Source of the DNA: Stegostoma tigrinum
Taxonomy: Eukaryota
Length of the DNA: 64,000 bases
Assembly: GCF_030684315.1 (NCBI RefSeq)
Contig: NC_081359.1
Span: forward strand, 35,040,470-35,104,469
Reading direction: 5' to 3'
Positions within the stretch are counted from its first letter, which is position 1, and every line of letters starts with the position of its first letter. Below, one piece after another: positions 1 through 64,000 of the stretch. A program made the translations under genes and the position numbers. The notes below the pieces were generated by a model. The model searched no databases and had not been told where the DNA came from. It saw only the letters and a list, made by a program, of their open reading frames with translations.

Positions 1-387
1 ACCAGCCCAGCTCTTCCCCCCCACCCACTGCATCCCAAAACCAGTCCAACCTGTCTCTGCCTCCCTAACCGGTTCTTCCTCTCACCCATCCCTTCCTCCC
101 ACCCCAAGCCGCACCCCCAGCTACCTACTAACCTCATCCCACCTCCTTGACCTGTCCGTCTTCCCTGGACTGACCTATCCCCTCCCTACCTCCCCACCTA
201 CACCCTCTCCACCCAGCTTCTTTACTCTCCATCTTCGGTCCGCCTCCCCCTCTCTCCCTATTTATTCCAGTTCCCTCCCCCCATCCCCCTCTCTGATGAA
301 GGGTCTAGGCCCGAAACGTCAGCTTTTGTGCTCCTGAGATGCTGCTTGGCCTGCTGTGTTCATCCAGCCTCACATTTTATTAACTTG
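1..387 (+). mobile_element. 3' end (ORF C-terminus, C-rich 3' UTR, pLTR) of a young Neptune-type PLE, family A; continues left of the window
   Basis: Nearly identical to ~19670-20056. It stops at ...ttttattaacttg and lacks the ~33 nt tail (gaattctccagcatctgcagttcccattatct) seen at 20057-20088. Confidence 0.93.
291..322 (+). ncRNA. Minimal type I hammerhead ribozyme (PLE family A)
   Basis: CTGATGA 293-299, extra A, stem II GGGTCTAGGCCC 301-312, GAAA 313-316, CG, TC (predicted cleavage after 320). Stem III is reduced to palindromic ACGT; stem I is only CT/AG. Confidence 0.8.
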
Positions 388-879
388 TAGTCATGTGTTT
401 AGTTTTGAATACTTAGAAATGATAAACTGGCTTGATTTTTTTTGAGGTGGAGTGTTGATGGGCTGTAGGAAAGCAATGTTTGTGTTGCGATTGTCATAAC
501 CCAGATCCACCAGGATGATATTGAAGCTAAAACATGGGCCTTCAAGTACAAATTTAATGGACAAGGTTTCTGTTTTATTGAACATGGGTATTTAAAGTTA
601 TTAAACATATTCGAAACACAGTCTGATCAGGGCGAACTCATTATTGATGTGTCGGTAAAATGGCTACCAGCAGTGAACGTCTTGAATGGCAGACATAACA
701 TTGCAACAGCAGAATAGCAGGGACATGACTGTATTTCAATTAAAAATTCCCATTTTTATACAACATTACATCAATTAGCATGTCCTTTCTAAGAGTTCCC
801 CGATTTATATATTATTGTTCTGATGCATTAGCACTTTGTTTTCCTCAGCCTCTGAGTTTGCATTACATTCATAATATTT

Positions 880-3330
880 AAGTGTCTAAGTCTCTTCATG
901 GTACTCGTGCGTGTTGTCCTTGGCTGTGCATTGTGATGACATTCCTTCAATCTGGGAGTGCCATCTCCATTTCATTTCTGCTATTGTTCAATTGCCACTG
1001 TTAGGGCACTGAGAGCCTTTTTTTAAATTTAGTAATTAGAAATGTGGACTGTACAGGTAATGAATTTGTACCTTCCTGACCAGCTGCCCACACTTCAGGA
1101 ACAGCTTCTTTAGTTGTACATATGAGCTTGCAGTTATAGTTGTATATCAACTCATTCATTTCTATCACATATAATTGAGGTCACAATCGGTCTAGTCAAG
1201 CCCCCTGACTGTCTCTCCCATGCTCAATGCTGTTAAATGTCTTTTGCAGCTTCTGCTAAATTTTGTTACTTATGGCTTTGCTAATTTTGGTTTCAGTAAC
1301 TTGTTTTATTATTTGAGGAATAGTTTGTGTTCAGTATGACAGTCTTTTTATTGGACAACTTTACATAACTTTAGAGAAATATATGTTCCTCCATTTGGTG
1401 ATTGAACAAATCCTACACAAATGTATTCAAGGCAATCTTTTTATGGTTCCTTTTCCATCTGACAAAAATAATGTGGAGACAGTATTGTTTACAAAGCAAC
1501 TAAATTCTTCACTTACGAACTGAAGACTATTGTCAATTATGACAATATCAGATTACCATAACAGCTAAAAGGGTACTTTCAAGCATTCAACAATCTCAGT
1601 GGTACTCAAAGTTGGCTCGTCTAGCAGTATTCGGGTGACAGGACAGTCAGTTTATGAGAGTGTTATAAGGTCTACTCCCGGCTTCATCCATGGTTTCTCC
1701 AGATTCTCATTAGCAGCTCTTTCGATGATTTAGCGTGATACTCAATACCAGCATTGCACTAGCTGATGCTGCCCATGATTTGTTTTTGTTTGGCTAGTAG
1801 ATCAGGTCTTGTGCTCAAATCAGGCTTGATTCTGATGGCTTGCTTTGATGGCTTGCAGGAATGTGCTTCAGTACCCCTCCTTAGTGGTAAGGAATTCACT
1901 TTCCTTGTACAATATGCTCCTGGGCTGTCAATTAATCTCTGTGCTCAATATTTCCTGAAAAGAACAAGTGTGTCCTTGATCCTTTTGGGCTATTCATTCA
2001 TTTTTACATTTTACAGCACTTGGAGAGTTGCACCTTGTTGGATATTTTGCTGCCTTTAAGCAAGAAGCTTCTCTGTTACATTCAACGTCCCTGCTGGGTT
2101 GAATGTTGAATCCACAAGGTTTCACACTTATTAGTACAAACTTCAATTTTCTTCATTGGGAGTACTGGTGTAAGCAGCATGTCTGTAATATTTCTCTTAC
2201 TTATCTCTCACATTTGGATGGTATCTTTGTATCCAAAGTGAAATTCTTTGCTGACGCTTTGGACCTGACAGAAGTAGCTTGAGGAAAATGCTATTAAATG
2301 ACTTGTGATCAGGCTCAACTTTCACTTTGTCACTTTTAAGCGGGCATTGATGAAAATGTTTAAAGGATAAGACAATGACTAGGCACTTTTTCTTGAATTA
2401 AGCAAATTGACTTTCTATATTAACATTCTGGATATAAATGCAACCATTTGTCCTTGCTGCAGTAAGTTTTATGTCTTGCTGCCATCACACTATGGAGAGA
2501 TTTCATCATATATGTCATAGCATTTCAGCACTGGGGTTACCATTACTTGTTACCTAATTTTAGTGAATGCTGCTCCTTGTTCGAAATCCCAATCCCACTG
2601 CTGTATGGCCATGATTTGGCTTACTGGTTCACGATCAGGCAGTACATTGGGCAAGAATTTTGTGAAATAGTTAGTGAATCAAAAAAATAATGTGAAGCTT
2701 TTACAACTGTTTGTCATTGCATTGTTGCCATTTTGCTTACCTCTTTCGGCTCCAGATGAAGAAATTTTGCTAATTGTACAAGGCCTCAATACTTGACTTT
2801 GGGCATCGTGAATCAAAATATTTTCTCATTCACCTTCAGGTTCAGCTTGAGAACTCTGCCTAACATTTGCAGAGGATTTTGATTGTGGTCAGTAATGGAT
2901 TCTTCCATTCTGTTCATGCATCCATAAACCAACAGGCTATCAACAAGGTAGAGATGGTTGGACAGGGGGTGTGTTACAGTTACAGTATGTAGGTGCTGGT
3001 GGATACTGTACAATCTGTACAATGTGCAATACTGTACAATGGCGACAATATTTACTGCAAATGACAGCTGCTGAAGGAACTTTGTCTCTGACTTTGAGAT
3101 TCTTTGAGAGCTGGAATCCAAGCTGTGACACATCAGGAGGAGGGAAAGAGATACCTGAACACTTTTAAGAGACAGTCACACTTCTTACGTAAATCACATC
3201 AAATTTGGTCCATGCTCAATGATAGGATGGTGTGATTGTGCAAATGAGGCATGTATAATAATCCTGAATTTAGCTTTTGTGCAAACTCAGCCAATGATCT
3301 TGTCCAAAAGATATGAGGTTCTTGCTCCCA
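880..3330 (-). mobile_element. Decayed Ty3/Gypsy LTR retrotransposon pol (RT, RNase H, integrase)
   Basis: Minus-strand translation gives DSLLVYGC...DHNQNPLQML...LNLKVN (RT, ORF 2813-3133), WDWDFEQGAAFTKI..TPVLKCYD (RT/RNase H link) and KPWMKPGVDL...DIVIIDNSLQFVSEEF (integrase core), with many stops and frameshifts. Confidence 0.8.
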
Positions 3331-3459
3331 TTGTGAACGAGGGCACAGCCTGTAGAGAGAACAAGCAAACTAACCAAAACACCATAGCACAGAGTGCTAT
3401 TTAATTGGAGGCGGGGGTGGTGATCAAAGAGAGAGTGAGACAAGGGAAAGGAAAATGAA

Positions 3460-3935
3460 ACATAGTAGTAATAGGAATAGCATAATTAAGAGAATATATA
3501 CAGTTCTCTGCAGCTAAACAGAAGGCTGTCCTTCCTACCAGCTGTCAAGGTTAAGCACATATTTTCTGAGGTGAAGAGGAATTTAGAGTGGGAGGTGAAG
3601 CACCCTGTTATCATTGTCCAGATACGTACCCATGACATAAGTAGAAATAAGGAGTTTCTGTGAGGGATTGTAAGGAACTCAGGGTCAATTTAAAAAGATG
3701 AACCCTGAAGCTCATAATCTCAGGCTTACTATCTGCGATGCTTGCAAACTCAGACAGGGTAAATCAGACTAAAGAGGTAAAATTTGGGAGAATATTGGGT
3801 TCCAATTCATGAGGCACTGGCTTCACTACTCTGGAAACAGAAAGCTGCTTCATTGGGGTAAAGTTCATTTGAACCATGCTGCAATGAGTAACCAAACAAA
3901 TTGCAGAACAGAGGTTTTAGAGGGGGTTTTAAACT
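3460..3935 (+). mobile_element. CR1 LINE ORF1 (SGNH esterase) remnant
   Basis: Degenerate VVIG(N/D)SII...KRNLEWEVKHPVIIVQIRTHDI, resembling the CR1 ORF1 esterase GDS and HVGTNDI blocks. Confidence 0.65.
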
Positions 3936-4169
3936 AATTAGTTAGGGAACTTTTAAAAATTCAAAAAGAAATAATGCAGCAGAAGTTCAGGAGGCAAATG
4001 ATAAGCAAGTGTGACAATGAAGAGTAGAAAGCGCTAGCAGCAGATTACAGCACAAATTAGAGCCAGAATTTCTAAATATGTCACGATTGTTCTGTCCTTT
4101 GGGGCCAGTATGTCTAACAGTAAAATACAATCAAAATCAAAGATTGAGGAGGTGGACAGAGATACTATT

Positions 4170-4550
4170 TACTTTAATTCAGTGCCTCGAGCTAAGGGGT
4201 CTATTCTTAAACATTGAAGCTAGGCCATTCAGGAATGATAACTGCAAGTGTTTCTCCACAACGAAACAAAATAAATATCTGGAAAGACATCCTTTTAGAA
4301 AAAAAACTATTTAGGCTTGCCAAATCAATCAACATCTGTTTCTCATGCACCGTGCATCATTGGTCCCTTTGAATTTTGGTATTCTGTCAGAACTTGAATT
4401 GCAAGAAGAAAAACATTGATTTATTTCTTTCAGACGAGAATATTAAGAGTTAGGGAATCAGGTGAGCAAATGGAGGGGAGGTTCAGATCATCCAAGATCT
4501 AATTAAATGGCAGAACAGGCCCAAGGGGTTGAATGGCATACGGTTGTTCC
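4170..4550 (+). mobile_element. CR1 LINE 3' end, decayed
   Basis: ORF2 C-terminus-like ARPFRND.. followed by a 3' UTR (aatggcagaacaggcccaaggggttgaatggc) similar to 38060-38120. Confidence 0.6.
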
Positions 4551-5261
4551 TCAGTTTATTTTTCCCTTCCAGTAACAGTTTAATTGTGTATTTTTAAACA
4601 TAATACTTAGTTCCCATTTTTGATTTTGTTTTGTCTTACTTTCCAGTTCCAAATAGTTCCTTTGAACTCTCACCATTCTCAAATAGCATAGGTAATTTAC
4701 ATGTAAGAATTAGTCTTGGACCTCTAAAAAGAAGTTGTTTGTACTTGAAACTGCAACTAAGCATGGCTCATGCAATCTGATTCTACACTGAATTCCTTTG
4801 AGACATTTTTCTTTATAAACTTTTCAATCTGCAATCAGCTGACTCATCTGTTTTCGAGATTCCTGCTGACTACATCTGTTACGTCAAACACTTCTGTCAT
4901 GCTTGTTGTGAACAAATGAGGGAAACTAAAGGCGTTAGTGTAGCCCATTTAGTCGCTCAGTGAATTGAGATGTTTTTAAGCATATTTGTTTTGTGTTATT
5001 CAATGATGTCCAGGTAACTGCCAGAGGAATTGGTAGCTTATTAGTAGTATCATGATAATAACTCTACAAGTAAAACATGTGGAAATCACTTTGCAAAAGG
5101 AGAAAACCATGCATAATAATTGAATAGCCCCTTTCCTGACTCCAATGTTTTTTGGTAAGTATAAGGTAATTGAAATAATGCTTACGCATTCTCTGCATAC
5201 TGATTGTTTGCTAATTGTTTACTCCCGTGATAACACATGGCAAAGACGATTTCCAAATTAG

Positions 5262-5498
5262 GTATAACATAGTGTGTAACTGTAGGAGCACAACAGGCCA
5301 GGCAGCATCAGAGGAGCAGGAACATTGATGTTTTAGGTCAGGGCCCTTCTTAGGAATTGAGAAATCAATTTTCTAAAGAAGGGACCTGACCCAAAACATC
5401 AACTTTCCTGCCCCTCTGATGCTGCCTGGCCTGTTGTGTTCCTCCTGCTCCACACTGTGTTATCTCTGACTCCAGCATTGGCAGTTCTTACTATCTCT
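5262..5498. mobile_element. Palindromic mini-PLE (family A-like): inverted tail-less pLTR + pLTR + tail
   Basis: Two ~95 bp inverted arms meet at ...cccttcttaggaattgagaaatcaattttctaaagaaggg..., with a degenerate hammerhead on each strand. TSD GATTTCCAAATTAG 5248-5261 / GACTTCCAAATTAG 5499-5512. Confidence 0.9.
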
Positions 5499-5731
5499 GA
5501 CTTCCAAATTAGCCAGACTTCAGAGACATGGATCACAGGTGTTATGGATCAGTCCAAAGCCCCTCAAAATATGCTAAAAAGATAATGTAGGTATGACTTT
5601 TTTCTTTTTTTAAAGAAAAGCGCAAGGTGTTGCATTCTAGATGCAATTCAATTGATTAAACTACTCAAAGTAAAGCAAAACAGTTTATTTTTGCACTATA
5701 GTTAAATACAGACAAAATAAAAATGAAAGAA

Positions 5732-5964
5732 CAAAAACAAATTAGCTGGAAACATTCAGCAGGTCGGGCAGCATCTGTGAAAGAAAAAGCAAGAGTTAAA
5801 ATTTCGGGTCCAGTGACCTTTCTTCAGAACAGTTCTGAGGAAGGGTCACTGGACCCGAAACTTTAACTCTATTTGTGCTTTTACAGATGCTGCCCGACCT
5901 GCTGTATGTTTCCAGCTAATTTTTTTTCCCTGATTTACATCATCTGCAGTTCTTTCCATTTTTG
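5732..5964. mobile_element. Palindromic mini-PLE (family B)
   Basis: Inverted arms 5732-5830 and 5832-5930 centred on cagaac-a-gttctg, then a ~34 nt tail. TSD TAAAAATGAAAGAA 5718-5731 / TAGAAATGAAAGAA 5965-5978. Confidence 0.92.
5831..5868 (+). ncRNA. Minimal type I hammerhead ribozyme (PLE family B); mirror copy on the minus strand at ~5793-5830
   Basis: AGTT-CTGAGGA-A-GGGTC-ACTG-GACCC-GAAA-CT-TT-AACT: stem I AGTT/AACT and a perfect 5-bp stem II. Confidence 0.78.
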
Positions 5965-8789
5965 TAGAAATGAAAGAATTGTCTTAACAGTAACTCTATC
6001 AAAATGTTTAACAAAAATAAGAGGTATATTAACTACTACTAACTAACTTTTCCAATATTGTAACATCCCATAAACACACACTTGGCAAAGACAAATTAGT
6101 AAAATTGATTTGTTACACATGCAATTCTGCCAGCAGGTAGAGAACCCCAGATGTTAACCATAGCAGAGAGAGAAATAAAAGGTTTTACATCCAGTTTCAA
6201 GACTCCAGTAACTGCAGAAAGCTATTTACTTTATTGGCTTTGAGTAGGCCGCTCTGTACCTCTGTCTCAACCTTCCTTCATAAAAAAAGGACAAATTGCA
6301 CCGCTTAAAGCTGTAGAATTCTCACACAGGACTAGCAATAAATGGAATCAAATGGGAAGACAGTACTACATGCTTCCCAATTTTAATTCCCCTAGACCTC
6401 AACTCAATTGCAAGAGCAATATTTTGCCCAATTTCAACAGTTTCGCGACAAATGGGTTCAGCTGAAATGGATCTTCATTTTGTTTGAGAAAAAGGGGACA
6501 ATGAATGGTAAACTTCTCCTCAGTTAACCTTATATTATCCATGAATTGTAAAACCATCTCAAAATGCTACTTTCATACAAGATGCACAAATGTTCAGTGA
6601 TTTTTACTTGCTGGAATGATGTTTGTGATAACATGCATTTATAATAGATCTCTAATTTTGAATCTGTCTGCTCACCCAAATTCTTCTCTAACTGGAATTT
6701 GAGTTACATTTTAGTAACGCTGATTAAAGAATTAATTAGATCTTTGAGGTAATTGAAGTACGTTTTGTAAATATGCCTTGTGCTGAGAAGAATCCAAAGG
6801 GAAAATATATATATTGCTTGCTTGGTTATGAATAATTTTTAGGCATCACTGACTGCATAAAACACGTGATAGGGTTTTACTTGTGTTAAAGTGTAGCCTT
6901 TTAGTTTTAGCCTTTTCTAGGATGCCTTCAGGAAATTTAGTTGTCCTGAGAAGTGCAGTGCATCGGTCCACATCATTCAAGTTTTGCCAGCATTGGAGTG
7001 GCTTTATCAGTGATTGCTCTTAAAGATAATTCTTTAACTATGAAAGACAAAATGTTCTATTCACAACTCAATGGTCAGACAGCCAGCAGAGCCTTCCTGC
7101 TTTAACGAGTGACATAGGTTGTTTAAGCTGTAATGCAAATCCCTCAATCAATTCTTCCATTGACTACCAGCAACTTGCCCATGATATTTCAACTAAGCCA
7201 TTGAAAGATTAACCCCCATCTTTGGTTTCCCAATTCAAGTATGCACAGGCTCCAAGTCTGGGTCCGACAACCTTGGGCCAAATATTTACCCAGTGCACAC
7301 TGTAAAACCATACATACAAGTGATACTGTCCCATACTATTATTATGGAGAATGAGCAAGATAAAGTCATTAATGAAACATGTGCTTTGAGAGAACTTGGG
7401 TAAGTGAATATTGACTGGAGAAAACAACATTATAACTGGAATAGAATTGAGAGCTATTTTGGAATCTATGAAGTACTTGTTACTTCACATACAGATTGTC
7501 ATAAATAAATGAACAGGATGAACTTGGCCTCCTCATTAGCTTTAAGTTGTTTCCCATGTCATAGTTACATCAAATTTGATAAGGTGACTCATACTTTCTG
7601 TTTAAGAAAATGTATGGCAGCAAATACTTAATTTCTGCTGAATATAGGGTAAAGTTATGACACATTCCATTTTTAAAATCAATTTTGACAACATTTCACA
7701 CCTTGTCATTTTTACTTTTTGTATGAACATAAAACAAAGGAAGTTAGAAAGCCAATGAAAGGGTAGCAAACTGCTGTCTTCCTGAAAGAAAATGGTGCAG
7801 GTTCCTTTCCCAGGGTAGCACATTTAAAGTTTGCAAAACATTAAATCATTGTTAACTGTGTTGGTTAAAAAGAATGATACATTTTAATTTTTAAAAAAAA
7901 TAGCAGCAAAAATCTTGTTCCTGATCACTACTTTTCATTAATCAACACCGGGCACTTCCTGAAGGATATGCTTTCACAATCAGTTCGCAGTTTTAAATGT
8001 TTCTGCTCCAATTATAGATTAACCTCAAATTATTAGATAAGTTTGGGAAAAAGGACTCCTTTGTATCAATTGCAGTTAAACAGAAACTCTGGAAGGCCTT
8101 TCTGCAAGGTCAACTTTTCTGCCACTGCTTAGAGGGTGGATTTTGTTAGTTGCAGACTAAAATTAGCAGACAGGGTAATTAACTCAGAAAATGAGGTCAA
8201 AGCTAATCCTCCTAATGGACAGGAAGAGCTGCAACTTGCTAAAGCTGCAAATTAACTTGCTTTTACCTCAAATTGCTTAATTTCCAAAACTGTTAGTTAG
8301 CTAGAGTACAAACTTAATGAAGTTGAGCATATCATTTCAGGAAGCACATGGACTGGAATGATAAATTCTTCACCATCTGTTAGCCAATATAATCTTTCAA
8401 AAGTTATTCCTCCAAGATGTCATCATAGGGGTGGATTCTGCAATATAAGAGGAGGCAAGCCAGAATAGTGGCACAAGTCTCAAGAAAGGACACTGGAGCA
8501 ATTGCCCGTAATTTTCCAGGGTCAGCATAATTGAATGATTAGCATGAACTCCCAGCCCAACTTTACCCTTATGTCTGGTTTAAAACTTAAACATCGGGGT
8601 CATTTCTTTTAATCTCCAGTACATTTGTCAATGAGCATTGGTGTCTTAATTTGGCTTAGTGCTAACATTCAGACTACATAGCCTATAGGTCAAGACCTGC
8701 GGTTTACCTTTTGAGCCGAAGGACAAGCTATCTTTCTCCTTTTGAAAATGTTGGCAGAGATCTAAATCCAGAAGTTATGCTCCCAACCT

Positions 8790-8851
8790 TGTGTGTGTGT
8801 GTGTGTGTGTGTGTGTCTCTGTGTGTCTGTGTGTCTGTGTGTGTGTGTGTG
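8790..8851. repeat. (GT)n microsatellite, imperfect
   Basis: Direct reading. Confidence 0.97.
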
Positions 8852-9840
8852 CAAATGTGCCTGCATGCATGTGTGTGTGGAATGTGGGGCAGGGGTGGTG
8901 GTAGTTCATGAAAGGGTAGAGGAGTGTTGGAATAATGGACATGCAGGGGAGATATGTGTTTTAAAACAAATGCCTTTGCCCTTTAGATCTGGTCCCAAAA
9001 TATCTTTGGTTGAGGACAGATCAAATGCCCACTGAAATGTTAAAATTACATGAAAACATATAAACTGATTAAAGTTGTCAATGCTACATTCCAATTCCAG
9101 CATAGATCAAATTTGTGTTATGATCTAGCTAGAGACCAGTTTTTTTTTGTCAATAATATGAGAAATCCAGGTTAAGACCAGAAATTGCTGGAGAAACTTA
9201 AGTCGTGATAATAGACTGTCACTGAACACTTAATGGACACTGAATTAAAACACATGATCAAGATGATGTATCAAAATTATTTATTTCGTTGATCTGGCCT
9301 TGCAACCCTCCTTCAAAAGTTATTCCATTTAGGATTGTCTCAATTATTGTTTGTGTTTTCATTAATTTGGCTTCTTTCCTCAGTTTATGCTTTCTGAGAC
9401 TTTCCAGTACTCGTTCACAAGCATGACCCCAGCTGTTCATCAACAACAAGTTTCACCAAGCTAAAACAGTCCTTGAATTTTTCCCTGAGCTACAATTTTG
9501 TTCATTGGCATCCAGAAATAATAGTGTTCTTTTCAACCCACGTCTGTGATATCTGTACTTAAGCATTAAGGCTGACAGCCTTCCTCCAAGTCCCTTATGG
9601 TGTCTCTTGACACAGAGCCAGTGACCTCCCATTTGCTCAGCTCTACAAGAGTTCTTCTGAACTTCTTCTGATTCCAACACTTAAGCGTCTTAAAATTCTT
9701 AGGACATACTCACAAGTTCTGGGCCCACAGAGCAACCCAACTGCTCTTCTCTCCACACTGAGTCTACCGCGTATAATCTGTACAGTTCAAATATCTTTCC
9801 AGAAGCACAGCTAACCGTAACACTCTGAACGTGAAATTTG

Positions 9841-11552
9841 GAGCTGGAGGAACACAGCAGGCCAGGCAGCATGAAAAGACGCAGGGAAGTTGATGTTTCA
9901 GATCAGGGCCATTCTTTAGAACTTTGGGGCTGGGGAAGGTTGGTGGGATGGTGATAACTGAGTGCAGGTGGGCAGTGATGGGGGTTGGTCAGTGAGGTGG
10001 GAGCAGTGGATAGGTGGGAGAGAAGATGGACAGGTTGTATCAGTCAAAGAGGTGGGGATGAGAGGGAAGGTTGGTCATGGGATGAGGCCAGGGGTAGGGA
10101 GATTTTCAAACTGATAAAGTCCATAATGAGATTATTGGGTTGTAGACTCCCAAGACTGTATATAAGGTGTTGTTCCTCCAGTTTCTGGGTGGTGTCATTG
10201 TGACACTGGAGGAGGCCTAGGAGGAACATGTTGCCCAGGGAGTGGGAGGTGTAGTTGAATTGGTTCGCGGCCAGAAGGTGTTGCCATTTGTCGCAAATAG
10301 AGTGCAGGCGCTCTACAAAACTGACTCTGAGCCTCTGCTTGGTCTCACCAATGTAGCGGGCACCACATCGGGAGCAGTGGATGCAATAGACCATTTTTAT
10401 GGATGTGCAGGTGAACATCTGTCTGATGTGGAAGGTTTGTTTGCTGCTTTGAATGGGGGTGAGGGGGGAGGTGTAGGAGCAGGTGTAGCAGTTCTTACAG
10501 TTGCAAGAAAAGGCGCTGGGGGAGGTGGGACTAGAAGGGAATGCAGAGTGGACGAGGGATTTGTGGAGAAAGCGGTCCCTATGAACGTCACTTAGGGGTG
10601 GGGATGGAAATATATCCTTGGTTGTGGGGTCAGATTGCAGAAATAAGGTTAGTGAGGTGATTGGTGAGGGCAAGGGGGATTCTGTCTTTCTTTTTTTTGG
10701 GGAGAGGAGATGTGAGGGCAGTGGCACAGGAAACACAGGAGATGCAGTTGAGAGCATTTTCGACACCGAAGGGAGGAAATTGCGGTCCTTGAAATAGGAG
10801 GACATCTGGGATGTTCGGGAGTGGAGCGCCCTATTTTGGGAGCAGACACAGTGGAGGTGGAGGATTTGGGAGTAGGAGATAGCATTCTTGCAGGAAGGTA
10901 GGTGAGAGGAGGTATAGCCTAGGTAGTTGTGGGAGTCGGTTGGCTTGTAAAAGATGTCGGTTTTGAGGTGGTCAACAGAGATGACACAGACAGGTCCAGG
11001 AAGGAGAGAGAGGTGTCGGAGATGGTACAGGTGAACTTGACTTTGGGGTGAAAGGTGTTAGTATAGCTGATGAACTGCTCAAGCTCCTCGTGGGAGCATG
11101 TGACAGCATCAATACAATCATCGATGTAGTGGAGGAAGAGGTGGGGGAAAGTGCCAGTGGAACTGCAGAACAGGGACTGTATCATGTATCTGACAAAGAG
11201 GTAGGCATAGATTGTGCCATGCAGGTTCCCACGGCCAACCCTTAGTCTGTAGGAAGTGGGAGGAGTTAAAGGAGAAGTTGTTAAGGTTATAGGATGAGGG
11301 TGTCAGTGGAGGGCGACTGGTTGGATCTGCAGGAGATGAAGAAGCAGAGGGCTTTTATGCCATTCTCATGGAGAATACAAATGTACAGTGATTGGACATC
11401 CATAGTGAAGATGAGGTATTGGGGAAAAGGGAATTGGAAGTCTTGGAGGAGGTGGTGGGCATGGGTGATGTCCACCATGTAAATGGGGAGCTCTTAGACT
11501 AGAGGGAGAAAATAGAGTCAAGGTAAGCAAGCATAAGTTCAGTGAGGCAGGA
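9841..11552 (-). mobile_element. Neptune-type PLE, long tail-less inverted arm (RT, Cys-linker, GIY-YIG, 3' UTR, pLTR)
   Basis: ORFs 11287-11478 (IFTMDVQSLY), 10919-11185 (YIDDCI) and 10044-10805 (CNCKNCYTC; VYCIHCSRCGARYIGET); degenerate hammerhead near 9890-9920. Confidence 0.92.
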
Positions 11553-12281
11553 CCCTACGCCTCCATCTTCAGTTCCATTCAAGGCACCATACAAACTTTA
11601 TACATCAGACAGAGGTTCTCCCGCATGTCCGTCAATGTGGTCTATTGTATCCGCTGCTCCCTATGTGGCCTCCTCTACATCAGTGAGACAAGCAGAGGCT
11701 CAGAGGCCACTTTGTATAGCACCTGCGCTCTGTTCACAACAAACAACAACACCAACCAGTAGTGAATCACTTCAACTTCCCCTCCCACTCCCTGGACGAA
11801 ATGTCCATCCTGGGCCTCCTCCAGTGTCACGATGACACCACCTGGAAACTGGAGGAGCAGTACCTTATATTCCGCCTCGGGAGCCTACAGCCCAATAGCC
11901 TAAATGTGGATTTTACCAGTTTGAAAATCTCCCCAGCCCCAGCCTCATCCCATGTCCAATCCTCCCTCTCATCCCAACCTCCTTGACCTAACACAACCTG
12001 TCCATCTTCTTTCCCACCTATCCGCTTTCCCACCTCACTGAGCAACCTCCACTGTTGCCTACCTGCACTCACCTATCACTATCCCACCTATCTTCTCTAG
12101 CCCTACCCCTCCTCTCTTTATTTATTTCTGAGCTAACTTTCAACACTCCCACCCACTCCATGTCTGAAGAAGGGCCTTGACCTGAACTTTCCTGCTCCTC
12201 TGATCCTGCCTGGCCTACTGTGTACCTCCAGCTCTACACTGTGTTGTCTCTGACTCAAGTGTTAGTGTCTCACTATCTTTC
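11553..12281 (+). mobile_element. Neptune-type PLE, short arm (GIY-YIG, 3' UTR, pLTR, tail) of the same insertion as 9841-11552
   Basis: ORF 11762-11986 (MSILGLLQCHDDTTWKLEEQYLIFRLG); hammerhead remnant from 12164; decayed tail to 12281. Possible CpG-decayed TSD ACGTGAAATTTG 9829-9840 / ACACGAAGTTTG 12282-12293. Confidence 0.88.
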
Positions 12282-13519
12282 ACACGAAGTTTGTCTTTGT
12301 CTTTGACTCTCATCCTATTATTTGCCTGTGACCTTTGAACTTCTCTACAATAACCCTCGAGTTGTATTCTCCCCGCTGTGGTCAAAATTGAACCTTTCAA
12401 CCTAGTCACTCATCTACAACACATGAAGCAGAAAGTTTCATTTATGGAGGTTTCCAGCTTGCTCTGTACAAAAGTTGGACTCAAAAATAAATGAAAGTTT
12501 ATTACAAAATCAAAAAACTGTCAAAACTTATTAAAGAATTCCTGAAGAACTATCAAACATATTCCAATTGCTAATCCCAACCAAAGGATTTAGCTCTGCT
12601 GGGCTCTAAATTTTTCAAAAGTGTAGATTTCAGTAGAAAAATCAATAATTTCTTTTTCATTTTGTTCTAATGTGCCAGAGAACTATCAGTAAGCATTTAT
12701 GCCACATGATTATGTGAAATCAAACATTATCAATCTGATGCTTGGAAATTGAAGAGGTTAATTGACAAATTGAAGTGGTCAGATAGTAGGAATATTTATT
12801 TTTATAAGACATTAAGTACTTAAGTGAAATTTTTGTTTGCATCAAAGACCAGATGAAAGAATTTCAGTAGATCAAATAGTCATTTTATGTAAACATCACT
12901 CAAGAATAAATAATTACAGGACAGCCATCATGACCAGTTTGGTGTCAACCAGTTGATGAACAGGAGTAGTGGAGTGGTTTGGAGCAAGAGGTGGTTAAGA
13001 GATACAATGCCTTTCTGTCCTGGCAATTACATTCCAATTTGAGGCAAGGAAAATCCCAATCATCAAGAGTCATTTACTTCACCTTCCCTCTGTGAGTTAC
13101 TTGCCTTTTCATAAAATCAACGGACATTCTTTCTTTTTTGTTAAACTTCTTCATGACTGTTTAGTTAGGTGGTAGATCTTTGGAAATTGAAAGGAGAAGG
13201 CCACAAAAGGTGAGCGATGGTTGGGAGGAAATCAAGGTGCATTTTATCTCCTTCAGAATTAGGTTCTGGGTAGGGAGGTGAAAAGTTGACAGCTACATTC
13301 TGGCATCAAATTAAACCTCTTAGTTATCAATTATGGACCCCTTGAGGGTATTGTTTGGGTGGTACTGGGGTTGCTCGCCTCAAAGCAGCCTTGTGGCCAT
13401 GTCACATTCATGGAAGCTACTCCCTGCAAGCAGCTTATTGCCTTGGCTTGTTGGGGGGGAAGGTTGCTCAATTAAATGCAATGCCTTAATGAAGGCTGGA
13501 CATTGAAGATGGCTGCCCA

Positions 13520-13930
13520 CTGAGAATCATTTCCTTGTTCCCTTCTCCATATGACTTGCAATCTGAAAAACTCCTTTTGAAACATTGTTGTACCTGTATA
13601 TTGACTTTTTCTGATCCATGTACAAGGACACTCAGATTCCTCTGTGCTGTAGTATTATGTAACGTTCTCCAACTAAATAATGATTTTTCTTCATTTATTC
13701 TTCCTGTCAAAGTGGACAAGGGGCTCACATCTTCCACATTATACTTCATTTGACAAAATCCTTGCACACTAGCATAACCTATTTATGTCCCTTAGCAAAG
13801 TTCTCATGACTTTTCACAACTTACTATGCTACCTATCTTTGGACCAGCAACAAATTAATTTTCCTACCATGAATCCATTTCCCTCACCCATGATAGATTT
13901 AAAATAATGGAGGTCTCAACATCATCTCAG
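13520..13930 (-). mobile_element. CR1 LINE ORF2 fragment, old
   Basis: ORF 13486-13767 (QMKYNVE...AQRNLSVLVHGSEKVNIQVQQ) resembles the CR1 RT C-terminal region at 37263-37469. Confidence 0.7.
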
Positions 13931-16379
13931 GTAGCAAACCACTCAGTGCATCTTACTAATGTAAAATAAAAATGTCCGATGTGGCCTCCAGTATTCCGTT
14001 TAATTTCCTTCCCAGCTGACACAGACCTCCAAGGCTCACACACAGCAGCGACTGGAAACCAATGCCGTTATTTTTGTGTTGACACCAATTGTTGTGCAAA
14101 CCAAGCAGCTTACAGAATACTTTGGTGGCTGCCAAGCTTAAATATTTGTCAGTGTGTGCATGCTGTGGATGTGAAGCTCGGGTCTTGCAAAGGTGTAAAG
14201 GTGAGATGAAATAATGATTGATGGTTATAAACAGGCAGTTGGGAGAAATTGATAAAAACTGGTTCTGGTATACTGAGTGTTATTTGAGGTTACAGGTGTA
14301 GTTGGTGAGATCTGGCATTCAAAGGTGCATTCATTTAATTTGATCACTCAGTTGAAACCACTGAACCTTTTCTGGCATGCATGTAGGTCCTCAGAACTTG
14401 ACCTTTAGTATTGACTGTCATGACTATCTGTAACCGTTGCTATCACCATATTTCCTTTGAAGGCTTTCTGGTCCATGGGTAGATTTCATCTTTCCTCCTT
14501 TCACAGTCTCTTTAACTATCATCCAATGTAGAATTGGAGAATCTTGGAGGGTGCTTGCTCCCTACCACATCATTATTCACCTTTAGTTGGCTTAGAATTT
14601 CTTCCACCAACAGTTCCAGCCAGTATTTGCCGCAGAAACACACCACCCGGTCAGAGGCTAGCTTTAAATGGTACTAGCCTTAAGAAACCTGGTACTATTG
14701 CTCAAGTGTACAGCTGCTTAATAACATTGCTAATGTAGGCTGCACACTACAAACATTCAAATCAACAGATAGTAAGAAGTTGATGTACTTCTAAATGGGA
14801 ACTAACAAAAAAAGGACTCATTGTGCATTGCAATCCCTGTTCCTGTTTGAGGGCACCCTGAAAATGAAATACACTTGAATTTTATTGCATTACATCCTAG
14901 CTTGGAAAGTTCTGCAATTAAGTCATAAACAATGACAACTCAGCTGAAAGGTAGGAGTTCTGCATGACACAAATGTTTTAGCATTTATTAATATTGAAAA
15001 TATATTTTCAGCTGTTACCAAAGCTGTGAAGGAAAAGAATGCAAAAGAAATTTTAAAAAATTGCAATGTGGAGGTGCAAATTAATCCTGTGATAAATGAC
15101 AGATGTTTGATCACTTAATCTCACTGTTCAGTTGCTGGTCAATTGGTCACACCACCGTCAGTGTTGGATGAGAGCAAGATGAAATCCCTTAACACCTCAG
15201 TGTATCTTATCCACAGGTTATCAATAATCATGCTTTGTTAATGATGGCAGTCAGAATTAATTATTGCTGGCAAGCCTTGAAGCTGGCTGCAATATTTTGC
15301 ATACCCTAGTAATACTGTATCCTCATGAAGCAGCAGCCTTCTTTCCATGAGGACAGTCAGAAAGAGGCAGTGCCTGACAACTTGTCTTTTCTCCAGGTTT
15401 TTGCTGCCACTGTTCATCTTTCGTCTTAATTCGGATCCCTGGCTTCCAGTCTTCAGCTCTGGCCTCCTATCACCCCAGTCATATTCTGACTCAGTTTTGA
15501 ATCTTTCCTTGTCCTCTTATGACCTCTGGTTTTCCATCTGCCTCCTTTTACCCTCTTCTCTAACAACTCTTGGATCAGCTTAACAATACTTTGTCCTTTC
15601 CCAAACACAATGCATATACCCAACACTCTTCAGAATCATGTCTTAGTTTACATTGTCTGAATAAATTAGTCACAAATTTGACTTACTGTGAACGAGACCT
15701 GTCTGTGGCCTCATATATTCACCAACATGATCTAATGCTCTTCAACACAACTAATCTGGATCTTTATAAAGTGAAAGATGTTAAGTATTTTTCAGATAAA
15801 ATTGAATGACTGATCCAGGAATACTTATGGGTGCGAGGAGCCTCAGGCAATCAGAGATGATTTTCATGGAGACAAGGAGACTCCATGGAGGTGAAAAAGC
15901 ATTGGAAATGTCTTTATGTTCTAGCCTAGGACCTTAAACATCAATTTGACTGTAAAGAAAATTGCACCCAAGATAAAGCTCTTGTCCTGCAATTTGTCAA
16001 TTGTACAATGTTATTTACACAAGAGAAAGATGTTTCAAGTGCTTGCAGTTTCTGTTAATCATACTTTAAGGGCATCTGAATGATTAGCCTTCTTTAGGCC
16101 TGTATTAAGATAAAATGTCATTTTAAAGAAAGGGTGAAATTATGAAATAATTATTTTGTCTTTTAAAGATTTTCACACGTCCCGTCATTACCATAGAGTT
16201 CATTAGTTCTATACAGAGCCTATGGTGGGTGAATTAACATGGAACATGCCTTAATATGTTATGGAGTGCATGAGTAGCTCAGCTGAGCCAATAATTTCCC
16301 AAGGCCATGAACCACCTGCAAGATCCTGCTCTCTTTGATGCAAGTTCCTGGACTTACACCTAACAACTCATAGGCAAAC

Positions 16380-16770
16380 ATTTTAGCACAGCTCTAACAA
16401 CCTCAAGATGTCTGGCAAGATTCATACAACTTAATTGCTTCTGAAACATTGTCAACTGTTGTACTGCAAGAAATGTGATAGTGAATTTGCACAGTTCAAA
16501 GTTACATAAATAGTGATGGACTGTTAATTTGTTTTAGGGATGTTGTTTTGAGTTATGAATGTTAATCAGTACACTGGGCAAAATTCCCTGTTCTACTGTA
16601 GGATCGTGGCAGAAAACCTTCTGCACCTTCTTGAGAGACCAATGTGATGTTAATGCTTCAGCAATAAGCAAACCCAGCAATACAATACTCCATTCAATTT
16701 CTGGACTGACTTGAAGCCTTAATGTTTTGACTCCTAGGCAGGGATGCTGCAATTGGACCACAACTGGCAT
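16380..16770 (-). mobile_element. Highly decayed tRNA-headed SINE, probably DeuSINE-like
   Basis: Scattered blocks (gtgaatttgcacag, atgttgttttgag, acactgggcaaaattccctgttct, gacttgaagcc...gactcctaggcagggatgctgc) recalled as similar to the Deu-core SINE layout; not aligned. Confidence 0.45.
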
Positions 16771-16869
16771 TGCTTCAACCACTTCTAATAAAATACCAAT
16801 AGAGAGCAATACTAATTCAATCAACCACATTTTTAAGAGTTTCAGTTACAACAATTAAAAGTCTAGTAG

Positions 16870-17112
16870 GCACCCTGGTGTGGCCCTCCCCCTAGAAGAC
16901 AAAGACGCAAGTTCAAGTCCCAACTGCTAATGGTCTGCAGTAACATCTCTGAACGGGTTGATGAGAAAAGTAGGTTAAATTAAAAATATAGCAGAACTAG
17001 GGGCCCTTTTGTGGTACAGTGGCAGTGTCCCTACCCCTGAACGAGGAGACCAAGTTTCAAATCCCACCTGCTCTCGAGGTGTATAATAACACCTCCAAAT
17101 GATTGATCAGGA
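16870..17112 (+). mobile_element. Two adjacent ~100 bp tRNA-like short repeats
   Basis: Each has a B-box-like motif (gttcaagtccca; gtttcaaatccca) followed by a similar ctgct...taacatctc/taacacctc...ttgat segment. An A-box-like tggtacagtgg is at ~17012. Confidence 0.55.
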
Positions 17113-17394
17113 ATAAAAATGATTAAGTAACAAAGAAAATTAAACATCCAGTAGTATAGGAGAGTATAATAACCCTGGTAATTAAAATAATTATGATGCC
17201 AGACTGGCATTTCCATGAATAATTAAGGTTTAAAGTCCCACAGAGAAACTTAATTTGAAAATAGTTTTTTTAAAAGAACCGAGGATAAGTGCTGGTGCAA
17301 ACAAAGCTGTCAGTTCACTCCTCCTGCTCCTGTAGATTAAAATACTCGTTCAAGGCTCTACGCTAGCCAAGTTATTCATACATTCTTTTTCATA

Positions 17395-18097
17395 ATTCTT
17401 TCACAAGTTGTAGGTGTTACTGGCTAGGCCAAGCATTTGGTAATCACCTTTAAATGCCCCTGAACTTTGAGACTATTCCTATGCTCAGCTAAGAGCCAAT
17501 GTGTAATGGACTGTGCGTTGGAGCAGATCGGGGAAGGTTATTGGACTGGGGTCTGGCGTGGTGGTCAGACTGCCTGTGGAAGCCGCTGTGCTGAGCTACT
17601 GCAATGCCATTTGTTTTTCTGACAGTAATTCTATCCTTTTAACAATGGCAAATTTTTAACTTATACCATGAATCGATGTAATGTAATGCAATTACTTTTC
17701 TTTTTTTTCCTCTTTTTGGACATAGCTACTTTGTCCCTAAGATAGCACCATAAGAGGCAACATTATAAACTTTTCACTCCTGTACTCCTGTACTTGAGTA
17801 CACAGGATAATAAATTATATTCAAATTCTACTTCTAATTCCTAATAAGATTCAAGAACATTGTTGTGGACTTGAAGTTACAGGTGGGTCAGACCAAGCTG
17901 GGATGGCAGTTTCCCAGAACAAAAAGACATTAGGTGGGTTTTATTGGCAAGAAATCGTTTCATGGTTATCACTACAGATTAATTCCAGATACATTAATTG
18001 AATGTAATGATTGCCAGTGGCTATAATGGGAGTTGAACACAAATATTAGTCTGAGCTGTGCACTATAGTTAAATGACTATTAGGCCCCCATCTCCCC
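17395..18097 (-). mobile_element. tRNA-derived SINE (same family as 31032 and 53213), split by a ~350 bp insertion
   Basis: Reverse-complement matches to tail (tggctaggccaagcattt), body (gggtcagacc...ggatggcagtttcc, aattccagat) and head (taggcccccatctcccc). Confidence 0.65.
17505..17850 (+). mobile_element. 3' end of another LINE-like repeat (possibly Rex1/Babar-type) nested in the SINE
   Basis: Ends in cttttcact..gtacttgagtacacaggataataaa plus attc-type microrepeats. Family assignment is from recall only. Confidence 0.35.
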
Positions 18098-18145
18098 CAG
18101 TAGCTCTAAAGTGAGCTCTAAGCTAACTAGCTCTATTTCTCCCCT

Positions 18146-19737
18146 TTGGTCCAGGAACTCCCCACCTACGTCAGTGACACCACCCACGCCCTCCACCTCC
18201 TCCAGGACTTCCAATTCCCTGGCCCCCAACACCTCATTTTCACCATGGACGTCCAGTCCCTATACACCTGCATTCCGCATGCAGATGGCCTCAAGGCCCT
18301 CCGCTTCTTCCTGTACCGCAGGCCCGACCAGTCCCCCTCCACCGACACCCTCATCCGCCTAGCTGAACTCCTCCTCACCCTCAACAACTTCTCTTTTGAT
18401 TCCTCCCACTTCCTACAGACTAAGGGGGTGGCCATGGGCACCCGCATGGGCCCCAGCTATGCCTGCCTCTTTGTAGGTTACGTGGAACAGTCCCTCTTCC
18501 GCTCCTACACAGGCCCCAAACCCCACCTCTTCCTCCGGTACATTGATGACTGTATCGGCGCCGCCTCTTGCTCCCCAGAGGAGCTCGAACAGTTCATCCA
18601 CTTCACCAACACCTTCCACCCCAACCTTCAGTTCACCTGGGCCATCTCCAGCACATCCCTCACCTTTCTGGACCTCTCAGTCTCCATCTCAGGCAACCAG
18701 CTTGTAACTGATGTCCATTTCAAGCCCACCGACTCCCACAGCTACCTAGAATACACCTCCTCCCACCCACCCTCCTGCAAAAATTCCATCCCCTATTCCC
18801 AATTCCTCGGCCTCCGCCGCATCTGCTCCCACGATAAGACATTCCACTCCCGCACATCCCAGATGTCCAAGTTCTTTAAGGACCTCAACTTTCCCCCCAC
18901 AGTGATCGAGAACGCCCTTGACCGCGTCTCCTGTATTTCCCGCAACACATCCCTCACACCCCGACCCCCCCCCCCCACAACCGCCCAGAGAGGATCCCCC
19001 TCATTCTCACACACCACCCTACCAACCTCCGGATACAACGCATCATCCTCCGACACTTCCGCCATTTACAATCCGACCCCACCACCCAAGACATTTTTCC
19101 ATCCCCACCCCTGTCTGCTTTCCGGAGAGACCACTCTCTCCGTGACTCCCTTGTTCGCTCCACACTGCCCTCCAACCCCACCACACCCGGCACCTTCCCC
19201 TACAACCGCAGGAAATGCTACACTTGCCCCCACACCTCCTCCCTCACCCCTATCCCAGGCCCCAAGATGACATTCCACATTAAGCAGAGGTTCACCTGCA
19301 CATCTGCCAATGTGGTATACTGCATCCACTGTACCCGGTGTGGCTTCCTCTACATTGGGGAAACCAAGCGGAGGCTTGGAGACCGCTTTGCAGAATACCT
19401 CCGCTGAGTTCACAACAAACAACTGCAACTCCCAGCCGCAAACCATTTCCATTCCCCCTCCCATTCTCTAGATGACATGTCCATCATGGGCCTCCTGCAG
19501 TGCCACAATGATGCCACCCGAAGGTTGCAGGAACAGCAACTCATATTCCGCCTGGGAACCCTGCAGCCATATGGTATCAATGTGGACTTCACCAGTTTCA
19601 AAATCTCCCCTTCCCCTACTGCATCCCTAAACCAGCCCAGTTCGTCCCCTCCCCCCACTGCACCACACAACCAGCCCAGCTCTTCCCCCCCACCCACTGC
19701 ATCCCAAAACCAGTCCAACCTGTCTCTGCCTCCCTAA
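18146..19737 (+). pseudogene. PLE reverse transcriptase / GIY-YIG endonuclease polyprotein; 5'-truncated, with one frameshift and one stop
   Basis: RT motifs MDVQSLYT, QTKGVAMGTRMGPSYA and YIDD. Frameshift in the poly-C run 18965-18976, linker FP(Y)NRRKCYTC, VVYCIHCTRCGFLYIGET from 19312, premature TGA 19405-19407, true stop TAA 19735-19737. Confidence 0.93.
19618..19734 (+). repeat. 3 x 39-nt in-frame tandem repeat at the PLE ORF end
   Basis: Encodes TASLNQPSSSPPP / TAPHNQPSSSPPP / TASQNQSNLSLPP. Confidence 0.9.
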
Positions 19738-19959
19738 CCGGTTCTTCCTCTGACCCATCCCTTCCTACCACCCCAAGCCGCACCTCCATCTACCTACTAA
19801 CCTCATCCCACCTCCTTGACCTGTCTGTCTTCCCTGGACTGGCCTATCCCCTCCCTACCTCCCCACCTATACTCTCTCCACCTATCTTCTTTTCTCTCCA
19901 TCTTCCGTCCGCCTCCCCCCCCCTCCCTATTTATTCCAGTTCCCTCTCCCCATCCCCCT

Positions 19960-19991
19960 CTCTGATGAAGGGTCTAGGCCCGAAACGTCAG
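19960..19991 (+). ncRNA. Minimal type I hammerhead ribozyme (PLE family A), identical to 291-322
   Basis: CTGATGA 19962-19968, stem II GGGTCTAGGCCC, GAAA 19982-19985, CGTC 19986-19989. Confidence 0.8.
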
Positions 19992-21044
19992 CTTTTGTGC
20001 TCCTGAGATGCTGCTTGGCCTGCTGTGTTCATCCAGCCTCACATTTTATTATCTTGGAATTCTCCAGCATCTGCAGTTCCCATTATCTCTAGCTCTATTA
20101 CTGTATCTGCACTTCTTATTCTCAGAGCCAAACTTGGAGTACTAATTGAATCAGCAATATGTAGGTATAATTCTTGAATCACATAAGCATCATTGGAAAA
20201 ATACTTAAGCAGGAATCCATTTCACAATTGGTCTCCTGCTCAGTAGAAGCAAGCCAAGCTTCAAAGCTGAGGATTATCTACACAGGACACTGAAGCAGCA
20301 GAGGCACTGTGTTTTTACTGCTGCAACTGGGTAGCCATGGGCCATGGGTAATTATTTTGTGTGTGTGTGAGTAATTTCAGGCATTTCTCCATGAAATTGA
20401 ATCCCAACATGAACTGGCTTGTGTTGAGATTATTGCTCATGGCAAGGTAGGTAAATCTAAGACATTGAGATATTAGAGGGAGCTCTTAATGTTGACCATG
20501 AGCGCTGAAAATAATTCTCTTCCTTCAGCCTGGTATTCCTGATTTGCACAAAACAAACAGAAGTGATGCTTTACTTATAACTCTCCTGCAAATGGAAAGC
20601 ATTGGGACTGTGTGAGCAGCAGAGCCAAAACCTGGAGGTTATAATGTCAGGATCGAGCTATAGGATCCCACTCCCATCCCTTCAAATTTAAAACATACAC
20701 ATCAGGCCATTGATAACGCTCCCAGATAAGGTTAACGGAATCATCAACATTTCCAAGTCAAGAGTTGAAGACACTATTGATGCCGCTATTTGAATATAAC
20801 TGGAAGAAAGGGGGAGGCCTGAGTTGATGACTCTCCAGTACATGGCAGGAACACTTGACTCCCAACACTAATTGCTAAAGACTTGTTCTTCAAACATTCC
20901 TTGTTCATCAAGGAGAGCAGAAATGCACCTGCACAACTGGACACCCCTCCTCTCTGCACACATCCCACCCCCCGCCCCGGTCTCATTCATCAGCCCTTCC
21001 CTTTCATTGTAATTCCTTGTTTCAAAACGCTAGTAAAAAGGTAA

Positions 21045-21293
21045 AATCATCATAGGTCTACCAGACCACAGGGCAGCTTTTCATTAAAGAAATGAAATGC
21101 TGGTCTCTGGATTCGCAGTCCAGCGATAATACCACTAGGCCATCACCTCCTTGTAGCCATGCCTCAGGTGAGAGGAGAGGTTGAGAACGACAGTCCTTCA
21201 TAGCCACCTTAGCTGGTACAGGAATTGACCTTACAATGTTGGCAACACCCTGTTAGCCATCCAGCCAACTGAACTATCCAACTGACTTTGAGC
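21045..21293 (-). mobile_element. tRNA-derived SINE of a second family, containing a 47-bp head fragment (21104-21150) of the 31032-type SINE
   Basis: Minus-strand head gatagttcagttggctggatggct and B-box-like ggtcaattcc. The inner piece reverse-complements to ggaggtgatggcctagtggtattatcgctggactgcgaatccagag. Confidence 0.65.
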
Positions 21294-21542
21294 CCTCAAA
21301 CTCCACCCTGATCAACAGCTGATATTATCCCCTATCACACCCTCCGACTTTCCTGTCAATGTTGGGGCTAAAATCTTTATAGCAGCTCACAGCTTGGTAA
21401 AGAATAAAATTAGTATGTGCTTTTCTTTCTAAATTATTGCACTTGCGTATGATTTTGAACATAATTAAAAAAAAACCCAATGAGATTTATTATTTCAGAC
21501 TTCTGTCTCTCGGCACTGCATCACCTATTTGATTTTGTATCA

Positions 21543-21544
<2 letters not shown>

Positions 21545-21590
<46 letters not shown>
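21545..21590. repeat. (AC)23 microsatellite
   Basis: Direct reading. Confidence 0.98.
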
Positions 21591-21592
<2 letters not shown>

Positions 21593-23271
21593 GTCCAACA
21601 TTTTCTGTCCAATTAGAGCTTAACGCCAATGTCCTTCTAGGCATTATTAGGGCAACAGTCATTAAAAAAAGTGCAAAGGCTATTAATTTGGGAAATATGG
21701 CTATTTATACACCATTACTAAAAACTAAAATGTTTTAGTTTGAATATACTTGCTATTTATGTGGATTATAAAACACCTGAACAAGATCAACATAACTTTC
21801 AGAACTGGGTCCTTCACTAAAATACAGAATAGCATGAGAATATGTTAGTTCATGCTGCATGCAAAATACATTTGAGCAAGATGCAAGTAGTAATTTGTGC
21901 CCACGAATGTAAGTCTCAGCAAATGTTGTTTTTTTGCTTTCTTCGTACGCTCATTTGTTTTTCTGATTGAAGAGCGAGGCACTGTTCTGCTCCCAGGTTG
22001 TCAATGCCATCCTTGAGCTGGTTGCTGGCAGGTAATTCAGCCATGAAGATGACTTGGGCTCTATCTGTCTTCACGCGTCATGGGAAGCTATCTATTCCCC
22101 ACTTGCTCATCTCTTGCCAGTGCTCAACAGGCAAGATTTAAAGCATGACATTTGACAGACATAAGCCAATTTTCTCTAAGAGTTACAGACTATTGAGCAA
22201 GCAACACTTTTTTTTCAATCATGGGGCCCTCTGGAAACAATTTTTAATGATTACAATGTTACATTACAAATGCCTCACTAATAGAAGTGATTCTTAACAC
22301 TAAAATGTGCTCTAAAAAGTAAATTTTAACATGGAAAAACGTTTAGATTTATTAATTAGACCAGCTTCACAAATGTGACATTGATGTTGACATGAATTAT
22401 AATATATTTAGTAAGTATTAATTCCACATTTTGTCTGTTTAATACATTCAGTACAAGAATGTTAAGACCAGTATAAATATTAGAAAGATAAAAAGACAAA
22501 AAAAAAATGCAAGAAAGCTTTTTTTTCCCCCAAAGTCAATGATAACAGCACGCAAAATCATTACTTTCTCTTTTGGCTTGACATACAATTTTTAATAATA
22601 ATTTTCACATGTTGTGATGATATTGTTGCATTCAATATCCTGCCCATATGAAATAGTCAACGTCAATGAAGGTAAATCAAGACAGGTTATATAATTCCAG
22701 CTTTAGATTATAATTAACTTCTTGCAAAGCTAAAGTGCTTGCTTTATGACACATGAACCTTTATAAACATATTGAAACCTAAATCTAAATTAATTTGGGA
22801 TATTTTTCATCATGAGTTATGACGCAAGTAATAAGTAAATATGATTTAAAATTCAATCTTCTATTATGTCTCAGTTTCAAAGGATCATTTATGTCTCATC
22901 ATTGGGTTTAAATAACCAATTTCTTGAAATAAAATTATATAGGGAAATGAATAGCTGAAAAATATGACACAGAACTCCAGCCTCTGAATAAAGGGAAATG
23001 TTACATAAGTGTCTTTTCTACAATCTATTTTATCTCATTATCTCAAGTTCTATTTCAATGGCATTTTATTTCAATTTAGTTCAGGTAGGTTTTCCATTTC
23101 TTAGCCTTTCTGCAATTTTAAACTAAATCTGCCAATGAGAAACCTGATGGTATCTAGACTTTGTGCCTCACTCATTGAATCTAATAGGGAGTCCTTTCAG
23201 GTGGAGTATAAAATGGCTTTCTTACTGAGATACTATCTGTTTTCTGCTGGGTGGGTTAGATTAAAATTTCT

Positions 23272-25586
23272 CCCTCAGTGACTGCCTGTAGCTCAGACAC
23301 ACCCCACGTGGATTCCAACTGAAGTTTCATCCCTCATGTTTTAAATCCTCCACGACCACAGATATCTCGGTGATGTTCAACATTTCATGGACAGCTACTC
23401 TCACTGTATCCTGAAATCCATGGTCAGTGCCATGCAGTGCCACATGCAGACTCTCGACCTTTCTCTCCAACAGCAACAGCATTGCATCAGCACTGGCTCA
23501 GGGCTGCTCCACTCCACAGTTCCACTTCATCCTCCAGTTGCGCTAACAAGAAAAATTATTTTTTCCTTTCAGGCATTAAGGCCCAAAAGATGGAAAATCA
23601 AAAAAGATCCTTCATGGCCTTCTAGAACTTTCCTCCATTCCCTTCCCTGTGACTCCATTCCCTCCTCCAGCCCCAACTCCTGTTAGGCATTCACTATCCC
23701 TCCTAACTTTCCACTCTCTGATGTTGAGCACTCTGTACTGAGCAAAGGCCTCAGCTTTATCCCTCTATGTTCCTACCTTAACAAATTTTGGACATAACAT
23801 GATGCCAAACTCTTCTTCCACTGACTTTGCGTCCATGCTCATTTCTTTGGACAAAAATCCTCGTCCTGTCCAACAGACCATTTCAACCAGTTCCAACACT
23901 CCCTCCACCCGGGCCCCTCCCTCTGGCCTTTTACCTGCATTCAATCTGTTCATTGAGAACTGTCAACGTGATGTTAGTCGCCACAAGTTCTCTGCACGTC
24001 CTTCAACAAATCTAACCTATGTCCCTCCAAACTGACTGTACTCTTGTGCACTGAGATCTTCCCCTAACTTTGTTATTAAACCACCCAATAAAGGTGGTGC
24101 TGTTGTAGTCTCGTGTACTGACCTCAACCTTGCAGAGGCTGAGTGCCAACTCTCAGCTACTTCTTCCTACCTTCCCCTGGACCATACTCCACCATGAAAG
24201 ATCAGGCCATTGTATCTACTACAGTAGCCAACCTCATTTCATCTGGTGACCTCCCCCACTCTGCTTCCAAGCTGATAGTCCCCCAGACCTGTACAGCTAT
24301 CTTCTACCTCCTCCCAAAAATCCACAAACAGAACAGTCTGGGCAGACCCAGCCTGCTCCTGGCCCACAGAACTCATCTCTTCCTACCTTGACTCACTGCT
24401 CCACTCCCTGCTCACGTACATCCGTGATCCCTCAGATGCTTTATGCCTGTTTCAAAGCTTCCAGTTTGCCAGTTCCAGCCAGCTTCTCTTTACCATGAAT
24501 TTACAATCCCTTTACATGTCCATTCTCCACCAGGATGATCTTTGGGCTTTCTGCTTCTTCCTGGCGCAAAGACCTGAAACATCTCCACCCACCACCACCT
24601 CTTCCGTTTGGCCAAGCTTGTCCTTACCCTCAACAAGTTCTCTTTTAACTTCATTTTCTTCAGGTAAGAGGGCCATGGGTGCCCAAATGGGCACTAGTTA
24701 TGCCTGTCTCTTCACAGGGTAAGTGGAACATTCCTTGTTCCAGTCCGATTCCGGCCCCCACCCACAAGTCATTATCTGATACAATAATGGTCTAATTGGG
24801 TGCTGCTTCCCTCTCTCATCGAGAATTGGAAAATTTCATCAATTTCGCCTCCAATTTCCACCCTGCCCTCACTTTCACATGGTTTATTTCTGACTCCTCC
24901 TTTCCCTTCCTTGACATTTTTGTTTCCACTTCCGGGGATAGACTGGCCACTAATATCCATTATAAACCCATTGACTCCCACATCTACTGAAACTATACAT
25001 CCTCACAATCTACTTCCTGTTAAGATTTCATCCCATTCTCTCAGTTTCTCCGTCTCCATCGCATATGTTCAGATGAGGCCACCTTCGACAAGGGAGCTTC
25101 CGAAATGTCCACTTTCTTCCTCAACTGAGTATTCCCCACCTCTGTTATTGACAAGGCCCTCAACCAGGTCTGACCCATCTCCTGCACTTCCGCCCTCACC
25201 ACTTCTCTTCCTACCCGTGACAACGATAGGGTTCTGCATGTTCTTATCTACCATCCCAGCAGCAACCACATCCAGAAGATCATCCAACACCATTTACACC
25301 ACCTCCAGCAAGATGCAAGATGCCACCATGCGACACATATTCCCCTCCCTTTCCTTGTTCACATTCCACAGGGACCATTCCCTCTGGGACACCCTGTTCC
25401 ATACTTCCTTCACCCCCAACACCTTCCACAATCCCCACAGCCCAACGGCACCTTCCTCTGTAACTGAGAAAGGTGCAACACCTACCTATTTACCTCCACC
25501 CTCCCCAGTATCCAAGGACCCAAACATACCTTCCAGGTGAAGCAACACTTCATCTGCCTCTCCCAGAATCTGGTCTATTGTATTCA
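23272..25586 (+). mobile_element. Older Neptune-type PLE: N-terminal region, RT and linker, broken at the start of GIY-YIG
   Basis: Homologous to 31009-32868. Motifs FYLLPKIHK, MNLQSLY and AMGAQMGTSYACLF; ends at LVYCIH; many stops. Confidence 0.9.
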
Positions 25587-26095
25587 CTTCATCAGAAAAG
25601 GGAGAGGGGAAGAACATTCTGAAATAAATAGGGAGAGAGGGGGAGGAGGATCGAAGATGGATAGGGGAGAAGATAGGTGGAGCGGAGACAGACAAGTTAA
25701 AGAGGCGGGGATGGAGCCAGTAGAGGTGAATGTCGGTGGGGAGGTAGGGAGAGGATAGGTCAGCCCGGGGAGGATGGACAGGTCAAGGGAGCGGGATGAG
25801 GATAGTAGGTTGGAAATAGGGGTGCAACTTGAGGTGGGAGGAGGGGATAGGTGAGAGGAAGAACAGGTTAGGGAGGCGGGAACGAGCTGGGCTGGCTTTG
25901 GGAGGCAGTAGGGGAAGGGGAGATTCACCCGAAGGTTGCAGAAACAGCAACTCAATTCCACTTGGGAATCCTGCAGCCCAATGGTATCAATGTGGATTTC
26001 ACAAGTTGTAGGTTCAGGTGCTGCCCCTCTAATTTACGGGTGTGTTATTATGTCACTGGAGGAGGCCCAAGATAGACATGTTAACCAGGGAGTGG
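25587..26095. mobile_element. Scrambled PLE fragments: minus 25587-25925 (family A 3' UTR), plus ~25926-26005, minus ~26006-26095 (endonuclease C-terminus)
   Basis: The minus piece starts at cttcatcag (reverse complement of CTGATGAAG). The plus piece cacccgaaggttgcagaaacagcaactc matches ~19516-19595. Confidence 0.8.
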
Positions 26096-27932
26096 ATGAC
26101 ATTCCCCAACCCCGCACTGCCGGTTTACACCTCCTTCCCAAAATCCACAAACCCGACTGTCTGAGCCGACCCATTGTCTCTGCCTGCTCCTGCCCAATAA
26201 ACTTACCTCTACTTACCATGACTCTGTTTTATTACCCCTGGTCCAGGACTCCCCACCGATATCTGGGACACCAATCACGCCCTCTATCTCCTTCAAGACT
26301 TTCAATTTTCTTCACTGTGGCCATGCGGATGGTCCAAAAGCCCTCTATTTCTTCCCTTCCCATAGGCCCAACCAGTTCCCTTCTACCGACACCCTTATAC
26401 GCTCAACCAAACTCGTCCTTACCCTTAACAACTTCTCCTACAACTCCTCCCACTTCCTAAAGACTAAGGAGTTGGCCATGGGCACCCGTATGGGCCCAGG
26501 CTATGCCTGCCTCTTCATAGGATATGTGGAACAGCCCCTCTTCCGCTGTTACACTGGCAGTATCCCCTACCTCTTCCTCGATTACTTTGATAACAGTACC
26601 GGCATTGTCTCGCACGCCCACAAGGAGCTTGAACACTACTTGAACTTTACTAACATGTTTCACCTCAAATTCAGCTGGACTCATCTCTGATACGTCCCTC
26701 TCCTTTCTGGACCTCGCTGTCTCCATCTCTGGTGAGCGCCTCGAAACTGACATCTATTCAAGTCCTCTGACTCACACAGCTACCTGGACTACACCTCCTC
26801 TCACCCACCCTCCTACAAGAATGTTATCTTATACTCCCAATTCCTCCGCCTCCACTACATCTGCTCCCAAGATGGGGCATTCCACTCCCGAACATCCCAG
26901 GTGTCCTTCTATTTCAAGGACTGTAACTTGCCCTTCTCTAGTGATTGAAAACGCCCTCAACCCCATCTCTTGTGTTTCCCACACCTTTGCCCTCACATCC
27001 CCTCTCTCCAATGAAAAAAGGGCAGAATCCACTTTGTCCTTACTTATCACCCCACCAACCTCTGCATCTAATGTATTGTTCTCTGCCATTTCCACCACCT
27101 GCAATCCAACCCCACAACCAACGGTATATGCCCCTTCCCACTCCTATCTGCCTTTCATAGGTAGCGCTCTCTCTGCAACCCCGTCATCTGCTCCACACTC
27201 CCCACTAACCCCAATGCACCTGGCACCATTCCCTGCAAATGCAAGAAGTGCTACACCTGCCCCTACATCTCGCCCCTCGCCTCCATCCAACAAACCTTCC
27301 CCATTAGACAAGGGTTCACCTGCACATCCATGAACTTGGCCAATACATCCATTGCTCCTAATGTTTCCTCCATTACATCAGTGAGACTGAACGGAGGCTC
27401 GGAGATTTCTTTGCAGAGCGCCTGCATTCTTTTCACAACAAACAACACCTTACAGTCGGGAACCATTTCTACTCCCCCTCCCACTCCCTGTGCAACATGT
27501 CCATCCTGGGCCTCACATTGACACCACCTGGAAACTGGAGGAGCAGTGCCTCAAATTCCGCATTGGGAGCCTACAGCCCAATGGCCTAAACGTGGATTTT
27601 ACCAGTTTGAAAATCTCCCCAAGCCCCTGCCTCATTCCATGACCAACCCTCCCTCTCATTCCTGCCTCGTTGACCTGACACAACCTGGTCTTCTTCTCCC
27701 CCACCTATCTGCCTCATCCTTCCCACTGTCCAAACCCCACCCCAGCCTACTTGCACTCACCTATCACCATCCCACCTATCTTTCTGAGCCCCACCCCTCC
27801 TCTTTCTGTTTATTTCTGAGCTCCTTTCTCCTCCACATTTCCTACTCCTTTGATGCTGCCTGGCCTGCTGTGTTTCTCCAGCTCCACACAATGTTATCTC
27901 TGACACAAGTACCTGCAGTTCTTGCTGTCTCT
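26096..27932 (+). mobile_element. Neptune-type PLE: RT to tail, with the hammerhead deleted
   Basis: LHLLPKIHKPD..RPIVSACSCP, AMGTRMGPGYACLF and CKCKKCYTC; pLTR and tail end ...cttgctgtctct. Deletion at 27840/27841. Confidence 0.9.
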
Positions 27933-29239
27933 GAGTGTACAGTTGGCACATTTCCTTTCTGAAAAGTGCATGACTGAAACATTTATTTTCAGATTATATT
28001 TAATATTTCTTTTTTAAAAAACAACAAAGTAAGGAGTAGAGAGAAACAATTCTACACTGTAGTTATGATTCTATGAAAGCAAAGATGTCATTTTGGTCGA
28101 TGTAAGCGTCATCCAAGGATTAAAATCACGAACAAGGGACTATTTTAGAGCAATAACAGAAGTTGGGCAGCATCGGGAAGTGTATATTTCAAGAAACTAC
28201 TTAAATGTAACATGTAACAAGAAAGAAATTTTGGAGAATTTTGATCTTTGCTGGATAAGCGAACTAAATTTGATGTCATAGTATTTAGGATAGGATCATG
28301 GAACGCATTCAACACAGCATTTTTGGGAGTAAGTAGTGTTAATTTCTAAGCCGAGTACTGTGAAATGATACAGGGCTAGTAACTATGCATTAGGGCTTAA
28401 TGTGGAAGACTGATCACAACATGTAAGAATTTTATATTGAGTTTGACAGTGATTTAATGATGCCTGAAACTACGCTTTTAAAATCAGTCTGAACCATCTA
28501 CACAAGCTGCATGAATGGAAGGAGACAGGTAAAAAGATAATGGAAAACATTTATATAATTAAATAATTATTTTCAAAAATTACCCACTTAGTTCAGGAAT
28601 AAAAATTCCATATTTTTCTAAGAACAGAAAGTATTACATCAAATGATGGCATTAAAAAGTTGTGAACGTTTGGATACTGATGAAATTAATTTTGCATGAA
28701 AAAGTTACAGAAAGGGCATACAGGAAAATGAGTTACAATGCAATATGCAATGCTGTGTCATAAAATATAATTGTGAGGTACAGATTGTAATCTGGTACCT
28801 CTCGGAGTCTGGTAGCTAAAGAACAGTTCCTGTGTGGTTTTGGACCATGTAAAGTTGCTGTTGATATCACAAGGTCATTATGTATATACAAGTTCAGATT
28901 GTTCTTGCCTTCATTTCACTGATGATTTTGTTTTCTACCAGGAATAATACAGATTGTGCCTGTGGACACTTTGATTAGAAAAGTTTTATTTAGTTGCACA
29001 CAGCTGGGTGTGGGAGGTATAAAAAATAACTAAACTCTTCAGTCTTTCAGGAGCAAATACTGCAGTGGTATTTATGCTTATGAATTATGTTAGTTTCCAG
29101 GTTCTATAATCATGTACAATACGTTTCACAGTCCTGTTTACACAAGTTTTATAACTTCTGTGCTAACCCTGACACATGATGTCCCACGGTCCAACCAAGG
29201 GCTGGTCCAGAGGATGCCAGAAAAATGAGATATAACTTA

Positions 29240-29890
29240 TTTATAATTGCTGTGCTATACTGTGCCGAAATACAGTATGTAGTAGAGTCATAAAGTATTA
29301 CTGTATTATAATCTGTATTATACCACATCACTGTGTGGGTATATAATACTGTACCAGCCTAGGCTGCATAATACTGCTAGCTCTATCACTTTACCATGTT
29401 GTATGTTATCTTTTGACAGCCTAAAATATACAATGTTGTGTGCTGTGCTGTCACTGGGCAGTATATAAACACAAACTGTCACCATGCAGACTTCAACACT
29501 GTGCTGTGTTTTACTGTATGCACTATATGGTACTATCTACTAAACCCCACATTGCACTGGACAATACTTTGTGATGTGCTGAGTCTGTGAGATATAACAC
29601 GATGAGCTACATTGGATCATTATTTGATTTATAATCTGGCATGCTTTGTTGTTTCTACATGGTCTATAATACTATGCTATGTCCAAATGAAGTGCGTATA
29701 ATTCATTGTAGTTGTTACCTGTTTGCTGTACTGTGTCACTATACATTACATTATGCTATGACATTACAGTGTATGATCTGTTGTATCTACATGTAGTATG
29801 TAATACTGTATGCTATTCTGCACCTTTGTGTTGTCATCCCGTTATAGTGTCAACATGCAACATATACAATATTGTATACAATACTGTCCT
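29240..29890. repeat. Degenerate low-complexity tandem array (tactgt / tgtgct / tataat motifs)
   Basis: Recurrent variants of tataatactgtgctgtgtcactgt; period not resolved by eye. Confidence 0.6.
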
Positions 29891-31031
29891 AATAAAATTT
29901 TAAAAAGCGTACTAAACTGCAACATTGATTTTGACAGCGATTTAATGAAAACTGTGTATTCCTTAATATCACATGCTAAGCCATGTCAATGCCATGCTAT
30001 TTCCAGTTTTGCTGAAAAAGGAGACTAGCTATTGAAGGTTTGCATCTTACACTAATCAGGAAATTTGCAAGAACACCAAATTTCCAATGTAGAAAACTTT
30101 ATATTGCTTGAGAAAAGATGGTGATTGCTTGGCAAACCAATACTAATTATTTGAAGTGTTGCCATAGAAAATGCTGAAAGGATCTATTTTCCCTATGCTT
30201 TTGTTTAATTCAAGGCATGTACAAAAATTGCAATGTTACATTCTATTGCAGAGGGCAGTTTCCTGCATATGAACATTTGTAGCAGATAGTAAGGATAAAT
30301 GAACACTTTAAACGCTCAACAGATAATCTCAAATTTGCTCTTAGTGTAATTCTGAAAACAATCTGGATTATTCAGTAAATCATAGAGTCATAGAGTTATA
30401 CAGCATGGAAACAGAACCCTTTGGTCTAACTCACCCACGCTGATCAGATATCCGAAACTAATCTAGTTACATTTGCCAGCATTTGGCCCATTTCCCTCCA
30501 AACCCTTTCTAATCATGTACTCATACAGATGCTTTTTAAATGTTATAATTGTATCCATCTCCATCACCTCCTCTGGCAGCTTGTTTTATACACTCACTGC
30601 CTCCTGCATGAAAAATTTGCCCCTCAGGTCTCTTTTAAACCTTTACCCTCTCACCTGAAACCTACACCATCCAGTTTTGGATGACCATACCCTCGGAGAA
30701 AGGACCCATTCTAAGAAAGGGTCACTGGATCTGAAACAGACGCAACCAGGCCTGCTGAGCATTTCCAGCAACTTCTGTTTTTGTTCCTGATTTATGAAGT
30801 CCATAGTCCTTTTGCTTTTTATTTTAGTATTTGAGCCACATCTCTTCTAGGCATGCCCACCTTGAAGAGGTTCTGCTCCTCTTTTCGACAGGATTTCTGT
30901 TCAAATCTTTCTTCTTGTCCACCAACATTAATTTCACAGTCGGTCCTTGGGTTTGACTAAGTGTTTGCTAAAACTCATTTCCACAGCCATATTACATTCC
31001 TCAGTGACTGCCTCCAGCTCACACACCCCTG

Positions 31032-31381
31032 CTGTGGTGATGGCCTAGTAGTATTATCACTAGGCTGTTAATCCAGACACCCAGGTAATGTTCTGGAGAC
31101 CTGGGTTCAAATCCCACCATGACAGATAGTGGAATTTGAATTCAAGAAATATCTGGAATTAAGGATCTAACGATGACTGTGAGTCGATTGTTGGAAAAAC
31201 ACATCTGGTTCACTAATGTCCTTCAGGGAAGGAAGCTGCCATCCTTACCTGGTCTGGCCTATATGTGACTCCAGACACACAGCAATGTGGTTGAACCTTA
31301 ACTGCCCTCGAGGCAATTAGGGATGGGCAATGAAAGCTGCCTGGTCAGCAACACCTTCATTCCATCAATAATTTTTTAAAA
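31032..31381 (+). mobile_element. Full-length tRNA-derived SINE nested in the PLE
   Basis: A box TGGCCTAGTAG, B box GGTTCAAATCC, LINE-like tail ggcaattagggatgggcaat...; homologous to 53213-53575. Confidence 0.9.
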
Positions 31382-32869
31382 AGTGGTTTCCAATTGAAGT
31401 TTTATCCCTTTTGTTTTGAATCCTCCCAGAATTACAGATATCTCCGTAATGTTCAAAATTCCACAGACAGCTGCTCTCACCACATCCTGCGATTCACACT
31501 CAGTGTCATGTGGCAAAACATGCACACTCTCAACCTCTCAGTCCAATCGCAATACAGCACACTGGATCAGGGTTGCATCACTTTGCAGTTCCACTTCATC
31601 CTCCGGCTCATTCATCCTGCTAACAAGAAAGTTTTTCTTTACCTTTCAGCCATCAAGGCCCACAAGATGTAACAATTCTAAGCTACCCATGGCCCTCTAG
31701 AACCTTCCTTTCCTCCCTCTGACTCCATTCCCTCCCCCAGCCCCACCTCCTGTCAGGAATTCACCAACCCTCCAAACCTCTTTCTCTCCGATGCTGAATA
31801 TTCTATACTCAGCAAAGGCCTCAGCTTTATCCCTGTGCGACACACCTTAACGAATTATGGGCATGACATGACATTGAACTCTTCCCCCACCGTCTTTGCC
31901 TCCATGCCCATTTCTTTGAACAGGAGTCCTTTCCCACAGATGCCATTCGCCCAGTTCCAACACTGTCCCTCCAGCTGGGCCCCTCCCTTTGGCCTTTTAC
32001 TTGCACTCAATCTGTTCTTTGAGAACTGTCAACATGATATTGTTCATCTCAATTTCTCTGCAACTCCAATCTATCTCCTTCTGAACTGACTGCACTCCAT
32101 TCACTTAGATCTAACTCTGGCTTTGTTATTAAGCCTGCTGATAAAGGTAGTGTTGTGGTAGACTGGCATACTGACCTCGACATTGCTGAGGCTCAGCACC
32201 AGTTCTCAGATGCTTCCTCTTATCTTGCCCTGGGCCATGACCCCACCATGAAACATTAGGTCATTGTATCAACTACAGTAACAGGCCTCATTTCATTTGG
32301 TGACCTCTCCCTCACTGCCTCCAAACTGATAGCCACTTAGCCCTGCACAGCTTGCTTCTACCTTCTTCCAACAATCTACAAACAGGACTGCCCGTGTAGA
32401 CCCATTGTTTCAGCCTGCTTCTACTCCACCAAACTTATCTCTTCCTACCTGGACTTCTCTTTTAACTCCTCTCATTTACTTCAGGTGAAAGGAGTGGCCA
32501 TGGGTTCCCGCATGGGACCCAGTTATGCCTGTCTCTTCAAGGAGTACATGGATCATCCCTTGGTCCAGTCCTATTCTGGCTCCCATCTACCAAATCTTTC
32601 TCTGATATATCATTGGTGCTGTTTCCCTCTCTTGCCTGAAATTGGAAAAATTCATCCATTCTGCCTCCAATTTCCACCATGTCCTCACTTTCACCTGATC
32701 TATCTCTGACTCCTCCCTTTCCTTCCTCGACATTTCTGTTTCTATTGCTGCGGATAGACCAGCCATTAATATCCACTCTAAACTCACTGACTCCCACAGC
32801 TAGCTGGACTATATATCCTTGCACCCTCCTTCCTGTAAAGGCTCCATCCCATTCTTTCAGTTCCTCGGT

Positions 32870-32909
32870 GAGTTCTGAGGAAGGGTCACCGGACCCAAAA
32901 TGTTAACTC
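32870..32909 (+). ncRNA. Hammerhead ribozyme remnant (family B), with GAAA mutated to AAAA
   Basis: GAGTT-CTGAGGA-A-GGGTC-ACCG-GACCC-AAAA-TG-TT-AACTC, with 5-bp stems I and II. Confidence 0.7.
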
Positions 32910-33629
32910 TGATTTTTGTTTTCACAAATGCTGCCAGACCTGTTGACACTTTCCAGCAACTTCTGTTTTTGTCCCTGGCAAAGTGGCCTTGGCTATCTGC
33001 TTTATGTATGCACCTCAGGATTTTATAAACCTCTATAAGGTTAACCCTCAGTCTCAGATGCTCCAGTTGAAAAAAGCCCCAGTCTACTCAATCTCTCCCT
33101 ATAACTCAAAGCCTCCAACTGCAGCAAAATCCTTGTTCTGAGTTTTTTTCAAGTTCAACAACATCTTTTCTCTAGCACAAGGCCAGAATTGAATGCTCTA
33201 TTCTAAAAGTGTTATGTAATCACAGAATTACACATAACATTTGACATTGTGTTCTGAGGTTTGCATGCATTGGTTTGCCTACTGCAAAGAACTGACAGGA
33301 AATGTTTCATATAATCCAACAGTCATTAGAATGCTTGGCTCGCAAACCTAGTGTTACACTAATGTTAAACCTCACATACTGCATTACTGTTTTGGTAGTT
33401 AGAATGTCTTTTTGGCATAATGGAAGCATCCAGTTGGTGGAGAATGCTCTCATTTTTCTATTGCCATGTTGCAGTATTAAATGGTTGGATGCTTTTGGTA
33501 TTCAAATGCTTGAGATCGTTGATGTTTGTGGGACAATTTGAGGCATAGCGTGGGGACATGTCAAATGTAAAATGTGGTTATGGAGAAAGGGTCTCTGTCC
33601 ATTAGTATTTCAGGCAGAGATTTGGAAAG

Positions 33630-33810
33630 ATGTCAGTAGAGAAGTTAACATTTAAAAGGCATTTGAATGCATACCTGAATAGGAAGGGTTTAGAGGGATA
33701 AAGGCCAAATGCTTTCAAATGAGACTAAATTAATTTAGGATATCTGGTCGGTATGGATGGGTTAGACCAAAGGGTTGGTTTCTGTGCCATACATCCCAAT
33801 GGCTCTGTGC
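33630..33810 (+). mobile_element. CR1 LINE 3' end fragment
   Basis: acatttaaaaggcattt...aggaagggtttagagggata, similar to 41925-42050. Confidence 0.75.
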
Positions 33811-35154
33811 CAGGTGCAATCACCAAAGGGTTGTTCTGAAAGCAAAGAAGGGCAGGTCGGACAGTAACGGATGTCTGCTGAAATTCGTATGCTATTCACT
33901 CTTTCTGACCAAATGAGGGTCATTAAACCCTTTCTGACTGTATGCAGTCCCTGGATGCGTCTTTTGCTGCTGCTGACAACTTCAGTTCATTCCAAACAAT
34001 CGTCCTTAGAGTTCACTATAATTCTAAAGCTTTGGATCATCCTCCAATTTTGAAATTGTGTCTTGTACATCAGCGGGTTTCAAGCTAGAAAGGCTTATAT
34101 CTTTCTTCTATTTCCTGAGCTGCAACCCTCATAGTTAAGCTTTCTTGAAACCGTTCAGGCTCTTATAGGTGTTTCTTCATTAGCAGCATACAGGACAGCA
34201 TCATAGCCGAACTCTATAATTGGTCAGGAAATACCAAAATGGGATGCTAATAATGTGATTGAATTAAAGGGCCATAGGCTGCTGACAGAAAAGTAGCTTT
34301 CTGCCCATTATTGATTTCCCCATTTAATGTGGTGCATTAAGCTCATGTTATAGAATCATAGAATGGTTGCAGCATAAGAGACTGCCATTTGGCCGACTAA
34401 ACTTTCAGAGAGTCATACAGAGGCAGAAAGCATGAAGCTCATGCCATTCAAGTGTCTTTTCAGCATTGCCCTGCAAATTTGTCCCTTTTGAATAATGATA
34501 TTTTTCAATTAAATCTCCCTTGAACTCAGGCTGTCTGGCTGTGACACAATAGCCCGAGAAAATAATGCTGGTTAGGACAACTTGCAGAGGAACAGTGAAT
34601 TATCACTCCCTGATCAGGAGTTGAGCTCAAGCTACTGTGCTGAAAATATTAATTCCTAATGATTAGCACATAAGGGAGAGTCCTTAAAAATGTGTAGCCT
34701 TTATGTCACTTGTCATTTTGTGTTCTTCTTACCAAAATGAATTGCATCACACTTGCCCATTCTGCCAAGCCGTTCACGTCTTCTGAAATTCCACAATATC
34801 TTCCTGATAGTTTATATTACTTCTAAGAGATGCTATATTAACCTCAAATTTTGAAATTGTTCCCTGCACTTTCATGTTTTCAATCACATTTTTTCCACCA
34901 AGCCTTATCTGTGTAGCCCCTGTAGTACTGTACAATGATTTCCATCACTGATAACATGATGTATTCTTGGTACTGTTGGCTTGGGATGGGAGGAGAGCAA
35001 TCAGTCTCAATGAATGTGTTGCACACTGTTGTGCTATGAGAACCACCCATGTGTGTTGTGAAATATTGTACAAAGATACTGAAAATCAATATAAAACAAG
35101 CAAACAAGCATTGTTTCACCTTAAACAGTGTTCTATCCAACCAAAATTGCCATA

Positions 35155-35570
35155 TCAAATAAGAACAGGAGAAGACAGTTCAGCACCTTTGGCCTGCTCT
35201 GCGATTCAGTAAGACCGTCCCTTAGATATACTCAAGGACTCTGCCCGTTATGGTCTATGAAAAAGGGTTCCAAAAATCCTCAGATAAAATAAAATCTTCC
35301 TCATCTCAGTCTTAAATTAGCACCCCTTTATTCTGAGAATATGCCTTCTGGTCCTAGACTCTGCCATGAGGGGAAACATCCTCTCAACATTTACTCTGTC
35401 AGGCCCCTTAAGAATCCTATATATTTCAGTGAGATCACCTCACATTCTTCCAAATTTTAAAGAGTACAGACCCAACATTTTCAACCTTTGTTCATGAGGC
35501 AATTTGTCCACAGTGGCTATCATTCCAGTGGACTTTCTCTGTATTGCCTCCACTGAAAAAAGTCTTTCCT
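35155..35570 (-). mobile_element. CR1 LINE 3' end fragment
   Basis: ORF 35440-35631 (HEQRLKMLGLYSLKFGRM) and an aagaacaggag terminal segment. Confidence 0.75.
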
Positions 35571-35939
35571 TAAATTCCAACTCAAAACTTGTGAAAAAAA
35601 TCAAATTTAAATAAAAGTTAGTTATTGGCATCTTAGATTTTAAAATCCAAACATTTTAAAGGGCCATAGTGCTAAGTTTAGCTGACATGAAAGTGAGTAT
35701 GCTGTGGAATTATTTGTCTCATTGAAGTGTGTCATGCTACTGAAGAGGTTGGGAAGTACAGAGGACTGGCACCATTCCTTTATAAGCTAGTTGAAGAGGT
35801 TGTTTAGTAGTCTGTGGTGGAGAGTGGGCCACAGAAAAGCCTCCGTAGGGAGACTGATTTATTTCATAGTAAGGTGCAGTTTATTATGTCTCAGTATCTG
35901 TGACCAGGTTAGATGAACTCTTAAGCACACACTGCAGAG

Positions 35940-38142
35940 ATTAAAAAACATAGTTGGAGTCCTATACAGGCCTCCAAACAGTGGTCAGGAGCTGGGGCAC
36001 AAGATACTTCACAAGACAGAAAATGGCAGGAGTTTCAAGGAGTCATTCAGGAGACACAGCAAAAATTTATCCTTAAGAAAATAAAGCATGGTACAAGGAG
36101 GATGATGCAATCATGGCTGACTAAGGAATCAGGAATAGCATAAAAGGAAGAGAGAAAGTATATAATCTGGTGAAGGTCAGTGGGAAACCTAAGGATTAGG
36201 AAACCTACAAAGACCAACAGAGGGCAACAAGAAAGGAAATAAGGAGGGAGAAGATTAAATATGAGGGCAAGCTAACCAATCCAAAGATGTGCAAGTTAGA
36301 TAGGCCAGCCATGTCACACCAGTAATATAAGGGAGGACTGTAAAAGTTTCTTCAGATATATAAAGGACAAAAGAGAGGCAAAAGTGGATATTGGTCACTG
36401 GAAAATGACATTGGAGAGATCATAGTGGGGAACAAGGAAATGGCTGAGCACCTGAATAATTAATTTGTGTCAGTCTTCACAGTGGAAGACACGAGCAATA
36501 ACCCGAAACCTCAAATGAGTCGGGGCCAGAGCTGAGTATGGTGGCCATCACCAAGGAGAAGGTGCTAGAAAAACTGAATGGCCTGTAGGTGGATAAATCA
36601 CCAGGACCACATGGACTACTCCCCAGTGCTCTTAAGGAGATAGCCGAAGAGGTATTGGAGGCGTTAGTGGTGATCTTTCAGGAATCACTAGAGTCAGGGA
36701 GGGTCACAGAGGACAGGAAAATCGCTACCTGTTTAAAACGGGAGTAAGGCAAAAGACTGAAAATTACAGGCCAATTAGCCTAACCTCAGTTTGGGGTAAG
36801 ATTTTAGAGTCCAGTGCAAAAGATGAGATGTCTGAACACTTGGAAATGCATAGAAAAATAGGGCAAAATCAGCCTGGCTTTATCAAGGGGAGGCCATGCC
36901 TGACAAATCTGTTAGAATTCTTCCAGGAAGTAACGCACAGTGTAGACCAAGGAGAGTCAATGGATGTTATCTACCTGGACTTCAAGAAGGCCTTTGACAA
37001 GTTGCCACACAGGAGGCCGCTGAGTAAGATAAGGGCCCATGGTGTTACAGGCAAAGTACTGCCTGACAGAAAGCAGACAGTGGGGATAAAAGGGTCCATT
37101 TATGAATGGCAGCAGGTGACATGTGGTGTTCCACGAGGATGAGTGTTAGGACCATAATTTTCCATTTTATATGTTAATGACCTAGATGAAGGAACTGATG
37201 GCATTCTAGCTAAGTTTGCAGACGATACAAAGATACGTGGAGGGACAGATAGTATTGAAGAGGTGGGGATACTGCAGAAGGATTTGGACAGATTAGGAGA
37301 ATGGGCAAAGAAGTGGCAGATGGAGTACAATGTGGGAATGTGTAAGGTTCTGCACTTTTGTAAGAAGAATAGAAGCATTCACTATTTTCTAAATGGGGAG
37401 GAAATTCAGAAATCCGAAGTGCAGAGACTGAGACTTCTAGTCCAGGATTCTCTCAAGGTAAACTTATAGGTTGAGTCAGTAATTAAGAAGGCAAATACAA
37501 CTTTGGCATTTATTTTGAGAGGACTTGAATATAAAAGCAGGAATGCACTTTTGAGGCTCTATAAGGCTCTGGTCAGGCGACATTTGAAGTATTGTATGCT
37601 ATTTTAGGCCCCATATTTCAGGAAAGATGCACTGTCTTTAGAGTGGGTTCAGAAGAGGTTCACGGGAATGGCCCCAGGAATGAAAATCTCAACATATGAG
37701 GAATGTTTGAGGACTCTGGGTCTATCCTTGGTGGAGTTTAGAAAGATGAGGAAGAATTTAATCGAAACTGAAATAATACTGAATGATTTGGACAAAATGG
37801 ATATTGAGAAGATGTTTCCATTGGTTGGAGAAACTAGGGCCCGAGGGCATAGACTTAGAGTAAAGAGAAGACCTATGAAAATGGAGATAAGGAGAAACCT
37901 CTTCAGCCAGAGCGTTGTGAATCTATGGAATTCACTGCCACAGAAGGTTGTGGAGGCCAAGTTGTTGAGTGTATTTAAGACTGAGATAGATAGGTTCTTG
38001 ATTGTCAAGGGGATCAAAGGTTATGTGGAGAAAGCAGGAGAATGGAGTTTAGAAATGTATCAGTCATGATCAAATGACGGAGAAGTGTTGATGGGCTGAA
38101 TGGGCTAATTTCTGCTCTTATGCCTAATGCTGTTATGGTCTT
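35940..38142 (+). mobile_element. CR1 LINE ORF2 (endonuclease remnant, RT, C-terminus) plus 3' UTR; decayed
   Basis: GVLYRPPN; QPGFIKGRPCLTNLLEFF; VIYLDFKKAFDK; KFADDTK; LWNSLP; 3' UTR ending ttatggtct. Confidence 0.95.
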
Positions 38143-38558
38143 TATTCAACTGTTACCAACAAGAGTAGAGAAGTCACATGTATTTCCATCAGAAGACTGT
38201 ACAAAACTCCAAATTATTTTCCAATTTGATATCAGACTGGGTAGAGCTCAGATTCATTTAAACATTAACACTTTCTAACCTTTTATACGACAACCCTATG
38301 TTTTCTCTTCTACACCATCAGTAGCCAAGTGTTCATTGTTTCAGATTGAGTCTTTTGAACTCTGCCCTGAAATCTTTCACTCTTTCATCTTTAAGATGAT
38401 CTTTAAAATTTTACCTTTTTGGTTTTAGTAACCTGTCCTAATATTTCCTTCTGTGGATTAGAATTATTTATGGTCTAACTACATATAATGTTTATGTTTT
38501 GTCACCACAACCAATTTATGTACGAAAAACTCTTTACCCAGACACTGTTGTTAGTGAA

Positions 38559-38679
38559 GGATAGTAGGAACTGCAGAAGCTGGAGAATCTGAGATAGCAA
38601 GGTGTAGAGCTGGATGAACACAGCTGGCCAAGCAGCTCATAGGAGCAGGAAAGCTGACGTTTCGGGCCTAGACCCTTTC
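38559..38679 (-). mobile_element. Single-arm mini-PLE (family A): hammerhead stem II to tail only
   Basis: Reverse complement reads AAGGGTCTAGGCCCGAAACGTCAGC...tail. TSD GTTAGTGAA at 38550-38558 and 38682-38690 (11 bp allowing one CpG change). Confidence 0.9.
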
Positions 38680-38850
38680 TCGTTAGTGAAATGGACAAAG
38701 ATGAACATTTCGGTTTTCAATTCAATTCAATAGTATTAACACAGTATTCTCTATTAAAACATGATGGTTGCAGTTTCTAATTTCCATAATATTCACTCTC
38801 TATCTTACTCTCTTTTTGAGAAAAGATAGTATCCACAATGATCCATATTT

Positions 38851-38980
38851 GACACAAAAACAAAGTTGCTGGAAAAGCTCAGCAGGCCTGGCAGCATCTG
38901 TGGTGGAGAAAACAGGCTTAACATTTTGGGTCTGGTGACGCTTCCTCAGAAGGGTCACCAGACTCAATACGTTAACTCTC
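38851..38980. mobile_element. Asymmetric palindromic mini-PLE (family B)
   Basis: Minus arm 38851-38949 ends at cttcctcag (reverse complement of CTGAGGAAG) and is fused to a plus arm aagggtcaccagactcaatacgttaactct. No TSD found. Confidence 0.82.
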
Positions 38981-39519
38981 TTAACGTATCTTCTACCTTG
39001 ATTCTTGTTGTGAGCTTTGGCTGATGAGGTAACTTCTAGCAGAGTGTTTTTATACCCCACTTCCGCAGACTTTCTTGATTATTTCATGGCATTTGGTCAA
39101 TGGGGTGATTGATGAGCAGTGTTCAAAGCATTGGATGGGGTTGTGCCAACGGCATTCACTGCTGCATTGCTGGGGTTGGGGGTGTAAAGTGCACATTCTC
39201 AGGCACTGGCTGGAAGTCAAGGTGCCAGAAAGTCTGATCGATACTTCTCTAATATATAACCTTCAAGCTGGTTGTAACTGGTTTCTCCTGAACTTTTTTT
39301 AACTTTGTGACCTCTTTGAGCTTTTCTTTTTTTACATTGTTCTCTGTAATTGAAAGCAGTTAGATGTTGTTTATCTTAGATTGGCTATTTTTCTCTTCAG
39401 CCCAATTTCTCCGGCTATGGGCCAATTTCGAATGTCCACTTAGGCTGTGGTCATTTGACCACAAAATAAGATGAGGTCCTCCTCATACGAGTATCTCACC
39501 TTGTTTCGCATCTGTTACC

Positions 39520-40480
39520 TTTGCTTTAAAATCCTTGTACTCTACAATCCACTCAATTACCATATAAAATTTCTTCCCAAACTGCTATCACTTCCCTCAC
39601 TATCTGAAACATTTGACCAACGTTTTTAGATATATTCCTTCATTCATTCATCATTAAGAGGCTATTCTCAAGTTCATTCCTTCCTGATGAATGATAGCCA
39701 AAGATACATCTACCATCACTTCCCTTCCCACACAGTTACATCTGGAGTTCTGTATGAATCTACCTATTGACATCCTCTGATTTCATATCTCAATGTTGCA
39801 ACTTAACGACATCATCTGAAAACACTTTAATTCTACAAATATATTTCTACAAATCTACCTCACCAGCCCCTGTTTTGAATGCTTACTTGTCCTGAGATTT
39901 CGTTTGAATGTCACATAATCATTTTAATTGGAAGACATTTCAATTTACCAAGACTGCCACATTGCCTCCGAAGCTGCTGCAAACTCTGTTCACCAGCCTC
40001 CAACTCCATTCCTCTTCCTAATCATCATCTGAGGTTTACCCAGATCATTTACACTCCCGTTTGACCCTGAAATGAAATGATTTGACCATATATTCTCTCT
40101 ATCATTTATCATCTAAATTCATCTCCTTAACATTGTCTGGCTCCATCCCTGCCTCTGTTAACAGCAATTCCTTCATTATTCCAGTCTACCCCTGGCTTAT
40201 TTTCATAAACCCAAGATTATCAACAGCTCTGATGCCTGTATCCTTACTCAGCCACCATGTTTACTGATCCCTCTAAGTTGCAAAGGGATACAGCAATACA
40301 GCAATTAGGATTGAGCTGGCCCAGAAGTGAACTGGGTGCTACTGTAACCTGAAGGTCTCACACAGCCGGAAAAGCAGAAGACTTTGACAGTTACCTGGGT
40401 GCCCATTGGCCTAAATTGCTGTCTAATTCTGAATCGATTCAATTTTTAAAATTCTCATCCTTGTTTACAAAATACTCTTG
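39520..40480 (+). mobile_element. Old L2-like LINE remnant
   Basis: Pyrimidine-rich degenerate RT-like blocks (acagttacatctggagttc, gacatcatctgaaaacac, ctacctcacc, tttaaaattctcatccttgtttacaaa). Confidence 0.45.
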
Positions 40481-40594
40481 GAATGCTAATCAAGTTTTTA
40501 TTTTGAACTGTTTAACTACATTAAATTTCGGTTTATTGTTGCTGTTTTGCTTTTTAGTCATAATTAAATAAATGAAAAATTTAACAAAAGTACT

Positions 40595-42052
40595 GATTTG
40601 GGATTGTCAACAAGGCTTTGCTTTGTGGGAAATCGCGTGTCACTTACTCAACTGAGTTTTTACGAAATGGCAAAGAAGATAGATGAAGGTGCAGTGATAA
40701 ATGTTGTCGATGTAGACATTCGATGCGGCTCTGCATGGTAAACTGATTAGTAAGGTTAGATTATGTAGGATCCAGGAGGAACTTGCGAATTGGATGCAAG
40801 ATTTGCTTCAAGTTAGAAGACAGTGAGTTACTTTTCAAACTGGAGGCCTGTGACCAGCAGTGTGCCACAATGGTCGATGCTGGGTCCACTGCTTTTCGTT
40901 ACTTATATAAGTGATTTGGATGTGAATATCAGAGATATGGTTATTAGTTTTGCAGATGACACTGAAATAAGCTGTGTAGTGGACAGCAAAGAAGATTATC
41001 TTGGAGTTCAATGGGACCTTGATCTGATGGGCCAATGGGTTGAAGAGCATCAGGTGGAGTTAAATTTAGATAAATGTGAAGTGTTGCATTTTGGTAAGGC
41101 AAGCCAGGGCAGGGCTTTGACAGTTAATGGTACGAACCTGGGAGTGTTACTGAATAAACAGACCTAGGGGTGCAGATGCATAGTTCCTTGAAACTGGAGT
41201 TGCAGGTAAACAGGAAGGTGAAGAAGGTGAGAATACAAGGTGTAGAGCTGGATGAACACAGCAGGCCCAGTAGCATCAGAGGAGCAGGAAAGCTGAAGTT
41301 TCGGGTGTCGACCCTTCAGAAAGGTCCAGGCCCAAAAAGTCAGCTTTCTTGCTCCTCTGATGCTGCTTGGCCTGCTGTGTCCATCCAGCTCTATACCTTG
41401 TTATCTCAGATTCTCCAGCATTGGCAGTTCCTACTACCTCAAGGTGAAGAAGGTGTTTTGCATGTTTGCCTTCATTGGCCAGTGCATTGAGTGTAGGAGT
41501 TAGGATGACATGTCACAGCTGTAGAGGATATTGGTGAAGCCTCTTTTAGAATATTGTATACAGTTCTGGTTGCCCTTCTATAGGAAAGATGTTGTTAAAC
41601 TTGAGAGGGTGCTGAAGAGATTTAAAAGGATGCAGCCAATACTGGCGAGCGGTGGGATTTGAGTTACAGGGAGAGGCTGAATAGACTGGGGCTTTTCTTG
41701 AAGCCTGAGGATTGGCCTTACAGCAGTTTATAAAATCATGAAAGGCATGGATAGGGTGGATACCCAAGCTCTTTTTTATAGGGTGGTGGAGTCCAAAACT
41801 AGAGGGCATAGGTTTATGGTGGGAAGGGAAAGATTTTAAAAAGACCTAAGAGTTAATGTTTCCACACATGTGGTTGTGAATATATGGAATTAGCTGCCTA
41901 AGGAAGGAGTGAAGGCAGGTAAAATTACAACATTTAAAAGGCATCAGCATTGGTTGATGAAGAGGAAGGGCCTAGAGGGAAATGGGACTAGGTCAGATTG
42001 GGATGTCTGGTCCAAAGGATTTGTTTCCAAACTGTATAACTCTATGACTCTA
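40595..42052 (+). mobile_element. CR1 LINE RT to 3' end, interrupted by a mini-PLE
   Basis: WRPVTSSVPQWSMLGPLLF, SFADDT and KCEVLHFG; terminal ctctatgactcta microrepeat. Confidence 0.92.
41230..41440. mobile_element. Palindromic mini-PLE (family A)
   Basis: Perfect 15-bp TSD AAGGTGAAGAAGGTG at 41215-41229 and 41441-41455. Inverted arms meet at cccttc-ag-aaagg (~41317); the 34-nt tail (41407-41440) is on the right arm only. Confidence 0.94.
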
Positions 42053-44963
42053 TATGAGTTGAGGATAGCACAGGGGGATTCAGTCTGCATTGTTTGAGTC
42101 AAATAGCCAACACAGACACAATGTCCATATAATAAAAGTGATTTAGGATCAGGTGGAGTCTGGATATTTGAAAAATCTCAAACCCTATTCTTCCTCAAAG
42201 CCGTCAAGCACCTGTTTTATAAAACTGGGAATGTTCAGGACACCAACTCACCAACTCACTCCAAGGAAGGATACCTCTGTGTCACGAACTTTAGATTAAT
42301 GTCGAACATTTGATAGCTAGGAAGAGTAGGAAGGTTTCCCCAGGGCCCACATGGAATCATTGGTCAGTTCCATCTCTCAATCAGCAATAATGTCGACAAT
42401 TTTCAAGAAATTAAAGCCTAGGCCATCTTCTTGGGCCTCAGCACATTAGAAATCTTGTCTAAATTATTGACCCTTTGTTACCAGCTGGTCAAATTTAAAA
42501 ATACTAAGACATTGAAATGAGACATGCCATTTAAAAGTAGTCAGACCCTGCTCTCTGAATGGATTTTAGTTGCATTACCCGCACAAAATCACGTCTCCAA
42601 GTTAAAATTGATCCCAATGATTTGGTTAGTTTCTTTTAGAATGAAGTAGATTGTACACTTCTATGTCCTTCCCAACCATGAACAGCCTTCAAATCTTGGT
42701 GCCTGAAATGGTTCAAGCTGGTATCTATTTTCCGCAGTGACCTCTTCTGTCTGAAAGATAGATGGCATCATGGTACAACTATCCACAGAACTATCCAGCT
42801 TGGAATGGTTAGATTTAGGTCTACAACCTTATGTTGCTTGAATCTTTTCCACTAGTATCTAAGTCAACTGTGATCACTTCTGATGCAGCTTTCCTGCTGC
42901 CTCCTGATCTCCATCTCCAGTTCTCAAAATCCACCTGAACCTGTAACATCTTACCACTTTCCTCCATAACCAGTTCTTTAAAAGAAACAATAACTTTCCA
43001 CTTAGATGGAAGAGTTGTTAGCAATTAAGGTCATTGAATTCCAGTTTTTGTGTTAGTGTATATAAACCATAATTTTTCGCTCGTAAATATTACAATCATT
43101 CAGTAATAACCAGAGAAAGGCTAAATTACACAATCATTGCATATCAATAACAATGTTACCAAAGACCTATGGAAGCATTCCTAAATAAAGAGTCAGAACA
43201 AAAAAAATTCTGCTCTAGAATACAAGTTTTGCAAGGTTCAACTTCAAATCACTTCCTGAGAGGGGAGCAACAACAGAGTTCAAAATAGCCCCAGTGAAGT
43301 TTAAAGTGAATTCTATTTCTTCAAAGTGTGATTTGTCTCTGTAAGTTGCATGTGATCTCTTACTCCTTCACCAATTCTGTTTCGATTCAATGGCTCAAAA
43401 ATATTGTATGCACTCATTTCTTAATTCACAAAGCCTAAAATATTCCCCAAGAGAATTGCCTGACAATTACAGCAATATTTTGCATAGAAGTAAACCTCAA
43501 TTAGAAATGGGGTAGAAGCCACATGAAAAAAATTAAATTTCTTTGCAGTGCTTTCACAGATGTTAGTGTTTAAGAGCAAACTGTACATATAATTTGGACA
43601 GTTTTGACAGTGTACTGTCGGACAAACTAGTTAGTAGATGGGGAAATATTAGATGTTTGTATTGTACATTTCACATCAAGTGAAGAAAATGAAAAAATGA
43701 CTGCTGCAAAATAAGATTCAGATGGTAATGTGATTTTGCGGATAATTGTACAGTAAAGTCATGAATGCCTGAAATGGAACTCATTGTTCCAAGACTGCTG
43801 AAGTATGTTATGTTTTGTTGATTTAAAGGCATGAAAACTCAGAGCATTTTAAGGAAGTTAGTGACCCTTTATATTCTGAGCATGTTCTACAAATATAACA
43901 TTGCTGTGGTGCTGAATGTAGGGCTTATTGGCATATTCTGTTCTACAATTTAATCTTCATTTATCTGAAAATTGTCAGATTATTTCCTTTTGCAATCATA
44001 AGGCTTATAAAATTTGGGCGTAATATTTGCTACTTAAATGATATACATAAATTCTTCTATGACAGAGTTCAAACTTGGTGGTGACCTGCTCTTTTGTTGG
44101 TGACATCGAAGGAAAGAGATGGGAAAATATTATGTCTACATCTCTTCTGGTCAAAGCCAGTTGGACTCTGTAGCTGGTTCATTAACACAGGAGTCAGGTA
44201 ATTTTTCAGTACAGATGACTAACCATCTAGCCTGGCTCACTGAGATTCTAATTTTTATCAAAGGGAATAGCACTTCTTCCCATTAACAATTCCAGAATGC
44301 TGCATTAGTTATCGCTTCAACAGCAGATGATCCCAACTCGCTAAGTGCACTGAAGCTTGTCAGGCCAATATACAATTTATTTATTGAACTTCGTCAATGG
44401 GGTTAATATTGACTAAAACTGAACTGGACTAGCCATACAAGTATTCGGGCCAGAAGCGAGGAATCCTACAAATAATTCACTTCCCAACTCTCCAGAGCTC
44501 ATCCACCATTTACAAGAGAAAAGTCTGCGTGACAGAATGCTCACCACTTACTTGGTTGAGTGCAGTTCCAACAACACGTAAGAAGTTTGACACCAACAGG
44601 ACAAAGCAGGATGCATGATTGTTTGTGAATGTGGTGTCATTCACTCCATCCACCATCAACACTCAGTAACAGAAATGTGACCTGCAAGATGCACTGCACA
44701 AATTCAGCAAGGCTGCCAGCATCTTTCAAACCCATGACCATTTATACCTCAAAGGACAAAGGTATAAGATTCTGGGAATGTCACCACCTCCAAACCCCTC
44801 CTCCCTGACCCCAAAACTCTCCTGATTTGGAAATATATTCCTCCAGTGCCCCTGGGTCAAATTTCTTGATCTCCCTCCCTAATGGTGTTTTGGTCTATTA
44901 CAGCGGCTTGACTTGGCAGTTCACAGCCATCTTCTCAAGGGCAACTAGTAATGGGCAATAAAT

Positions 44964-46704
44964 TTGCTTAGATACAAAAAAAAACTGCAGATGCTGGAAT
45001 CCAAGGAAGTCTGGTTTGTTATGTTCTTCCAGCCTCTTGTTTGCCACCCTTTACTTCTTTGGAAACTTACAGATCCCTGGCCCCCAGCCATTTCATCTTT
45101 ACTATGGATGTGCAATCCTTGTACACATCCATACCCCACAAATATGGCCTACAGGCCTTCAGTTATTTCGTCTCCAACAGACCCATCCAGTTCACCCTCC
45201 CCCCATACTCTTGTCTGCTTTACTGAATTAGTCCTCACCCTAATAACTTCTCCTTCAATTTTTTCCGCTTTCTCAAAATCCAGGGGTTCCCCATGGGTTC
45301 TTACGCAGGCTTAAGCTATTCCTGTCTGTTTGTCAGTAATGTCGAACAACCTTCTTCAGTACGTACACTAGTACTGTTCCCCAACTCTTCCTCAATTACA
45401 TTAATGATGGCATCTGTGCTGCATCTTGAACCCAGGCTGAACTGGAACAGTTCATCAACTTTGCTCACTTGGTCTATCTCAACCACCTCCCTCCCCTTTC
45501 TTGTCCTCACTATTTCCATTTTTGGCAACAGTTTACAGACTGACGTTGACTATACACCCACAGACTCCCATAGCTAGCTGGGCTACACTCCTCCCACCCT
45601 CTATCCATCTCATTGTCTCAATTCCTCCATCTCCATTCCATCTGCTCAGATGAGCAGACGTTCCACTCACAAGCTTTTGGGATGTCCGTCCTTTCCAAAC
45701 AACACTCTTTTCCCCACATCTGTCATCCAGGCAGCCCACCACCATGACTCCTCCATTCCCAACTCCACGGCTCTAAATCACAATTCGCCTCCAATCATAA
45801 TGAAGATAGGGTCCCCCTTGTCCTCAAATTTCCATCCCACCAGCCTCCGCATCCAACGTATCATCCTCAAAGACTTCCACCAACTCCAACCAGACCTCAC
45901 CAACCAGAACATCTTCCATTCCCCACTCCCCTCTGCCTTCCTAAAGGACCATTCCCTTCATCTCTCCTTAGTTTGCACCACACTCCCCACCAACCACTCA
46001 AGCTACCTCGGTACCTTCCCCTGTAACCATAAAAGATGCAACACCTGCCCACACGTCACCTCCCTCACCTCCATCCAGGGCCCTAAGCAGCCATTCCAAG
46101 TGAGACAGAGTTTCACCTGCATCCAAGTCTACTGCATCCAGTGCTCCCAATGGACTTTTTCAGTATTGGTGAGTCCAAACAAATGCCAGATGACCTGTAA
46201 CAGTCAACCTAACTTCCTGGCCATCACCATTTCAACTTGTACCCACCCCACACAAGGCCCTAGCACACCCTCCAACAGGTCTGTCATCAGCCTCCTTCAG
46301 TGTCATGGCAAATCGGAACACATATTTGAAGAACAATGCATTATCTTCTGTCTGGGCACCCTACAGCCCAAAGGACTCAACATTGAGTTCTATAATTTCA
46401 ACTAAACTTCCCACTCATCTTCCAGCTCCCTTTTCAGCCCTACACACTCGCCTCCATTCTGCCTTCTGACTTTCCCTTTCAGCTACCAATTGGAGTCATC
46501 CCTCTCATTGACCAACCAGGTCATACCTACTACTGGTGTCCACCTATCATGACCATTACGCTAAACCCTGCCCCCGCCTTTATCTACAGCTCACCCTGCC
46601 CCCATATTCAGTCCTGAAGAAGGGTAATCCCCAAAAAATTGACTTCTCCGTTTCTCCAGATGCTGCCTTGCTTACTGTGTTTTTCCAGCCTCCTCTTTGT
46701 CCAC
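44964..46704 (+). mobile_element. Neptune-type PLE (family C): inverted tail (44964-45006) plus RT, endonuclease and tail-less pLTR
   Basis: FIFTMDVQSLYT, FPCNHKRCNTC and VYCIQC. TSD AATGGGCAATAAAT 44950-44963 / AATGGGGAGTAAAT 46705-46718. Confidence 0.88.
46610..46644 (+). ncRNA. Hammerhead ribozyme remnant (family C)
   Basis: AGTC-CTGAAGA-A-GGG-TAATC-CCC-AAAA-AA-TT-GACT; stem I AGTC/GACT; GAAA mutated. Confidence 0.6.
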
Positions 46705-46779
46705 AATGGGGAGTAAATGCTGGCCCAGTCAGTGACATCCTTATCCCATAAATGAAGAAAATAAAATCTGGTGGCAAGG

Positions 46780-47110
46780 CAGGCCTCCTCTCCTAAGCCA
46801 ACATGCCCAATTTTGAATCCTATCAGTCAAATCCAGCTCCACAATGTAGGATATTTCATTTGTATGCCTGACACCAGACATACAACACAATTGCTCAATT
46901 TGTAATTTGGTTTTGGCAGTTGACTCTTAGATGACATTGGAGATACTTTAAGGACATTCTCAAAGCATCCCTGAAATCGACAAAAAATTCCTGCTGACTC
47001 ACAGGGTTCCCTGGGTGTGATTGACAAGAATGGCAATTCTCCTCAGAAAAGCATTAAGCACACTAGATTACATGGGGAAGATGTGTAGGTGTATTCCAAG
47101 CACTGGAAAC
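46780..47110 (+). mobile_element. RTE-clade LINE C-terminal remnant
   Basis: Degenerate Q-L-(RW)-x-G-x-F-I-C-M-P-D-T-R and FKDILKASLK, resembling the RTE ORF C-terminus. Confidence 0.55.
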
Positions 47111-50100
47111 TGTGCTCAACTCATCAACCATAATCCCATCTGATAGCCCGTAGCTCACACATTGGACTTGACAACCAGCCCATAAACCATTGACCTGCAG
47201 ATGTAGCAGGTCATCTTTCAAGAGAGATTGCCTAAGCAGGTGTTAAAATTTTCAGAGTCAGAACAATTCTGCCATTTAAAGAGAGTTGTACGTGAATGAT
47301 TAATGCTGGGTTTATTCCAAAATATCACGCGAAAAATTTCTTTGATTAATATTGCTCCTGTGCGGTGTCCACAAAACATTATCTAACAGGATGATATAAC
47401 TCAGTACAGAACAGTGAAAGTACAGATCATATTATTCCTGATAGTGTTTAAAAAAAGCAATATTTAAGAAGCACGTGCCATCTGACCCAAGATCATCAAG
47501 ATTAAACATCTGAGATGCCTCAGTTGAGATTTTCTGTTAATTTGTGCTCAACCTTTATCTTCAAAATTTGCATTTTCCTATCTTCTAATGCCTTATTTTC
47601 ACTATGTTGGAATCTGAAACATTAAAAAAACAGAAAAGCTTTCACAAGCTTTTGATTTGAAACATGTAAACCTAACTTTGGAGATAGACATATTGGTGCT
47701 TTTGTTGAAAGAGCAGGACTAGCACTGCTCTGTCATGTGAAGAATACAATGCTATTGAGCAAAAGAAAAGATAAATACAAACATAATTGAAAATATAATG
47801 CAAAGGATGAGCCAGTGTTGAAAGCAAAGTTAGCTCAAGAAGTTTTGTGCAACATTGAATTTGAGAGTGAGCATATCGAAATTTTTGATATAAAGCTATA
47901 TTGTTAGAGTACTAATTTGAAGAAAGGACGACAAATTATCTCACTCTGATGTATGATGACTGTTGGGTTTCACACATTCTGTGGTAGGTTCCCACATGTA
48001 GTGGAATTGCATGTCATGATACGGAATCATGTGCCATGGAAACTCATGAGTGAGGTACAGCTTTGAATAGAAACTGTTGCTTCTGGCTAAAGTGCTCATG
48101 AATCTAATTCATAATAATTTAATAGGAGCCTGCACCAGCTTGGCATTGCATGGTTGAGAGTAAAGTCAGTCGTTCTCCTGATTTAATTCTCTTGCGTAAT
48201 GGAATGGCGTAGAAGAATAACAATTTATATGGAGGCTTGTGACCAGCAAAGGTGAGGGGCGGTTGTGGAATGGGGTCAGGGCAGGAAGTGGAAGATTGCT
48301 TGAGAGGAGGACAAGGGAGAAGGTCAGGGGAGTGGGAAAAACCTGGCATCCATGGGTGTGGTAGGGGGAATAAATTAAGCTGAATCCAAAAGGGGCCTGA
48401 AGGACATGGAAAATTTTCCACCATTGAATTGCATGTGATTTCCATGGGCTTGCTGGAAGTTGAAATTTTTAATTATAGTTGCATGGCAAATAGAAAATGT
48501 AGTGCTTGGAAGACATGCGCAGTTCTGGTTACACATTAAGACTGGTACACTACTGAACAAATCCCGGCCCAAGAAATGTTGAAGATTGTGATTTTTGCCA
48601 CCTGACATGAAGTAAAGATGCCTTCTGCTGAAGTACCTGAGGATGCAAAGGGTCGAAGGCACCCAAAATAAATTGGTACCTGTGGTTTATCTGTGGCTGA
48701 CCTTACAATATCAGAAACATCCATGTTTGAGAAGGTGATAAATGATCATGTCACTCAAAATTAAATACCGTTGCTTTTTTTGAAACTGTCTGAATTAAAC
48801 AGCATCATAATCTGTTTGAGGGCTTGGGATATTTGGCAGCTAGAGGATGATTGAAGAGCTTGAAGATGAATATTTTTCCAACATTGCTTGTGGGCCGAGT
48901 AGATACAAGATTACTTATTCCCAGGTACCTTAAGTGAACCTTCTGAAGCTATTTTCTTAAAATCATTCTCTACCCAATATCTTCCCTGATCCCAATCCAA
49001 TGAGCAATCTCTCCCTTCCCATGCTGATATCCACAGAATGCCTCCTCGTTTCCCTGTCGGTTTGGATGCACTCCTAGGCCCCTCAAAAAAATTACTTTTC
49101 ACCAATTGCCAGAAATCACCCACACTGGCTATTATGTCCAACCATAAGCATTCCAACCCAGCAAGCAGTCAGTTTCTCAGTTTGGAGAACTGCAGGACTG
49201 GAAATGGAGTGAATGGGCCTTTGTACAAGGTCCAAGCATTAAGTCCAAAATAATCTCTTCAATCCTGGCAGTTTCACATTTCCCAGCTTCAGTTATGCTT
49301 CTTAATTCCCTCTCCACCTGTCCATTAACACTAGAGTTAATGTTACAGATCAATGGTATTTCATCAGAAATGGCTGATGTTCACATGAAAATTGGAAATG
49401 AAATGTATAAGGAAGTGGTTAAGTGATACCCAGTTTGGAAATATGTTGAATCATCCAGGGGTAATTACTGCTGTACTAAGCAGAATATACAGCAGTACTG
49501 GTTGTGCAGAAATGTCATCTGTCCAGTGAACTTTTAAAAGATACATATTGATAAACTTTCACATGATCCCCACGCGAAAGAATATCTTGACATTTGAAAT
49601 TTTCTAAACTTCAAAATTGAACATAGCCGTATACCTTCCTCAAGCAAGTTGAGCAAGAGTCCATGATACTGGGCCTCATAATGCACAATAACATTTATCT
49701 TCACACATTTTCTCCTTTGTTTGCACACATTAAGGAGCAGTTTATTATTTGCAGTAATCAGCTGTAAGTTTTATGTTGAAGTTACACACAAAATGTGCTG
49801 CTGGAATCCTTGCATTTTAACTCTTGTTAACAGTTCTCTGCTCAAGTGTGAATACATCTTCTTAGTAGAGCTCAGCACAAGCTTTCCCACACAATTGTAA
49901 TATTGGGCATGCCACTCAGCAGAAAGAAAGGTGTTGAGTGGCCACCCTAACAGGTAAATTCTATCTTGCTTTGTGAGTCAGAGGTAGAAGTTAAATTTGT
50001 TAGATTAATGATATCCCCATTCTGTTCAAAAATCAAAGAATAGGGTCAGTTTGTTAGGAGTTACAAAGTACACATTTATTATTGTGTTTGATATTCTTTC

Positions 50101-50390
50101 ACCAGCACTCACACATGTGCTACTGCTTACTCATTGGATATGCTATTTGTGAAGGTCCACATTTAAACTTGGCACATGAATAAACTTAAAAACAGACTTT
50201 TAACATTTATGCAAAGCCTGAATATTAATGATGAGTTCAATGTTAGCCTGGCTCTTATGCCAAATTAGAACAGCCAAGTAACATGCCAATAGTCTAGTCA
50301 TCACCTCCAAACCTTTCTTCACTCAGACTTTACCATAACAACTTGGTTAAAAGCCTTACATTATAAGTTACCACTCACTATATATACAAA

Positions 50391-51090
50391 TCATAAGAGT
50401 CATACAGCACAGAAATATGCCCTTCAGTTTAATTCATTCATGCCGGCCAAGTTTCCAAAACTAAGCTGTTACCATTTGCCAGCATTTAGCCCATATCCCT
50501 CTAAAGCCTTCCTGTCCATGTACCTATTAAAGAGTCTTTTAAATGTTGTAACTATGCCTGCATTTACCACTTCCTCTGGCAATTCATTCCACATACAAAC
50601 CACTCTCTCCGTGAAGAAACTGCCTCACAGCTCCCTTTTAAATCATTTCCCTCTCACCTTAAACTTATACCTCTTGATTTAGACACCATGACCCTGGGGG
50701 CGGTGGTAGAAACCTTGGCAATTCAATTTATCCATGCTCCGCATGATTTAATGAGCCTTTATAAGGTCACCTCTCAGCCTCCTCGGCTCTGGAGAACAAG
50801 GCCCCAACCTATCCAGCTTCTTGAGGCAGCTGAGGTTGGTTGGCTCGCTGAGCTGGTTTCTTGTTTCGCAGATGTTTTGTTACCATGCTGGGTAACATCC
50901 TCCGTACAGCCTCTGCTGAAGCATGGGTATGTTTTAGAACTTAGGTATCCAGCTTCTCCTTACAACTCAAGCCTTCCAGTCTCAGTAACTTTATTGTATT
51001 TTTTCTTGCACTCTTTCCAGTTTAATAGTATCCTTCCTATTGCAGGTTGACCAGAATTGCACACAGCAATCCAAATGTGGCCTTACCAAT
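50391..51090 (-). mobile_element. CR1 LINE 3' portion interrupted at 50822-50945
   Basis: Terminal tcataagagtcatacagc; colinear with 30381-33211. Confidence 0.85.
50822..50945 (-). mobile_element. 124-bp mini-PLE of an unrelated family (D) with a hammerhead remnant at 50868-50907
   Basis: Perfect 12-bp TSD TATCCAGCTTCT at 50810-50821 and 50946-50957. Minus strand GTA-CGGAGGA-T-GTTACC-CAGCAT-GGTAAC-AAAA-CA-TC-TGC, with a 6-bp stem II. Confidence 0.75.
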
Positions 51091-51129
51091 GTTTTGGATT
51101 GTTGTAATATGCAGCTTTGATGTCAGGGT

Positions 51130-52200
51130 TTATCACTCTCACCTCACCTCTGGAATTTGCCTCTTTTGTCCAAGTTTTGCTCAAGGTTACAATGAGGTCA
51201 GGAGCTCAGTGACTCTGGCAGAACCCAAACCGGACATCAGCGAGCAAATGCTGCATGTTCGTACTGTTGATGACATGTACCATCATTTTACTGATGATCA
51301 AGCGTAAACTGATGAGTGGGAAGTAGCTGTACTAGATTTGTTCGGCTTCTTTTGCGTACAGGACATGGCTGTGCAATTTTCTACAACATCGCGTAGATGC
51401 CAGTGTCACAGCTATATTGGAGCAACTCAGAAGTACTGGAAAATTGTCCTCAGAGTATCTGTTATTTAATCTCTGGCTTCATTTAACTTCTTGAGATATG
51501 ATAAATCCAGCTCTGGCACATGATCCACCTTCAAGAAAGTCAGTTCCTATAATGCCTCCCTTTTTAATTATGCCTATTTTATCAACTCCTCCACTTTGAA
51601 TCATGTTTGCATTATTCCCGCATCTTCTGCATGTATACACAAGTCACTGAGTACATCTCCAAAAGGCTCAATACGTTCCTTTATCATCGCCTATCTCTTG
51701 AAAATACAGATGAAAGGTTTTTGAATTTTCCTTAAATTTACTGGTCAATATTTTATTGTGTTCTCTTTGTTTTCTGACCACTTCATACTTTTGTCACTAC
51801 ATATTTCTATGCTCAAAGCTTCCTAAAGTAACACTTTGAGATTTTTTCTTCCACCTTATCTCATCCTCTATGCTCTGGATAACCAAGAGATTACACCAGC
51901 CCAGAAACAACCTGTTACTTTGTGGGGACACATCTACACTGTCCCAGCAGAATGCCTCTCACTGGTTTGTCACTGACTTCCTTCAATCAGCCAACTTCTT
52001 CCAAATTTTCTCTCCATTTTGTCATTTGTCCTACTATAAATCTAAATCGACATTTCTTCAATTTAGATCTTTTATTCCTATTTTATCTTTGTCACTTTCC
52101 ACAAAGAAGTTGAATCTCACAGCATAACGATTGCTACTTCCATAATGGTTAGCTACTGCTACTTTATTTAACTACCCAGTTTCATCGATTTAGTCAATTC
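51130..52200 (-). mobile_element. Old LINE ORF2 remnants (CR1 group)
   Basis: Degenerate segments such as aatgaggtcaggagctcagtgactctggcagaacccaaac and agatgccagtgtcacagctata; boundaries uncertain. Confidence 0.45.
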
Positions 52201-52239
52201 TTTACCACAGAAAAATACTGAAGATAGGTTATTAAGCTT

Positions 52240-52405
52240 ACCCAAGGTTGAGATCGACAGTTTTCTAATCAATAAGGACATCAGGGGTTATGGAGAGACA
52301 GTCAGGAAAGCGTAATTGAGGATTATCAGGTCAGCCATGATCTTATCAAATGGTAGGACAGACCTATTGTGCTGATCGGTCTAATTGTGTTCCTATTTCT
52401 TGTGG
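52240..52405 (+). mobile_element. CR1 LINE 3' end fragment
   Basis: aaggttgagatcgacagttttctaatc...tcagccatgatc, similar to 37975-38120. Confidence 0.75.
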
Positions 52406-52989
52406 ACCCCTGCTCCATAGTTTCTGTTTTCAAGATCTCATCCACATTTCTGCTCAAGTCCTTCTTACCAACATGGAACATAATCTCTAACTGATCATAC
52501 TCTGCCAGAAGAATATCCTGCAGTCATTGTACTCCGGCATTGCAGGCAATATTTCACTGCACTCATGGTGATGGCAACAAAAAAAGCCCATCGGATCCCC
52601 TGCCTAAAGAGTATCTTATTACAATTGCTGTTCAATTCTTCTTCCTCTGCTCCACCCCCTCAAAAATAAAAGCAGTTGAGTTGGCAGAAATGCTGTTGTC
52701 TTCGTTCAGGCTGCATACTCCCAAAGAATCTAATAAACTCAGTATTCTCCAGAAATAAATCAGTCTCAACTGAAGAGAAAGCACACAGGACAGTTAGCCA
52801 CAGGTAACACAAAAAAAAGTGCTGGTTAACACCTCATGGAATCAATCCATTTTATGCCAGTCATTGGAGACTATCTTAAGATGGATGTTAAGCCTTTCAG
52901 TTTCTGGACACTTTTTTTGTGTGGATGACTTGTTAAATATAACTGGTAGTCAGGCCATTGACTTTCAACATACCCCTGATCTTTCCCTT

Positions 52990-55600
52990 ATAGAACAATA
53001 AACCAGTTGATGCTGAATTCAACACAGAGCCCTGCACCATCTAATCTTTCCTACAGGTGGGAACATCTTCTCCACGTCCAAACTATCCAGGCCTCTTTGT
53101 ATTCTGTAAATGTCAATCAGATGCCCCTTCATCTTCCTACACTCCATTACGTACAGATCCAGAGTTCTGCAGGAGTCAGTTTTGGGACCACGGCTATTCT
53201 TGTTATACATTTGTGAGGAGACGATGGCCTAATGGCATTATCACCGGACTATTAATCCAGAGACCCAGATAGTGTTCTGGGGACCTGGTTTCGAATCCTG
53301 CCATGGCAGATGGTGGAATTTGAATTCAATAAAATATCTGGAATTAAGGATCTAATGATGACTCTGAATCCACTATCAATTGTCAGAAAAACCCATCTCA
53401 TTCACCTGAGTCCTTATTAAAAGAAAACTGCCATCCTTCCCGGTCAGACCTACATGTGACTCCAGACCCATAGCAATGTGGTTGACTCTCAACTGCCCTC
53501 TGGGCGATTAGGCACTGGCAATAAATGCTGCCTGGCCAGTGATGCCCTGATCCTGTGAATGAATAAAGGAAAAAGCACATTTAAAATCTGGATCCAGAGT
53601 CCTCAACCGCTCTTCAACCGAGACAAAAGTTGACATTGCTGCAGACTTCCTCTTGACCGTCTCCAATACCAACACATCCTTCCATAGATTTGGGGCTAAA
53701 CACTGCTCACAGTATCCAAATGCAGTCTAACGAGACCCTTAGACAGACTCAGCACTCCATCTCTGTTTTTGTATTCTGGCCCTTTTGAAATGAATGCTGA
53801 AATTGGATTTGTCTTCCTGACTGCCACCTGAACCTGTATGTTTACTTTAAGAGAATCCTGAACTAGGACTTTCAAGTTCCTTTGTACTTCAGATTTCTGA
53901 AGTTTTTCCCCATTTAAAAAATAATTTACGCCTCCATTCTTCGTACCAAAGTGCATAACCTTACATTTCCCATACTGCAATTCTTCTTCCACTTCCTGGC
54001 TCACTATCCTACACTATCTAAGTCCTTTGGAAGCCTCCCCACTTCCTCAACATTACTTGTTCCTCACCCTATCTCTGTGTCATCTGCAAATTTAACAAAA
54101 TTGCCCTCAGTTCCTTCGTACAGAGTGTAAATGTATAACATGAATAGTTGTGGTCCCAAAACTGACTCCGGCAAAACTCAACCAGTTACCAACCGCTATC
54201 CTGAAAAAAAACCCTATTTCAACACTCTCTGATTTCAGCCAGTCAGCCAATCTTCTGTCTATTCCTCACCCCTTACACCATGCACTCAACTTATTTTGCA
54301 GCTTCCTATGCAGCGTCTTGTCAAATGTCTTCTGGAAATCAAAACAGATCATGTCTACTGGCTGCCCTTTGTCTCATTTGTTTCTCAAAGAATTCTAACA
54401 GATTTGTCAGGCATAACCTCCCCTTGATGAAGCTGTGCTGATTCAGCCCTATTTTACCATGCACTCCCAAGTACTCTACAATCTGATCCTTAATAAAGAA
54501 CTCTAAAACCTTACAAATGACCCAGGTCAAGGCTAACAGGCCTACAATTTCCTGACTTCTGCCTCCATCCCTTCTCAAACGGGAACGTTACGTTCGCCAT
54601 TTTCCAATTCTACAGGACCCTCTCTAATGCCAGCAATTCTGGGAAAATCACGGCTAACGCTTCCATAATCTTCTCAGCTATCTCATTCAGAATTCTGGTT
54701 TGTAGTCCATCTGGTCCGAGTTATTTATCTGCCTTCAGATCTTTTAGCCTCCCCAGCACCTTCTCCTTCATGACAGCCCTACATCCATTTCTGCCCTGGA
54801 TAGCCTTAAACTTCTGATATGTTGTTGGTTTCTTCCACTGTGAAAACTGATGCAAAGTACCTATTCAGTTCATCTGCTTTGTTCCCCATTACTAGTTCTC
54901 CAACCTCATTTTCCAGTGATCCAATGACTACTCTTACCCCTCTCTTGCCATTTATAAATGTAAAAACACTTGCAATTTTCTTCCTTATTATTAGCTAACA
55001 TATCCTCGTATTTCATCTTCCCTCCTCCCAGCTCCATCAAATGCTTTCTTCTGTTATCCTCTTCTGGTTTTTAGAGAATTCTCAATCCTTTGGCTTCTCA
55101 CTAAACTTCATCACATTGCATGCTTTTTGCTTTTGCTTTTAGGCTGTCCCTGGCTTGCCTTATCATTCACGGTTGCTTCACCCTTCCCTTTGTATGTTTC
55201 TTTGTCTTTGAGATAAATTTTTGCTTTGCTTCCTGAATTACCCTCAGAAACTCCTGCCATTGCTGCTCCAGCATTTTTCAGCTACACTACGTTTCCAATT
55301 GACTCTGGCCATCTCCTAACTCATGTCTTTGTAGTTGCCTTCACTCAATTGTAATGCCATGACATCTGATTCCAGCTTTCCTCTCTTAAGCTGGAGGATG
55401 AATTTTATCATATTATGGTCATCCCACCATGAGGGTTTCTTCATCTTAACCTCCCTAATCAAATATGCTTCATTACACATCACTAAGTCTGGAACTGCCT
55501 GTTCCCTAGTGGGCTTTACCACAAGCTGCTTCAAAAAAAATGTCTTGTTAGACAAGTTAATCTTGAAATCTTCGACCAACCTGTTTTTGCCAGTCCACCT
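52990..55600 (-). mobile_element. CR1 LINE ORF2, ~2.2 kb, decayed; interrupted at 53166-53590
   Basis: PTREQAVPDLV..DDHNMIKF (endonuclease end), QHSFIKGRLCLTNLLEFF, KCKVMHFG and DVEKMFP. Confidence 0.92.
53213..53575 (+). mobile_element. Full-length tRNA-derived SINE
   Basis: A box TGGCCTAATGG, B box GTTTCGAATCC, tail ...ggcaataaatgctgcctggccagtgatgccc..gaatgaataaa; flanked by ACATTT on both sides. Confidence 0.9.
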
Positions 55601-55755
55601 GCGTATTTCTCGTAATAAAATCACATACTTCATTATATTTTTAATTAATTTGTCCAGCCACAACATTACACATATCTGGAGCAGATGGGATTTTAATTAG
55701 CTCTACTTAGTTAGAGACAGAGACAGTACCATTGCATCACAAATGCTCCAAGTTG

Positions 55756-56329
55756 TACTTTATTGCACAATAATAATAGGTACAAGATACATTGTATTTA
55801 ACTCATTAGACTTAATTACTATCAGGAACCCACCATAATAATCTCCATGGGTACGCGTGCTCGATGACTTTCTGTTTTAATCATTCATGCAATGTGGGCA
55901 TCATTGGTTGGACTAGCATTTAGCATCTATCCCTAGTTGCTCCTGAGACAGTGGTGGTGAGCCAGTACCTTCAAGTGCTGAAGTCCCTTTGGCTTGCTTT
56001 CAGGAAGAAGTTCTAAGATTTTGACCCAACAACAGTGAAGGAAGGGCAATATATTTCCATGTCAGAATAGTCCAGGGTTTGAGGGGAAATTGGAGCTGGT
56101 GATATTCCTACTTGTTGTCCTTGATCTTCTAGATAGTAATATTCATAGGTTTGCTTTTATACCCAAAGGCTGTAATGCCATTTGTCTGAGTCACCCTGAT
56201 GCAACATCAATATTAACACTTTTAGAACCATGAACATAAGCAATAACATCCAGACTACTTTATAGCACAATAATAATAGGTGAAAGTTACACTGTATTTG
56301 ACTAGTTAGACATAATTACGAGCAGGAAC
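55756..56329 (+). repeat. 74-bp direct repeat pair (55756-55829 and 56256-56329)
   Basis: Ungapped alignment with about 11 mismatches counted by eye. Confidence 0.85.
55878..56155 (-). mobile_element. 3' end of the same CR1-group LINE as 44400-46760
   Basis: tcattcatgcaatgtgggcatcattggttggactagcatt...ccctagttgctcctgaga is the reverse complement of the shared tail. Confidence 0.7.
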
Positions 56330-57767
56330 ACGCCTTTCAAGACCTTATTTGTAGACATTGACTTCCATAGTGTGCAGCATCACTGGAAATGGTAATAGCC
56401 AATGACTTCTCACCACTTGATTATTATTTCAGCGATCTGCCTATATCAGGATGAACTGTTTGAATGAAGTATTCATTACACCATTATTTAAATCAACCCA
56501 TCAGTTCTGCTGAAGAACCACTGGAAATGGGTGGATGTCGTCGTTAGCTGTTGCCGGTGTTACATGAACAAGCTTCATCATTGACCACCTTGTTGTAAAA
56601 GACTGTCTGCTCTGTTGCTCACTATGAAGTATTGTTGCCACTGTCCTCTTTTAAGGTGGGGACCCACGGGGCTGGGTTGGCCAGTGTAGTGGAGGAAAAT
56701 CACTTGTTGATCTTATGAGAAGAGGCTTTTGCCATACACATGATGTGGTTTATTGCATGTTAGAGACTAAATGCAATTTATATTGATTTGATCAACATTG
56801 TTACAGAAACTGTGAGCAGGACCTAAATAGGATTTCATATTACTTCAAGATCTATCATAGTGAATGGTGTTAACACAATTCTCAGTGTTAAACCTTCTAG
56901 ATCCTTACATCTTCATGCAGCAAAATAGACTGATGCATTGAATTTATTGTAAAATTGAAGGCAGGTACTAATAAATCCATCATACCAAGGCCAATGCAGT
57001 ACTAAATTGCAGGTGGAATGGGCATCTGTCCCAAGCTGATGGACATAAGGAAATCAGATTCTGGTAGTGTCATTAAGATTTGATCCAGTATTTTAGACAA
57101 GCACTCAGCAGGCCTAGCAGCAGCTTGTTCCCCACCAGGGCGGCCAAACGAGTTTTGCTTTTAATTTTTCTATTAATTTCCTTGTTCCTCCAAGGAAACA
57201 TCCTCAATTCACCCCATGTAGCCTGGCCTTCATTCTTGCATCCTGTACAAACCCTTAGGGATTTGTTTCCTGAACCACCGATCTTGAGCCAAGGAGTGCA
57301 CTCAGGAGACTCCAGTAATGGCCTTTTCTTTTCACCATGTAGCCTGGTGCTGAGTTCTGTTCCAATCCCAAACTGAACTGCCAACTCATGTTATGACAGC
57401 AAGAAATTGCATTTTGATTTGGATAAGAACCAGCAATGTTAATCCAGATATTGCAATGGCCAGATAGTCTTTGAAACAGCACAGGGTGGAGTAGCGTCTA
57501 GGGATCTTGAAGAATCACAGATACAGCCGATTCTGCGGGAATTGCTTGAGAAATTGAAGATTCTGCTCAGCAACACATTTATGTCTGAAGGCCTTCAAAA
57601 TAACATTTGATGTCAGAGACTTCAGAGGGCTCTATTTCCATTATGTTAATAACTTTCCGGGAAATGTTTATATTTATATTATAATTAGAAACCTGCTCTA
57701 GCTCTTGCGTAACTACAGAGCTGACACCCCAACTTACCACAAACCCACTCTCTACCCCTTATATTTA

Positions 57768-58120
57768 ATAGACAATTGACAATAGGTGCTGGAGTAGGCC
57801 GTTCGGCCCTTCGAGCCAGCACCACCATTCATTATGATCATGGCTGATCATCCACAATCCTGTTCCTGCCTTATCCCCATAACCCTTGATTCCACTACCA
57901 TTAAGAGCTCAATCTATCTCTTTCTTGAAAGCATCCAGAGAGTTGGCCTCCACTGCCTTCTGGGGCAGAGCATTCCATATATCCACCACTCTCTGGGTGA
58001 AGAAGTTTTTCCTCAACTCTGTTCTAAATGGCCTACCCCTTGTTTTTAAACTGTGTCCTCTGGTTCTGGACTCACCCATCAGCGGAAACATGCTTCCTGC
58101 CTCCAGAGTGTCCAATCTGT
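57768..58120 (-). mobile_element. Relatively young CR1 LINE 3' end
   Basis: ORF 57909-58142 (MFPLMGESRTRGHSL..RKNFFTQRVVDIWNALP); terminal (gacaata)-like microrepeat. Confidence 0.92.
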
Positions 58121-60589
58121 TAACAGTCATATTCATATACAATATTCATGGGACCCTTTTAACCACTGCTCACCTAGAGTCAGCCAAACCGAACACAATT
58201 CCACCCCCTCCAATATCCGACATTCGACAAACTACCCCCACACCCCAAGCACCATACCATCAACATCGCAAAGTTGCATACCCGACTTGCTGCCAATCCC
58301 AGCATTCCACTGCCTGCTCAGCCTTTCAGTGTTCATTTCCCCCATACAACTGGCCCATCAGCCTCTGGCTCTGAAAGTGCCCATTTCTGCCAACCATGCA
58401 GTCTTCTTGTAAGCAAGCCCCATTATTCCCAACAAAGTTCTGTCATTCTCTCCTTCTCCATTTTTTTGTTTTGCAACTCATTGCCCTTCAATTCTTGTCA
58501 ATTCTTTTTGAACTTTTCTTCCATTGAACTGTCCTGAGTGAAAAATTAAAAACCTCACAATGAACTCTGCACACATTTTAAAAATAAATTGAGTGCCACC
58601 ATTTTAACTCTGTAAAAGGATGTGCTTCAAGTGTTATACAGGGAACACAGTCTTTCATGGTACAATTATGAACAGATATTACATATATTCCTTTGAGCGC
58701 TTGGCCATTGTGGATGGGAAGTTAGCCAATGGCATGCAAATGAGAACCTGCCATTATAATTACCCAAACCTGCCTGTTATTCTTACCAGTCTCAAATTGC
58801 CATGCTGCTTTCATTGCCCTGCTTTTTTTTGCAAATCCAAAACTGAATTTGCTTCCAAAACATGTGAAGCCAGCATTTTTTTTCCCCTTGGTCTTTTCAA
58901 ATGATATATATAAATAGAATCATTTTATAATTATCACAAACAAGTCTTCCAACAAAAATAAATCGTTTCCATATGAAGCAGTTGTTGCCTTTGATAAGCT
59001 CTTATTATTAAAATAAAGAGATAATTTCATAAATTGTTTCAGTTTTTTGTGGAGGAAATTATCAGCTAAGAGGCTATATAAATGAAATGCTAATTCAAAT
59101 CAGGTTATTCTATCAGAGATCAGACCAAATTCAATTATGATCTTCTTTATTCAAATAACATTTTTATTTATTTTCTGGTTTTTTTTTATATAAAGCAACT
59201 TACACTGTGCAGACTCATACTGCATTTGTAATACTCCAATCTGCTTATATCACAATTTCTGATTTAAATTTTTGTTTTCAGTTCTTTTGTTCCAGTCGTT
59301 TATTTCCTTTTTGAACGCAATTTTAAAATATGCAATTAAAGGTAACTTCCAGTGTCTCACTTGAAAATACATATTCCATGTAAATAAATTAAGTTTACAT
59401 TCAAATAAAGGCTATGTGAGATTTTTGTTGATGTGCATTTGTTTCTGCCTTCATACAGATGAGAGTTTAAAATGATTAGTACGAAAGTGGGTGCTTGTGA
59501 CATAGTATTCAGTCATGAACATTATTGAGTACCCATGTGACTGTCATTACTGTGTAGGTTTAATGTGGGTGTTATTTAAATTGGGAAGTGACTGGGTGGA
59601 TAAGTGTATGACTAGGCAAACAGAGGGGAGGGAATTATTGAGTGGGTGGCTAAGTGTGTATTTAACCCCCAGACCATGTATGGGGCTCATCATTACGTAC
59701 TTGTGTTTAGACCCAATCAGAGGCAGATTTATTTCTTGAGATAGCTGCTTTTTAACATTCACAATGACACTAAGCAATATCAAAAGCTCACCCCTCCTAA
59801 ACAAATGTAAGCTTGCAAAAAAAAACCAAGCACTTCTTGTCATGAAAAGATTTAGATTTTTAACTTGACCTGATGGTATTAACCTATTTTACACAAAAGT
59901 GTGTATTACTTTAAAGCACATTTAACAATTTCTTAGACATTTCAACAAGAAATTTTACAGTTTGATTTGGGGCCCATGGGCTTTTGGGTTATCAAGTCAC
60001 AGTTTAAACATCCCTTCCTTTAATAGCCAGTGCATCACTTAAGTTAATTTTCTCCTGTTTAGTGCTCCTGCAGTTCATATGCATCATCAATTTCCATAGT
60101 ATGTGCCATATTTACTGTGAACATCAATTTAACTTTTGGGCAGTTACTAACTACAGATCAGGGCAAATCCATTTGCTATAGAACGTGTTATACCTTGTTT
60201 CAGAGAAACTATATCCTGCAGTATGTTGTACATGATCCTTTTCAGAACATTAAATTATAATTTAGCCTTTATTCAATGTCTCATCAGTATGTGGCCTTTC
60301 ATATTCAACATGATTTTAAATCCTTTTGTTTGAACAACTTACGTATACTTTAGCAGACAATATTTTTCAGTTGAAGACATGGGCCCAGATTCGAGTTGAA
60401 TTAGTGTTCTGCTCGAACTTTCCTCCACTGCAACACTCAGCTAGGCTCTTCAGAACCTGCCTGTTCATTAATGCAGCAAGCAATGTCCCTTGGGCAATTT
60501 CACCACATCATAGGAGCGTCACCTGCAATAAGACACACCTCCTTCACCCAGGTCTAGCTGCCATATGATATGTTTGAATGTCCAGTCCG

Positions 60590-60970
60590 GATGTTGGAGA
60601 GTGGGTGAGTGTTAGGTAATGGTTAATGTGGCAGGGTAGTTAAGTAATTGATTGAAATAAATTAGTAAGTGTGCAGGGAGGGTAGGGCACTTGCTGCTCA
60701 AGTGGTAGGTGTATTGGGTGGTAAATGGATGGTGTGGAAGGTCAATCAGATAGTAGCTGGGTGGTTTGGCAGGTGAGTGAGTTAGCAGATAGGTGAGATG
60801 GCTGCTGGGTATGGTGATGGAAGGATTATGTGTCTGTTGAATGAGTCAACAGGTTACTGAGATTGTCGGTAGCAACTGCAGTAGGTATCCAAGTTGTTTT
60901 GTGGGTAGTGTGGCAGTGGAGTTTAGGTTTGTTGGGCTGTTAGGGTGTTAGTAGGCAGTGTCAAGAGTGA
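60590..60970. repeat. G/T-rich low-complexity tract (ggta / ggtg / agt motifs)
   Basis: Strong C depletion on the plus strand; no clear period. Confidence 0.55.
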
Positions 60971-61630
60971 GCAGAAGTTAATCTAGATTACTTTGGGATA
61001 CGTTAGGATGTTAAATCAGTAATTTCCCAGGTGAGGAGAGATGAATTGACCCTCTAGTTATTTACCCATTCGGTTAGTTGAGTACAGCCCAGTTAATTTG
61101 AAAATTATGAATAACTTCCTACCAGGCCAAAATGAACTTTAGCTTAAAAGGAACCAATTTAACCAGGCTTTCTTGAATTAACAAAAATTGTCAGTTTGTC
61201 AATTTCTCAAGTCGAGGGGAAAAAAAGTAATACACATATATTCAGATTAAAACTAAACTGTGACCCTAAAAATATAAAAGAAAAACTAAAATATGTAGAT
61301 CGCTCTCTGAGTTTGTCATGAAGAACAGATAAGACAATACTATACAGCCCAATTAAATGACCATGATGTGGAGGTGCAGCATAGGACTCGGGTGGACAAG
61401 GTCACCAGGTTATAGGCCACTATTTGAAAGCATAAGCTTTCGGATTTCTGAACTTATTGAATGGCATCAGAGGCATTGATGTGAGCAATTATGCAGTCAA
61501 TTCAGTTTGTTGCTTTTAAGGATTGGCAGAAATTTTGTTGATCTGATTCCTTTTGACAATATCTGAATTCTATCATTTGAGGAGAGCAAGTCTTTCTCTT
61601 GAATTTACCTACAGTACAAGAATATTTAAA

Positions 61631-62470
61631 TTGATATAGATAAGCTGCAGAGCTGGGCTGAGAGGTGGCAAATGGAGTTTAATGCAGACAAGTGTGAGGT
61701 GATGCACTTTGGTAGGAGTAACCAGAAGGCAAAGTACTGGGCTAATGGTAAGATTCTTAGTCGTGTAGATGAGCAGGGAGATCTCGGTGTCCATGTACAC
61801 AGATCCTTGAAAGTTGCCACCCAGGTTGTCAGGGCTGTTAAGAAGGCATACAGTGTTTTAGCTTTTATTAATAGAGGGTTTGAGTTCTGGAACCAAGAGG
61901 TTATGGTGAAGCTATATAAAACTCTGGTGTAGCCGCACTTGGAGTATTGCGCACAGTTCTGGTCACCGCATTATAAGAAGGATGTGGAAGCTTTGGAAAG
62001 GTTGCAGAGGAGATTTACTAGGATGTTGCCTGGTATGGAGAGAAGGCCTTACGAGGAAAGGCTGAGGGACTTGAGGCTGTTTTCATTAGAGAGAAGAAGG
62101 TTGAGAGGTGACTTAATTGAAACATATAAAATAATCAGAGGGTTAGATAGGGTGGATAGGGAAAGCCTTTTTCCTAGGATGGTGACGGCGAGCACGAGGG
62201 GTCATAACTTTAAATTGAGGGGTGAAAGATATAGGACAGATGTCAGAGGTAGTTTCTTTACTCAGAGAGTAGTAAGGGTATGGAACGCTTTGCCTGCAAC
62301 GGTAGTAGATTCACCAACTTGAGGTACATTTTAAGTCGTCATTGGATAAGCATATGGATGTACATGGAATAGTGTAGGTTAGATGGGCTTGAGATCGGTA
62401 TGACAGGTCAGCACAACATTGAGGGTCGAAGGGCCTGTACTGTGCTGTAACGTTCTATGTTCTATGTTCT
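61631..62470 (+). mobile_element. Young 5'-truncated CR1 LINE (ORF2 C-terminus and 3' UTR)
   Basis: ORFs 61672-61932 and 61939-62322 (MEFNADKCEVMHFG; EYCAQFWSPHYKKDV; VWNALP) are in frame across one TAG; (TTCTATG)n terminus. Confidence 0.95.
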
Positions 62471-63069
62471 CTATATTTTTTAAAAAGCCTGTGGCTCTCA
62501 TGGCATTTTAGTTCACACAATAGAATGTCTTATTAATAACACGTGTAGTCTAGTGTTTCAGTCAATTTTTAATTCACTTTCATCTGCATATTCCTGGAAG
62601 GTAAAACAGGCAAAGGGTCTGAAAAATGGTGGCTTCATTTTTCTTTTCTTTCAGGCCTCGCATTATCTCTTCTTTTAAGTTTCTCCCTGTTTGAAATTTT
62701 CCTGATATTAACAAGAGCAACATTCCATGGATGATACACAAGACTTTGCCAGACAATCATGGAATTGAAATATACAGTTTTTTTTTTCTTTGTAGCTGTC
62801 CTTTTGTCTTTTTAACACAGACATGTTTTGGCTTTACAATTAGACTGCATATACAATGTATAGTGGAGTTCTGATCCCTTGTCTTTTAATACTTATCCTC
62901 CAGTATGAACGAAATAAGGTCCATGCGAGTTCCATTATAAAGGAAAGAAAAATTAAAATCCAAATTAAGCATGAAACAACGCACTCACACATGCGTTCAC
63001 AATAATTCTTCCAGCTTTGGTTAATTGCCTGTTCTAGGTAGGGTATCTGTAATTCATTCAATTTTTAGT

Positions 63070-63660
63070 AGTATAGTTGAAAGAACAAGCCCCAATAGAA
63101 TAACTTGCTTTAGGTCTTAAACTTTCCCACAATGTGTAAGGGATTTTGTCAATATAGACTGTGGTCTCTCTGCATCTGTTTGAGATTTATGTTTCAAAGT
63201 GTTTGAGACTCATTAATAAACTCATGTGGCGTACCATCGCTAATGTTTAATTAGTTTTTGGTGAAGCACCAGATTGACTTCTCTATCCCAGATTGATCTT
63301 CCTTGTCGAGAACAACCCTCAGCCCGATATTACTCACATCCATAGAAGACCCATAGCTTCTTTAAATGCTGGTTTACATTTTGGAGCTGCAAAGCCCAGG
63401 CTTGTTTCTAAAATTGTATTCAGATTTTCAAAAACATTTTAGCATTGCTCAATCCACACTAACTTTGGTGCTTTCTGGAATAAGTCCATCAATGGTGTGG
63501 ATACTGTTACGGGGTTTGGGGTGAACTTTTGGTAACACCCACACATTCCCAAGACCTTTATTATTTTCTATTTTGTTGTGCACCTTTGCAGCCCTGGACT
63601 TATCCTTGACCCATTAGGTTTCCTAGATAGGTCAATTCGGCCTCAGCACTCGGTCAGCTA
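63070..63660 (-). mobile_element. Decayed Ty3/Gypsy pol fragment (RT thumb to RNase H)
   Basis: Minus strand YLGNLMGQG...VLGMCGCYQKFTPN..PLMDL, MDVSNIGLRVVLDKEDQSGIEKSIWCFTK and TTVYIDK, matching the Gypsy FLG..GYY / DAS..G.GAVL / TDH motifs. Confidence 0.8.
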
Positions 63661-64000
63661 ACTGTGTTTTTTTTTATTCTGGAACTGTGCATGTCATACA
63701 TTAGGAGGTCTTCTAGGCACACAAAGCAATTCAACATGACTGATACAAATTTGGACATCAGCCTTTAAAAGATGCTTGGGGAATTTCAATGTCACAACGG
63801 CTTGACATGAAGCTGGCATAGCCTGCTGGAGTTTTTCCTGCAGCTGATCACTCTCTCTGCTTTCAATAAGCTTCTGGGAGACCAAAGGGAATGCTATTAC
63901 CTTTGATCACAGCAGGTCATTGTCAAGAAACAGCTTGATCCCCTCCACAGGCATTGTGTGAATGACTCCATGCCCACTGCCCTGACACAATGGGGCATGC

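Follow-up and report, generated by a model that had tools for sequence, protein, structure and literature searches.

The 64,000-nucleotide stretch of Stegostoma tigrinum DNA under study (hereafter, the window) carries short palindromic inserts, ~230 bases long, which are real, very common and a minimal version of an insertion architecture already known. Among the usual head-to-head insertions of a Neptune-type Penelope-like element (PLE) they are the shortest, and they do not constitute a new class of self-replicating RNA. Their value lies in what these copies say about PLE integration: the transposition cycle of PLEs is still called undefined (PMC8557442), and the palindromes probably preserve a record of the way in which this little-understood element is copied.

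Four such inserts, E1 to E4, had been described in an earlier note as head-to-head pairs from two PLE families, and the two families were recovered as A1 (E1 and E4) and B (E2 and E3). With arm positions numbered from the C of CUGA, and minus values lying 5' of CUGA, E1 comprises a minus-strand short arm (5262-5356) that ends at the first RT start site (~+91), a centre filler (5357-5370) and a plus-strand tail arm (5371-5498; ~-3 to +130) with its tail at ~5464-5498; the hammerhead core is decayed in both arms, and a 14 bp target-site duplication (TSD) lies at 5248-5261 and 5499-5512. E2 is flanked by a 14 bp TSD at 5718-5731 and 5965-5978, and joins a minus-strand short arm (5732-5830; -3 to +95), in which the closing pair of stem II is broken, to a plus-strand tail arm (5831-5964) that begins at the predicted +1 A, holds the sole surviving core (5835-5864) and ends in a tail at ~5928-5964. 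E3 consists of a minus-strand short arm with a decayed core (38851-38951; -2 to ~+98) and a plus-strand stub (38949-38980; +5 to ~+37) that has neither the CUGA box nor a tail. In E4, a minus-strand short arm (41230-41318), whose CUGAnGA box is incomplete at the junction, meets a plus-strand tail arm (41319-41440; +4 to +127; tail ~41407-41440) between the two copies of a 15 bp TSD (41215-41229 and 41441-41455).

Computed inverted matches confirm that the arm pairs of E1, E2 and E4 are real, with identities of 86% (5264-5356/5371-5463), ~88% (5734-5830/5832-5927) and 83% (41219-41317/41319-41417), respectively. The description as four two-copy palindromes thus stands for these three and fails for 38851-38980, where a full short arm is joined to a ~32 nt stub in place of a second ~95 nt arm, with no tail and no TSD found within 30 bp. 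Also borne out are the proposed TSDs of 14-15 bp with 0-1 mismatch (14 bp with one mismatch in E1 and E2, 15 bp with none in E4), the restriction of the tail, ~35 nt long, to one arm in E1, E2 and E4, and the differing centre junctions, all four being distinct. The E4 duplication is further backed by 14 collinear empty sites of its host repeat, in which the overlap is exactly 15 bp in seven of the eight listed; since the host repeat is uninterrupted there, the duplication is true and E4 is a real insertion rather than an assembly artefact. Relative to natural long copies, one arm of every element ends at ~+91 to +96, and the second ends at ~+127 to +132 in E1, E2 and E4 but not in E3. The 5' ends of the arms meet at the centre, between ~-5 and +5, with the left arm of E1 aligning to -10 inside the filler.

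The window also holds a 5'-truncated PLE of the parent type (18136-20089, plus strand; family A0), with remains of an RT and a GIY-YIG domain, a 3' UTR, a hammerhead at 19962-19989 and a tail; a TATA-like box lies in its 3' UTR, 30 nt before the predicted +1. When its RT was used as a query, the best 150 of 98,139 candidates were 97-98% identical. Natural long A0 copies possess a single open frame of ~1,100 aa (1112 aa in the parent) that starts just past the tail and encodes an RT followed by a GIY-YIG endonuclease (EN; RVT_1 E 2e-5, GIY-YIG E 0.003, both under the Pfam cut-off), with a CX4CxxC linker between the two. A CX2-5CxxC linker is a feature of Neptune and Nematis (PMC8557442), and the parent, by these sequence features, fits an EN+ PLE of the Neptune type. 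The ORF and domain evidence comes from family A0, the parents of A1 and B being seen through their upstream flank alone. The PLE origin claimed for the palindromes is upheld, in that the pLTR hammerhead, tail, TSD and head-to-head layout are all common to long PLE copies; a pLTR with a minimal hammerhead, in tandem or inverted, likewise marks these elements as EN+ PLEs. In four contig sets from other organisms that may represent RNA, the same pLTR-sized pieces were observed with loose ends at 19961 and near 20054; as contigs cannot show starts or expression, these pieces were given no weight.

The abundance of the palindromes was estimated from 137 ten-kb stretches taken at round positions on large contigs (1.37 Mb in all; evenly spaced rather than formally random). 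These contain 458 arms, 198 of which form 99 head-to-head pairs, 95 of them short. This corresponds to 69 short palindromes per Mb (bootstrap 55-85) and, if the sample is typical, extrapolates to ~220,000 in the genome. Among neighbouring arms within 40 bp of each other, 98 arrangements are head-to-head, three tail-to-tail and two direct, and the pairing is therefore not due to chance. With E2 as the query, all 40 of the matches scored (the best 40 of 4,273 candidates) are palindromes of like build, and exact centre patterns occur at 769 family B loci and 5,841 family A0 loci, with none in the controls.

Exactly one tail is present in 93 of the 99 head-to-head pairs, none in six and two in none, although ~22 two-tail pairs would be expected arithmetically if the arms chose their ends independently (93 tails on 198 arms). 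In all three subfamilies, the 3' ends of the arms cluster at ~+92 to +95 and at +128 to +135. The same arrangement is found in long copies: of 20 long-ORF copies fetched, one (L239) missed the RT region and was left out, and 14 of the 19 usable copies have an abutting inverted truncated copy, and in each of the 13 whose two ends could be read a single tail is present, as judged by eye. One long copy (L230) is full-length and has a mini-arm attached to its 5' end. Because long copies display the same one-tail head-to-head pair, the mini-palindromes represent the short end of the normal product. TSDs were detected in 55 of 84 pairs, compared with 0 of 84 shifted controls, and range from 9 to 18 bp with a mode of 14-15; a TSD was detectable around 29 of 144 solo short arms. 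No target motif emerged from the TSDs, which are 65% AT against a background of 58%.

This layout is close to the published EN+ PLE unit, in which head-to-head, 5'-truncated copies (Arkhipova et al. 2013, PMC3846280; Craig et al. 2021, PMC8557442) share a 30-40 bp tail at one end, a TSD and a hammerhead in the pLTR; an inverted truncated copy, a tail and a TSD are standard features of PLEs (PMC8557442, PMC8969392, PMC3846280). The inserts differ in that both copies are only ~100-135 nt long and in that their 5' ends pile up at one site. Where the earlier note knew of no description as a class in sharks, the architecture itself has precedents, as both dual hammerheads on opposite strands and head-to-head pLTRs with a tail and a TSD have been published. 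In the openly available main texts, no account was found of minimal PLE palindromes as a distinct class, whether in cartilaginous fish or in other organisms, or of arm 5' ends piling up at the hammerhead below a TATA-like box and preceded by an extra G.

The high copy number of the palindromes raises the possibility of a self-propagating, non-autonomous family, MITE-like or retrozyme-like, in which the whole palindrome is re-mobilised. A few simple centres do recur, with six of 50 listed family B loci sharing the shortest spacer (by eye). However, the 95 sampled palindromes fall into 94 junction classes, and their centres comprise 35 overlaps, five flush joins and 55 fillers, many of which repeat nearby arm sequence as judged by eye. 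No fixed difference separates tail arms from short arms (smallest p 0.009 over 291 columns). In a comparison of 41 distinct family B loci, 39 of them with a readable centre, the commonest asymmetric centre points in both orientations relative to the tail (5 vs 4), and sharing a centre does not make loci more alike (0.847, vs 0.854 for other loci). Moreover, the best other match to E2, among the best 40 of 4,273 candidates, is only 82% identical. TIR/MITE families are expected to have a short TSD of fixed length, homogeneous copies and symmetric termini; here the TSD length is variable, the copies are heterogeneous and the tail is one-sided. Such a family is thus very improbable, and the suggestion of a re-mobilisable element finds no sign in arm differences, junction classes or same-centre loci. 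The proposal that the palindromes formed repeatedly and independently, rather than as one MITE family, is instead supported by the 94 junction classes and the lack of fixed arm differences. Breakage of the centre after insertion was also considered as the source of the junction variety, and found no support: asymmetry is already present in 13 of the 16 young pairs, and the 5' ends of 187 paired and 154 solo arms follow one distribution (KS p 0.22).

In all but three of the 70 A pairs (67), the two arms of a pair come from a single subfamily, and paired arms are closer to each other than the family average (family A, 0.908 vs 0.841; family B, 0.817 vs 0.750). Another locus nevertheless usually matches an arm better than its partner does (0.955 vs 0.908), the partner ranking first for only 18 of the 114 arms in A and 10 of the 52 in B. 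Rare variants common to both arms exceed those of shuffled pairs in three comparisons (6 vs 0.6, 10 vs 3.0 and 9 vs 2.9), with the count for B equal to the null maximum, and ~90% of rare variants are not shared between arms. These comparisons suggest that both arms usually come from one source lineage and then decay independently, which accords with the single template proposed for both arms of E2. The E2 variants cited in its favour are indeed common to both arms, but they are rare rather than private: the three occur in 0, 1 and 0 of 77 other family B arms in the sample, while one further copy (L009) carries CCCGACC in both arms and another (L023) carries GCTAAT in one.

Taken together, these data make it quite probable that the palindromes are dead-end, minimum-length insertions that arise by priming of two DNA strands on a sense RNA, run-off at its 5' end and end joining. 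The element protein would nick both DNA strands ~14-15 bp apart, and extension of each nicked strand would follow, templated by the sense RNA and beginning at two internal sites ~35 nt apart. Both cDNAs would then run off the predicted capped 5' end of the RNA, 4 nt before the hammerhead, and would be joined head to head, closure of the centre probably occurring by end joining. In vitro support for this scheme comes from another PLE clade, Poseidon, in which both strands are cut and extended and two RT start sites bracket the tail, and in which the template RNA is uncleaved, hammerhead cleavage not being needed (PMC11167929). The strict one-tail rule supports, at the scale of a genome, the priming of two strands at two sites that was observed in vitro.

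An alternative source of head-to-head pLTRs, proposed earlier (PMC3846280), is the folding back and self-priming of one cDNA or antisense template, such that the first arm is copied into the second. The greater likeness of paired arms than of family members, and the sharing of rare variants above shuffled pairs, would both be expected from such a process. Among 89 pairs, the tail-less arm extends beyond the 5' end of the tail arm by 6 nt or more in 39, the tail arm extends further in 27 and the two are level in 23. While the latter two groups are compatible with self-priming, in the 39 pairs each arm holds sequence that is absent from the other, so neither can be a copy and a single fold-back cDNA cannot give those pairs; self-priming is thereby contradicted for ~4 in 10. 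Later deletion at the centre is an unlikely rescue, given the asymmetry of the young pairs, in eight of 16 of which the tail-less arm already reaches further 5', and the agreement between solo and paired 5' ends. Self-priming also provides no reason for the second arm to stop at the RT start site at +92, and the one-tail rule argues against it as a general source of head-to-head pLTRs. Two primings on RNA fit the counts better than self-priming, which is therefore regarded as improbable.

Two systems in which both strands are primed offer comparisons. In the Anolis Poseidon element PAc, both strands are extended in vitro and two RT start sites define the tail, as proposed here (Frangieh et al. 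2024, PMC11167929); the PAc ORF starts in stem II, whereas here the ORF opens after the tail, and no description of palindromic products was found for PAc. L1 twin priming likewise involves priming of both strands on RNA and joining of the cDNAs, with an inverted 5' part and a TSD as the outcome (bioRxiv 2024.12.14.628481). The palindromes differ from it in that both of their parts copy the same stretch. In L1 twin priming, reportedly described by Ostertag and Kazazian in 2001, the two parts mostly derive from different stretches of the RNA.

The run-off step makes a specific statement about where the template RNA begins. The 5' ends of the arms concentrate ~4 nt ahead of the hammerhead, and a TATA-like box lies 30 nt above this pile-up. 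Per base, the chance that an arm begins in the interval -8 to 0, compared with -100 to -31, is 0.039 vs 0.002 in A0, 0.106 vs 0.004 in A1 and 0.172 vs 0.014 in family B (with 11 arms beyond -8), a 12- to 29-fold rise across the three subfamilies. Trimming or early stops are also common, as more than half of the paired arms end downstream of the CUGA box. TATA and initiator consensus sequences were used for scoring. In long copies that were not selected for the box, a TATA-like box lies 29-33 nt before -4 in 47 of 51 A0, 10 of 15 A1 and two of six B copies, and in A1 and B there is an initiator-like sequence with an A at -4. These features argue that transcription is likely to start at -4, and the pile-up provides an exact prediction of the PLE transcription start.

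When an mRNA cap is copied, an extra G results, and the base preceding the arms was examined in this regard. In A0, the youngest family, arms ending at -4 are preceded by 72 G, 18 T and 10 A (the first 100 of 1,059 matches, by eye), where the parent base is C and 35% G is expected (p 6e-14). At an internal control position, +45, the counts are 22 G, 61 T and 17 A (the first 100 of 116, by eye); because the T of the control is probably inflated by mutation, the ratio of G to A was compared (Fisher p 0.0003). The G follows varied fillers and unrelated flank, with 9 G, 3 T and 2 A, as tallied by eye, at the 14 arms with non-PLE flank among the 30 fetched; in two of the fetched A0 cases it is also the last base of the TSD. 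The excess is clear in A0 only. The preceding bases in family B are 30 G, 60 A and 10 T (the first 100 of 139) and in A1 9 G, 27 A and 5 T (41 of 41), where the A could come from the partner arm, and for all sampled arms pooled G is found in 25 of 100 at -5 to -2 and 24 of 149 at internal ends. The extra G in A0 may represent a copied cap.

A different interpretation of the pile-up keeps two-strand priming but attributes the 5' ends to an RT stop at RNA structure, at a bound protein or at a processed end. The stop does coincide with the 5' strand of hammerhead helix I, and long read-through copies pass the site, with 46 of 115 solo A0 arms extending beyond -250; in addition, the transcription start is read from DNA and the extra G is unproven in two families. 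Conversely, such a stop would not account for the TATA-like box at ~-30, for the initiator-like sequence that A1 and B show at this position, or for a G that is added at -4 and not at +45. Nor does either processed end that was considered fit the position: the hammerhead cut site is ~28 nt downstream of CUGA, placing the pile-up ~30 nt upstream of it, and a splice acceptor would remove the AG that the arms retain and would leave a constant upstream exon, which is not seen. An RT stop is consequently unlikely, if less so than self-priming. The promoter layout is not general, since both the start and the promoter of D. virilis Penelope differ, the start lying ~120 nt upstream of the hammerhead under a TATA-less internal promoter (PMC2377424, PMC4209133).

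An extended form of the two-strand priming model, to which slightly less than even confidence is attached, would combine these observations. Two-strand priming would be obligatory, with one fixed RT start site per strand; the 5' pLTR of the element's own capped mRNA would be the commonest template; the ~200,000 palindromes of the genome would map the PLE start as fossils at nucleotide resolution; and the TATA-like promoter would be lost with every run-off copy. If true, this loss would account for the restriction of activity to tandem read-through copies.

The hammerheads themselves appear to be incidental to this process. The earlier note had defined the inserts by ribozymes on both strands. 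Yet a minimal-core test (CUGAnGA, stem II of at least 3 pairs, GAAA and UH) is passed by only one of the eight window arms, the plus arm of E2, in which a pair of helix III is broken; in E4 the full CUGAnGA box is absent from both arms. In the sample, no core survives in 67 of 95 palindromes, one in 26 and both in two, so that a class defined by plus and minus hammerheads is not sustained. The hammerhead would be present only because the RNA starts upstream of it and the RT start sites lie downstream.

The predicted hairpin, as was claimed, is highly stable if transcribed (-143.8 kcal/mol for E2, z -21). This stability, together with a density of ~70 per Mb that would place many copies inside transcribed introns, could favour retention for an RNA function, as a dual ribozyme, an siRNA source or an ADAR substrate. 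Such retention is very unlikely: 67 of 95 palindromes have no core, just 8-12% of rare variants are common to both arms, so that the arms mostly decay independently, and no selection for editing or small-RNA output was seen in these palindromes, though incidental output may occur. Within the E2 hairpin, unpairing of the sense core is predicted to cost 22 kcal/mol. Minimal PLE hammerheads do not cleave as monomers and cleave little as dimers, two sense copies being needed (PMC4209133), and a palindrome transcript would contain no more than one minimal hammerhead in sense orientation, which would be base-paired with its complement. The role likened to Avsunviroidae is thus not supported. Those RNAs have a functional hammerhead in both polarities, while here one of eight window arms has a core by sequence, and the likeness to their hammerhead arm is, on the predicted fold, geometric only.

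Two further PLE-derived systems can be compared. Remnants in Schistosoma carry pairs of minimal hammerheads on opposite strands, separated by 100-700 bp (Cervera and De la Pena 2014, PMC4209133), which resemble the inserts in being of the PLE minimal type I and oppositely oriented; here the cores abut (0-30 bp) and are mostly incomplete, and neither boundaries nor a mechanism were found given for the Schistosoma pairs. Animal non-LTR retrozymes are likewise non-coding, PLE-derived and equipped with a type I hammerhead, but are head-to-tail tandems of same-sense hammerheads, whereas the inserts are head-to-head with at most one sense core (bioRxiv 2026.07.22.740005). The complete sense hammerhead in each head-to-tail unit that defines a retrozyme is lacking, and a core on both strands is retained in two of 95 palindromes.

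An Rfam scan of the four inserts returned no hammerhead match at E up to 1, and yielded sub-threshold matches to microRNA-precursor hairpins on three of them. At ~70 per Mb, hairpins with hammerhead remnants will mislead searches for MITEs, microRNAs and viroid-like RNAs in such genomes.

A large share of the 64-kb window consists of Penelope-like element (PLE) sequence. Alongside older body fragments at 10090-11951, 24090-27620, 31760-32866 and 45065-46143, which range across the four from 65 to 73% identity to the young family, the window contains solo pLTR arms of families A and B (1-387, 9834-9921, 12163-12278, 27838-27932, 32872-32977 and 38560-38677), several of which start near the hammerhead and stop at one or other of the RT start sites. 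By eye, the truncated parent copy (18136-20089) is bordered by a duplication of about 11 bp (18125-18135 and 20088-20098), and no inverted partner was seen at the locus.

The promoter-like layout of families A and B appears, as read by eye, to recur in the divergent end of a third PLE family (46500-46730), where a TATA-like sequence lies about 31 nt upstream of an initiator-like A at -4, with a hammerhead remnant downstream.

Outside the window, 3' ends of family A0 whose hammerheads are intact form short head-to-tail arrays in two sampled ten-kb stretches (L058:6765-8450 and L065:4982-6200), with repeat periods of about 440 and 270-300 bp respectively. These arrays resemble retrozymes in their head-to-tail units and same-sense hammerheads, which could allow hammerhead dimers to form; each array also has a second arm attached head to head.

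In the open frames of L227, L229 and L230, fetched long-ORF copies, the parent protein carries a low-complexity tandem repeat of DGTPPT units at residues about 255-330, between the N-terminal part and the RT. This repeat, somewhat like the in-frame inserts of Adineta Penelopes, varies in copy number, and the reading frame stays open.

Follow-up and report, generated by a model that had tools for sequence, protein, structure and literature searches.

Genomic 5' breakpoints suggest a capped sense template RNA starting just upstream of the hammerhead in Penelope-like elements of Stegostoma tigrinum

Copies of a Penelope-like element (PLE) in the genome of Stegostoma tigrinum break off at a sharp wall just upstream of the CTGANGA box of a hammerhead motif, and in the young family the adjoining position -5 carries an excess of G. 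Given this wall, the extra G, and a TATA-like box with an initiator motif that predict a start at -4, a capped sense RNA beginning at -4 is the likely template, and the short copies (minis) are likely run-off cDNAs. This agrees with the original prediction, made from seven sites in a 64,000-nt window (contig NC_081359.1, 35,040,470-35,104,469), that the template RNA begins just upstream of the hammerhead. Throughout, the C of CTGANGA is position 0, and the wall spans -10..-1.

Element architecture and copies in the window

RT is followed by a C-terminal GIY-YIG domain in one ORF, as expected of EN+ Penelope-like elements, and ORFs of 1,072-1,089 aa are open in 6 of 18 long copies. Pfam matches to RVT_1 (E 1.5e-4) and GIY-YIG (E 1e-3) occur in this order, both under the curated cut-offs. 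The partial tandem arrangement with pseudo-LTRs, an inverted 5'-truncated neighbour and a one-sided tail of 30-40 nt is likewise that of EN+ elements; the tandem unit is ~3.6 kb, 83 head-to-head pairs were found in 13 unselected 100-kb blocks, and the 3' ends of copies fall into two classes, ~+92 and ~+127. The linker of the ORF protein possesses a C-x4-C-x2-C motif, a mark of the Neptune clade that is common to Nematis (PMC8557442). The ATG, at +166, falls outside the hammerhead, a difference from the anole element PAc discussed below.

In families A and B, the CUGANGA and GAAA boxes, stem II, NUH and stem I of a minimal type I hammerhead are visible, in keeping with the motif described for PLEs (PMC4209133). 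The stems differ between the families and are complementary in each, with a stem I of 2 bp in family A and of 4 bp in family B. No Rfam hammerhead model matched; seven weak Rfam matches, to miRNA-type hairpins and two other RNA families, were all below the gathering score and were rejected. Non-LTR retrozymes are defined, in the excerpted text of 10.64898/2026.07.22.740005, as head-to-tail tandem units with a hammerhead in each, whereas the minis are solo or head-to-head, with one head-to-tail case (L284/285) among 30 inspected loci.

An nhmmer search found 16 pseudo-LTR matches in the window (Table 1). Ten arms at the seven original sites do break near the box, from -9 to +6, and the six other matches (293, 9919, 12164, 19962, 27807 and 46614), outside the original list, extend far upstream. 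The deletion in the 9919 copy ends at about -4, a wall junction that was also absent from that list. The pair at 5264..5500 has 3' ends at ~+90 and ~+126 and an 11-bp target duplication (5251/5502), and the reference copy at 18131..20092 is also flanked by an 11-bp target duplication. The long copy at 30707 has the described order of pseudo-LTR, tail, 5' UTR and ATG, but an unrelated repeat breaks into it at 31036-31382 and part of its interior is deleted near 32453; its RT-coding sequence is joined at 32870 to a second R starting from -4 (32875+). All sites had been said to retain GAAA-NN-UH, a loose statement: in several copies GAAA has decayed to AAAA, and the 30707 copy lacks ~22-24 nt right after GAA together with the cut site.

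Table 1 Features of the Penelope-like copies in the window (break positions relative to the box in brackets)
Feature	Position	Strand	Details
Head-to-head mini pair, family A	5264..5500	.	arms 5373+ (-3), 5354- (-9)
Head-to-head mini pair, family B	5731..5932	.	arms 5835+ (-5), 5827- (-3); junction ~5830
Long family-A copy	9839..11517	-	42-nt deletion, ~-45 to -4, removing the TATA-like box
5'-truncated young family-A copy, used as reference	18131..20092	+	RT, GIY-YIG region, C-rich U3-like UTR, R
TATA-like TATTTA box, predicted promoter	19927..19934	+	~30 nt before predicted start; fixed position in long copies
Position -4, predicted transcription start and single-base 5' breakpoint peak genome-wide	19958	+	TCT-type motif in this family
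Minimal hammerhead motif	19962..19990	+	CTGATGA, stem II, GAAA; predicted cut 19989/19990 = +28
Tail between the two 3' end classes (~+92, ~+127)	20050..20092	+	putative RT priming sites
Family-B copy from wall	30707..32977	+	arm 30711+ (-2 to -4); R, leader, ATG 30853, ORF
Solo family-A mini	38560..38677	-	arm 38683- from +6; 9-bp target duplication
Family-B mini	38854..38983	-	arm 38949- from -2; short inverted arm ~38951-38983
Head-to-head mini pair, family A	41229..41443	.	arms 41314+ (+4), 41322- (+5); 15-bp target duplication 41215/41441

Breakpoints at the hammerhead

In the 13 unselected blocks (1.3 Mb), 399 of 414 matches were mapped on EN-bearing references, and the 15 unmapped ones were dropped. 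The 5' breakpoints of 124 copies fell at -10..-1, against 5 at -50..-11; 118 lay farther upstream, 142 at 0..+60 and 10 past +60. The predicted clustering at the 5' edge of the hammerhead thus holds genome-wide, and the histogram proposed as its check has a sharp wall, with a break hazard of 0.0735/nt against 0.0010-0.0016/nt upstream. The wall is present in families A and B, and in solo copies (67/233) as well as in the 166 of the 399 copies that form head-to-head pairs (57/166); about half of the copies that reach -1 pass it (123/247). The DNA upstream is pyrimidine-rich in 108/108 copies mapped past -100 but in only 5/124 wall copies, and this difference in composition argues that the wall is no artefact of a conservation edge.

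Across the whole genome, the young family, 95-100% identical across the boundary, has A+G mismatch counts, taken at the base adjoining each start on its 5' side, of 1,330 for starts at -7, 3,186 at -5, 9,162 at -4 and 4,115 at -2, which places its breakpoint peak at -4; in long copies, substitutions give a background of 407-478 per site. A smaller peak lies at the predicted hammerhead cut (1,879 at +25, 4,226 at +28 and 1,416 at +31), and AGCT-centred palindromes number 791, against 50 and 71 at control 4-mers. Hammerhead cleavage does therefore seem to contribute a minority of ends: the claim that the ends do not lie at the cleavage site stands for the main peak, since most short copies start 32 nt upstream of the predicted cut, but not for the minority at the cut.

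The fates of the two arms of a pair are linked. Among the 83 pairs, 13 were long-long, 5 mixed and 65 short-short, against 2.9, 25.2 and 54.9 expected for independent arms. Copies that lead into the ORF were tallied at 73 sampled loci: in family B, 7 end at -4..-6 and 6 cross the wall, while those of family A mostly cross it seamlessly (2/24 end there, against 20/81 terminal young-subfamily copies). A linear RNA starting at -4 leaves these family-A crossings unexplained without a jump, a circle or read-through. In contigs of two presumed-RNA runs, the stub edge appeared as loose ends at 19961, though contigs cannot show starts.

Junction G, predicted promoter and the template RNA

A Pol II promoter has a TATA box ~30 nt before an initiator (Inr) or TCT start. 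A TATA-like hexamer at -35..-31 was found in 50/52 young family-A and 7/11 family-B copies, and at -35/-34 in 23/38 other family-A copies; an initiator-like A occupies -4 in 21/38 other family-A and 8/11 family-B copies, a tally that omits 21/122 long copies without a locatable box. TCT stands at -4 in 52/52 young family-A copies, a match that is circular because the group was defined by those same bases, and the TATA-like motif of family A reads AATAAA on the opposite strand. The distance from TATA to initiator is canonical in two families whose upstream sequences are unrelated. For both families A and B, the motifs independently predict that Pol II starts at -4, although consensus matches of this kind do not amount to function.

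At -5, the young family has G in 7,848 copies, A in 1,314, T in 2,568 (by difference) and C in 89,839, whereas the genome-wide G share of A+G is 0.41. Among 100 matches listed for each position, G was counted 48 times at -6 and 41 times at -8, without the bias seen at -5, 77 times at -3, and 30 times at +27, so that ends at the predicted cut have no G excess. When 30 loci were inspected, 26 had the G, two of them long copies with a substitution; of the 24 junction Gs, 5 could be traced to the partner arm and 1 to the target duplication, leaving 18/24 unexplained. Partner-arm microhomology can account for the excess at -3 and for some of that at -5; the inspection covered these 30 loci. Further untemplated bases often lie 5' of the junction G.

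Family B also has G at -5 in 61/100 matches listed (p 6e-5), but the older A subfamily, with ATTT before the box, has no excess (35/100 matches listed), which self-complementary AATT joins may mask. A first test pooling all families gave none either (24 G/101, 28 expected), and was replaced by the exact young-family counts. An untemplated G at the 5' junction is an accepted sign of the cap in L1 and SVA (PMC4859970).

Taken together, we favour the following model as a whole and hold it to be probable. Within the C-rich, U3-like stretch of the pseudo-LTR, the predicted TATA and initiator would make Pol II begin at -4, and the RNA would therefore start with R, that is, the hammerhead and tail. 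The enzyme would nick both target strands and prime in the tail at ~+92 and ~+127. Priming in the 5'-terminal R would give a run-off after 95-135 nt, with the cap copied as one extra C (G on the sense strand), often plus a few untemplated bases. One such cDNA would yield a solo mini, and two joined end to end, often trimmed, would yield the head-to-head palindromes and the 0..+60 shoulder. Priming in a downstream R would meet no wall and leave long copies with roughly exponential truncation, and a minority of templates, cleaved by the hammerhead, would run off at +28. Tail priming with run-off minis had been anticipated, and the two 3' end classes parallel the in vitro start sites of the anole enzyme (PMC11167929).

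Occasionally, the run-off end would jump to an unrelated RNA position, for example at 32870 in the window. Non-homologous joins from about -4 to the ORF, U3 or another R were found there and at L195, L199, L219, L283 and L284/285, all hand-checked, as inverted arms in the references had contaminated an automated tally of same-strand jumps. The predicted jumping of run-off cDNA is thus partly supported, by rare non-homologous joins, while homologous jumps left no detectable scar. In long copies, no cap-G scar was seen: purine substitutions number 478, 407 and 468 at -5, -6 and -7, with a G share of 45, 45 and 63 per 100, and there are 3 insertions. LTR-style homologous strong-stop transfer as the routine path to long copies is thus not supported, although no G scar would be expected after a strand transfer in which the extra base is lost. 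In 13 full-length copies, the 5' and 3' pseudo-LTRs diverge in U3 by 0.0138 within against 0.0239 between elements, and in R by 0.0136 against 0.0153; with 16 shared minority variants, this fits a jump, a circle or read-through alike.

With the same start and run-off, the templates could instead be short transcripts of solo 3' pseudo-LTRs rather than the 5' R of full-length RNA, which would alter only the source RNA and is compatible with our model; we regard this as possible, though not the likelier source. Tens of thousands of such pseudo-LTRs keep the promoter, ~90,000 young copies match an exact 24-mer through -5, and the TATA-like box is retained in most long copies. Against this, the anole enzyme requires sequence downstream of the priming sites (PMC11167929), which terminal copies here lack, R divergence does not differ between minis and long copies (p 0.20), and the junctions vary from copy to copy, so that minis do not spread as fixed units.

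It is improbable that RT merely stalls, on a longer RNA, at the entry to the C-rich UTR or after the folded ribozyme, as the original prediction allowed. The wall does lie where the C-rich tract begins and coincides with helix I's 5' strand, and a probabilistic stop would simply explain the copies that cross it. However, the C-rich tract holds no tail of breaks (a hazard of 0.0010/nt over -50..-11), the two arms of a pair do not behave independently, family B has its wall at the same place despite a different upstream sequence, and folding of the monomer R is no better than that of shuffled sequences (z of 0.26 to 0.51 and of -0.33); nor would a stall give any reason for a position-specific extra G.

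We think it just as doubtful that the RNA ends at -4 by processing, through a nuclease or splicing, with the G a C-preferring untemplated addition rather than a cap copy. The further bases before the G would fit, family B has CAG at -5..-3, and a Drosophila Penelope intron ends at helix I (PMC4209133). Yet ends at the predicted cut, expected to be uncapped, lack the G excess, the junctions inspected have no shared upstream exon, AG is missing from the wall in young family A, and the TATA-to-initiator spacing is canonical in two families. Finally, loss of the centre of palindromes after insertion, or alignments ending with conservation, could be suspected given the many head-to-head copies and the low-complexity UTR, but deserves almost no credence, as the same wall occurs in solo copies with target duplications, the composition control rules out a hidden UTR, and the young family is near-identical across the boundary.

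A capped sense template starting at -4, as we favour, also invites a wider and quite tentative reading, in which vertebrate Penelope has an LTR-like build (TATA-bearing U3, capped R), the 5'-R cDNA acts as strong-stop DNA that integrates as a mini or is passed on to the 3' R without a scar, a second transfer restores the pseudo-LTR with its promoter, and the +28 class is a genomic record of cleavage in vivo. The short run-off cDNA of LTR-type strong-stop is seen here only by its genomic footprint, the wall and extra G.

Significance and comparison with known systems

Main questions about the PLE replication cycle concern the identity and start of the RNA that serves as template, the role of the hammerhead and the rebuilding of the pseudo-LTR. 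Here, ~100,000 young copies form a fossil map of 5' ends that points towards a sense RNA that is capped and made from a TATA promoter upstream, and this speaks against antisense self-priming as the origin of the palindromes; it suggests that most templates are uncut and a minority cut, and yields single-base predictions at -4 and +28. The run-off model would also explain why short hammerhead stubs dominate such genomes. In the literature searched, which lay outside subscription papers, repeat databases and supplements, we found no study of PLEs that deals with cap Gs, strong-stop cDNA or histograms of breakpoints.

LTR retroelements have a U3/R layout, prime near the RNA 5' end and make a short minus-strand strong-stop run-off cDNA. 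In our model, by contrast, the primer would be nicked target DNA and the run-off product would integrate, and an obligatory homologous transfer would be hypothetical.

PAc, the Poseidon element studied in Anolis carolinensis (Frangieh et al. 2024, PMC11167929), likewise has a tail delimited by two adjacent RT start sites that are internal, with its hammerhead upstream of these priming sites; it cuts and extends both strands, and its main substrate is unprocessed RNA. The excerpted text of that study holds no mapping of the RNA start, cap signature or genomic 5' breakpoints, and reports no reads at the cut site, where we see the minor +28 peak. Metazoan PLE hammerheads (Cervera and de la Pena 2014, PMC4209133) also lie in the pseudo-LTR, mostly in dispersed single copies. 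A circular template was proposed there, and cleavage with circularisation is a candidate source of the seamless partial tandems; unlike in that proposal, most short copies here start at the predicted cap and a minority at the cut.

Penelope of Drosophila virilis (Schostak et al. 2008, PMC2377424) also has its start site within the pseudo-LTR, and its transcription requires the partial tandem, but its promoter is internal, TATA-less and has an intron, whereas the TATA predicted here is found upstream of the start, like that in the U3 of an LTR. The excerpted text of that paper states that no evident mechanism exists by which the pseudo-LTR is regenerated, a question that the two-transfer reading would answer if true. 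Penelope of Adineta vaga (Arkhipova et al. 2013, PMC3846280) shares the inverted pseudo-LTR, one-sided tail and target duplications, and a putative TATA and Inr in one pseudo-LTR; its palindromes were explained by self-priming on an antisense template, whereas the G at -5 here points to a capped sense template. In L1 and SVA (PMC4859970), the extra 5' G occurs on full-length, 3'-primed insertions, whereas here it is found on minis of 95-135 nt that appear to be internally primed.

Breakpoints at the 5' edge of the hammerhead

Within the window of the 3.2-Gb animal assembly, 16 matches to the Penelope-like element (PLE) end that carries the hammerhead fall into two sequence families, A and B. 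A full-length family-A unit is ~3.6 kb, with its ATG at +166 (the C of the hammerhead CTGANGA box being 0) and an ORF of 1,072-1,089 aa encoding RT and then a GIY-YIG endonuclease (EN), both with Pfam scores under the cut-off. The hammerhead plus tail is referred to as R, and the C-rich UTR upstream as U3. The original observation that breakpoints cluster at the 5' edge of the hammerhead was borne out: at its seven sites, 10 arms break within -9 to +6, and the remaining six copies are long. Its statement that all retain GAAA-NN-UH is only loosely true, because the first hammerhead of the 30707 copy lacks the cut site and GAAA has decayed in several other window copies.

Genome-wide, 13 blocks of 100 kb were picked by round coordinates, and 399 of 414 block matches were mapped with 71 EN-bearing natural copies as references. 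The breakpoint histogram called for earlier has a sharp wall, with 124 breakpoints at -10 to -1, 5 at -50 to -11, 118 further upstream, 142 at 0 to +60 and 10 beyond +60; the break hazard per nt reaches 0.0735 at the wall, drops to 0.003-0.019 across the downstream shoulder and is 0.001-0.0016 on the upstream side. The wall share is 67/233 for solo and 57/166 for paired copies, and 20/112, 53/173 and 51/114 for young A, other A and B, respectively. An alignment edge was ruled out, since a pyrimidine-rich UTR is present in 5/124 wall copies versus 108/108 in a composition control of upstream-extending copies. The 3' ends form two classes, near +92 and +127, and family-A palindromes usually carry one of each.

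Features in the window and at loci elsewhere in the genome (L, individual copies; G000:C, contigs of the same assembly)
Feature	Location	Strand	Description
30707 copy	window 30707		R, leader, ATG at 30853, ORF; junction at 32870 with another R, which begins at -4
Same-strand joins from ~-4	window 32870, 9919; L195, L199, L219; L283; L284/285
Old long copy	window 27807-27850	+	lacks about -4 to +27, a segment corresponding roughly to the 5' fragment of hammerhead cleavage; single case, short microhomology
Long copy	window 25587-25595	-	3' side stops ~9 nt into box; tail absent
Interspersed repeat, ~345 nt	window 31036-31382, 53223-53539		unrelated; interrupts the 30707 copy at 31036-31382
Decayed LINE-like RT fragments	window 36022-38077, 53675-55261, 57829-58019
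L193/L194 with L251/L252	G000:C28, ~38.482-38.490 Mb		one insertion, two full-length head-to-head arms ending at +127 and +94
L308	G000:C4:123066180-123066930		three repeats of the -54 to -15 promoter segment before an ORF-leading R

Predicted start site and an extra G

Promoter motifs, as defined by general consensus, were tallied in the 101 long copies whose box could be located. A TATA-like hexamer occurs at -35 to -31 in 50/52 young A, 23/38 other A (at -35/-34) and 7/11 B copies, and the two families have no sequence in common across this region. An initiator-like YYANWYY with its A at -4 is found in 21/38 other A and 8/11 B copies, and in young A this position holds a TCT-type motif, for which the tally is circular. 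From the positions of these motifs, a Pol II start is predicted at -4, with the putative promoter upstream.

Exact whole-genome counts of the base at -5 in young A gave 89,839 C (continuing copies), 7,848 G, 2,568 T and 1,314 A, over a substitution background of ~400-480 purines per site. Purine mismatches number 1,330, 3,186, 9,162 and 4,115 for starts at -7, -5, -4 and -2, respectively. The G share is high for the -4 start (86%) and, among the matches listed, for the -2 start (77/100), and at background for -7 (41/100) and -5 (48/100). When 30 loci were inspected singly, neither the partner arm nor the target duplication could account for 18 of 24 junction Gs, and family B gave G in 61/100 of the matches listed (p = 6e-5). 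For L1 and SVA, an untemplated G is accepted as a sign of cap copying (PMC4859970). Counting against a cap footprint here are the older ATTT subfamily of family A, with G in only 35/100 of the matches listed, and a null pooled G test. Several unrelated junctions (L199, L219, window 9921 and block C28) have the same short purine stretch, with G as its last base, in front of the -4 end, which suggests a preferred order of untemplated addition.

Joins and long copies

The proposal that run-off cDNA jumps is partly supported by the same-strand joins from ~-4 into ORF, U3 or another R, several of which bear a G or a few untemplated bases with G as the last; L195, L199 and L219 are 3 of 30 loci retrieved through the ORF start. 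In family B, seven copies with an ORF-leading R break off at the wall and six pass; of the other ORF cases, one is ambiguous, one breaks at 0, eight break inside R and seven have no R. In family A, 2/24 of those reaching the wall end there, and the others continue seamlessly for 21 nt to >1,800 nt, with breakpoints that vary between copies except for two in one tandem locus. On its own, an RNA starting at -4 could not template this seamless passage. The main route to such copies may be a hammerhead-made circle (as proposed in PMC4209133) or, with equal and limited likelihood, read-through RNA or another source; scar-free homologous R-to-R transfer is slightly less probable. If a transfer retained the cap base, long copies would be expected to carry G at -5, but the scar is absent (purines 478, 407 and 468 at -5, -6 and -7; 3 insertions). 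Comparison of the two pseudo-LTRs within single elements is compatible with each of these routes.

In the L193/L194 and L251/L252 insertion, the 1,072-aa ORFs are open and the pseudo-LTRs (U3 plus R) are identical over the 472 nt compared; it is probably very recent. The N-terminal third of the ORF in L166, L203 and others contains a variable-length in-frame repeat encoding a linker rich in Thr, Ala, Asp and Pro, with strong expansion in L203. PLE copies also lie inside other PLE copies (L200, L210, L212 and L278), including within the family-B R region.

Cut-site class and comparison with known elements

Breakpoints had been thought to avoid the cleavage site, which holds for the main wall but overlooks a lesser peak at +28 (4,226 starts versus 1,879 at +25 and 1,416 at +31), where starts have no G excess. 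There are 791 perfect palindromes centred on the AGCT that immediately follows the cut, versus 50 for ACGT and 71 for CTAG, equally self-complementary 4-mers just upstream, and mutational survival of the three arms is similar (92/200, 82/200 and 80/200). Most simply, this would mean that the hammerhead had cleaved a minority of templates; joining that prefers AGCT in particular is a possible alternative. Much of the +28 excess sits in the AGCT-centred palindromes. RT stalling at the C-rich UTR or ribozyme, offered earlier as an alternative source of the wall, is disfavoured on four counts: breaks are lacking inside the C-rich tract, paired arms tend to share their fate (13 long-long, 5 mixed and 65 short-short versus 2.9, 25.2 and 54.9 expected), the extra G is position-specific and folding is weak.

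The wall is real and behaves as a strong-stop run-off. The analogy to LTR strong-stop DNA applies to run-off behaviour; a role as an LTR-type transfer intermediate is a candidate. Searches of the open literature turned up no PLE paper describing a cap footprint, a wall of breakpoints where a start is predicted, or a class of ends at the cut site. Published work describes PLE architecture, minimal hammerheads, internal priming and a start inside the pseudo-LTR (PMC8557442, PMC4209133, PMC11167929, PMC2377424), and one rotifer pseudo-LTR is reported to carry a putative TATA plus Inr (PMC3846280). In the anole element (PMC11167929), two RT start sites bound the tail, which is paralleled here by the two 3' end classes.
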